Shown here: one piece after another, positions 1 to 56,074 of the stretch
Numbering within the stretch: position 1 is the stretch's first letter
Layout: each line of letters begins with the position of its first letter
From: Gekko japonicus
Lineage: Eukaryota
Length of the DNA: 56,074 bases
Assembly (NCBI RefSeq): GCF_001447785.1
Contig: NW_015175496.1
Coordinates: 1 to 56,074, forward strand
Reading direction: 5' to 3'
Made by a program: the position numbers and the translations under genes
Notes under the pieces: model-generated
The model's database searches: none
Told to the model about the DNA's origin: nothing
Seen by the model: only the letters and a program-made list of their open reading frames with translations

Positions 1-1826
1 TCTCTGTTTCTTGCTTCTATAGTCTTGCAATATAAAGCTTCAGGTAGGATGTTGTGGATCTCCGCTCGACCATGATTTATGAATTGATTTCAGAGGCAGT
101 AGGCAATGGTTTAATGGATGAATATTTTAAGGACCCTAAACAATTCAGTTTGTGTGATACGTTAGAAACTGGGAGAAGGGATACTATTTTTACCATGTCC
201 TTCCTCCACAGAGCTAAGAGCAGAATTTGTGGTTCACAGCTTTTAAGAGAAAATTGTGGCCAAGTCCCCTGGGCAGTCAAACTGTTGAACAATTGTTCCA
301 ATGGCAGTTTTCTGACACATGACAGAGGAAATGATCCACCTCAAAGATGAAACCACAAGCCATCATACTTGGAAATCCATTTTATTTGCCTTCTCTCAGG
401 GCCAGTGAAGTTTTGCATTCTTTAGAACACTTCTGCCCCCTTGTGCCAATGAATGAGAAAAGTTTCAAGGACTGGCTGTGTGAAATGAGGCTTGGGAAAT
501 ATCCACAAGCTACAAACTCCACATAAATGATATTTGGAATACCCAGAGGACTAAAGGCACAATTCACACACAGGGATGGCTTAGTGAAGAAAGCATCATC
601 CTGTTAATCCAAAGGACCTGGATGCCACAGTGTGTGTGTGGGGGTGTTTTACACCAAAATGAGCGAAAGAAACCAATAGTGATCCTGTGTGTTGAACTGT
701 ATGAAGTATAAGACTGCAGAGGCTAGAGTTGAAATCTCTGCTCCCTGCTCACTCTGGTCTTGGGTTCATGATTATCAGTCCAATTTATCACAGCAGGATT
801 AATATGGGACAATTGGCAAGAGCCAAAAGGCTCCTGACCTGTGGCCACAAGTCGGGGTATAAATCCAATCTCCTCCTCTTCTCCTCCTCCTCCTACATTA
901 AGATCAAACAAAACCAGTATTTAAATATACAGAGTACAATCAACATCAATCATCTCTCCAGGACTTCAGTCTTATATTCCTTGATCCTCATAGCAATCAA
1001 AAGAAATACGTTCCAAAGGCTTTCACGGCTACTGTGAAATGACTCCTCCCAAAAACTTTTCTCTGCTTCAAACAGGATCCCCCTTATTGCTTCCTAAATT
1101 GACTAGATTCATCCAGGCCCCAGCTCTCCGGTAATTTTGTTATTGTAATACTGAGAGGGCTGGAGAAAAGCAGAATAAGGAAACAACTAAGCCATGCATA
1201 CCACTGAAACAATCCTGTCTCTAAGCTGTTTTCATCAAGCCTCCCGTGAGGTTCCTTCAAGCCTATAATCCCCTCAGAATAAGCCACATACATGCTGGGC
1301 CGCACCGGGAGTCCAGGCACTGCCTCATTGCCTCACTGAGGCCAAGGAGACTAGGCGGTCCCCAAAGCCTCTATTATTATTTTTAAAGTATTTTTAAAGC
1401 AATTGGAAAGGTGTTAAATTTGAATCCCTAGTTTCTCGGTCTGGAGACAGGTTGTCATCACGCCATTCCACGTGTTTTCCTAGTGCAGAACACAGGAGAT
1501 AAGTGGTTAGATCGGGGGGGGGGGGGGCGAGCACAACTATTACAAACGGTGAGGTTATCCTCCCGCCCGCAATTAGTCACATCACTATAATTTGTTCATC
1601 TGATCAAAGCTCAAAGATGGTACCAGAAAACATTCAGTAAATAAGACTGAATGTGGTTATAAAATAAACCCTCCTTTTCCACTGAGAACTGGGAGAGGCT
1701 TCTTGGGAAGGCACTGTCCATTTGATTTCTCTCATCTTGCAATGAGACACTGGAAGCTACGGGTTTGATACGTTTCTCTTTCAGGAATATAGTGTGGTTT
1801 GCAGCGATCATTCAAAATATCCTGTA

Positions 1827-2065
1827 ATGCGGTGGATGACATGGAGAAAGGAGAGATACTTCTCTGTTTGGATGGTGTTGCTTCACATTATATCCAAAGG
1901 ACATACCAATAAGTGTCTGAGGCATGAAGCCATCCCCGTGCCACACAAATGGTTCCAGTCAGGGGACCTCCTTATTGGTGGGATTGCTTCACAGATTGTC
2001 TATGAACTTCACTCATGCTTTTTCAACGCACAGCCTTCGTCACTAGACCTCTTTGGAGTTCCACA
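1827..2065 (+). pseudogene. Vmn2r: V2R-1 exon 1
   Basis: PVPHKWFQSGDLLIGG; donor CA|GTAAG at 2066; start codon ambiguous. Confidence 0.8.
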
Positions 2066-2246
2066 GTAAGGTTCCCCCCCCCCCACTTTCCAGCTCATGA
2101 ACCCCCGCAATTGTTTATAGAAGCTTCTGTACCACTGTTCAAAAATCAAAATAAAAAGAACCTGCATTGCAAGCCCTAGCAATGCTCCTTTACAACCACT
2201 TTCATCCTTTTCTAAATTCTTTAAATGCTGTGAAGAGTGGGCCTGC

Positions 2247-2568
2247 AGCTGCGGTGGCTCAAGGCTGTGGAAGGTCGGTAGTCCAGCAGTTCGAGACCCG
2301 GGTGCCGCATGATGGAGTGAGCTCCCGTCTCTAGTTCCAGCTCCTGCCAACCTAGCAGTTTGAAAGCGAGAAAATGCAAGTAGATAAATAGGTACCCCTT
2401 CGGTGGGAAGGCAACAGCGTTCCATGCACCTTGGTGTTTAGTCATGCCGGCCACATGACCACAGAAACATCTTCGGACAGAGCTGGTTCTTTGGCTTTGA
2501 AACGGAGATGAGCACCGCAACCCTAAAGTCGGACTCGACTGGCTTTCGAGCAAGGGAACCTTTACCTT
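2247..2568 (+). mobile_element. Sauria SINE
   Basis: GGAGTGAGCTCCCGTC...CCAACCTAGCAGTT core and ACCTTT tail. Confidence 0.85.
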
Positions 2569-2897
2569 ATAGCCACCCACTAAGCTTCATGCTGTGGGGA
2601 TTTGAATCTGTCTTCCTGATCTCAGTCCAGCATTCTAACGTCTACAGCGACTAGTGGTCGCTGGTATCATGATTTCTTCTTCATTCTAACAATGCTGAGA
2701 ATTCATGTTGTCTTGCTTAACATCAAATGTAAACCTACTTAACTCACCTTCTAAAATTTATTTGCATGTCCCTTTCTGCATTGTTCTCACGATCTTCCTT
2801 TTTAAACACAATCAAAGTGTCATAGAATCACAGAGTTGGAAGGGGCCACACAGGCCATCTAGTCCAGCCCCTGCTCAATGCAAGATCAGCCTAGAGC

Positions 2898-3261
2898 AAA
2901 TGGATAAGAGGAAGTACATCTTCACCCAAAGAGTGATTAACACTTGGAATTCACTGCCACAGGAAGTGGTGGCGGCTACAAGCATGGACGGCTTCAAAAG
3001 GGAATTAGATAAGCATATGGAGCAGAGGCCCATCAGTGGCTATTAGCCAGAAGGTATAGATAGGCGCTCTGGGGCAAGTGATGCTCTGTCTTCTTGGTGC
3101 TTGGGGGGGAGGTCAACAGTGGGAGGGCTTCTAATGTCCTGGCCCCACTGCTGGACCTCCTGATGGCACTGGTATTTCTGGCCACTGTGTGACACAGAGT
3201 GTTGGACTGGATGGGCCTTTGGCCTGATCCAACATTGGCATTTCTTATGTTCTTATGTTCT
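2898..3261 (+). mobile_element. CR1 LINE 3' fragment
   Basis: [23 protein letters not shown]...FKRELDKHM; tail (TTCTTATG)n. Confidence 0.9.
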
Positions 3262-3419
3262 GACAAGTGTATATAATCATAGACTCACAGAGTTGGAAGG
3301 AGTCGTACAGTGCATGTGCCTCTCATCACCTTGATCTATTCAGCTTTGAAAATGTCTCCCCCGTTCCTGCCATTTGATTACGTAGTATTCATTTTTTAAA
3401 AAGAATTTCTATCTGTAAG

Positions 3420-3625
3420 TGGTGTTAGTCTGTTGCTGCAAAATTGTAAAAAGCCCAGTAGTACCGTTAAGACTAACACATTTAATTGTAGCATAAGCTT
3501 TTGAGAAACACAGCTCTCTTCATCATCCGAATCCTCCATGCACCTGACAAAGAGAGTTGTGTTTCTCGAAAGCTTATGCTACAATAAAGTTTGTTATTTT
3601 AAAAGTACTACTGGGCTTTTTGCTA
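3420..3625. mobile_element. Long inverted repeat, Penelope-like element remnant
   Basis: Arms AAAAAGCCCAGTAGTAC...TTGTAGCATAAGCTTT and AAAGCTTATGCTACAA...GTACTACTGGGCTTTTT; family assignment is from recall. Confidence 0.6.
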
Positions 3626-4009
3626 TTTATCTGTAAGAGAACACGCAGAAACACATGAAGCTGACTTCTACTGAAGCTACCCTGACTGGCAGTGGCTCTC
3701 CAGGGTCTCAGGCAGATGTTTTACACATCAGCTACTACCTGATCTTTTTTAACTGGCTGCCAGGGATTGAACCTGTGCTTAGTGATATAGAAGTGTACTG
3801 CAGAATGTAATTTTCTTTTTGCATGTAAGTCATATTATGGTCATGAAAAAATAGCACAACTGTGAACCATCACATCCCTGCTTATACACTTTGCTTATAC
3901 AATAAGTTATTTCCACATTTTGTTAGTGTGCAGCAGTGATGAAAAAAGCAAACTCCATGGGATAATTAGGAAAGAGATCTAAACAAAGATTGTTAGGAAT
4001 ATTGTTTGG

Positions 4010-4812
4010 AATATTGTGTACATTCTGGTCACTGTATCGTTAAAAAAGTATTGAAGAGCTGGAAAGAGTACAGAAGAGGGCAACAACGACAACAATTAAG
4101 TGGTCAGAGTGCCTTTCCTATGAGAAAAGCCTAAAGAATCTGAGACTTTTCATTTCAGAAAAAAAATTGACTAAGGGGAGGCATGATAGTGGCTTGTAAC
4201 ATTATACACGGGGTGGTGAAATGGCCAATATTAGAACTTGGGAGGGGAGGTGCAACAAAGAAGTCGATGGGCCATGGATTCAGGATGGACAAAAGGAAAT
4301 ACTTCTTGACTCAGCAGATCGTATAATTATGCAGTTCACTGCCTGAGGACATACTGATGGCTGTGAACATAGATGGTTTTAAAGGGGGCTAAGACAGATT
4401 CCTGGAGAAGAGATTCATCAGTGGAGGCTGGCCATGGTGACTAAATGGAACCTCCTCACTCAGATGCAGTGAATTTCTGAATACTAATGGGGCAGAGAAA
4501 CTGCTTTGCATGCAGACGTTTCCAGGTTCATTTCCTGGCATAGCCAGTTAAAACGATCAGGTAGTGAGTGATGTGAAACATCTCTACCAGAAATCCTGGG
4601 GAACAGCAGACAGTCAGAGTAGACAACGTTGACCTTTGGCCAGTGGTCTGATTCAGTATAATGGAGCTTCATGTGTTCACTGGTGCTAGGAGACAACACT
4701 GGTGGAAGCCTTAAGTTCTATGTTCTTGTTGGTGTCCTTCCAGAGCACCTGCCTGGTCACTGTGTGATACAGGATGCTGGACTAAGTGGACCACAGGCCT
4801 GATCAAGCAGGT
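4010..4812 (+). mobile_element. Old CR1 LINE 3' fragment with nested Squam2-like SINE (~4490-4678)
   Basis: Degenerate version of the CR1 at 34807 (GGAATATTGTGTACATTCTGGTCAC...GAAGAGGGCAAC...). Confidence 0.75.
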
Positions 4813-4970
4813 CACCTCTTCAATTTTTATCTTGTGATGTATAGATGCCTTCTTAGTACATTAAAACTAATGGTTTATATCTATTTATTTATGTTCTTCA
4901 TGTACTATGGGCCAGAAAGCAAATTATTACTGACATGGAACATTCCATTTAGTAGGTAAATGTATCCTGG

Positions 4971-5323
4971 GAGCTGTGGTGGCTCAAGTGGTTAAGAGGC
5001 TGAACTTCAGGCTGTGGAAGGTCAGTAGTTCAGTGGTTCGAGACCCGAGTTGCCACATAACGGAGTGAGCTCCCGTCTCTAGTTCCAGCTCCTGCCAACC
5101 TAGCAGTTCGAAAGCAAGAAATTGCAAGTAGATAAATAGGTACCACTTCGGTGGGAAAGTAACAGCGTTCCATGTGCCTTGGTGTTTAGTCATGCCGGCC
5201 ACATGACCACAAAAACATCTTCGGACAGCGCTGGCTCTTCGGCTTTGAAACGGAGATGAGCACCGCAACCCTAGAGTCGGACTCGACTGGCTTTAGAGCA
5301 AGGGAGACCTTTACCTTTACCTT
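4971..5323 (+). mobile_element. Sauria SINE with TSD
   Basis: TSD TAAATGTATCCTGG at 4957-4970 and 5324-5337; (ACCTTT)n tail. Confidence 0.9.
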
Positions 5324-5391
5324 TAAATGTATCCTGGATACAGAGAGAAGAGAAAATGACATATGAAATTATGTCCAAACTTTACTTACAG

Positions 5392-5683
5392 AATGGTGAT
5401 GAAGTTCTATCAGCATGTTCTAGCCTTGGCATTCGCCGTAAATGAGATCAATGAGAATCCCAAGATTTTGCCCAATGCCACTCTTGGGTTCCATATCTAT
5501 GACAGCTACTATGATTCCAAGATGACCTATCGTACCATTATGGACCTGCTCTTCCATTCAGACAGATTTCTCCCAAATTACAAATGCGGTACTCAGACAA
5601 ATGTAATAGCTGTCATTGGGGGACTTGAGGCCGATGTCTCCTTCCATATGGCAGACATCTTGAGAATCTACAAAATTCCTCAG
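5392..5683 (+). pseudogene. Vmn2r: V2R-1 exon 2
   Basis: TACAG|A ATG GTG...KIPQ|GTAGG; 292 nt, as in both paralogs. Confidence 0.9.
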
Positions 5684-6039
5684 GTAGGAACTGTGCACAG
5701 ACAAATGGTGGGTGCTCAGATTTTTTGGAATGACTTGGGGATTCAGAAGAGAGAGCGTTATTATTGATCGGAAAACAAACCCTCTTGTCTTAAGTTTAAA
5801 GAGCAAGTTGCAAAGAGTAGTTGCTTCATATGGGAAAAGAGGGGAAGAAAGCATGTTATTGTATAGGGTTTTTTTTAGCATATATCTAACCAATGACCCT
5901 GTCCTGGAAGTTTTATCACAATTTGAAAATAAGTACTGGATTTTAACACTTCCTTTAGTAAATTTTCATGGCATACATACATAAAACATACAAAATATAC
6001 CTCCAAATTGATCCATAAAATATATGTACGTTTTTCTAG

Positions 6040-6903
6040 CTCACGTATGGCTCCTTTGCCCCTGAGGAGCAGGATACGGCAGAGTTTCCTACCTTTTATC
6101 GCATGGTTCCAAATGAAGCCCATCAGTATACGGTGATTATCCAGTTGCTTCTCCACTTTAGATGGATGTGGGTTGGGCTTCTTACTGGGGATGATGAGAG
6201 TGGGCTACATTTCTTGAAGACCCTGGAGCCCTTGCTTGCCCAGAATGGAATCTGTTTGGCCTCCACTGGAATAATCCCACACCAAGGCAAATGGGATAAC
6301 TTAGGTGACGTCAATGCTTTAATCTCAAATGTACACCAGTCTTTCACAGACAACTGAGCCAATGCATGTATTCTTTATGGAATGTCTATGACCATGATAT
6401 CATTGAATAATAAGATATTTCTGGGAGATCCAACATATGGGGGAAATGTCACGTTTGGAAAGGTATGGATTTTGACAGCCCAAATTGATTTCACATTATC
6501 TGGGATTCAAAGGGCCTGGGATTTCAACACCTTCCATGGTGCCATTTCCTTTAGTATTCACTCCCGTGAGGTTCTTGACTTCCCGAAATTTCTTCATTTC
6601 ATAAAACCTAATTGGAAAAAAGAAGATGGTTTCCTCAAGGACTTCTGGGAACAAGCATTTGACTGCACTGTTCCAGATCCTCAGAAGTCAATGAAGATTG
6701 AGGATCCATGTACTGGGGAAGAGAAGCTGGAGAGTCTTCCAAGGTCTGTTTTTGAAATGCACATGACTGGTCACAGCTACAGTATTTATAATGCTGTGTA
6801 TGCTGTTGCACATGCTTTGAATGTCATGTCCACATCCAGGCAAAATCACAGAACAAAAGATGGAGGGGAAAGTGTTGATCTTCAAGAAGTCCATCCTTGG
6901 CAG
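6040..6903 (+). pseudogene. Vmn2r: V2R-1 exon 3 (Venus flytrap domain, internal TGA)
   Basis: TTCTAG|LTYGSF...YRMVPNE...HPWQ|GTAAT; ORFs 6103 and 6382 are in the same frame. Confidence 0.9.
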
Positions 6904-7748
6904 GTAATCTTTCCACAATGAAATATCTTTGTTGCCTTGAACATGTTAGTGGAGAGTGAAACAACCCCTAGCTTTGCCCTCTGTCTATTACTGGGGAAAT
7001 GGGGTTTTTCCCATTTCTTTATTGACATAGTTTTGGGTATTCACATTCCCTCTTCTACAGGGAAAAAAAATAAGCCATTTCTTTTCACTCTTCTGCCATA
7101 GCAAAACTGTGTGTAGGAGAAAGTATGCAAAAACAAATCAACAAGCCATGGTGTTTCTGAATTTCAAAACTGAACCCTCAATATGTCATTGGCTCCCCTG
7201 TCCTTTTCTCAGATAATGGCATTGTTACTTCACTAAATTTAGTATGCAGAATCTGGATGGTGTCATGGCCAATCGATTGCTCTTCAGTCTCTTTGTGTTA
7301 TGCATCTTCCCTTTTTTGAGGTTATCTGTGGCAAAATTTCTAAGGCAATTGTAGTACCAGAATGTTCACTGTGAACTTTCAAAATGTTAATTATCCTGTG
7401 GGAGAACCAAGAGGCAATTGGGGAAGTGGACTGAGAAGCCAAAATGATCCTAGAAATGGGCGTCATCATACCCCATCCTGTTGTGCTCCCCCTTCACATG
7501 ATGGAAGGCCCAACAGAGCCAAGTAAATCAATTGGCATTAGATCTACCCAATATAACTGAGGTGCTGACTGGACCTACTGCTTGTTGGTTGCCCTGGCAA
7601 CTGTCTGTGACATGTTTGGCTGAAGGTGAGACACATGCAGTTGTCAGGGTTGAAGTGCTGCTTCAGGGGAAAGTGACCCATTTTTCCAGTGACTTTAATT
7701 GTCAGTCCACCCAATGTGAAGCATTCACTAGGCCCAATAGTAAATATT

Positions 7749-8112
7749 GGCCCCGGTCAGACGGCAAAGTTGCCGTGGGAGAGGCACGGATGGTGGGTGG
7801 ATTATCCGGGCGTGATCAAACCCCAACATCTGGGAAGTGGAGCGCACCGGTAGCTTACCGCCGACAATGCGCCTTAAAAACTAGTACCTCCAAGGTACTA
7901 GTAAGCGTTTGCCATGGGCTGCCTCCAGACAACCATGGTGTGATCGCGCCAGCACGCAACATTCACCTCCAGTCCCTCGTTTACCCGCCAGCGCCAAGGG
8001 AAGGACCCGTGGTGTGCCTCCAGCGCATCTGATCGTGTAATCACAGATCAAACTGTGCCGTGGCAATTAGCCATGCCTCCCCCCGCGATATCCGGCCTGT
8101 GTGACTGGGGCC
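7749..8112. mobile_element. PIF/Harbinger-type MITE
   Basis: TIR GGCCCCGGTCAGAC / GTGTGACTGGGGCC; 3-bp TSD ATT. Confidence 0.8.
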
Positions 8113-8422
8113 ATTTTCTAATTTTTTTTTTAATCTGTCATTATTTAGCTAAAATTCCTATGGCATATATGCTCTCCCCTTCAGTGTAATAACAGTGTAA
8201 TTGCAGGTGCAAGACGAACAAGACAGAGGAAGATCTGATTAGTACTATCTGATTTTCCCCTTCTTCCCTGGAATGCTACTATGTAAGGCTACAGCCTCAT
8301 CCAGCCTCTGGAACATGTCCTGAACTTGCCTGCCTCCTATCTTCCCTCCCTCGCTAGATTCCCTTTGTCTCAAAGCACAAAGTAAAGCGCCTTCTCCCTC
8401 TTATCCACTATAGGGATAATAC

Positions 8423-8633
8423 GGAGAGACTGTGGCTCAGTGGAAGAGCCTCTGCTTTGCATTCAGAAGGTCCCTAGTTCCGGTTCTGGCACCTCCAATT
8501 TAAAGGACCAGGCATTAGGTGATGTGAAAGACCTCATTCCCAGTCTGAGATCCTGGAGCACTGCTGCCAGTCTGAGTAGACGATACTGACCTTGATGGAC
8601 CAACAGTCTGATTCAGTATAAGGCAGTTTCATG
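8423..8633 (+). mobile_element. tRNA-derived SINE (Squam2-like)
   Basis: TGGCTCAGTGG A-box...GATTCAGTATAAGGCAG tail; related copies at ~3645-3775 (-) and ~43845-44055. Confidence 0.7.
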
Positions 8634-8761
8634 GGTATTACCTTGAGGAATGGTTTTAATGTGACATATAGTTAGGATTCTCTTTCCAGCTGTGTGGTCT
8701 TTCAGCAAAAGGATGCTCACCTGGAAACAACTTTTGATGTTTTTTTTGCTCTTCTCCGCAG

Positions 8762-8989
8762 CTTCACTCATTTCTTCAAGACATTTCATTTAACAACTCA
8801 GCTGGAGAAACGCTGTCTTTTAATGGTAATAAGGAAATTGGGGCTGGATTTGATATAATGAACCTGGTGACATTGCCAAATAAGTCCTTTGTTAGAGTAA
8901 AAGTTGGAAGGGTGGACCCTAGTGTTCCTGAAGGGAAACAGTTAATCATTCATGAAGATCTGTTTGTGTGGCAGACAGCTTTTAACCAG
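8762..8989 (+). pseudogene. Vmn2r: V2R-1 exon 4
   Basis: CGCAG|LHSFLQDISFNNSAGE...AFNQ|GTACG; 228 nt. Confidence 0.9.
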
Positions 8990-9210
8990 GTACGGGTTCC
9001 AGGGTGTTCCTGCAGGGTTCCCCGTTCTCCTGTGGATGACTTGGGAGTTGTGATTTTCCTTTGATGCATTTTGTAACCTTTTAATGCATGATCAGTCTCT
9101 CTCTCTCTCTGTCTCACCCCCCTCTCTACCTCTCTCTCCCTCTGTGTGTGTGTGTGTGTAAAGAGACACTTACTGTGCTGAAAACTAAATTGACATGTGG
9201 AAAATGGTCA

Positions 9211-10090
9211 TCTATATTCTAATAGCGAAGTGGCCCCCGTGCATGCGTATATCTAAATCTGCGCACCGGGGGCACTTGGGGGGGAGGGAGATTTTTGTGC
9301 ACACGTGGGACGGTCCCCAGGTGTGCACAAAAATCCTAAAACTAAAAAAAAAATATCGGGGGGATACTTAAATCCCCCCGAAACTGACAGAGCGTCCCCT
9401 GCGCATGACAGCAGCGAGGAGCCAAGGGGGGAGAGGCAAGGGGGGAAAGGCAAGGGGGGTGAAGGAGACAGAGGAACCAGCGGGATGGGGGGTACTTACC
9501 TCCTCCTGCTGCTTCCTCTGCCTCCCCCCGTGAGTATCGCGGGCCCCGTCCCTTGTCTATATATCTAATATCTAAATCTGCACATAGGGAGCACATGGAG
9601 GGTAAATAGATTTTCATGCACACTTGGGGCATTCCCCCACTGTGCAGAAAAATCTGAAATGTTGAAAAAAACTTTATGGGGGTACTTAAATCCCCCAAAA
9701 GTAAAAGAGCGTTCCCTGTGCATGCGCAGAGAAGACACCACAGGGAACTGTGGCAGAGCCACACAGGGCTCACCGCTGTTGCTGCTGGTGGTGGCAGTAG
9801 AAACCTTGGTGGGCTGGCGGCTGGGAGCCATGGTTGTTGCTGCTGTAAGTGGGAGGGGGGAGAAGCCTGGTGGCCCCAGCAGCTAGTAGCCACGCTGGGC
9901 TTGCCACTGTTGCCTCTGCTGGTGGGGGGGAGGAGAAGCCTGGTGGGCCGGCAGCTGAGAGCCATGGCTGTTGCTGCTGTTGGCAGGGGGGAGAAGCCTT
10001 GGCGGGCCCAGTGGACTGCCTGCCTGGCTCTCCTGTGGCCGCCTCCTCTTCCTCCTCCATGCAGAGCTCCTGCTGGTTCAGCTTTAATTT
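9211..10090 (+). mobile_element. GC-rich repeat, two tandem Helitron-like units
   Basis: A|TCTATATT start at 9211; hairpin CCCGTGA-GTA-TCGCGGG then CTTG ending at 9555; second unit starts TCTATATATC at 9556 and repeats the first ~160 bp. Confidence 0.45.
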
Positions 10091-11234
10091 TCATGATTTG
10101 TTAGGTTTGGGGAGAATCAGATGCCATTTCTTCAGTGATCACAAATGACTACCTGTTGGCCATTCCTGTTTGTTTTCAATGAAGGACTGTGCTGAGTAGT
10201 AATGTTCTCCTGTCTGCTTCTCAAATTTTACTTAACAAATAAGAAAAAAATATCTGCCACGATCAACAAGTACTAGTTGAATATTGTGTTGGTACTATTC
10301 TGTAGACAGGCAGGCTATAAATAAATACTACTTTATCTTTCTGCAGACTCACTTCTTGTTAGCTAATACACAATAACATATTTTCTTTTTTTCACTTTTT
10401 TAAATAAACTTGTATTAATTTTTAAGTTACAATAACAAAAAAAGAAAAATAGTTTCTGATTACTTCTGCACTAAGCCAAGGATGCTGAGAACTTTGATGC
10501 AAACATGATCCCGAGGCAAGTTTAACCTGATCGAACAATCTTGATTATATGCAAAATGAGATCTAGCTTGGATTGCTTCTGATTTTAGTTATACATTTTG
10601 TCAAACAGCTTTTCAGCTGTGGAGGAACTTCTTGTGCTATAAGGCCAGGTCATAATTCGGTTGTGAGTAACAAATTGGTTTTGAAGTTTGCAATAATGTT
10701 GCACCTCATAATCATCAACCAGACATAAATTCTTAGTTATCTGAGAAGAGGAATGCATTCCCTGAGGTCATTATCAGGTTATTAATATGATGTTCTTTTC
10801 AAGCATGAAATTGTTGTAGGAAGACCTGCCATCACATTTGATTAAATAGCCCTAGAAGGAAACAATATCTGTGTTTTGCTTCTGTGCAGTCACTATCTAT
10901 TAAGTGACTGTCAGGTTAGCTATATTCATGGGCAGATGTTGAAAGCATACAGATATGTCTTAGTAGTAAGTCTCAACTAAATCTCATTTTTTGGTCTTTT
11001 TAAAATATGCCTTTTAACTATCAGAAGAGGAGGAGGAAGTTGCACCCGAAAGGGGGAGGCGGTCATCAGAAATTGCAAGAAAGTTTGTAATCAAGGGAAT
11101 ACAAATAGATTCATTCAGATGCAGTATTCATTTACTTCTATACCCCTTAATTACAACCACAGATCAGAAGTTGAGCTGAACTGGAGTGATGTCAAACATC
11201 CCTTTCCTAAACTCCTTTTTATTTTCTTGTATAG

Positions 11235-11361
11235 ATTCCACCCCTTTCTCTGTGTAATGATTATTGTCATCCTGGTTATCACAAGAAAAAGAAGGAAGGA
11301 GAGAAATCCTGCTGTTACCATTGTGCTCCCTGCCCAGAAGGGAAGATTTCAAATGAGATAG
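11235..11361 (+). pseudogene. Vmn2r: V2R-1 exon 5 (cysteine-rich domain)
   Basis: ATAG|[43 protein letters not shown]|GTAC; 127 nt. Confidence 0.9.
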
Positions 11362-11908
11362 GTACATGATGTATTCTACTGGTTTCCCAGTACTCATGGT
11401 TAATCACAATTAAAATTTCTGTAATATGTAATATTATGTAATATGTAACCACATAGTAAATCAGTAGATTGGGAGGTCTGCTAAATGTTTGAAGAACTTC
11501 TGCATGGAGATCACACATTCAGATCACACATAATGTTAGATCAGTTCAGTTCAGTTCATAATGTTAGATCATGCAGATCCATTCCGCAAAGAGTGGCACT
11601 TCCAAGGACTCCAAGAGTCCCTTGCATCAGGGAAAGTCTTCTTGTGTGAGGCTAAAGTATCTCTAATTGTGGAACAAATCTGCAGTTTCCAATCCATTCA
11701 ATTGTGCAGCCACAGCTAGGATTCTCTTTCCAGCTGTGTGGTCTTTCAGCTTGCACAGAAATCTACTTAATGCTCAGCTAGGATATTAAGGACTCCAAAA
11801 GGGGGAGGAAATCAATTAATTAGGTTCATGTATTTGCTATTCATTTATTTCTGAGGTATGAGTAAATATGAACTATCCTGACATCTGCAAGACCAAGTTC
11901 ATCTAGGT

Positions 11909-12101
11909 CAGGGTTGGCCAAACTTGCTTAATGTAACAGCCACACAGAATAAACGTCTGATGTTTGAGAGTCACAAGACATGAACAAATATTACACACAT
12001 GTTTTTATTGGAAAATATGCAAATTTGATTTTTATTAACATTAAATTAAACTGTGTGAAAGAGCTGCATGCAGCTCCCAAGCTACAGTTTGGCCACCCTT
12101 G
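11909..12101. mobile_element. hAT-type MITE
   Basis: TIR CAGGGTTGGCCAAAC / GTTTGGCCACCCTTG; 8-bp TSD ATCTAGGT. Confidence 0.85.
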
Positions 12102-12344
12102 ATCTAGGTATTGGTCCCCAGTATTGTTTCTAAAGTGTATGTGTGTTGGATCTTTCTTGAAAGTAGATGCATGAATGTACATGCAGGATGAACAGAGCTA
12201 TAAATTCCCCTTTGTACAGAACTGCAGAATCAGCATACCCATAGGTGCCAATGTTCCTCTCTTATCAAAGACAGACACAATAATCTTAATGCAAATATTA
12301 ATTGTTACTGGGATGGCTACTCTTCTTCTTTTTTTCTTTCCTAG

Positions 12345-13246
12345 ACATGGATGATTGCATCAGATGCCCAGAAAATCAATATCCAAGCAAGGACCAAAGT
12401 GATTGCTTTCCTAAAGTTATAAGCTTCCTGTCTTTTGAAGAAAGTTTAGGTGTCAGTTTGTCATCAGTTAGCATTTCTTTCTCCATGATCACAGTGTTAG
12501 TGCTGGCGACTTTCATTAAGCACAACAATACCACTATAGTCAAAGCCAACAACCAGGATATCACCTACATTCTTCTGATCTCTCTTCTGCTTTGTTTCCT
12601 ATGTTCCTTGCTGTTTGTTGGGAAACCAAATGAGATGACCTGCTTCCTACAACAATCTGCTTTTGGGATTGTCTTCTCAGTGGCTGTTTCTTGTGTTTTG
12701 GCCAAAACCATCACTGTGGTTGTAGCTTTCATGGCCACCAAACCAGGGTCTAACATGAGGAAATGGGTAGGGAAACGACTGACCAACTCCATTGTCCTGT
12801 CCTGCGCCTTTATTCAAGTGGCCATTTGTATGATCTGGCTAGGAAATTTCCCTCCTTTCCCAGATTTTGACACACAGTCAATGACTGAAGAGATTGTTGC
12901 AGAATGTAATGAAGGATCTGCCATCATGTTTTATATTGTCCTCAGCTACACGGGACTTCTATCCATCATCAGCCTGACTGTGGCTTTCTTAGCCAGAAAG
13001 TTGCCAGATACTTTTAATGAATCCAAGCACATCACCTTCAGCATGCTTGTGTTTTGTAGTGTCTGGGTGTCTTTTGTTCCAACCTACCTGAGCACTAAAG
13101 GGAAATCCATGGTAGCTGTGGAGATCTTCTCCATCTTGGCCTCCAGTGCTGGATTATTGGTGTGTATCTTCTTTCCAAAATTGTACATTATTTTGTTGAA
13201 ACCTCAGTTGAACAACAGGGATCTGCTATCAAGAAGGAAGAATTAA
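12345..13246 (+). pseudogene. Vmn2r: V2R-1 exon 6 (7TM domain)
   Basis: CCTAG|[11 protein letters not shown]...RRKN*; open frame. Confidence 0.92.
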
Positions 13247-14616
13247 ATTCTCTAAGATTCCTATGATATGTATTTGTTCTTGTGGAAAGAACATGAAGGA
13301 CCTAAATACGGTCTATTTTCCTTGTTAAGGACATGAGAGTTTAGGCAACATGTAATAGGACATCTTCTCTAATATGGTATAGTCTATCCCCTCTGGCTTG
13401 AATTCTTCCTTTTCCCTTTTATTCCTAGTTGGGATTGATTGATACTACTCATGACTTGTAGGTCAGAGAAGTAGAGGAAGAAAGAAAAATAATGTGGTCT
13501 ATTTTTTAATATTATGCCATTACATGTCCAAGGAAACAAAACCAAGATGCAATAAATTCACAGGAACAAAAATGTAGTAAAAATATGCTTGCATGTTTAT
13601 TCATTATTTTCAGTGATTCTTCCCACCACAGTTATTCACAGTGATGAACTCAACTGAGTGAGTGAGGGAAGAGAGGTATTTGCCTTCCCCATAAGTATGT
13701 GCCTTAACACCAGTGCTTGAGCAATGGATGAAAAATGGTGTGTCTCTTCCCCAGTCAATTTACACAGAGTTAGGGATTCCATGCTGAACCTGGAAACTTG
13801 AGGGAAGTTGGAAGAGAAAAAATGAGAGCAGGTTCATGACATGCATAATTTCTGAAGAAACCCTGGAAATGATGAAGGGTAGCTCTAGCAATTGCCAGTG
13901 ATGCCTAGAGTTTCCCGACATCACTTCAGGGTTTCTCCAGAAGTGATGTAGTGGTGCAGGGTGATGTTACCACTAGAAAAGAGGGGTAGATCCAAACCAG
14001 CCATTAATTTTGTTATGTAATTCTGTGAAATACACACTATTGCAAGTTAGAGACCTATTTAGATATTTTCTTGTCACTGTGCAATGAAGCTGTCCACTAA
14101 AACATTTTGGGTGATATACTGTGAATTTTCTTTTTATTTATCTAAAGTATGATGGGGCTATTCTTACATGTCACTGTAAAAGTATATGTATGGGTATATG
14201 AACCAGTCCTATGCTTCCCTGTATGGTTGTCATGATGATAAAATAAAAAGGATCAGTCCAAGCTGCCTGTCCTAAGCTGCAAGGAGGAAGGGTGGGACAG
14301 ACATGTAATCAAACATTCAAGCAAAGAGATGGAGGTAGGGACAGAATTCTTAGGAAGAGTGTTATAGTTCCAACCAGAAAGACAGAATACAAGGAGTGGG
14401 TGGGTAAGAGAAGAGTATTTGATGTAAGGCCAGACTAAGTGCAGCCAGCATAGCCACTTCTCCCTCTCTTTGTTTATAGAGATTTGCATGGCTGCAGTCA
14501 ATAGGCTTAGAAACTGTGGCCAGGTTGCATTCAGTGCGTGCAAATGGATATTGGCTTTTGGTAATGTGCAAGCTCATAGTACTCTACTTCAGGACATGAT
14601 GAATCACCATGCAGCA

Positions 14617-14783
14617 GGTATTTATCCAGATCCCCCACTGCTTTTGCACTCTATGCTCTTCTGTCACAGTGGCAAAAGCCAGTGTCTCCTGTCTCCATGC
14701 TTCTCATCTCCAAATGCACTTCACTCTTGGATGTGTCACTGGAGATGGTAAGGTGGTTTTTCAAAGAGTCCAAGTGGAGTTTG
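14617..14783 (-). pseudogene. IGHV: IGHV relic A: FR3 plus dead 23-RSS, 5' part missing
   Basis: LHLDSLKNHLTISSDTSKSEVHLEMRSMETGDTGFCHCDR aligns to VH-1 [39 protein letters not shown]. Heptamer CATAGAG (14655-14649), 23-bp spacer, nonamer ATAAATACC (14625-14617). Confidence 0.88.
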
Positions 14784-15193
14784 CCTTGTATGCACTTATG
14801 GAGAATAATGATTGTCATGGTATCTGTTCTGGTTCTAACACACATTCATACAAAACTGGGAAATTTGACTCCCACACCTCTGATAATATTGGAAATGAGC
14901 AATGCTCTTCTTCTCAGGAAGATGGTTGTGAGTCACAAAGACTAATTGTGTAAAGGCAGGATATAAATGTCTTAAGAAATGAAGCTGTGAAACAAAGCAC
15001 ACCTACAAACAAGTTAGATCCATTATATTCCTTTGGGAATACTTCTGAGGAAGCATGCTTAGTAGTGTGCCCCACATAAATGAAACATGGCATCCTGCAT
15101 CCAGTAGTCAAACGATTGGTTTCAACTTAGGTGGTAACTTTCCTATTGATGTTTGCTTACCATGGAATTCTGGGAGCTAGAGATGAGTTGACG

Positions 15194-15346
15194 CACTTTG
15201 GAACACATGAAACCCCTGTGTTAAGAACTAAGGGGGGAAAACAGCTTTGTCTGCTACAACCTAGACTAACACACTTTGGAAAACATGAAACTCATGTGTT
15301 AAGAACTATGGGGGAAAAAACAGCTTTGTCTGCTACAACCTAGACT
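15194..15346. repeat. ~78-bp tandem duplication upstream of V2R-2
   Basis: CACTTTGGA...CTGCTACAACCTAGACT twice. Confidence 0.85.
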
Positions 15347-15682
15347 CTGCAGAAACAAATTCCCCTAAGGAATAGTACAAATTGCTGTAATTTATTCATT
15401 CAGCCACAGTTCTAGTACCTTCTCAGAAAACAGGAAATGTGAATTGTGAAAGACATTATATTAAAACAAGGGATGTCGCATAGCAAATCTGTCTGTATGA
15501 TCCCTGACATTCTGCTTTGTTTAAAGCCAGATTTGAAGGTGGCACTATCCCCTGTTATTCTAAGCCCTGCACCTCTGGCTTTGCTTGCAGCAGAGGAACG
15601 GAGGCTGATACTTGCATTCTCCCTTCATAAGTGTGTTGATAAAGCCACCATGCAGGGAGGCTGGATTAAGTCAAGCTGATGA

Positions 15683-15690
15683 TATAAATA
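15683..15690 (+). promoter_or_regulatory. Candidate TATA box of V2R-2
   Basis: TATAAATA 49 bp before the ATG; conserved in V2R-3. Confidence 0.5.
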
Positions 15691-15731
15691 GAGCTAGGAA
15701 AGGCTGCATTCAGACCAGCTTTGCTGTCCAG

Positions 15732-15946
15732 ATGTTGGGGCTACTGGTGTTTCTGCTGCTTTTCCCTTGCATGGCATGCAAAGCACCTATAACAAAGTGT
15801 CCAATGAAGGATTTTCTTCCTGTCCCTCATGAGTTCTTTATGCCAGGCGACCTCCTCATTGGCGGGATGACTTCTCTGATCTTTTATGATTTTCGATTAC
15901 TGTCCTTTGATGAATACCCTTCTCCAAATTTGTTGGAAGTGCCACA
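15732..15946 (+). CDS. Vmn2r: V2R-2 exon 1
   Basis: Signal peptide, PGDLLIGG, donor CA|GTAAG. Confidence 0.9.
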
Positions 15947-18900
15947 GTAAGGAACGATCATTCACTTCCTGCTTCTTATGTCTTGTAACCTTAACCATTG
16001 TTCTTTTTATATAACCGGCTCTTCAACAAAAATGTGTAGGTTTGGTCAGTGAAGCACTCTTTATTTAATCTGCTGCCTTTTCAGTGCCTAGGGGCTATCT
16101 TGTTTCACAATGCAAACACATATATTTGGATAGGCAAGGGAATAGAGGTGGGAATAGACTGATTTCATGTATTTTTTTTTAATGCCACAACTTTGGTCAT
16201 AGCTTGATCAGTTGGGGTTGTGAATGTACAGGGGTGTAAAACATGGAGAATAAGAGGGTTTCCCCCAAATGCATGTGAAGTAATATGGAAATATTGTGAA
16301 AAGATGTAATAAAGACAACCAAGCTGTACAGACTCATTGGGCAATCCTATTTTAAACCAATATAAATATGTTTAAAATCCCTGGAAAAGGTCAGTGTGGG
16401 GGGGTAGATGAATGAGTGGAGAATGGAAAGTGATACTGCATGATTGATGTTGGTGCTCAGGATATTACAGAACAGGTGGTAGATGCCATGGCTTTTTAGT
16501 TACCTTAACTAAACACAAGACTGTATATTTGTTGAATTCTGTGCAAGCAACTAACTACTTTTAGAGGGAAAATAATTGTGACTGTATAAGCAATAGGTTT
16601 ATTATTTGGGTTCCAAATGGAGCTCGTACAATATATTCATTTTGCAAAAAATATGCCTTCCTAAAAAATTTTATACACAATTTGTTAGTTTATATCCCAA
16701 TCCCTCTCCCTCGAACAGGACTCGAGGCAGATTCCATCCGTTTTCAGATTGTTTTATTTAATTATTTAATGTTTTACAAATGGTTTATAATGAAATTTCT
16801 ACGTTGCCCTTTCTTCACATGAGGGTTACCAGCCCAGTTTTATGGCAGGAGCTTTAGGGAGCTTGAGATATGCCACTAGATGTCTATTTCCTCTCAATTT
16901 CACCTCCTTTTTTCACCTCCATTTTCCCATCAGAGTAGGACCTGGCACAGCTATGGAACATGAGGAAGAGATTCTGTTCCTCTAATCTCTAGCATGAATT
17001 TCAGTACAAAATGAAAAAAATCAAGTCTTCCTCTGGGTGGTTCCCAAGATCAATAAATGGGACCCTTCTTTCCTTCTTTCCTTCCTTCCTTCCTGAATAT
17101 GTACTGCTAACGTAGAATGCAGGATTCACCCAAATCCTAACAAGACTGCCCCCAACAGAAGGGAGTTTTAAAAGAATTAACTTTGTACTTCCATGCAAAG
17201 TTCTCTCCACTTGCTTACTCTGGGTGGAGACAATGGGCAGGCAGACAACTAGCTAAAGAGATACCCTGTTACATAACGACAGAGAAACACAGAGGAAAGA
17301 CTCAAGCAGGGGTCATTGGTGGCACTTGAATAGGTTTAGGAGGATCACTGAGACACTATAGAATGTTCAGATCCTGTAGTTAAGGGGACCCAACACAAAC
17401 ATTTGGAGGACTGGGCACCTCTGTGATGAGAGTTGTATTATTTATAGAGACATCTTCTAGAGACCCTGAGGAAGGAGGTGAACTCTGAAAAAGACCCCTC
17501 TAGGATCTCAGAATAGCTCCCTTCTTTTTCTAAAGCCTAGTCAAAAAGAAAAGCAGAGGCAAAAGTGGGGCCCTGGTTTTCTACAAGAGAATATTATAAA
17601 ATCAGGAGTATCCTTGGTGAGTTAGGATGGTATGAATGTGAGCAATAAAAATGTAAATACAAAATATCAGTTTTGGACCAGTAATGATGGTGTTCTGATA
17701 TCAGAATTATTTGGACATAAGTAGGAGATGCTTATTAGCTCAGAATTTTAAAAATAAAATAAAGTGAAAAAAGAAATAAAATATTACTTCTACTGAGGCA
17801 TGTAAGTAAGAATTAGTTCAGACAAGAATCATGTTCAGGTAATGTAGTGTATTATAGAATTCTCCCCTAAAACAGCATTTGACTCCTTTTCAAGTATGGT
17901 GACAAAGTTCTACCAACACATCCTGTCCTTGGCATTTGCTGTACATGAGATCAATCAGAACTCCAAGCTCTTGCCCAATGTCACACTTGGGTTCCACATC
18001 TGTGACAACTACTACAATGAAAGGATGACCTATCGTACCACTCTGGATATGCTCTATAAACTGCATAAATATTTTCCCAATTATGAGTGTGTCCACCAGA
18101 ACAACATAATGGCTGTCATTGGGGGACTTGGCTGTGATCTCTCCTTCCAGATGGCAAATATTCTAGGTCTCTTCAAAATCCCACAGGTAGGGTCTGCGCA
18201 TGGAAGAATAAACAATTTTATTTTGGGGAGTTACTGAAAACAGAGCTGAGTCATGAACAGGAGAATTCTATTGTCTGGTTGCTTGAGGAATAAGTTCACA
18301 CTGAGTCTGGTTACTTAGAGAAAAAATAGGTGTTTGTTATTGCAAGAGAACTCAATAAAATATGGGAAAGGGGGTGTAAAGGCTTCTCACTAGCTGTCTA
18401 AGTGAGGATGGAGACAGATTGTAGAAAGCATGTTTAGTCCTCATGGCAAAGAGAGGAAGAAGAGAAGGGGACTGACAAGATGGAAGGTCCATCCGTGGCT
18501 ATTAGCCACAAGGAACAGATAAAAACTCTCGGTCTGGGGCAAGTGAAGCTCTGTATTCTTGGTGCTGGGGTGGGCAAAAGTGGGAGGGCTTCTAGTGTCC
18601 TGGCCCCACTGCTGGACCTTCTGATGGCACCTGGTATTTTTGGCCACTGTGTGAACGAGCATTGGACTGGATGGGCCATTGACCTGATCCAACATTGGCT
18701 TCTCTTATGTTCTTAAGGAACCCATGAGAGTAGTATTCTGCAAAAGAAAGGGACAGAAGCATGTGTGGACAAAGGAAATATCAAACAACCCCTTGTCTAG
18801 CCCTTTACTAGCTTTTTAATGTTCTATCTTGAGATTCTGAGGTGTGTGCTAGCATTAAGCGACATTGTGCAGTCCATTACTTCCCACAGTTATCCTATAT

Positions 18901-21900
18901 ATTGAATGGAGGCAGAGGTATGATTGACCAAATATAGTAATTCTTATCAGAAGAACCACTTCTAATGAGAAGTTTCTTCAGACCAGGAGAAGGACAGTAA
19001 CGTGATGTGCTTTTAGCAAATAGCTTCTTTGTGAATTTTCCTCTGAAGCAGTATCATATTTGCATATTGCGAGAAAACTCAGCCAGTACATCCTTGAGAG
19101 CCAGTTTGGTGGAGTGGTTAAGTGCACAGGCTCTAATCTGGGAGAACTGGGTTTGGTTCCCCACTCATCCACATGCAGCTGCTGGATGACCTTGGGCAAG
19201 CCATAGTTCTGACAGAGCTCTTCTTGAAATAGGAGTCCTCAAAAGAGCTCTCTCAGCCCCACCTACCTCACAGCATGTCTGTTGTGGAGAGGGGAAGGAA
19301 AAGAAGATTGTAAGCTGCTCTGAGACTCCAAGTGTCAGACTCTAGGATAAAGTTTCTCTCAACAAAACTCTCTGGAAGTTGCTGAGAGTAACTTTTTCCA
19401 AGGTCAGGGATGACCTTGGCCAACAAGTCTTTGATGAGGGGGAAGGGGTAAGCATTCAGCCCCCAACAGGTATAACAGTGGGAGGGCTTCTAGTGTCCTG
19501 GCCCCACTGCTGGACCTCCTGATGGCACCTGGTATTTTTGGGCACTGTGTGACAGAGTGTTAGACTAGATGGGCCATTGGCCTGATCCAACATTGGCTTC
19601 TCTTATGTTCTAAATCCCATCTCTACTTCTTCTTGAACTTTTGCCCAACCTGAAAACTCCTTCTGGACATTTCCTTTGCATAAAGAAACAGAAACACACC
19701 AAATCTCTTCCTCAGTCTTCTCTAAAATAGCTCCACACTGTCTTTTAGCTTATCTATGGGCCATTTACTCGAGAGGAGAATGACATGATACAACAGTCCC
19801 CTTCCTTTTACTCCATGGTGCCAAATGAAAACCAGCAGTATATGGGCATTATTCGGCTCCTCCAGCATTTTGGATGGACATGGGTTGGGCTTTTTGTTGT
19901 GAATGATAACAGTGGAGAACATTTCTTGCAAGTGCTGGAGCTGCTACTTTCCCAAAATGGCATCTGTTTGGCCTTTGCGGAAAGAATAATAAGCCAAGCC
20001 CACTGGAATATGCATCAAGATGCTCAGGATTTAATTTCAAATGTATTTCAACCTTTTGCTGATAGCAAAGCTAGAGCATCTATCCTCTATGGAGAATCTA
20101 GGACTATTATCTCATTGATCATCCTTATAGCTCTAGGAGATTCTGAATGGAAAGAAAATGAATCGTTAAGAATGGTATGGATTACTACAGCACAAGCAGA
20201 TTTTGCAATGACCACCATCCAATGGGTCTGGAATTATGAATTCTTCCATGGTGCCCTTTCCTTCACGATTCACACTAAGGAACTTCCAGGCTTCCAAAAA
20301 TTCCTTCAAGACATCAAACTTGATTGGACTAAACAAGACAGTTTTGTCAAGGAATTCTGGGAGCAAGCATTTGTCTGCTCATTTCCAAATTCCAGTGATC
20401 ACACTGATGCCTATAAATCATGCACTGGGGAGGAGAACCTGGAGAGTCTCCCGGGGCCTGTTTTTGAAATGCACATACTTGGCCACAGCTATAGCATCTA
20501 TAATGCTGTCTATGCAATAGCCCATGCTCTGCATGCCATTTGTGTATCTCAATTCAAACACAGAGAACCCATTGGTGGGAAAAGAGTTGACCTTCAAGAC
20601 ATCCAGCCTTGGCAGGTAACATTTTCAAAATGCCATTGCCCTCCCACCACTTTGTTCCATGTATAGGGAGATAAGGTATTCTGGTAGGGCTGCCACCACC
20701 CTACTGGACACTGGGGATATTCTGCTGCCAGGCTCCACTCCCACCTCTAATCAGCTGGCTGGCAGGGAAACTTATCAGGAAAAGGAGGGAGGTCCTGGCT
20801 ACATCATCGGCAATATGGTGATGTCACTTCTGGCTTGAACTAGATGTCAGCAGATCAGCAATGTCACAGTGACATTCTGGCATTTGGGCCAAAACTATAT
20901 TGTAGAAGCCATTTTTACAATAGAGTTTTTGTTCTATTATGAGAGCTTCTCTGTGGAGTCACAACATGATGGTGTAACTTCTGGTACACACTGGAAGTGA
21001 TGTTGGCACATTACCACCAATGTAGTCTGAGCTGCCCTTCTGCTTCTGGTAAGTACCCCCTATCCACTGCTGGTTACCAAGAGGGAACTGGCAACCCTAT
21101 ATTGTCAGCATACAAACATATGCCTTATGCTATCCCACATTGTTGAACTATCTAGTTCAGCACGATAAACTGTGTCCACCACTGACTTTCCAGGGTCTCT
21201 CTGCAATCCTTTTTACTGAAGTGTTGTGGTCTTTCACAGGCCACAGTTTCTCCTCTTTTTCATTCTACTCAACTGTGTCACATAAAAAATGTTGACTTGA
21301 TGATTAAGATGGTGCAGTCTTTCTTTGGTTTTATAGGTCTGATCCTTAGTTGGATTGGGAGAAGTGTTAGGAGTGTGAAGCAAGAGAACACCGTATATCC
21401 TCAGCCCCTACATGTGTACTTTCATTCACTTGAAGCTTAAGTCTTCTAGTACAGCCAAATTGGTTGTTCTGCAGAGTCACGTTTGATACAGATGAAAGAA
21501 CAGATAAATTATCTGCAGGATTTCCTTTACAAAGCAAATAGATCATAATATGAAGATTCCACTTAGTTATGATTTCTTCATTCCTCTTTCATACAGCTCC
21601 ACTCGTTTCTTCAACACATTTTGTTTAACAACTCAGCTGGAGAAACAGTGTCCTTTAATGAGAAGATGGAAATAAATGCTGGATTTGACATTACAAACTT
21701 GGTCACATTCCCAAACAGGTCTTTCCAGAGAGTGAAAGTCGGAGAGGTAAATGACAATGCCCTGGAAGGAAAAGATTTCATTATTCAAGAGGATCTAATT
21801 GTTTGGCAGAAAAGCTTTAACCAGGTATTTATTTCCTTATTTCATTAAAAAACCTCTGGTTGCCAGGTATCCTGCTACAACTGGAGACTCCAACAGCCCC

Positions 21901-24900
21901 CAGTCTCCACTGTCACTTGGTAGGCAAGTGGGAGATACTGAAAAAAATATCATTCTCATGTAAATAGCATGGAGCCATTTCCAGGGAAAATCAAGAAGTG
22001 ACATCACACCGCTTTAGGAATCTGCACATCCTTCAACATTTCAGCAGGAACACAATGGAATGTTAGATTGGGATGACTTCACCTCTGGTTTCACCCCAGA
22101 AATTATTCCACACTATCAACATGACAGAACTGTGATGCCTCTGCACCCAGTATGGTGCAGTGGTCATGGACAGCAAACTGGGTGAACCGGGTATGATTCC
22201 CCACTCCTCCACTTGCATGCCATAGTTCTCTCAGAGCTGTTCTCCCAAGGGCAGTTCTGGAAAGAGCTCTCTCGACCCTGTCTACCTCACAGGGTGTCTG
22301 TTGCAGGGAGGGGAAGGGAAAGGGGTTTGTAAGCTGCTCTGGGACTCCGAGTGAAGACCTGGTATAAATCCAATCTCCTCCTCTACCTCTTCCATTCACC
22401 TGTGGGGCACTAGCCATCAACCAGCAGCTGGTAACTGTATTTATACCCCACTTTTCTCCCATATGGACTCCCAAAGTGGCTTACAGAATTTTCCATTTTA
22501 TCATCACAACAACAATATGAAGTAGTTAGGTGGAGAATGTATCTGGCCCAGCATGTTTCCATGGCAGAGTAGAGATTCAAACCTGGGTCCCCTCCATACA
22601 ACAGCCATTACAAACGTGGTTTTATTGCCCATGAAGGTCCCAGAATAAACTTTCTAGTATGTCAAAAGGGACCCCCTCCTACCTTTCCCACCAGTGGAAA
22701 AACTGGTTGTTTCCAACCCAATACCCTTCATGACTGGGATAACAATAGTGGATTATTACAGAGGTGAAGGTTGGTATTCTTTCACTTTAAGTGTCAATGG
22801 TTTAATCATACTTCAACACATCATCACTAAAATAATGTCTAATATATTCAGCCCTTAACTTCTTACATGGTTTTTGATAGGTGGTACCCCATTCTGTGTG
22901 CAATGACTACTGCCTCCCTGGTTATCAGAAGAAAAAGAAGGAAGGAGAGAAATTTTGCTGCTATGATTGCATCCTGTGCCCAGAAGGAGAGATTTCAAGC
23001 CAAAAGGGTAAGCAATGCATGGTACAATTCCAAACAGAAGAACATCCTTTTAAACTATGAAGAAGAAGAGAAGAGATTGGGTTTATACCCCGCCCTTCAC
23101 TTGGAGTCTCAGAGCGGCTTACAAACTCCTTTCCCTCCCCCTCCTCACGACAGACACCCTGTGAGGTGGGTGGGGCTGAGAGAACTCTGACACAAACTGC
23201 TCTTTTTCAAGGACAGCTGTGCCAAGGTCACATCAGCAGGTGCAAGTGGAGGAGTGGGGGAATCAAACCTAGTTCTCCCAGATTAGAGTCCACACACTTA
23301 ACCACTACACCAAACTGGCTCTGGAGGTCTTGCCCTCTTCCCTCCCTCACACAAAGGGTTTTCCCTCTGTTTTTCTTTGTTCCTTTCAGGCTGAGCAGCC
23401 CGTTTATCCATTTACTTCTTATTTGAAAGATTATATTTATTTATTATTTTTTTGCATTTTGTATCACGCCTTGCCAGTGCAGACTGGCTCAAGGTGGCTT
23501 ACAGAGATTAAAATACAGTAAAATACAATAATTTTTTTCAATAAAAACAGTTAGATAAAGTGCTAGTGTAAACGGATGGCGGGAATTTCTATAAATGGTC
23601 CGATGGAGAGGCCATATCCGGCGTTGTCCATTTTCCTGGCCTGAATAGGGGTCTTCAGCGACCTCTCACTCCTCCTTGCCACCTTCCCAGTCCTCAGTCA
23701 GTGTTTAACTGAATTCTTTTCAGCAGTCAGTTCCCAGCTCTTCCTTCTCAACTGATGCTATCCAATGAAATCTGTTCAAGCACTCAACTACACTCAAAGG
23801 TTCTCTGGTTCTGTGAGGCATTAACCCCTCACAGTCTGTCACATGTTTATACATCACTTATGAGCTTTCAAAGCACTGTCCGTCACATAAACCCTTAGAC
23901 TTCAATATGTATAGCTGGGTGTAACTTTAGTTAGGATTACTCTGATAGTATACCAAACTTTCCAACATACTGATAATACTGATGGCCATTAACCAAGTGG
24001 TAAATGACTATACCTTTCCTGTTAGCATGGGGTTTCATTCTCCCAGAAGGTTAGGGTCATTTGGGCACAGGGTCAAAGAACCCAGTGTGTTTCATTGCTG
24101 TCAGTTCAGTCAATCAACTCTGGATCATAGATTGCATGTAATAAAGTCATGCACATTCATTTGGGAAGAGTTAACTGCATGAAGACGCATAAAGAAAGTG
24201 TATTAGATTTCAATAACACTTAAAGTGAATATGTGAATTGGCTGTAAGGACTGGAATTATATGATGAGACCATTTTCCCCCCTTTTCAGACTTGGATGAA
24301 TGCACCCAATGCCCAGAAGATAAATATCCAAGCAAGAACCATGATCAATGTATTCCAAAAATGATAAGCTTTCTGTCTGCTGAAGAACCTTTGGGTATCA
24401 GTTTAGGCTCTATTGTAGTTGCTTTTTCCCTGTGCACTGTCTTGGTGCTTGGAACATTTATAAAGCACAGAGATACCCCCATCGTCAAAACCAGCAACCA
24501 GAATATCACTTTCATTCTCCTGATCTCCCTCCTGCTTTGCTTCCTCTGTCCCTCGCTCTTTCTTGGAAGACCTAGAATGGTGACCTGCTTTCTCCAACAA
24601 CCAGCTTTTGGCATCATCCTCACAGTGGCTGTTTCTTGCATCTTGGCCAAAACAATCACTGTAGTTATAGCTTTCATGGCCACCAGACCAGGGTCTAAGA
24701 TGAGGAAATGGGTGGGGAAAAGGCTGACCAATGGCATTGTTCTTTCATGTTCCCTTATTCAAATGTGTATTTGTGCAGTGTGGCTAGGAACCACTCCCCC
24801 ATTCCCAGCTGTGGACACAAAGTCAATGACTGAACAGATAATCATAGAATGTAATGAGGGATCTGCAATCATGTTTTATGTTGTTCTGGGCTACTTGGGC

Positions 24901-25203
24901 CTTCTGTCCCTCATCAGCTTGGCTGTGGCTTTCCTAGCCAGGAAGTTGCCGGACAGTTTTAATGAAGCCAAGTTTATCACCTTCAGCATGCTGATTTTTT
25001 GCAGTGTTTGGGGGTCTTTTGTTCCAACCTACCTAAGTACCAAAGGGAAATACATGGTGGCAGTGGAGATCTTCTCTATCTTGGCTTCCAGTGTTGGATT
25101 ACTAGCTTGTATCTTTTCCCCTAAATGCTACATCATTCTTCTGAGGCCAGAGTTAAACAAGAGGGAACAGCTAATATGGAGAAAGAAAGAAATTGTCCTA
25201 TAA
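15732..25203 (+). CDS. Vmn2r: V2R-2: intact vomeronasal type-2 receptor, 880 aa
   Basis: Exons 15732-15946, 17895-18186, 19749-20615, 21597-21824, 22881-23007, 24290-25203 total 2643 nt. Frame is open, splice sites are GT-AG, and the signal peptide is [16 protein letters not shown]. Confidence 0.93.
17895..18186 (+). CDS. Vmn2r: V2R-2 exon 2
   Basis: TCAAG|T MVTKFYQH...KIPQ|GTAGG. Confidence 0.92.
18485..18715 (+). mobile_element. CR1 3'UTR fragment
   Basis: Same tail as 2898-3261; shorter copies at ~19475-19611 and ~26350-26455. Confidence 0.8.
19097..19335 (+). mobile_element. Squam3-like SINE
   Basis: GAGCCAGTTTGGTGGAGTGGTTAAG...CTCTCAGCCCCACCTACCTCACAG...TGTAAGCTGCTCTGAGAC. Confidence 0.75.
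19749..20615 (+). CDS. Vmn2r: V2R-2 exon 3
   Basis: TTTAG|LIYGPF...QPWQ|GTAAC; 867 nt. Confidence 0.92.
20685..21099. mobile_element. MITE with TAGGG(T/C)TGCCA TIRs
   Basis: TAGGGCTGCCA / TGGCAACCCTA; paralogous copy at 31456-32437; related element at ~53808-54034. Confidence 0.7.
21597..21824 (+). CDS. Vmn2r: V2R-2 exon 4
   Basis: TACAG|[16 protein letters not shown]...SFNQ|GTATT. Confidence 0.92.
22140..22395 (+). mobile_element. Squam3-like SINE (shared with V2R-3 at ~35758-36030)
   Basis: Same family motifs; GTATAAATCCAATCTCCTCC tail. Confidence 0.7.
22881..23007 (+). CDS. Vmn2r: V2R-2 exon 5
   Basis: GATAG|[11 protein letters not shown]...[18 protein letters not shown]|GTAAG. Confidence 0.92.
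23060..23321 (-). mobile_element. Squam3-like SINE, V2R-2 specific
   Basis: Absent from the paralogous site at ~36979 (AACTATGGAGGTC). Confidence 0.8.
24290..25203 (+). CDS. Vmn2r: V2R-2 exon 6 (7TM)
   Basis: TTCAG|[11 protein letters not shown]...KEIVL*. Confidence 0.93.
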
Positions 25204-25534
25204 TATATGTGTCTTCAGTAGTGTCTACAGAATCTATCTGTTGGCCTTTTTCAAGAAGCAGGCCAAGGCTACCATATATGTCGGTCCAACCTATTCTACT
25301 CACATGTTCAAAACAAATTCAATGTATCTGTTAAGCATGTATATGAATTGCAAACTGTGAATTAAATTTATGAACTGAACACAATGGAGGTATGGCAAGT
25401 GATATCATAAGCCTTAGAGCAAAAAAGAGAGGAAGGTATCATATTGAATGGGTCTAGTGAAGTGGAAGAAAGTGGCACTGAACTGACCCATGGCAGGCTG
25501 GATCTGGGCCACAGAATGACAGGTAGTGACTATC

Positions 25535-25540
25535 AATAAA
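25535..25540 (+). terminator. Candidate polyA signal of V2R-2
   Basis: AATAAA ~330 bp after the stop; conserved at 39438-39443 in V2R-3; V2R-1 has one at 13551-13556. Confidence 0.4.
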
Positions 25541-25795
25541 CTTTGCATGATTTCTTCTCTTGAAAATTCTCACAGAGTATTCAAATTCCTTTCATTCCCC
25601 ATGCAGTTAATGTTTTTGTTTGTTTGTTTTTTCTACTGACCACTTTGGAAAGCTGGAGAGAGGTAGGTTTGTAGCCTTGCTTTCAGGAGAGACGGTTCAA
25701 TTTCCAGAACTCCCAATCCCATTGTAGGTAAAATGCAGAAATCTCATCCTGCATCAGGAGTGACTTGCATTCCTCAAATATGGTCTTTTCCCACC

Positions 25796-26061
25796 TCAGC
25801 TGCACTGGCCCAAACTGGCTCAAGGTCACTGAAGACTGGACACCTTGAGAGAAGGATGGAAAGGGTCCATTATGAAAAAGACCTGGGTCTTAAAAGTAGC
25901 AGAAGAGAAACCAGGTTGGATGAGATTGTCTCCTTGAAAAGGCACTTACAGGGTAGAACAGCTAACAGATTCAAGGCCAGGAGCACACAGTGCATGGTCC
26001 CTTCTGGAGGGAAGAGAGAAGAGATAAATAGATGAAGAATGAGTGGTGTTGATCTCCAAGT
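25796..26061 (-). pseudogene. IGHV: IGHV relic B1: 5'UTR, leader exon (25995-25950), intron and first 48 nt of the V exon
   Basis: Leader MHCVLLALNLLAVLP|GTAAGT, then AG|CVQSSVTLSQFGPVQL; colinear with 43081-43348. Confidence 0.88.
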
Positions 26062-26128
26062 CTTGGATGTGTCTCTGGAGAGTGTAAGACAGTTTTTCAA
26101 AGTGTCCAAGTGGAGTTTGTCATCATCT
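26062..26128 (-). pseudogene. IGHV: IGHV relic B2: CDR2-FR3 fragment
   Basis: DDDKLHLDTLKNCLTLSRDTSK; copy of 14725-14783. Confidence 0.8.
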
Positions 26129-26732
26129 GGTTTGCCTTGTACACACTTACGGATAACTATGATTGCCATGATGTCTGTTCTGGTTCTAACTCACATTATA
26201 CAAAACTGGGGATTCTGACTCCCGCACCTTTGATAATACTGGAACTGAGCAATGCTCTTCTTCTCAGGAAGATGGTTGTAAGTCACAAAGACTAATTGTG
26301 TAAAGGCAGGATATAAATGTCTTAAGAAAGACATTTCTTAAGCATGCAAAGGCCCCACTGGTGGATCTCCTGATGGCACTGGTATTTCTGGCCACTGTGT
26401 GATACAGAGTGTTGGACTGGATGGGCCTTTGGCCTGATCCAACATTCTTATGTCCTTAAATGAAGCTGTGAAACTAAGCACACCTACAAGCAAGTTAGAC
26501 CCACTATTTTCCCTTGGGACTACTTCTGAGAAAGTATGCTTAGTAGTGTGTGCCACATAAATGAAACATGGCATCCTATATCCAATTATCAAATGATTGG
26601 TTTCAACTTAGGTGGTAACTTTTCTATTGCTGTTTGTTTACCATGGAATTAATGGAGCAGGAGATGAGTTGGCATACTTTGGAACATAGTAGACTCCTGT
26701 GTTAAGAACCAAGGAAAAAAACAATTTTGTCT

Positions 26733-27032
26733 GTTACAGCCCAGACTCTACAGACAGAATGTTCTCCCAAGGGAATAATACAAATTGCTGTAATTTGTCC
26801 ATTCAGCCACAGTTCTAGTACCTTCTCAGAAAATACTGAAAACAGGCAATGTGGAATTGTGAAAGAGCTTATATTAAAACAAGTTACAGCCCAGACTCTA
26901 CAGACAGAATGTTCTCCCAAGGGAATAATACAAATTGCTGTAATTTGTCCATTCAGCCACAGTTCTAGTACCTTCTCAGAAAATACTGAAAACAGGCAAT
27001 GTGGAATTGTGAAAGAGCTTATATTAAAACAA
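26733..27032. repeat. Perfect 150-bp tandem duplication upstream of V2R-3
   Basis: GTTACAGCCCAGACTC...TTAAAACAA at 26733 and 26883. Confidence 0.92.
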
Positions 27033-27257
27033 GTGATATCGCATAGCAAATCTGTCCATATGATCCCTGACATTCTGCTTTGTTTAAAGCCCAATTTGAA
27101 GGTGAACTGTTAGCACTATCCCCTGCTTCTCTAAGTCCTGCACTTCTGGCCTTGCTTGTAGTAAAGGAAAGGAGGCCAATAGTTGCATGCCTCCTTCATA
27201 AATGTGTTGATAGATAAAGCCACCATGCAAGGAAGCTGGATTAAATCAAGCTGATGA

Positions 27258-27265
27258 TATAAATA
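27258..27265 (+). promoter_or_regulatory. Candidate TATA box of V2R-3
   Basis: TATAAATA 49 bp before the ATG. Confidence 0.5.
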
Positions 27266-27306
27266 GAGCTAGGAGAGGCTGCATTCAGACCAAGGCTGCT
27301 GTCCAG

Positions 27307-27521
27307 ATGTTGGGGCTACTGGTATTTCTGCTGTTTTTCCCTTGCATGGCATGCAAAGCACCTATAACAAGGTGTCCTATGAAGGATTTTCTTCCTGTCC
27401 CTCATGAGTTATTTCAGCCAGGTGACCTCCTCATCGGTGGGATGACTTCTCTGATCTTTTATGATTTCCAATTATTGTCGTTTGATGAATATCCTTCTCT
27501 GAATTTGTTGGAAGTGCCACA
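27307..27521 (+). CDS. Vmn2r: V2R-3 exon 1
   Basis: [16 protein letters not shown]...EVP CA|GTAAG. Confidence 0.9.
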
Positions 27522-30500
27522 GTAAGGAATGATCATTCATGTCCTGCTTCTGATGTCTTTTAACCTTAATCATTGTTTTTTATATATAACAGGCTCTTCA
27601 AAAAAACATGTAGGCTTGATCCAGTAAAGCACTTTTATTTAATCTGCTGCCTTTTCAGTGCCTGGGGGCTGTCTTCTTTCACAATGGGAACAACTTAAAT
27701 TTTGATAGACTAGGGAATGGAGGTGGGAATAGATTGATTTCATGTATTCTTTTTTTTCATACAGCAACTTTGGTCGGAGCTTGACCAGTTGATGTTGTGA
27801 ATGTATAGGGGCATAAAACATGGAAAATAAGAGGGTTTCCCCCAAAAAAATGCATGCAAAGTAATATGGAAATATTGTGAAAATTTGTAATAAAGACAAC
27901 CAAGTTGAAAACAAAAATCTCTGTACAGACTCATTGGGCAATCCTATTTTAAACCAATATAAATATGTTTTAAAACCCTGGAAAAGGTCTGAGTGGGTTG
28001 GTAGATGTATGAGTGGAAAATGGAAGGAGATACTGAAATGGTTGATGGTGGTGCTCAGGATATTATAGAACAGCTGGTAGGTGCCATGGCTTTTTAATTA
28101 CCTAGACAGAGACCTTAACTAAATACAAGACTGTATATTTATTGAATCCAATGTATGCAACTAACTACTTTTAGTGGGAAAGTAATTGTGACTGTCTTAG
28201 AAACATGTATTCTTTGGGTTCAAAATGGGGCTCGTACAATATATTCATTTTGCACAAAATATGCTTTCCTACATCTTTTATACACAATTTATTTGCCTGT
28301 TTTGTATCCCACTCCCTCTCCCATGAATAGGACTCGAGGCAGCTTCCATCTATTTTCGGATTGTTTTGCTTAATTAAACTTATTTCATGTTTCACAAATG
28401 GTTTGTAATGAAATTAGAATGATGGTTGCCGGCTCAGCTTTATGGTGGGAGATTTAGGGAGCTTGGGATATGCCACTATATGTAAATATCCCTTCCATTC
28501 CCACTCCATTTTTCAAGGTTTCCAGGCTGGAGGTTTCTCACCAGAGCAGAAGACCTGGCAAAGTTATGAAATGTGAGGCAAATATTCTGTCCCTCCATTC
28601 TCTAGCATGAACTCCAGCACAAAATAAATGAATCAAGTCTTCCTCTGGGTTGGGTCCCCACGCTCAATAAACAGGGCCCTCCTTTTCTCCCTTTGCTGAA
28701 GTTTAAGAATATGTACTGCTAACCTAGAATGCAGGATTCACCCAGATACTAATAGGACTGCCCCTGATAGAAGGGTGTTTTAAAAGAATTAACTTTTCAC
28801 TTACATGCAAAGTTCTCTCAACTAGCTTACTCTGGAGCATCTGATCTTCTTGCTGGTTTCCTTGTCTATTAAAGTGCCTGTGTGGTCAGAATGGGCAGGC
28901 AGACAGCGGGCTAAAGAGATACCCTGCTACATAACCACAGAGAAACCAAGAGGAAAGACTCGAGCAGGAGTCATTGGGGGCACTTGACTAGGTTTAGGAG
29001 GATCATCAAGGCCCTATAGAATCTTCAGAGCCTGTAGTTAGGGGACTCAACACAAGAATTTGGAGGACTGTAATGAGAGTTGTTATAGAGACAACTTCTA
29101 GAGACCCTGAGGAAGGAGGTGAACTCTGAAAAAGACCCCTCTAGGAGCTCAGAATAGATCCCTTCTTTTTCTAAAGCCTAGTCAAAAAAAAAAAGCAGAG
29201 GCAAAAGTGGGGCCCTGGTTTTTTACAAGAGAATATTATAAAATCGGGAGTATCCTTGGTCAGTTAGGATGGTAAGAATGTGAGCAATAAAAATGTAAAT
29301 ACAAAATATCAGTTTTAGACCAGTGATGATGGTGTTCTGATAACAGAATTCTTTGGACATAAGTAGGAGATGCTTATTAGCTCCATTTTTAAAAAAATAA
29401 AATAAAAAATAAAAATAAAATATGACTTCTACTGAAGCACATAAGTAAGAATTAGTTCAGACAAGAATCATGTTCAGGTAATGTAGTGTATTATAGAATT
29501 CTCCCCTAAAACAGCATTTGACTCCTTTTCAAGTATGGTGACAAAGTTTTACCAGCACATCCTGGCCTTGGCATTTGCAGTACATGAGATCAATCAGAAC
29601 TCCAAGCTCTTGCCCAATGTCACTCTCGGGTTCCACATTTGTGACACCTACTCCAATGAAAGGATGACCTACCGTACCACTCTGGATCTGCTCTATAAAC
29701 TGCATAAATATTTTCCCAATTATGAGTGTGTCCACCAGAAAAAAATAATGGCTGTAATTGGGGGACTTGGCTGTGACCTCTCCTTCCAGATGGCAAATAT
29801 TCTAGGTCTCTTCAAAATCCCACAGGTAGGGTCTGCACAATGAAAAATAAACAATTTTATTTTGGGGAGTTACTGAAAGCAGAACTGAACAGGATAATTC
29901 TATGGCCTGGCTGCTTGAGGAATAAATTCACACTCAGGCTTGTTACTTAGGGTGGGGGGGAACAGATGTTCTTTATTGCAAGAGAACTCTGTACTAGATG
30001 GGAAAGGCAGTGTCTAAGCTAAGATGGAGAGAGATTATGAAAAGCATGTCCAATCCTCATGGTGGACAGAGGAAGAAGACAAAGAGAAGGGGAGTGCCAA
30101 GTAGGAAGGAACCCCTGAGAGTAGTATTATGCAGAAAAAAGGGACAGAAGCATGTGGGGACAGAGGAACTTCCAGACAGCACATTCTCTAGCCTACTACT
30201 AATTTTTAATGCTCCCCCTTGAGATTCTGAGGTATATGCTAGCATTAAGCAACACTCTGCAGTCCATTTTTGTTGGCAGTATCTTTGTACAAGGTAAGGG
30301 ATGACTTTGGCCAACAAGTTTGTGATGAGGGGGAAGGGGTAAGCATTCAACATAGACATGATGTTAAGCCCCCAATAGTCAGTGCAGGTATAAATCCAGT
30401 CTCTTCTTCTTAAACTTTTGCCTAACCTGAAAACTCCTTCTGGACATTTCCTTTGTGTAAAGAAACAGAAACACACCAAATCTCTTCCTCAGTCTTCTTT

Positions 30501-33500
30501 AAAATAGCTCCACATTTTCTTTTAGCTTATCTATGGGCCATTTACTCGAGAGGAGAATGACATGATACAACAGTCCCCTTCCTGTTACTCCATGGTGCCA
30601 AACGAAAACCAGCAGTATATGGGCATTATTCGGCTCCTCCAGCATTTTGGATGGACGTGGGTTGGGCTTTTTGTTGTGAATGATAACAGTGGAGAACATT
30701 TCTTGCAAGTGCTGGAGCTGCTACTTTCCCAAAATGGCATCTGTTTGGCCTTTGCGGAAAGAATAATAAGCCAAGCCCACTGGAATATGCATCAAGATGC
30801 TCAGGATTTAATTTCAAATGTATTTCAACCTTTTGCTGATAGCAAAGCTAGAGCATCTATCCTCTATGGAGAATCTAGGACTATTATCGCATTGATCACC
30901 CTTATAGCGCTAGGAGATTTTGAATGGAAAGAAAATGAATCATTAAGAAAGGTCTGGATTACAACAGCACAAGTGGATTTTGCAATGACCACCGTCCAAT
31001 GGGGTTGGAATTATGAATTCTTCCATGGTGCCATTTCCTTCACGATTCACACCAAGGAACTTCCAGGCTTCCAAAAATTTCTTCAAGACATCAAACCTGA
31101 TTGGACTAAACAAGACAGTTTTGTCAAGGAATTCTGGGAGCAAGCATTTGTCTGCTCATTTCCAAATTCCAGTGATCACACTGATGCCTATAAATCATGC
31201 ACTGGGGAGGAGAACCTGGAGAGTCTCCCGGGGCCTGTTTTTGAAATGCACATACTTGGCCACAGCTATAGCATCTATAATGCTGTCTATGCAATAGCCC
31301 ATGCTCTGCATGCCATTTGTGTATCTCAATTCAAACACAGAGAACCCATTGGTGGGAAAAGAGTTGACCTTCAAGACATCCAGCCTTGGCAGGTAACATT
31401 TTCAGAATGCCTCCCCCTCCCTTTGTTCCATGTATAGGGAGATAAGGTATTCTGGTAGGGCTGCCACCACCCCACTGAACACTGGGGCTCCCCTGCTGCC
31501 AGGCTCCGCCCCCACCACTATTCATCTGGCTGGCAGGGGGACTTATCAGGAACAGGAGAAAGGTCCCAGCTACATCACTGGCAATGTGATGACGCCACTT
31601 CTGGCTTGTATTGGAATTAACGTCATCAGATCAGCAATGTCACAGTGACACTCTGGTATTTGGGCCAAAACTCTATGGTAGAATCTATTTTTACAATAGA
31701 GTTTTTGGCTATTATGAGAGCTTCACTGTAGAGTCACAACATGATGATGTGACTTCTGGTACATGCCAGAAGTGATGTCACCATATTGCCAACCATACAG
31801 CCTGGGCCTCCTTCACACTTTTGGTAAGCAGGGGTCATTTCGGGGGGGAATGTGGGGGATCGCAGTTACCCTGGGTGAGGTGTGGGGGGTGGGGCACACA
31901 ACGAAGCCACACCCCCTGCTTCCGGTTGCCCCGCTTCCAGCCCTCATTCAGCCAGCCTCATCCAGCGGGAGGGGGCAGGAGCAGATGGAGGGTAAGTTGC
32001 TTCCCCCCCGCCTCTCCCCACCCCTGCCTGCCTGGGGCCAGGGAGGGCCATGGCGGGGCTTCCTCGCACTCCTGCCAGCCTTGCAGGTCCACTGCCGGGC
32101 CTTATGATGTCAGGAGGCGTGGCATATGCTAATGAGTTCCCCTAGCTCTTTTTCTACGAAACGATCCCTGTTGGTAAGTACCCCCCATCCACCATTGGTT
32201 ACCATAAAGGACCTGGCAACCAATGCTCCCTCTAAGCTGTGGAGTCTTGTGAGCAAAAATTCTACATTGTGAACTACTGGCATTAAAGCTGTGAGCAAGC
32301 AATTTGGCTACTGCATAAATTAGTTTCTCTGGAGTCATCCTTCCTGAGCTAAGATAAAAATGTGAGAGCTGGAGGCTAAAAAACTATGAACTAGCTCACA
32401 CTAACTCAGCTTAGAGGGAACACTGCTGGCAACCCTATATTGTGAGTACATGAACATATGCCTTATGCTATCCCACATTGTTGATCTATCTAGTTCAGCA
32501 TGATAAACTGTGTCTGCCACTGACTTTCCAGGGTCTTGTGAAAAGTATTGTTCGACTTAACATCTTCTCTGCAATCCTTTTACTAAAGTGTTGTGGTCTT
32601 TCAACAGGCCACAGTTTCTCCTCTTTTTCTTTCTACTCAACTTTGGCCATGGGCACACGGGCAGGAAAATGCAGGGGGGAAGTGTGGCTGTTTGCCCCAG
32701 GGCAAACTAATGTGTGGTTGTGGGATCAGACCTCCCGTGGAGGTCCCGTGGTCAGGGGGGAGGTGCCGATCACAGGACAATCCCGTGCAGCAAAGAAGCA
32801 GGGCAGCGGGGCAAACGGGGTGGTTTTTGTTATAAAAACTGAAGTGTGCGCATGCTCCATTGGGTGCTTGTGCACATCTGTGGAGACATGGGGGGGGAAA
32901 CCTTTTTGCGAGGGGACATGGGTGGGCGCCGGAACTACCACCAGAAACACGAACAGACGCCTGCCCTTGCCCTGCGGTTTCGGGAAACTAGTACCTCTGA
33001 GGTACTAGTTTTTTACCCCGCATCTTCGGCGGGAAGCCTCAGGTGAGCCATGGGAGCTCTACGCTTCCCAGATGTGGCGGTGAGATTGCGCCTGGAAAAT
33101 CCGCCTATCTTCCGTCCCTGCAGCGTGGCTATTGCTCTGTGTGACTGCAGCCAGAGTCACATAAAAAATGTAGCCCTGATTATTAAGATGGCACAGTCTT
33201 TCTTTGGTGTTTATCAGTCTGGTCATTGGTTGGATTGGGAGAAGTGTTAGGAGTGTGAAGCAGAACTCTGTATATCCTCAGCCCCTATATGTGTACTTTC
33301 ATTCACTTGAGGCTTAAGGCTTCTAGTACAGCAAACTTGTTTGTTCTGCAGAGTCAAGTTTGATACAGACGAAAGAACAGAGAAAATTATCTGCAAACAG
33401 ACCATAGCATAGTATAGTATAGTATATCTCCATAGTGTCATAGTATATCTCCATAGTGTCATTTCCTTCACAATTCACTCAAAGGAAGCTCCAGGCTTCC

Positions 33501-36500
33501 AGAAATTTCTTCAAGATATCAAACCCGCTTGGACTAAGCACGGCAGTTTTTTTGAGGCATTCTGGGAACAAGCATTTGGCTGGTCCTTTCTAAATTCCAG
33601 CGACCACATGAGTACCTATGAAACATGCACTGGGGAGGAGAGGCTGGAGGGCCTCCCCGGGCCTGTTTTTGAAATGTGCATGCTTGGCCACAGCTATCGC
33701 AATTATAATGCTGCCTACACCATAGCTCATGCTCTGCATGCCATTTACATCTCTCAATACAAACAGAGAGCATTGGTGGATGGGAAAAGAGTTGACCTTC
33801 AAGACGTCCAGCCTTGGCAGGTAACTTTTTCACAACACCATGTCCTTTTCTGTTTTCCTTTTGTTCCTTATATAGGAAGCAAACAGTGTATTCTGAACTT
33901 CTAAAAATATGCTTTATCCTAAGTCTGTCTAATTCAGCACTGTAAAGTGTGATTTTCAGTGACTTTCCAGGGTCTCAAATGAAGCTAGCATCTCTCAGCA
34001 CTACTTTTTACTAGCATATCTCAGCACTACTTTTTACTAATGTGTTACAGTCTTCCACTAGACCACATTTTGTTCTCTTTTTCCTTCAGCTCAACCAAGT
34101 CAGATAAAAATAATAATAAAATCTGATGATTCAGATGGCACTGCTTTTCTTCCGTTTTTATAGGTCTGGTTCTTGGTTGGATCAGGAGAGGTGTTGGGAG
34201 TGTGAAGCAGGAGTTCAGACAAAAATGAACTCTGCATATCCTCAGCTGCCATATATCTTAATTTCATTCACTTGAATCTCAAATAAGGGCCAACAGTGCC
34301 TGTTATGTCTTCCACCATAGAAGATTTATCTGTTCTGCATGGTGAAGCATGAGGAGGATGAAAGAAGAGAGAAGTTTATTGGCACAATTTGTTGTTTTTG
34401 AAAAACAATGAATGAAGATTAGATTTCTTTTAGTTATAGTATCTTCACTCCTCTTTCATACAGCTCCACTCGTTTCTTCAACACATTTTGTTTAACAACT
34501 CAGCTGGAGAAACAGTGTCCTTTAATGAGAAGATGGAAATAAATGCTGGATTTGACATTACAAACTTGGTCACATTCCCAAACAGGTCTTTCCAGAGAGT
34601 GAAAGTCGGAGAGGTAAATGACAATGCCCTGGAAGGAAAAGATTTCATTATTCAAGAGGATCTAATTGTGTGGCAGAAAAGTTTTAACCAGGTATTTATT
34701 TATTTGCTTACTTCATTGAAATCTAGGGTTCCCAGGTTTCCTGCAACAACTGGAAACTGTCTCCAACAGCCCCCAACCCCCACTGTCACTTGGAATGTCA
34801 GATGGGTGAGACCTTATTTGGAATACTGTGTGCAGTTCTGGTCACCACACCTTAAAAAGGATATTAGAGCTTTGGAAAAAGTGCAGAAAAGGGCAACTCA
34901 AATGATAAAAGGGTTGGAACACTTTCCCTATGAGGAAAGGTTAAAGCGCTTAGGGCTCTTTAGCTTGGAGAAAAGACGACTGAGGGGTGACATGATCGAG
35001 GTTTATAAGATTATGCATGGGAAAGAGCTGGTAGAGAACGAGGTACTTTTCTCCCTTTCTCACAATACAAGAACTCGTGGGCACTCCATGAAACTGCAGA
35101 GCGGTCGGGTTAGAACGGATAAAAGGAAGTACTTCGTCACCCAAAGAGTGATTAACACTTGGAATTCACTGCCACAGGAAGTGGTGGCGGCTACAAGCAT
35201 GGACGGCTTCAAAAGGGAATTAGATAAGCATATGGAGCAGAGGTCCATCAGTGGCTATTACCCACAAGGTATAGATAGGGGCTCTGGGGCAAATGATGCT
35301 CTGTCTTCTTGGTGCTTGGGGGGTCAACAGTGGGAGGGCTTCTAATGTCCTGGCCCCCCTGGTGGACCTCCTGATGGCACTGGTATTTCTGGCCACTGTG
35401 TGACACAGAGTGTTGGACTGGATGGGCCTTTGGCCTTATCCAATATTGTCGTCTCTTATGTTCTTATGTTCTTATGGGGATACTGTAAAAAAAAAAAACC
35501 CACCCACATTGTCATGTAAATAGAATGGGCTCATTTCCAGGGCAAATGAGGAAGTGAAAAAAAAATCATTGTCACGTAAATAGCATGGGCTCATTTCCAG
35601 GGCAAAATAGGAAATGACATCACGCCACTCCAGGAATCGGCACATCCTTCAGCTGGTCAGCAGGAACTCTATAGAATATTAGATTGGAATGATGTCACCT
35701 CTGGTTTCACCCCAGAAATTATGCCACACTATCAACATAAAAGAACTGTGATGTCTCTGCACCCAGCATGGAGCAGCGGTTAAGTGTGTGGACTGTAATC
35801 TGGGAGAACAGGATATGATTCCCCACTCCTCCGCTTGCAGCTCCTGGATGACCTTGGGCAAGCTATAGTTCTGTCAGAGCTGTTTTCTCAAGGACAATTC
35901 TGGAAAGAGCTCTCTCGCCCCCGCCTACCTTACAGGGTGTCTGTTGTGGGGAGGGGAAGGGAAAGGAATATGTAAGCTACTCTGAGTGAACAGTGGGGTA
36001 TAAATCCAATCTCCTCCTCTTCCTCCTCAATTCACCTGTGGGGCAGTAAAGAAGAAGAAGAGAAGAAGAGATTGGATTTATACCCCGCCCTTCACTTAGA
36101 GTCTCAGAGCGGTTTACAAACTCCTTTCCCTTCCCCTCCCCACAACAGACACCCTGTGAGGTGGGTGGGGCTGAGAGAACTCTGACACAAACTGCTCTTT
36201 TTCAAGGACAGCTGTGCCAGAGCTTGTGACTGACCCAAGGTCACATCAGCAGGTGCAAGTGGAGGAGTGGGGAATCAAATCCGGTTCTCCCAGATTAGAA
36301 TCCGTGCACTTAACCACTACACCAAACTGGCTAACCATCAACCAGCAGCTGGCAACTGTATTTATACCCCACTTTTCTCCCATATGGACCCCCGAAGTGG
36401 CTTACAGCATTTTCCATTTTATTATCACACCAACAATATGAAGTAGTTAGGTGGAGAATGTGTCTGGCCCAGCATGTTTCCATGGCAAAGTAGAGATTCA

Positions 36501-39115
36501 AACCTTGGTCCCCTCCATACAACAGCCATTACAAATGTGGCTTTTTTGCCCAAGCAGGTCCCAGAATAAATTTGCTAGAATGTCAAAGGGGACCCCTTTC
36601 TACCTTTCCCACCAGTGGAAAAACTCGTTGTTTCCAACCCAATACCCTTCATGACTGGGATAACAATAGTGCATTATTAGAGAGGTAAAGGTTGGTATTC
36701 TTTCACTCTAAGTGTCAATGGTTTAATCATACATCAACAGATGAACACTAAAATAATGTCTAATATATTCAGCCCTAAAGTTCTTTCATGGTTTTTGATA
36801 GGTGGTGCCCCTTTCTGTGTGCAATGACTACTGCCTGCCTGGTTACCAGAAGAAAAAGAAGGAAGGAGAGAAATTTTGCTGCTATGATTGCATCCTGTGC
36901 CCAGAAGGAGAGATTTCAAGCCAAAAGGGTAAGCAATGCATGGTACAATTCCAAACAGAAGAACATCCTTTTAAACTATGGAGGTCCTGCCCTCTTCCGT
37001 CTCTCACACACGTGATTTTCCCTCCAATTTTATTTGTTCTTTTCTGGCTGAGCATCCCCTTTATCCATTTTCTTCTTATTTGAAAGATTATGGCTGTCCC
37101 ACTGTGTCACATTATTATAGTTTGATGCTGGCTCAGCCCAGGGACTTGAGGAACGAGACAAATATCACGTCCTTAGCTGGTGCTTCTAAAAATGTAGAGG
37201 GGAAAAGGTTAGGTGGGGTAAAATCTCTGAGGTGAATCAATAATAACTGTGAGGTAACTTAGTAAATCCACAAACTCCAGTTAATATCTTTCCAGCAAAT
37301 AAGGGTTTTCAGCTTTTCACAAGGTCTTAGAACCTTTGAGGCTTTATTTTGTGTCTGTTAAGCACTCCAGTATAACTGACTATTTAAGTTTCAGAAGGTA
37401 GGGATACAATATGTACCCAATTCCTTCTCTTGAAACAAACCAGGGATCATTCCCCTCTTTTGACCTGTCTCCCTTTTCACCTGGGCAGGGAATCACTTCT
37501 CTAAACTAGAAGCTCTGTCCTTTTTCCTGGCCTGAATGGGGGTCTTCAGTGATCCTCCCACTCCTCCTTGCCACCTTCCCAGTTCTCAGTCAGTGTTAAA
37601 CTGAATTCTCTTCAGCAGTCAATTCCCAGCTCTTCCTTCTCAACTGAAGCAATCCTATGAAAACTGTTTGAGCAACCTGTCACTCAAAAGTTCTCTGGCT
37701 CACTGAGGCATTAACCCCTCACAGTCTGACACATGTTTATACAGGACTTATGAGCTTTCAAAGAACCGTCCATCACATAAACCCTTAGACTTCAATATAT
37801 TTAGGTGGGTGTAACCTTAGATAGGATTATTCTGGTAGTATACCAAACTTTCCAACATACTGATAATACTGATGACCATTAACCAAGTGGTTATACCTTT
37901 GATTATACCTTTCATGTTAGCATGGGGTTTCATCCTCCCAGAAGGTTACGGCCATTTGAGCACAGGTCAAAGAACCCAGTGTGTTTCATTGCTGTCAGTT
38001 CAGTCAATCAACTCTGGATCATAGATTGCATGTAATAAAGGCATGCACATTAATTTGATTTCAAAGCTAAAACCCATGAAGTGTTAACTGCATGAAGAAG
38101 CATAGATACTGTATTAGATTTTAATAACATATAAGTGAATATGTGAATTGGCTGTAAGGACTGGCATTATATGATAAGACCTTTTTTTTTTTCCTTTTCA
38201 GACTTGGATGAATGCACCCAATGCCCAGAAGATAAATATCCAAGCAAGAACCATGATCAATGTATTCCCAAAATGATAAGCTTTCTGTCTGCTGAAGAAC
38301 CTTTGGGGATCAGTTTAGCCTCTATTGCAGTTGTTTTTTCCCTGTTCACTGTCTTGGTGCTTGGAACATTTATAAAGCACAGAGATACCCCCATCGTCAA
38401 AACCAGCAATCAGAATATCACTTTCATTCTCCTGATCTCCCTTCTGCTTTGCTTCCTCTGTTCCTTGCTCTTCCTTGGAAGACCTAGAATGGTGACCTGC
38501 TTTCTCCAACAACCAGTTTTTGGGATCATCTTCACAGTGGCTGTTTCTTGCATCTTGGCCAAAACCATCACTGTAGTTATAGCTTTCATGGCCACCAGAC
38601 CGGGGTCTAAGATGAGGAAATGGGTGGGGAAAAGGCTGACTAATGGCATTGTTCTTTCATGTTCCCTTATTCAAATGTGTATTTGTGCGGTGTGGCTAGG
38701 AACCACTCCCCCATTCCCAGCTGTGGACACAAAGTCAATGACTGAACAGATAATCATAGAATGTAATGAGGGATCTGCAATCATGTTTTATGTTGTTCTG
38801 GGCTACTTGGGCCTTCTGTCCCTCATCAGCTTGGCTGTGGCTTTCCTAGCCAGGAAGTTGCCAGACAGTTTTAATGAAGCCAAGTTTATCACCTTCAGCA
38901 TGCTGATTTTTTGCAGTGTTTGGGGGTCTTTTGTTCCAACCTACCTAAGTACCAAAGGGAAATACATGGTGGCAGTGGAGATCTTCTCTATCTTGGCTTC
39001 CAGTGTTGGATTACTGGCTTGTATCTTTTCCCCTAAATGCTACATCATTCTTCTGAGGCCAGAGTTAAACAAGAGGAAACAGCTAATATGGAGAAAGAAA
39101 GAAATTGTCCTATAA
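27307..39115 (+). CDS. Vmn2r: V2R-3: intact vomeronasal type-2 receptor, 880 aa, close paralog of V2R-2
   Basis: Exons 27307-27521, 29534-29825, 30526-31392, 34464-34691, 36802-36928, 38202-39115. Exon sizes match V2R-2 and the frame is open. Confidence 0.92.
29534..29825 (+). CDS. Vmn2r: V2R-3 exon 2
   Basis: MVTKFYQH...KIPQ|GTAGG. Confidence 0.92.
30526..31392 (+). CDS. Vmn2r: V2R-3 exon 3
   Basis: TTTAG|LIYGPF...QPWQ|GTAAC. Confidence 0.92.
31829..32170. mobile_element. hAT-type MITE
   Basis: TIR CAGGGGTCATTTCG / CGAAACGATCCCTG; TSD TTGGTAAG. Confidence 0.85.
32221..32425. mobile_element. hAT-type MITE (CAATGTTCCCTCTAAG family)
   Basis: TIRs plus TSD CTGGCAAC. Confidence 0.88.
32645..33152. 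mobile_element. Harbinger-type MITE
   Basis: Degenerate GGC..GTCACAC TIRs; internal palindrome AAACTAGTACCTC-T-GAGGTACTAGTTT shared with 7749-8112; absent from V2R-2. Confidence 0.7.
33449..33820 (+). pseudogene. Orphan 3' half of a V2R exon 3 inside V2R-3 intron 3
   Basis: Open frame [26 protein letters not shown]...[17 protein letters not shown]...QPWQ|GTAAC; clearly diverged from the resident exon 3. Confidence 0.88.
34464..34691 (+). CDS. Vmn2r: V2R-3 exon 4
   Basis: TACAG|LHSFLQH...SFNQ|GTATT. Confidence 0.92.
34807..35473 (+). mobile_element. CR1 LINE, 5'-truncated, ORF2 C-terminus open
   Basis: [19 protein letters not shown]...LEKVQKRAT...[20 protein letters not shown]...WNSLP; (TTCTTATG)n tail; possible TSD ATGGG; absent in V2R-2. 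Confidence 0.93.
36049..36331 (-). mobile_element. Squam3-like SINE, V2R-3 specific
   Basis: Near-identical to 23060-23321; absent at the paralogous site ~22410. Confidence 0.8.
36802..36928 (+). CDS. Vmn2r: V2R-3 exon 5
   Basis: GATAG|[11 protein letters not shown]...SSQK G|GTAAG. Confidence 0.92.
38202..39115 (+). CDS. Vmn2r: V2R-3 exon 6 (7TM)
   Basis: TTCAG|[11 protein letters not shown]...KEIVL*. Confidence 0.93.
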
Positions 39116-41666
39116 TATATGTATCTTCAATAGTGTCTACAGATTCTATATGTTGGCCTTTTTCAAGAAGCAGGCCAAGGCTACCATATATGTCGGTCCA
39201 ACCTATTCTACTCACATGTTCAAAACAAATTCAATGTATCTGTTAATCATGTATATGAATGGCAAATTGTGAATTAAATTTATGAACTGAACAGAGGCAT
39301 GGAGAGTGATATCATAGGCCCTAGAGCAGAAAAAAAAAGAGGAAGATATCGTATTGAATGGAACTAGTGAAGTGGAAGAGAGGCACTGACCTGACCTGGG
39401 CTGGATCTGGGCTGCAGAATGACAGATGGTGACTATCAATAAACTGTGCATGATTTCTTTTCTTGAAAATTCTCATAGAGCATTCAAATCCCTTTCATCC
39501 CCCTTGCAGTGAATAACTCTTTTGCTGTTGTTGTTTTTTATTCATTGTTACTACTGACCACTTTGGAAAGCTGGAGAAAGGTAGCTTTGTGGCGTGGCTT
39601 TCAGGAAAGATGGTACCAATTTCCAGAACTCCTCGATCCCATTATAGGTAAAATGCACAAATCTCACCCTGCATCAGAATTGACTTGCATTCATGAAAGA
39701 TGGTCCTTTCCCACCACTGGGACAACCCTCAGGTTTATAGAAAAATATATTTTTAAGTGAGGGGAGATTTATTATCCTTTTTTTAAAAAGGAAAGAAAGA
39801 ATAGTGAGCTCTCACAATGTTCCATGGAGAGATCTTTGCCGCCATCTTGGGAGTTGCCTATTACGAAGGCTGAGGTCTTAAATACCATTTTAAAAAGAGG
39901 TAGTGTGCTGCATAGTTTAACCAGTGTGGTCTCTACCTCAACCTCCACCTGACAGACTGAACCCCAGTGGCTTCTGAAAGTACTAATTCCCAGATGAGTT
40001 TTGAGGTAAATGGGGGAGGGGGACAGTAACTTTTATTTACTTCCTTTTGTTGAAAAAAGGTTGTTGAATGAAGAGTCTTGAAATGATAGACAAGCAAAAC
40101 ATGCAGAATTTGCTTGGCCCATGCAGTTATAAGTTTTTAGGTGATAATTTATTGGTGCAGAGAGTAGTTCTGTGCTAAGTTTTTATTCCTGGGGTGAATT
40201 TTTGGCCTTTCCATAACCTTAGGAATCTCTTAATATAAATGCATTTTTCATCTGGAAATGCCAATCACTTTGCTTTTTCCCCCTAAAAGCCATACTTTGA
40301 GACATATAAACTTCCAGGGAAAGAATTTATCCCAGCCTATAACTCTGAAAGATAGGAGGAGCTGGTGGCAGTGGGAGAAAGGCATAGACAAATGTGTCTG
40401 GGTTGGTTTCAGAAGTCACAGGAGAATATGTTTTTCACAGTTGCTGCTAGTCTCAAGTATTTAGCAATTGAAATAACTTTCTGCTAACACTTTATGCATG
40501 AATACAGCATGAACAAAGGGTAAAAAATAGGGCAAAAACTATGGGCTCAAAGTAAGTGACAGGTGGGAAGAAAAGTTTTAATTAAAATACAGTTCTGAAC
40601 ACTTCTTGCTTATAGACATAACAGTGCAAAATATGGGGAGGACATTTTTGTAGGTAATTTCATGGATAGGGTAAGCAGATCGTTCCTGAGGATGAAAGGT
40701 CATCCACTGGCAGGTGATTGCACAGAAGGGGACAGATGAATTTCCCTGGGGACAGAGTTCCAGAGGTTTGAATCATCACTGAGAAGTAAAAGATAAGCAG
40801 TTTGAGAATGGGGGAAAAATCAAATCTCTACTTCTAAAGGGACAGTTGAAGCTTCTTGCTTTGGGAGATACCTACATGTCATATTCTTGTGTTCTTGACT
40901 TTTACCATTATAGAAGGAGACCTAATCTTCTGTCTTTTCCATATGTGAAAGACATCTATCTGAAATCCCAGAGAGCTGCCACTAGTTCCAGTAAAAATAT
41001 CATTGTTTATCAATGACAGAGGTACATGACATAGTCACACCTTTAACCAAATTCCCATTTTCTGGAATTTTTATTCCCTACTATGGAATTCCAAGTTGGT
41101 TAGTTATGACTTGCGCGGATAGATAAATACGTTGATGTGTCTTCTGCAGTTCTGATCTCTCTCTATGTGTTGGAAACAATGGTTAACACTCTATGTCTAA
41201 TACATCTTGCCCTTGCACTGTTGAGCTCAGAATAAAATACAGACCTCAAAGCTCTAAACAGAGACTTATGGCAAAGTCCTTGGGCAGAAACACCCTCAAG
41301 GGACTGGTACAATATTAGCTTTCTAACACATAAGAGAGGAGGTAATTAGCCTTTCAGTTAAAGCCACAAGTCAGCATTCTCAGATATTATTTTTATTACT
41401 GTTCCATCATGATCATTCTTTAGAGAACTGCTCCCTTCTTCTGAGAAGAATTTTCTGGCCTGACTGTATGAATAGATGGCCAGATTTGTTCAGACATGTG
41501 TGGTGAAAACTGGGAGACATCTAAGGACTCTGTTTAAATGATACCTGGAAATCCCAGTGGATTCATTAACATTTATGGCAGATTTGGCACAGACTGTTTT
41601 CTCTGTTGGTGAGCCTATATTTCAAATTTGGAGCTAATGTAATAGTGGAGGTTGAGGGCAATGCAA

Positions 41667-41668
<2 letters not shown>

Positions 41669-41710
<42 letters not shown>
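41669..41710. repeat. (AG)n microsatellite
   Basis: About 21 AG units. Confidence 0.95.
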
Positions 41711-41712
<2 letters not shown>

Positions 41713-41837
41713 TACTTAAAGTGGTTTACTGTGGACAAGCCAAGGTTTGAACTGTCATATCTGAATCTAGATCAGAGTGGAAAACACTGTTTTAAGTAAC
41801 AAAGTCGATCTTTTTCACAGGCCATAAACGTTCACAA

Positions 41838-42010
41838 AATCATAGAATGTTAGAGTTGGAAGGTACCTTGCAGGTCATCTAGTCCAACCCCCTACACTCT
41901 GCAGGAGCATAGCCGAAAGATAGCCCTACAACATGCCCGAAAGATGGTCATCCAGCCTCTGCTTGAAAACATCCAGCGAAGGAGCATCCATCACCTCCTG
42001 AGGCAGTCTG
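41838..42010 (-). mobile_element. CR1 3' end
   Basis: ATCATAGAAT...GAGTTGGAAGG...GGTCATCTAGTCCAACCCC is the reverse of a CR1 tail. Confidence 0.7.
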
Positions 42011-42777
42011 TAAAGTTCTTTGTTCAAGATCCAGAATCCAGAACTTAACTTCAATTATGGGGAAGAGAATGTAAAACCAAAACACGGGTAGATATGAAGT
42101 CAAAATGGTTCTATGAATGACCGGGGTGGTGTGACTACTAAAACTTGGTGGAGGGCGGGATCCAAATTACCTATAAGGTCTATTATGTAACTTTGAGGAA
42201 GACATTCTCTTGCCGCTTAGAGAAATGTTCTCATACACCTGTACGACTGTCCATTATTTTTGTGTCACGTTGCAATGCAACTGTCCTCTCAAAATACTAT
42301 TGGTGGTGCCATGTGAATGCTGTTTTTGTTTATTTGTTTACAGTGTGGTGGCACATTCTTACATGTTCCTGTAAAGGGATACACTTGCATGTCTGAATCA
42401 GCCCTATCCTTCCCTATATCATTGTCATGATGATTTCAAAAGGGTGGGAGGAAAGATGGCATAGAAAGGTGATCAAAGATTCAGGCAAAGAGATGCAGGT
42501 AAAGATGAAATTCTTAAGGATAAGGAGAATGTTAGGTTTTACAGCCATAAACACTGAATTCAGAAGTGGGGTGTGAGAGAGGACTGTTTGACGTGTGGTC
42601 GTATTCGGTGCAGCCAGTGTAACCTACCCTTTCTCTCTCTTTTTTATAGAGATTCAGGTGGCTGCAGCCAATGATGGTTAGAAACTGTGGCCAGGGTACA
42701 AGCAAATATTAGCTCCTAGTAAGTCACAAGCTCATAGCGCTCTGGTTGAAGACGTGCTGAGTCACCACCACAGCACT

Positions 42778-42816
42778 GGTATTTGTCCTGGCCCCACATT
42801 GCTTTTGTACATTGTG
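42778..42816 (-). other. 23-RSS of VH-1
   Basis: CACAATG + 23 bp + ACAAATACC. Confidence 0.9.
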
Positions 42817-43280
42817 AGCTTCCAGCACAGTAGTATGTGCCGGTGTCTCCTGTCTGCATGCCTCTCATCTCTAAATAAACCTGGTTCTTGGAAGTGTCTC
42901 TGGAGACGGTGAGGCGGTTTCTCAGGGAGCCAAGATAGTGCTTGTTGTCATTCCAAAAAACGAGACACAGCCACTCCAGGTCTTTCCCTGGGGGCTGACG
43001 AATCCAGCTCACTGAAGACCCCTCATCAGTGAGGGAGAATCCATAAGCGTAGCAGGTGAGCCGAAGGGTCTCTGATGCCCTCAGCTGTGCTGGTCCAGAT
43101 TGGTCCAAGGTCACTGCAGACTGGACACCTGGAGAGAAGGATGGAAAGGGTCTATTATGAAAAAGACCTGGGTCTTCAAAGTAGCAGAAGAGAAACCAGG
43201 ATGAATGAGATTGTGTCCATGAAAAGGCACTTACAGAGTGGAGCAGCTAACAGAACCAAGGCCAGGAGCACAGAGTGCAT
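42817..43280 (-). CDS. IGHV: VH-1: complete IGHV segment (clan II-like, VTL-SGP/GFSL type)
   Basis: Leader 43280-43235 ([15 protein letters not shown]|GTAAGT) and V exon 43128-42817 ([13 protein letters not shown]...LTC...[13 protein letters not shown]...[15 protein letters not shown]...[10 protein letters not shown]). Confidence 0.92.
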
Positions 43281-43409
43281 GGTCCCTTCTGGAGGGAAGA
43301 CAGAAGGGAAAAAATAGGGGAAGAATGAGTGCTGTTGACCTCCAAGTCACACTTTGACTGAAGACAGGATTGTAAAATCCCGCAGATAAGAGGGGCCTGG
43401 GTGAGGGAT

Positions 43410-43417
43410 ATTTGCAT
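43410..43417 (-). promoter_or_regulatory. Ig octamer of VH-1
   Basis: ATGCAAAT 130 bp upstream of the leader ATG; a second, inverted variant ATGTAAAT lies at 43429-43436. Confidence 0.85.
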
Positions 43418-44339
43418 ATCCAATCTTTATGTAAATTGATATTCAGGGACTGTTTCCACTAAAGGTGATGCTGTTGTGAAATGCTTATGAGCCAATCACT
43501 GAGTGAGATTCTTGCATTCCGGATGAAGAATGCCTTGACCATTCAGTTTTCACATCCCACAAGCAGTTTTCCTGTGGTGGATTATGGACACAGGCATGGT
43601 TAGCCACACCGGCCAGGAGGAATTCAAGGCAATTTTGCTGCTTTTTTTCTTTTCTCCACCACACTGAAGGGAAGGTGAGCAACATTGGTGCTCCTTTCTA
43701 TTTGCTTCCTTCCCCTCTTTTGCCTCAGCCCTTGCCAGGGAAAAAAAGTGGGCGAGCAGGGGTGACTGTGGGGAGGTAGGGCCAGTGGCTTCCATACATG
43801 ATCAGTGTTCAACACTGTCTGCTGCATGGTTCCATGACCTGCATGGGGAGGTGAACTGACTCCATGGTAGAGCACCTATTTAGCATTTTTAACATCCCAG
43901 ATTCAATTCCTACCATGTCCAACGAAGGATTAGGTAGCAGGTGTTGGTGAAAAAACTCCACAAGAGACCCCAGAGAGCTGCTTCCAGTTCGAGTACAAAA
44001 TACTGAGTTTGAAAGATTATTGGTCTGATTCAGTATAGGGCAGACTCATATGTGTTTATGTGTGTCTAGTGGCTGTCTTCTTTATGATGGTGAGAGAAAG
44101 TAGGGAGGTAGTGACCAGTGTTGGGGGCAAGGGATGAAGAAAGAAGAAGAAAGATGGGAGGAGGAAGTAGCAGTGGGAGGAAGGGATAGAGTAATTTTCG
44201 GGGGGGGGGTGTCATAGGTTATAGGCAAATGAGTGTCTCACAGCCCCCACTTGTCTCAAATATTTAGCAACTGACATCATTTCCTGCAGTCTACACATGT
44301 TGTGGGACATAGCCAACAATTGGTTGAGATACTGGTGGG

Positions 44340-44609
44340 TGCTAAGTTTGGTGTAGTGGCTAGGTGTGTGGACTCTAATCTGGGAGAACTGGGTTTGATT
44401 CCCTACTCCTCCATTTGCAGCTGCTGGATGACCTTGGGCAAGCCATAGTTCTGTCAGAGCTGTTCTTGAAAGAGCAGTTTCTGCCAGAGCTCTCTCAGCC
44501 CCATCTACCTCACAGGGTGTCTGTTGTGGGGAGGGGAAGGGAAAGGAGTTTGTAAGCCGCTCTGAGACTCGGAGTGAAGGGCGGGGTATAAATTCAATCT
44601 CCTCCTCCT
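44340..44609 (+). mobile_element. Squam3-like SINE
   Basis: Family motifs; GAAGGGCGGGGTATAAAT tail. Confidence 0.8.
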
Positions 44610-45182
44610 AATAGGGCAAAAAACTACGAGCTCAAAGTAAGCATTGGGAAGGAGAATGTATTTAAAATACAGTTTGGAACATTTCTTGTCTCTAAACACA
44701 ACACAGCAAAATGAGAAAACAATTTAATGTACAGGGAGTAAATTGACATTTCCTGAGGTGGGCATGCAGGACTGTTTGGGAAAATTCAGAGGGGCGCAAG
44801 ATATGCATTCTGTGATTTGTCACATGAGTGTCCTGAAAGTTTATTGACCTTGGGCCTGGTGGTAATTCCGCATGCATGAAAATCACACAGACAGATTTTA
44901 AATGTGATGGGCTTAAATTGTCTTAAATCCATGATTAGAATACCAGAATGCATCAACACAAAAAGGTTCTGTAGACTTTATGCCCTGGATTCCCCCAAAG
45001 GCTCTTGGAAATAGTAGCTGTTGAAGGTGTTGAGAATTTTATGAGAGACTGCAAGCTATTCTATAAAGAACAGAAGTTCTATTAGCAGAGAGTTTATATT
45101 AACTCCATTTAAATCAGTTAAGGTAGATTAATTTCTTGCATCCAACATACTGCAGATGAACCAGCCTGGAGAATTTTCATGA

Positions 45183-45311
45183 AGTTTTTGTTGGGCTTCC
45201 GATTCACTTCCCCTCACTGTGTCTCTTGCACAGTAATACACAGCCGTGTCTTCGGGTTTCAGGTTAGTCATCTGCAAGTGCAGCAGGCTGTTGGAATTAT
45301 CCCTGGAGATG
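45183..45311 (-). pseudogene. IGHV: Orphan IGHV FR3 + intact-looking 23-RSS (tandem duplicate of the VH-2 3' end)
   Basis: [29 protein letters not shown], then CACAGTG (45221-45215), 23 bp, ACAAAAACT (45191-45183). Block 45065-45311 repeats 45312-45567. Confidence 0.9.
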
Positions 45312-45438
45312 AAAGAACAGAAGTTCTATGAGCAGAGAGTTTATATTAACTCCAGTTAAATCAGTTATGGTAGATTAATTTCTTCCATTCAACATACTGC
45401 AGATGAACCAGCCTGGAGAATTTTCATGATCTAAAGAG

Positions 45439-45477
45439 GGTTTTTGTTTGGCTTCCGATTCACTTCCCCTCGCTGTG
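45439..45477 (-). other. 23-RSS of VH-2
   Basis: CACAGCG + 23 bp + ACAAAAACC. Confidence 0.9.
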
Positions 45478-45932
45478 TCTCCTGCACAGTAATACACAGC
45501 CGTGTCTTCGGGTTTCAGGTTAGTCATTTGCAAGTGCAGCAGGCTGTTGGAATTATCCCTGGAGATGGTGAATCTCCCTTTCACAGAATCTGAGTAGTAC
45601 GTTGAGGTGCTTTGTATGTAGGCTACCCATTCCAAGCCTTTTCCATGCGCTTGCCTCACCCAGGCAAAGTAGTAGCTGCTGAAGGTGAACCCAGAGCCTC
45701 GACAGGAAAGGTGGAGGGAGTCTCCAGGCCTCTTTACGTCTCCTCCAGATTCCACCAGCTGGACTTCTGAATGGGCCACTGCAAAAAAGAAAGGTGCTTT
45801 TTTTAAAGAGAACTATCGATTCATATCTAAATTGTAACTCTCCTATATATTTGTGGGAAATAAATAAATAAATAGAACTGTACCTCTGAAGGCTGCTACA
45901 ATGAAAACAATCCGAAGCATAAATATTATCAT
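45478..45932 (-). CDS. IGHV: VH-2: complete IGHV segment (clan III)
   Basis: Leader 45932-45884 [16 protein letters not shown]|GT; V exon 45778-45478 EVQLVESGG...WVRQ...[12 protein letters not shown]...YYCAG. Confidence 0.93.
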
Positions 45933-46024
45933 TGCTGCTTTGAGGCAGATGGGCTACAAAGGAATTGGGAGCTCAGGAGTTGTGTCTCTGGGTGTAGCTG
46001 GGGTACTGGAAGAGTGTATGACAG

Positions 46025-46056
46025 ATTTAAATAGGAAGCTGCCCCTGCATTTACAT
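46025..46056 (-). promoter_or_regulatory. VH-2 promoter: variant octamer and TATA-like box
   Basis: ATGTAAAT (46056-46049) at the position where VH-3 has ATGCAAAT; TATTTAAAT 46033-46025. Confidence 0.75.
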
Positions 46057-46237
46057 ATAGCACAGGATAAAAGAGCAACGAGAAGAGTTATTGGTCAGCA
46101 ATAGCTCTTTGTGCATGTTCACCACATGTTCACCACACATGGCTGGCGTGACGGTATACAATTCTTTAACGTGCAGACCATTATGACTATTATGGTGGTT
46201 TTTTGAGTATGCCGACAGAAGGCAGATTTGCTATATT

Positions 46238-46872
46238 AATCAATCAGTTTATTACGGTCGAAGAACCATCAAACAGCATACAGAGTCAAAAACAGTCTCC
46301 AGATTGTCGGCAGGCATTAAAGGGGAAAAAAAAAACATCTCAAGGAGTATTAAGGAGGTGCTTGCGCTTTATAATTGCAATAAAAAGAAATTTAGCAACA
46401 TTCCTTGAAATAACCGTGGATTTGTCCTCCACTAGGTGTTTCAGCAAAAGTTCCTCAGACTGGATTACTAATTGTCCTTGAAACCTAAATGACCTTAATA
46501 AAGGCATAATCAAAAGGGCTCTTTCTTCTGCATAGTGGGAGCAATGAAATAATATATGAGGGAGGGTCTCTATTGACTCGGAAGGGCATGAGCAAAATCT
46601 CAAATGTCTGGGGATACGTTGGAATCTTCCAGAAAGAACTGCAAATGGAAAAGTGTCAAATCTGGCTCTGGAAAAGGCCCATCTATGATTTGGGTTGGAA
46701 ATATTAGCTAGGTATAAAGGAGCAGACATTAACGTTTTGGATTTCAGAGATTTGTAAAGAGGCGGAAGTGCGGCATAAGATGTTTGTAGCTCAATATCTC
46801 TGAGACGCTGGTAAACAATGGTTTTTGCCCTAGCATAGCCGCTTTCCAAATGTTGGTGCAGGTCTAATCCTA
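46238..46872 (-). mobile_element. 5'-truncated LINE (RTE-X-like C-terminal Cys/His domain) with 12-bp TSD
   Basis: ORF 46849-46340: AFSRARF...GRF...RFCSC...IETLPHILFHCSHY. Tail AATAAAC(TGAT)n. TSD ATTTGCTATATT at 46226-46237 and 46873-46884. Clade assignment is tentative. Confidence 0.82.
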
Positions 46873-47118
46873 ATTTGCTATATTTATTTCCTTCCTTGCT
46901 GCTCTCACAAGGGCCAAGAAGGCAGCAAACAAATTAGAACATACATTATAAAAACATATTTTAAAACCATCCCCAAACTGCCTCTTGGGCAGAGTGTTTT
47001 GCTCTTAACTCCACCAAATTCAGAAAGATAGATAGTACTTTAATTTCCTTTCTTGTATTTTCTTACATTCAAGATACTGCAGAAGAACCAGCTGGAGCGT
47101 TTTCATGATCCTAAGAGA

Positions 47119-47157
47119 GTTTTTTGCCTGGCTTGAGATTCATTTCACCTCACTGTG
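47119..47157 (-). other. 23-RSS of VH-3
   Basis: CACAGTG + 23 bp + GCAAAAAAC. Confidence 0.88.
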
Positions 47158-47609
47158 TATCTTACACAGTAATACATGGCAGTGTCTTCAAGTTTCAAGT
47201 TGTTCATTTGCAGGTGCAGCAGGCTGTTGGAGTTGTCCCTGGAGATGGTGAACCGTCCTTTCACAGAATCTGAGTAGTACGTTGGGTTGGCTTGTATGAG
47301 GGCTACCCATTCTAGCCCCTTTCCAGGAGCCTGTCTGACCCAGTCAAAATGGTAGCTGCTGAAGGTGAACCCAGAGCCTTGACAGGAAAGGTGGAGGGAG
47401 TCTCTAGGCTTCTTCATATCTCCTCCAGATGCCACCAGCTGGACTTTTGAAAGGGCCGCTGCAGAAAGATAGATGTTTGAAGACAACTGATCTAGCAGAA
47501 ACATATAACTATATTGTAATGCCCCTTTGTATTTGTTTTTTTTAAAAAATAGAAGCATACCTCTGAAGAATGGTACAAAGAAAACAAATTGAAGCAAAAA
47601 ATTCAGCAT
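47158..47609 (-). CDS. IGHV: VH-3: complete IGHV segment (clan III)
   Basis: Leader 47609-47561 [16 protein letters not shown]|GT; V exon 47458-47158 KVQLVASGG...YYCVR. Confidence 0.92.
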
Positions 47610-47722
47610 TGTTGTTCTGAAGAAGATAGGCTACAAAGTAATTGGGTACTCAGGAGTAATGTCTGTGGTTGTAGCTGGGATCTTGGAGGAATTGACTGAT
47701 TTAAGCAGGAAGCTACCCCTAA

Positions 47723-47730
47723 ATTTGCAT
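47723..47730 (-). promoter_or_regulatory. Ig octamer of VH-3
   Basis: Consensus ATGCAAAT upstream of the leader. Confidence 0.85.
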
Positions 47731-48215
47731 GCAGCACAGGATAAAAAGAGCCAAAAGTAGTCACTGCCAAGTAGGAGTTCTTTGTGTCTGCACATCATCT
47801 AAGACCAGTGTAACAGGACATAATTCTATAACATGTTGATCATTATGACTGTCATTGTGGGTTTGGAGTATATGAACTGAAGGCAGATCTGGGTTAAAAA
47901 TGTATGCATGTCTCTATATTTTCCACAAAATTTATACCCCACCTTTCTAACAAATTAAAATATGCATAATAAAACCACATTTAAAACCATGAATACCAGC
48001 CACTCCCCAAGACACAGATCATTAAAACAATTAAAACTGAAGCTAAAATACAGGAATGTTGGAACAGTAATGGAAACATTGGTCAGAAAGTAGGGATCTC
48101 TGAGACAATGTTAGATGGAGGGGGGGGGAAGAGTTTACATCACTGGCATAAGATGGCAACATAAGGTGACAGACAAATATCCTGGTGAGAGAATTCAAGA
48201 TTTTGGTGCCATGAC

Positions 48216-48421
48216 CAATGTTCCCTCTAAGTTGTGGAGTCCTATGAGCAAAAATTCTACTTTGTGAGCTACTGGCATTAAAGCTGTGAGCAGGTGATTT
48301 GGCTACTGCATCAATTAGTTTGCTCTGGTGCCATCCTTCCTAAGTGATGACAAAAATATGTGAGCCAGAGGCTACAAAATCGTGAGCTAGTTCACACTGA
48401 CTCAACTTAGAGGGAACACTG
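48216..48421. mobile_element. hAT-type MITE (CAATGTTCCCTCTAAG family)
   Basis: TIRs plus TSD GCCATGAC. Confidence 0.9.
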
Positions 48422-48814
48422 GCCATGACCAAGAATAAAATATAAGTCTCTCGGGAATGGGGGTAGGGGGTAGGCTGTGAAATCTCTACTTCCAAAGAGT
48501 AGATGGATACAGAAAAGGGATAGCTAAAGGCTAATTATTCTGGCTTTAGGGTAGACCTGCATGTTATATTGACCAGGATTCTTTCCCCCACCATGGATTT
48601 CCAAGAGGGTTGGAATTCATCTCTCTCTATTTGTTGGAAAGAAAAGTTAACATTATGTATCTGGTATGATGTGATCGTGCCCTTGCTCTGTGGAAAACAT
48701 CATACAGGGATCATAGTTACTAACAGAAATTTATAGCAAATTCTTTGGGGAATGATAGCCTCAAGAGATTGGTACAATATTAGCTGTCTAACAGATGGGG
48801 TGGGGAGGTGCCCT

Positions 48815-48990
48815 GGTAGATCCCAAACTCATCATATATCAAAAGTTAAGCAAGGTCAGCACATGGAAGGGAGGCCTCCAAGGAAGTATCTGCAGAAGAA
48901 GGCAAGGGTAAACCACCTCCGCTTCTCACATGCCTTAAAAACCCTTTTCCAGGGTCACCATAAGCCAGCTGCAACTTGACAGCATTTGAC
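48815..48990 (+). mobile_element. 5S rRNA-derived SINE remnant with RTE-type tail
   Basis: AAGTTAAGCAAGGTCAG...GGGAGGCC resembles the 5S internal promoter; tail GGCAAGGGTAAACCACCTC...CAACTTGACAGCA. Confidence 0.55.
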
Positions 48991-49648
48991 ATCTGACAGA
49001 TGGCAAAGGAATTAACCAACCTTGAAGTGAAAACCACAAGTCAGGCTAAAAATTATTATTCATCACAATCATTTTTTAGAGAATTGCTGCCCCCTTCTGA
49101 TAAAAAAAGGATGAGAATCTTCTGCCCTGACTTTATGAACAGATATTTGTACAGGCGTGTGTGTTGAGAATTGGGATAGATCTATGAACTCTGCCTAAAT
49201 GATACCTGTGAATCCCTGTGGAACAGGTCCACATGACCATCTCCTGGTATGGGTGGCTAATGAACCCTTTTCCCTCGTATTGCTCATTAGAGTGGTCAAG
49301 GTTTGCCCTTTCTCATTTTCTTCTGCATCCATCTGGCCTTTCACAGCCTGCTATAACAAAACCTGGACCTTCTGTAATTGTAGAAGTCCAGTGGCATCAT
49401 AAAGGCTAACAATATTTACTGAAGTATGACCTTTTGCGATATGGAGCTTACTTCCTCACATACAACAGAAAGAAAGAACACAGTTTCCCTTAAAAAATTG
49501 CAGAAATGGAGGGGGAAAGATGGAGGAGTTTTGGAAGAGAGGCCTGGTATCATATTCAGGGTGGTTGTCTAGATATACATAATGAATGATGAGATAGGTC
49601 AGAGGTTCTAGCCACTCCCTCATTCAGTGAAAATAAAAGTGCAATATA

Positions 49649-50162
49649 GGCCCCGGTCACACAGAGGATTTGCCGCACTAAAGGCACAAATGTCAGGTGG
49701 ATTTTCGGGGCGCGATCACACCACAACATTTGGGAAGCATAGCGCACCTGTGGCCAACCTGTGGCATCCCGCCAAAGATGTGCAGTAAAAAAGTACCTCA
49801 GAAAGTGCACTAGTATCCGGAAAACACAGTGCAGGGGCAGACATCTGATCGCGGGAGCACTAGTATCCTGTGGCATCCGGTGCCTGTCCACATCCTGTCA
49901 CAAACCGGATGTTTTTTGTAAGCGCATACGCACAAACACATAACTGAAAGCAGTGCTGCTCCATGGAACTGCGCATGCGCACAAATGCAAAATGCTTGCC
50001 GTGCCGCGACTTTGCCATGCTCCAGCATTGCCATGTGATTGCCAGCGAACAGCCTAAATGCAAAGACTCGGGGGACTGTGTGATAGGGCTACCATGCTTT
50101 ATTTTGCTCCGGGGCAAACAGCCACGCCTCCCCCCCGCGTTCTGGCCCATATGACCGGGGCC
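49649..50162. mobile_element. PIF/Harbinger-type MITE
   Basis: TIR GGCCCCGGTCA / TGACCGGGGCC; TSD ATA. Confidence 0.85.
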
Positions 50163-50819
50163 ATAGTAGGGTACAAAAAATAATTAAGAAAAAGGAAGTA
50201 GGAACGATTTACAGAATTAACTCACATCAGGAAAGGGTTATCATATCATGCAACGTGTTAAGAAGTCTCTTTTCAAATGGCAAATTGTCCATCTCCAAAA
50301 TGAACAAATGGTTACAGAAAGCTTCAGGTGGGTAGGCACGCTGGTCTCCAGTAGTCTGGTTTATAGGGCAGGTCTTTGCTCCGTCTTCTCCCTTCCTGGT
50401 CCTTCTGGGTGTTCTCCCAACTGATTATTCAGATCCCAGTGGATGCAGGACCTTCCCACCCATACTGCCCCCTCTCTGCTGAGCTCACCCCATGGGAAGA
50501 TGGGCCGGCTCCAGCTTCTTCTCCCTGAACTCAGTCATCGCTGACGCTACCACATCAACTCCCAAAGCCCCTGGGCCGACCCACCTGATCTGAACCTCTG
50601 ATCCACCCTACACCACACCCTCAATGACAGGGCCCAGCCACAATGTCCACCCTGCAGCTGGGCTATAACAGAAGCTGTTGCCCTGGTCCAAGTTGGCTGC
50701 AGCCCACTCCCCAGGCTTGGCTGACTGCTGAGCTGCTGACCAGCAAGGAGATTTGGACATAATGAGCTGTGCTCTCCCCCTCCCTTTATTGTTTGAATTG
50801 TGGGTTCCCATCACAGTAA

Positions 50820-51080
50820 GTAGAGACTGGATTTATACCCTGCCCTTCACTACCAGAAGGAGTCTCAGAGTGCCTTACAGGCTCCTTTCCCTTCCCCTCC
50901 CCACAACAGACACCCTGCAAGGTAGGTGGGGCTGAGAGAGCTCTGAGAGAACGGCCCTTGAGAGAACTGTTCTGAAAGAACTTGTGACTGACCCAAGGTC
51001 ACACCAGCAGCTGCATGTGGAGGAGTGGGGAAATCAAACCTGGTTCTCCCAGATTAGAGTCTGCACTCCTAACCACTATA
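50820..51080 (-). mobile_element. Squam3-like SINE
   Basis: Family motifs in reverse orientation. Confidence 0.75.
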
Positions 51081-51268
51081 AAGAGACCTATAAGTTCCAT
51101 CTGAAGTATGAAATGCATGCACTGTAGACTTATATTGGGTTAATGCTATTTGCCATCACTCCTGATGTCACCCAAATAATCTTTGAACTATAGTTTGGTG
51201 AGTATCCTATCAGAAACCCCTGACTCCTGTCACAGAAGTATAGCTCCCAAAATTCCCTTGGTAGGGAG

Positions 51269-51470
51269 CAATGTTCTAAGCTGTGGAGTCCTGTGGGCAA
51301 AAATTCTACTTTGTGAGCTACTGGCATTAAAGCTGTGAGCGAGTGATTTGGCTACTGCATAAATTAGTTTGCTCTGGAGCGATCCTTCCTGAGCTAAGGC
51401 AAAAATGTGTGAGCCAGAGGCTAAAAAACTGTGAGCTAGCTCACACTAACTCAGCTTAGAGAGAACACTG
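51269..51470. mobile_element. hAT-type MITE (CAATGTTCCCTCTAAG family)
   Basis: TSD GTAGGGAG. Confidence 0.88.
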
Positions 51471-51595
51471 GTAGGGAGACTAGTTCTTGAACCGATTACA
51501 TTCAGTAAAATAGACTATTCATTAAATGTTCTTAATTTCTTGCACTTGGCAATTTGCAGAAGAACTGGCTCAGACAGCTGTCAGCACAGAAAGAG

Positions 51596-51634
51596 GGTTT
51601 TTGCCTGGCTACAAATTCACTTCCTCTCACTGTG
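51596..51634 (-). other. 23-RSS of VH-4
   Basis: CACAGTG + 23 bp + GCAAAAACC. Confidence 0.9.
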
Positions 51635-52079
51635 TGTCTTGCACAGTAATACACAGCCGTGTCTTCAGTTTTCAGGTTGTTCATTTGCAGCTTCAGCAGG
51701 TTGTTGGAATCCTCCCTGGAGATGGTGAATCGTCCTTTCACAGAATCTGAGTAGTAGATGGGGTTTGAAGATGTACTTATATAGGCCAACCACTCCAAGC
51801 CCTTCCCAGAAGCCTGCCTGACCCAGTTAAACCGGTAGCTGCCAAAGGAAAACCCAGAAGCTTGACAAGAAAGTTGGAGGGACTCTCCGGGCCTCTTTAC
51901 ATCCCCTCCAGATTCCACCAGCTGCACCTCTGATAGGATGCCTAGAAAGACAGACAGCCAGATTTTAAATAGATCTGCTGCACAGCTAGATTCAAAATGT
52001 AACAATATTCTATATCAGAAGAACAGAAATCACCTCTAAATACTATTGAGGTGCAAACAAGTTGAAGCCACATCATCAT
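51635..52079 (-). CDS. IGHV: VH-4: complete IGHV segment (clan III)
   Basis: Leader 52079-52034 [15 protein letters not shown]|GT; V exon 51941-51635 EVQLVESGG...YYCAR. Confidence 0.93.
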
Positions 52080-52194
52080 TTCGAGAGGCTTTGAGAGGGT
52101 TTGACGTGACAGTCCTCACTCACACACACAGGGACCCAAGGTAGCTGGCCCAAGGAGAGTGGAGACCTCCTTTAAACAGGAAAGCGGCCCCTGC

Positions 52195-52202
52195 GTTTGC
52201 AT
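52195..52202 (-). promoter_or_regulatory. Variant octamer of VH-4
   Basis: ATGCAAAC at the homologous promoter position. Confidence 0.75.
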
Positions 52203-52375
52203 ACAGCTCCGGATAAAAGGGCAACCACACAAGTGGTTGGCCCTCTGTTCCTGATTTGGGAGAGGACAAACAGTTACTTACCCTAAGCAATGATGCAGGA
52301 ATCGTGGGTTCAAAGAATGTCTTAGAGTCAGGCTCGAGTTAAGCAGAAATATAACAACGGATGAAATTGTATGTA

Positions 52376-52782
52376 AGGGCCAAACTAAATGTTATGTGTA
52401 ATGTGAGTCACATCGTAGGTGCCTGACCCGGCTCTTAGCCACACATTCATATGAGGACTAACCTGCAAGAATCTTGCTCCATGTAACTCCAAATGCAGTG
52501 AGAGGGAATGGGGGGACTTCAGGGTTGCCCCCCCCTGTGCAATTTTCCTGTTTCCCATTTCCTTGGGCTCCCCAGGGTCACCCCAGGGCATGTGTACCCT
52601 GAGGAAGGGACAGCCAGGCCCCCACTGTGGGTGTTACCACTGGAGAAAATGGCCTCGTCTCCCACACAATGTTTGGAGCTGCACAGAGTGAAAAAGAGAT
52701 TTTTTTTAAGGCTACTCCCTGCATGAACGCGTCAGACAAGTGAGACCTGATTCGTGTTGCATGTAATGTCTAGTTTGGCCCT
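52376..52782. mobile_element. Harbinger-type MITE
   Basis: TIR AGGGCCAAACTA / TAGTTTGGCCCT. Confidence 0.75.
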
Positions 52783-52918
52783 GGATTCTTTTCCCTAAAG
52801 GTTTCCAGTAAAAGAATAGAGGGGTATTCATGCCTGATCAACAAAGAAACTTGTAATGTAATCAAAATCATGCTACATGTGCGAAGAAAAGGGAGCCGCT
52901 CCAAAAGGGAGCTCTTAA

Positions 52919-53601
52919 GGGAGCGGTGGTGCAGGCAGTAAGAATGCCTGCTATAACATCAACGAACAGCACTATTGCTGTTCGAGACCCACCACGGCCG
53001 GGGTGAGCTCCCAGCCCTAGTCCCAGCTCCCGCCCACCCAGCACCCAGTGTTTCGAAAGCATTAATATCTAGCAAGTAGATAAATGGGTCCCTGCCCTAG
53101 GTGGCAGGGGGCACCCTCCTCCGGTGGGGCGTGCAGCAGAGGCATCGGCGGCGGTGGCAACGGAATGGCGATGGCAGAGTGGCAAGTGAAGCAATGGAGC
53201 AGCTGAGGAGTGCCCTGCGAGCGTGGCATGAGCGGCAGAATCCAGAAGAGGCGGAGCCACGGTGGTACGGCGGCGTGTCGGCGCAGCGCAACGGAGCCAA
53301 AAGGGACGATAGTCGGAGCTGCGGCGGTCGCGGGCCCGTGCACTGGAGGAGCCTGTCGGAGGAAGCCACGGAAAAGGAAGAAATCTGCCCCAGGACACTG
53401 GACGTGGAGTGCCGACATCCGAGGCTTCCGGAAGACGACAGACTCCAACAACAAGCCCTGCTGCCGGGTGCTGGTAGGAAGTCACCCCCCGTATAATTGT
53501 GGCCTTAGTTAGGAACCAATGATTGTGGAAGCCGCTCAGAGACCCTTCGGGGTTCGAGCGGGATATAAATTGAATGATAAAATAAATAAAAATAAAAATA
53601 A
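52919..53601 (+). mobile_element. Composite SINE: Sauria-like head, CpG-rich body, L2/Squam3-like tail
   Basis: GTTCGAGACCC...GGTGAGCTCCC...TTCGAAAGCA...GCAAGTAGATAAAT head; AGCCGCTCAGAGAC...GCGGGATATAAAT + (TAAAA)n tail. Confidence 0.65.
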
Positions 53602-54280
53602 GTAGGGACCCAACGTAACAGCAGAATTCATTGATCAGTCTGTTCTCAGCTCCTCCCAGGACAGCTCCTCCATTGTTTCTTCTTCATGAGGACCTCCACC
53701 GATAGAAAACCTTCCCTCCTCCTTTAAGGCTCTGCCCATGAGCCTTTGTAAGTTGATGTTTCCCTGCCGAGCCCTCCAATCCCCGACTACTAAGGACTGA
53801 CCTTACAAGGGTTGCCATCTTCTGGGTTGGAAATTCTTGGAGATTTTTTTTTCGGGGGGGGGATGAGTCTGGGGAGGTTGCATTTTGGGGAAGGGAGGGA
53901 CCTCAGCAGGCTATAACGCCATAGAGCCCACCCTCCAAAGCAGCTATTTTATCCTGGAGAACTGATCTCTGTCATCTGGAGATCAGTTGTGATTCCAGGA
54001 CATCTCCAAGCCCTACCTAGAGGCTGGCAACCCTCAACCTGACTTGATGTGGACCAGGAGTAAAGAAGGAGGCAGGCAAGGCGGAACTGAGGACAGCTGG
54101 GACTGGGAGGAGCACTGCTTTATGTGCCCTAATGGGCCAGCCTCCCTGGTTCCTCATAAGTAAATTGAAGGAAAAGCCACCTGAAGTGTCACATTTTGGT
54201 GTCTTCTCCACCTGGAAAATGGTTTCGTAATTCCCCGTCCATAATGGAAGTCCATTCTAGGTGTCTGTTTAGTTGACTTT

Positions 54281-54631
54281 GGAGCTGCGGTGGCTCAAGT
54301 GGTTAAGACGCTGAACTGCAGGCTGGGAAACGTCGGTAGTTCAGCAGTTCGAGATCCAGGGGTGCCGCATGATGGAGTGAGCTCCCGTCTCTAGTTCCAG
54401 CTCCTGCCAACCTAGCAGTTCGAAAGCAAGAAATTGCAAGTAGATAAATAGGTACCCCTTCAGTGGGAAGGTAACAGTGTTCCGCGCGCCTTGGTGTTTA
54501 GTCATGCTGGTCACATGACCATGGAAATGTCTTCAGACAGCGCTGGCTCTTCGGCTTGGAAACGGAGATGAGCACCGCAACCCTAGAGTCGGATTTGACT
54601 GGCTTTCGAGAAAGGGAACCTTTACCTTTAC
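54281..54631 (+). mobile_element. Sauria SINE with TSD
   Basis: TSD TTTAGTTGACTTT at 54268-54280 and 54632-54644. Confidence 0.9.
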
Positions 54632-55385
54632 TTTAGTTGACTTTAGAGAAGCTAAGTGTCATTTCCTCATGGCTACAGCAGACAGAATTTATATTAAAAT
54701 AAATATATTTATTAGATTGTGTATACAATAATGTAGTTAAAAAAATAAGGCCTTTGAGACATTCTCAGTACTTTTTCAGTTGAGTTTGTTTCCCCCTTTT
54801 ACTTTGCTTATTTACTGATGGTCCCATCCTCAATGAGTTATTTCCTTCAGTTCGTTAGATGTTGACCTCAGTGGGATTTATCAACTTCTCGCTTAAACTG
54901 TGGCAGGGAAGAGAAATAGAACAGGCTTCCTGCCCAAGAATAATTTTTTGGCTTCTTTGAACTGGAGAGATGCCAGATACAAGAGCTTTGTAGTGAAAAG
55001 CCAGCTGAGACAGAGTCCCTGGTGATGTAGAAGATAACCGAGATAGACAAGTCATTTGACACAGAGGACTATTTTTTAAAAAAATGGCATCCAAAGATGG
55101 ATCTACATTTTGATAGATTATGGAAATTACTGACTTGAAAGGGATTTTTTTCCTTTGGACCTGAGAACATTATATCAGCATGCTTCTCTCTGATAGAAGG
55201 TGAGGTGGTGTTACTGTCCTTATATTGATTGGTTGATTCATCTGTAGCATATTTGATTTTTCTTGGTTTCTTTCTCTGAGCTGGACAGCTGATCTCTCAG
55301 CACTGTCTGAGTTGTATTCCAGGTGTAAAGTTCATGCTCCAAAGGACAAAGGAATGCATAGAAGGGTGAATAACCTCAAATAGAA

Positions 55386-55386
<1 letters not shown>

Positions 55387-55416
<30 letters not shown>

Positions 55417-55529
55417 AAGAAGAAGAAGAAGAAGAAGAAGAGGAGGAGGAGGAGGAGGAGGAGGAGGAGGAGATTGGATCTATACCCCGCCCTTCACAAC
55501 CCAAAGGTGTCTCAGAGCGGCTTACAAAC
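55387..55529 (-). repeat. (GAA)n(GGA)n expanded tail of a Squam3-like SINE running into the gap
   Basis: Trinucleotide run followed by GATTGGATCTATACCCCGCCCTTCAC. Confidence 0.85.
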
Positions 55530-55935
55530 NNNNNNNNNNNNNNNNNNNNNNNNNNNNNNNNNNNNNNNNNNNNNNNNNNNNNNNNNNNNNNNNNNNNNNN
55601 NNNNNNNNNNNNNNNNNNNNNNNNNNNNNNNNNNNNNNNNNNNNNNNNNNNNNNNNNNNNNNNNNNNNNNNNNNNNNNNNNNNNNNNNNNNNNNNNNNNN
55701 NNNNNNNNNNNNNNNNNNNNNNNNNNNNNNNNNNNNNNNNNNNNNNNNNNNNNNNNNNNNNNNNNNNNNNNNNNNNNNNNNNNNNNNNNNNNNNNNNNNN
55801 NNNNNNNNNNNNNNNNNNNNNNNNNNNNNNNNNNNNNNNNNNNNNNNNNNNNNNNNNNNNNNNNNNNNNNNNNNNNNNNNNNNNNNNNNNNNNNNNNNNN
55901 NNNNNNNNNNNNNNNNNNNNNNNNNNNNNNNNNNN
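55530..55935. other. Assembly gap
   Basis: 406 N. Confidence 1.
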
Positions 55936-56074
55936 GGCAACCCATTCTTCCCCTTCTTCCCTTCACAAACCCACACATGGCAGAAATTGCTACCTGAAAG
56001 ACATCACACTACATTGGCACTTGTGCCAGATTCTATAGCTCACAATGGAAAGTAACTTGTGCTTTTGGTTGGGA

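Follow-up and report, generated by a model that had tools for sequence, protein, structure and literature searches.

V2R chemoreceptor genes interleaved with germline IGHV-type segments in Gekko japonicus, and tandem duplication of a V2R-VH unit

Results

The window, by which we mean the whole analysed stretch of 56,074 nt from Gekko japonicus, contains V2R genes and germline IGHV-type segments that are truly interleaved (Table 1). Three six-exon V2Rs on the plus strand are each accompanied, 3' of the gene and in tail-to-tail orientation, by a clan-II VH piece on the minus strand, giving the order V2R-1 (a pseudogene) with relic A, V2R-2 with relics B1/B2 and V2R-3 with VH-1, followed on the right by VH-2, VH-3 and VH-4, all on the minus strand, and by another V2R on the plus strand. 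The partners differ in content, with FR3, a decayed RSS and flank in relic A, the 5'UTR, leader, intron and FR1 start in relic B1, and an intact segment in VH-1. Relic A lies ~1.3 kb from exon 6 of V2R-1 and ~1 kb from exon 1 of V2R-2. V pieces, in part relics, stand on both sides of V2R-2 (relic A and relic B1) and of V2R-3 (relic B2 and VH-1); both genes would be foreign genes with V segments of one putative locus on either side, as in the OR/TRAV arrangement discussed below.

Table 1. Positions of V2R genes, VH segments, VH relics and duplicated sequence in the window
Feature	Position	Strand	Description	Evidence
V2R-1	1875-13246	+	six-exon V2R pseudogene	tblastn with V2R-2/3 exon pieces and P0058; translation; Pfam
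V2R-1 exons	about 1896-2066, 5396-5686, 6040-6870, 8759-8992, 11235-11357, 12344-13243	+		
Flank of relic A	13959-14616	-	non-coding, downstream of relic A RSS	colinear with 42124-42777 below VH-1
VH relic A	14617-14790	-	clan II; CDR2 end, FR3, decayed heptamer and nonamer	tblastn, alignment
Left copy of recent unit	14725-26062	+	part of relic A, V2R-2, VH-B remnant	colinear blastn chain to 26061-43348
V2R-2	15804-25203	+	V2R gene	exons 2-6 equal RefSeq XP_015281483.1 (808 aa, Gekko japonicus)
V2R-2 exons	15804-15947, 17896-18189, 19749-20618, 21594-21827, 22881-23006, 24289-25203	+		
VH relic B1	25794-26062	-	5'UTR, leader exon, intron, first ~17 V-exon codons of VH-1 paralogue	blastn, alignment, junctions
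VH relic B2	26061-26329	-	paralogue of upstream part of relic A (14725-14979)	84.8%; tblastn with VH-1 and P0001
V2R-3	27379-39115	+	V2R gene	exons 2-6 equal RefSeq XP_015281484.1; Pfam
V2R-3 exons	27379-27522, 29535-29828, 30526-31395, 34461-34694, 36802-36927, 38192-39115	+		
VH-1	42778-43417	-	germline IGHV2-like segment of clan II, apparently intact	octamer, split leader, V exon, 23-bp RSS
Orphan FR3	45131-45310	-	duplicated FR3 and 23-bp RSS, directly downstream of VH-2	tblastn 86% to VH-2 aa 72-134; RSS 45221
VH-2	45439-46063	-	clan III	leader ATG 45932; octamer-like ATGTAAAT at 46056; RSS CACAGCG-23-ACAAAAACC
VH-3	47119-47737	-	clan III	leader ATG 47609; octamer ATGCAAAT at 47730, exact; 23-bp RSS
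VH-4	51596-52209	-	clan III	leader ATG 52079; octamer-like ATGCAAAC at 52202; 23-bp RSS
First exon of XP_015281485.1	53194-53409	+	RefSeq V2R model (875 aa)	aa 1-72 map at 98.6%

Six colinear exon matches were obtained for each V2R gene, Pfam detected an ANF_receptor domain (E 1e-21 to 1e-23) as well as 7tm_3 (E 1e-81 to 1e-85; 9e-81 in the V2R-1 entry) in all three, and an NCD3G domain is annotated on XP_015281484.1. The 808-aa RefSeq models of V2R-2 and V2R-3, which are 97% identical to each other, begin at exon 2 and map to the two genes at 99-100% per exon (exon-wise mapping); read singly and unjoined, none of the exons contains an in-frame stop. V2R-1 carries a TGA in frame at 6355-6357 in exon 3, making it a pseudogene, and no RefSeq protein matched it. 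An earlier note had held that the V2R half of the cassette was retained, which does not apply to V2R-1. In the V2R tree, the closest protein to V2R-1 comes from Euleptes and the closest to V2R-2/3 from Heteronotia, and since the nearest proteins differ, the split between V2R-1 and V2R-2/3 is taken to be old. A fourth V2R model, XP_015281485.1, begins right of VH-4, and the VHs therefore lie between V2Rs. Its first exon is probably spurious, being GC-rich and un-V2R-like on inspection of the N-terminal sequence; its other exons lie past the window end, and the model has the same 101,699-bp scaffold and a consecutive accession.

VH-1 to VH-4 possess split leaders (46-49 nt, each with a GT donor), V-set exons (Pfam E 2e-11 to 3e-14) with open frames, and Cys23, Trp41 and Cys104 in their ORFs. 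For VH-1, which had previously been called intact, every element could be located: an exact octamer ATGCAAAT at 43417-43410, a leader with ATG at 43280, 46 nt and a GTAAGT donor, a V exon (Pfam V-set E 7e-13) reaching about 42824, and an RSS composed of CACAATG, a 23-bp spacer and ACAAATACC, ending at 42778. The octamer-like elements of VH-2 and VH-4 have one mismatch each. Minus-strand heptamer-23-nonamer signals were found at 42816, 45477, 45221, 47157 and 51634, the one at 45221 belonging to the orphan FR3, whose duplication is visible from 92.6% identity between 45065-45311 and 45312-45567. The closest proteins are reptile VH-like V-set proteins and the PDB entries that match best are heavy chains of antibodies, of the IGHV2-5 type for VH-1 and of the VH3 or nanobody type for VH-2. 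By leader, RSS, octamer and heavy-chain relatives, VH-1 to VH-4 fit germline IGHV segments.

Relic A is 5'-truncated, with a stop directly after the Cys104 region, and its FR1 and FR2 are unrecognisable; to the Gekko kuhli VH P0001 it shows 63% identity over 67 aa (E 4e-24). Against VH-1, tblastn aligned 14782-14561 at 49% over 75 aa (E 4e-16), in agreement with the previously noted minus-strand relic at 14617-14783 behind V2R-1. At DNA level its identity to VH-1 reaches 71.6%, whereas the three clan-III VHs score no more than 62-64%, and relic A fits the clan II-like subfamily to which all three VH pieces had been assigned. The reported colinearity of the flanks 13981-14616 and 42151-42777 was recovered by blastn, which aligned 13959-14774 with 42124-42934 at 66.7% over 860 columns (E 2e-99, K2P 0.31), with a bitscore of 351, while 200 shuffles gave no more than 28. 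Relic B1, noted before at 25796-26061 behind V2R-2, aligns over 270 bp with 43079-43348 (89.3% identity, E 2e-97), and it lacks the octamer, V-exon body and RSS. Relic B2 holds VH residues at 26062-26135, and its low end coincides with the tandem-duplication junction 26061/26062.

This junction belongs to a duplication that could be mapped to the base. The segments 14725-26062 and 26061-43348 are adjacent, colinear and in the same orientation, and they meet at a single junction with TC microhomology. Non-coding K2P along the unit amounts to 0.10-0.16 in 10 of the 12 blocks, with 0.10-0.16 in V2R introns and flanks, 0.106 between relics A and B2 and 0.113 between relic B1 and VH-1; a single junction and uniform divergence between adjacent colinear copies characterise a tandem segmental duplication. 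The left copy additionally lacks 3.4 kb, including the V-exon body, RSS and flank, with a deletion junction at 25795 and CC microhomology. Between V2R-2 and V2R-3, third-position divergence in exon 6 is 0.04 and lies below the intron value of 0.10-0.16, a difference suggesting that constraint or gene conversion acted in addition to one simple event.

Two RefSeq V2R models from lacertids also contain germline VH sequence: in Lacerta agilis, XP_033026285.1 combines V2R exons with two complete germline VH domains, read through the RSS, and in Podarcis muralis, XP_077773941.1 starts with a VH FR3 piece. Both are merged gene models, in which the VH lies on the strand of the V2R and not tail-to-tail. 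Because of these two models, adjacency of VH and V2R is not considered gecko-specific.

Discussion

We propose that the V2R/VH pattern was probably built by tandem segmental duplication of blocks that each united a single V2R with a single VH. For the recent event, the earlier proposal of a convergent V2R and VH as the unit of duplication is supported by the mapped breakpoints and by equal non-coding divergence of V2R and VH parts. In this step, an 11.3-kb block that began in relic A's FR3 and ended in the 5'UTR of the VH next to it was copied in tandem, with a non-homologous joint at 2 bp of microhomology. Since the duplicated block stopped in the 5'UTR and the octamer lay outside the unit, the left VH copy, now relic B1, lost its octamer promoter. 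A later 3.4-kb deletion, again with 2 bp of microhomology, then took the V-exon body, RSS and flank of the left copy. As to the VH half, which the earlier note regarded as repeatedly crippled, relic B1 was disabled by a duplication breakpoint and a single deletion, and not through gradual decay.

An older V2R+VH duplication is suggested by gene order, orientation and the colinear VH flank. In this first step, a V2R+VH block may have been duplicated with one breakpoint within the VH, leaving in the left copy only the VH 3' part, relic A, next to a V2R that would later have gained its stop codon. The old breakpoint is placed by inference, because no alignment was obtained between the stretch upstream of V2R-1 and the one right of relic A. 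For this event, the unit proposed in the earlier note is backed by order, orientation and flank, but not by continuity from V2R to VH, as 13252-13959 and 39109-42124 gave no alignment.

As to the identity of the VH segments, they most likely belong to a working IGH V region, judged from their sequence features. The main alternative, which we consider rather unlikely, is an orphon cluster, in which IGHV copies landed in a large V2R array distant from the working IGH locus and are unused for antibodies; the history of co-duplication would be the same, but the region would then count as V2R array and not as IGH locus. In humans, IGHV orphons occur on chromosomes 15 and 16 and show that VH segments with RSS can lie outside the working locus, but they are not known to be interleaved with a chemoreceptor family. 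An orphon cluster in the gecko would fit with V2Rs on both sides of the VH block, with a gecko V2R complement in the hundreds (4770 V2R matches at E<=1e-60, many from geckos), with two relics and one orphan FR3 among the six VH pieces of the window, and with the result that no D, J or C segment was found within the window. However, four VHs within 10 kb keep their frames, split leaders with donors, 23-bp RSS and exact or one-mismatch octamers, an intactness that is unusual in unused orphons of any age. In addition, the clan-II family is present in Gekko kuhli as several intact copies, and VH/V2R adjacency recurs in two lacertids.

That separate VH duplications or insertions arrived beside each V2R, so that V2R and VH would not form a unit, is very improbable: the unalignable stretches between V2R and VH and upstream of V2R-1 in the old pair would agree with it, but the recent unit is continuous, equally diverged throughout and joined at a single junction, and for the old event chance would have to repeat side, orientation and VH subfamily. 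Least probable of all is a misjoin of V2R and VH contigs from different loci, since, although the source is probably a short-read scaffold, a 152-bp tandem repeat is 100% identical (26733-26884 / 26883-27034), which can be assembly stutter, and the RefSeq models, apparently from the same assembly, provide no independent check, the three V2R-VH joints differ in age and are free of N runs (none occurs in 1-55529 of the window), the copies are diverged and uncollapsed, the diverged relics lie embedded at a distance of 1-1.3 kb to V2R exons, and VH sequence occurs inside V2R gene models of two lacertid genomes.

Unrelated genes are known to be tolerated in loci that undergo V(D)J deletion: mammalian IGH has ADAM6 between VH and D, and TRB contains trypsinogen genes. 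These are single insertions or one local cluster, in contrast to the alternating cassettes of two multigene families in the gecko. A closer likeness exists in the T-cell receptor alpha locus, where in humans OR10G2 lies between TRAV1-1 and TRAV1-2 and OR4E2 between TRAV1-2 and TRAV2, and in mouse Olfr1507-1509 lie between TRAV1 and TRAV2, with a similar situation in sheep (PMC4574546). As in the gecko, the genes are chemosensory GPCRs lying between germline V segments, there those of an antigen-receptor locus, and the arrangement is kept across species. They are class A odorant receptors, two or three genes at the 5' edge of TRA/TRD with no co-amplification reported, whereas the gecko stretch combines class C V2Rs with IGHV-type segments that were repeatedly co-duplicated, leaving VH relics. 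Our literature search found no description of an interleaved V2R/IGHV locus, in line with the earlier note, but the OR genes among TRAV render the arrangement less unprecedented than it had appeared. In Anolis carolinensis, too, recent tandem duplications are described within the IGHV region (bioRxiv 10.1101/002618), which resembles the gecko case in kb-scale duplications concentrated in the V region and in birth-and-death turnover yielding V pseudogenes, and differs in that no non-Ig gene is reported in the duplicated unit.

Under the proposed history of duplication, the pairing of V2R and VH is a by-product of birth-and-death duplication where two fast-duplicating families share a region, and it does not constitute evidence of a functional V2R-VH partnership. 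A more far-reaching version, possible but doubtful, holds that V2Rs have resided in a working IGH V region since before the gecko/lacertid split, that distal VH-to-DJ joining in B cells of squamates would routinely excise chemoreceptor genes, and that two families of stochastic, mutually exclusive choice would share a chromatin neighbourhood and co-amplify as cassettes. If this is a working IGH V region and D, J and C lie on its left, outside the window, B cells would excise V2Rs whenever VH-1 to VH-4 undergo deletional V-to-DJ joining, a loss that ought to do no harm, as V2R expression is not expected in B cells.

Counts of squamate V2R and VH repertoires may be distorted, since automated annotation fuses VH exons into V2R models, as in the two lacertid proteins. 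If the array is a functional IGH V region, squamates would offer a natural case in which antibody V segments expand along with a large family of chemoreceptors. Such a case would touch on the tolerance of foreign genes by antigen-receptor loci, on the origin of V pseudogenes, here through duplication breakpoints and deletion and not through slow decay, and on whether V arrays and chemoreceptor arrays are interchangeable in their repressive, choice-based chromatin.

Results

Pairing of V2R genes with VH segments

The earlier note had claimed that each vomeronasal receptor (V2R) gene is followed tail-to-tail by an antibody heavy-chain V segment (VH) or its remnant, and this observation is confirmed at every coordinate given, by the matches of relics, flank and VH-1. 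Relic A, the remnant behind V2R-1, matches VH-1 at E 4e-16 (tblastn) and P0001, an intact Gekko kuhli VH protein, at 63% amino-acid identity (E 4e-24), and its DNA is 71.6% identical to VH-1 compared with 62-64% to the clan-III VHs. Its flank (13959-14774) is colinear with 42124-42934 over 860 columns at 66.7% identity, with a bitscore of 351, where 200 shuffles gave 28 at most. Since relic A is closer to the intact Gekko kuhli VH than to VH-1, its lineage may persist elsewhere in Gekko. The 63% match to P0001 (14561-14782, - strand) includes a translated stretch past the recombination signal (RSS), and the match to VH-1 there reaches only 49%. Relic B1, between V2R-2 and V2R-3, is 89.3% identical to 43079-43348. 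Upstream of V2R-1, no VH relic was found in 1-1865.

Features of the window with their coordinates
Feature	Position	Strand	Description
V2R-1	1875-13246	+	vomeronasal receptor gene
In-frame TGA	6355-6357		V2R-1 exon 3
Relic A	14617 to about 14790	-	end of CDR2, FR3, decayed RSS, flank; FR1 and FR2 gone
Left tandem copy	14725-26062
V2R-2	15804-25203	+	vomeronasal receptor gene
Relic B1	25794-26062		5'UTR, leader, intron, first FR1 codons
Right tandem copy	26061-43348
Relic B2	26061-26329		counterpart, in the right tandem copy, of the upstream part of relic A
152-bp tandem repeat	26733-26884, 26883-27034		upstream of V2R-3 exon 1; 100% identical
V2R-3	27379-39115	+	vomeronasal receptor gene
Extra exon-3 piece	33446-33862	+	intron 3 of V2R-3; 3' half of V2R exon 3
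Retrotransposon tail	34700-35472		directly behind V2R-3 exon 4
VH-1	42778-43417	-	exact octamer, 46-nt leader with GTAAGT donor, open V exon
Tandem duplication	45065-45567	-	about 250 bp, 92.6% identical
Orphan FR3 and RSS	45131-45310	-	tblastn and RSS match
GC-rich block	53060-53512		several phases open on both strands
XP_015281485.1 first exon	53194-53409	+	right of VH-4; remaining exons past window end
N run	55530-55935		only one in the window

V2R genes

Each of the three V2R genes gave six colinear exon matches, all on the + strand, with 7tm_3 and ANF_receptor domains present (Pfam). Compared one exon at a time, not as joined coding sequence, V2R-2 and V2R-3 correspond to the Gekko japonicus RefSeq proteins XP_015281483.1 and XP_015281484.1 at 99-100% identity exon by exon, with mismatches only at split codons. 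These matches assign the window to G. japonicus, probably to the 101,699-bp scaffold on which the two models lie. V2R-1 has no RefSeq protein, and with its in-frame stop codon it reads as a pseudogene in this assembly. The next accession number, XP_015281485.1, is an 875-aa RefSeq V2R model on the same scaffold, whose first exon, GC-rich and not V2R-like, is probably spurious; despite this doubtful exon the model still places a fourth V2R to the right of VH-4, so that the VH block is enclosed by V2Rs. The 72 residues of the exon bear no resemblance to a V2R signal exon; it is contained in a GC-rich block, around which the 2-kb bin 52001-54000 has a GC fraction of 0.516.

V2R-3 shows several peculiarities of its own. 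Its intron 3 is about 3 kb long, compared with about 1 kb in V2R-2, and holds an additional partial exon 3 (68-69% protein and about 83% DNA identity to the real exon, aligned frame free of stops), a copy that V2R-2 does not have. The 152-bp repeat upstream of exon 1 is single in the V2R-2 copy of the duplication unit, and is either a very recent event or an assembly stutter. The retrotransposon tail continues in frame from exon 4 (ORF 34488-35345) and looks like the C-terminus of a CR1-type LINE ORF2; intron 1 of V2R-1 has a copy of it (2899-3261) with 94% identity. Two short interspersed repeat families occur in both orientations across V2R introns and VH spacers, one with copies of about 90% identity at 2262-2568, 5009-5317 and 54320-54628, the other, at 71-88%, with a copy at 19097-19334 and at least eight more.

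VH segments

VH-1, of clan II, has the recombination signal CACAATG-23-ACAAATACC, while VH-2, VH-3 and VH-4 (- strand) belong to clan III, each with a leader, an RSS with a 23-bp spacer and an octamer that is exact or has one mismatch. In the PDB, antibody heavy chains match best: VH-1 finds the IGHV2-5 type, VH-2 the VH3 type. Among database proteins, five V-set proteins of Gekko kuhli come closest to VH-1 (64-72% identity). The Gekko kuhli clan-II VH proteins (KAL8168689-93 and KAL8177269-72) are all flagged UNVERIFIED_CONTAM in GenBank and fall into sets that are almost identical, on contigs of 133.5 Mb and 62.4 Mb, with locus tags 3-35 apart. A short tandem duplication is the source of a second, orphan FR3 beside VH-2, which has its own 23-bp RSS with the consensus heptamer CACAGTG; the heptamer of VH-2 is CACAGCG. 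Two colinear blocks, 72-74% identical, are common to the spacer below VH-1 (41155-41561) and the VH-3/VH-4 spacer (48619-49222), and could go back either to an old duplication of VH spacer DNA or to a repeat present in both.

Duplication history

From self-comparison and base-level junctions, the stretches that carry V2R-2 and V2R-3 are tandem copies. The unit begins in FR3 of relic A and ends in the VH 5'UTR, about 70 bp short of the octamer, and the joint at 26061/2 has only TC in common. Since the unit ends short of the octamer, the duplication itself deprived the left VH copy of its promoter. A second, later lesion, a 3.4-kb deletion equivalent to 39715-43079 with CC microhomology at its junction, then stripped this copy of V-exon body, RSS and flank. 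Noncoding K2P divergence is uniform along the unit (0.10-0.16 in V2R introns and flanks, 0.106 for relic A against relic B2, 0.113 for B1 against VH-1), so that the V2R and VH parts are of the same age; this is the comparison for congruence that the earlier note had called for. The interpretation in that note is supported in part: its duplication unit of V2R plus VH stands for this younger event, but its idea that the V2R half was retained does not hold generally, given the pseudogene V2R-1. In exon 6, the third codon positions of V2R-2 and V2R-3 differ by 0.04, compared with 0.10-0.16 in introns; this low value does not sit well with a plain single event and could result from constraint or from gene conversion of exons.

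From the same order and orientation, the colinear flank (K2P 0.31) and the V2R tree, we infer an older event that would have separated V2R-1 with relic A from the ancestor of V2R-2/3 with VH-1. In the tree the closest protein to V2R-1 comes from Euleptes (83%) and the closest to V2R-2/3 from Heteronotia (80%), while V2R-2 and V2R-3 share 97% identity with each other. The 5' cut-off of relic A falls exactly at the start of the V2R-2 upstream region, which is compatible with a tandem duplication that had one of its breakpoints within the VH, a step that we infer, since the DNA upstream of V2R-1 no longer aligns.

V2R and VH in other squamates

Among roughly 370 V2R proteins searched with the VH sequences of the window, VH sequence was present in two RefSeq models. 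In Lacerta agilis XP_033026285.1, V2R exons are succeeded by two complete VH domains (Pfam V-set, E 4e-25), each of which reads through the heptamer and is therefore a germline segment. Podarcis muralis XP_077773941.1 opens with a piece of FR3 from clan III, to which V2R exon 2 is spliced. Both are annotation merges, which need a same-strand VH within intron distance of V2R exons, so the adjacency is not peculiar to the gecko assembly. In the partially sampled V2R tree, gecko and lacertid genes fall into separate lineage-specific expansions, and the tree is uninformative on a single origin of VH-linked V2Rs. No Gekko kuhli V2R was among the matches listed for the G. japonicus V2R query, and a check of interleaving by locus tags gave no result.

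Discussion

"Interleaved" is the correct term for this locus, in which neither V2Rs nor VHs stand out as the host. The good preservation of the four VHs speaks for the working IGH V region; D, J and C segments are absent from the window. That the VHs instead form a cluster of orphons within an array of V2Rs is a minority reading to which we give real but clearly lower weight. A misassembly of V2R and VH DNA is unlikely, because the three joints are of different ages and all gap-free, the relics are diverged and lie 1-1.3 kb from V2R exons, and VH and V2R also adjoin in the lacertid models. Squamates are not known to possess a TRD locus. VHs serving a TCR-delta locus, in the style of birds or frogs, were rejected, since a V-gene survey found no V genes of TRG or TRD in either Anolis or snakes (bioRxiv 10.1101/002618).

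In a literature search on V2R or vomeronasal genes with IGH/IGHV, and on gecko IGHV, no paper describing such a layout came up. Its closest documented counterpart is in human, mouse and sheep, where olfactory receptor genes are scattered between TRAV genes (PMC4574546), and in Anolis recent tandem duplications are confined to the IGHV region (bioRxiv 10.1101/002618). In contrast to both, the gecko locus combines V2Rs, which are of class C, with V segments of the heavy chain, and V2R and VH were repeatedly co-duplicated as a cassette. A functional V2R-VH partnership was rejected, adjacency being its sole support, and the arrangement most likely came about as a side effect of duplication, not as a functional coupling.
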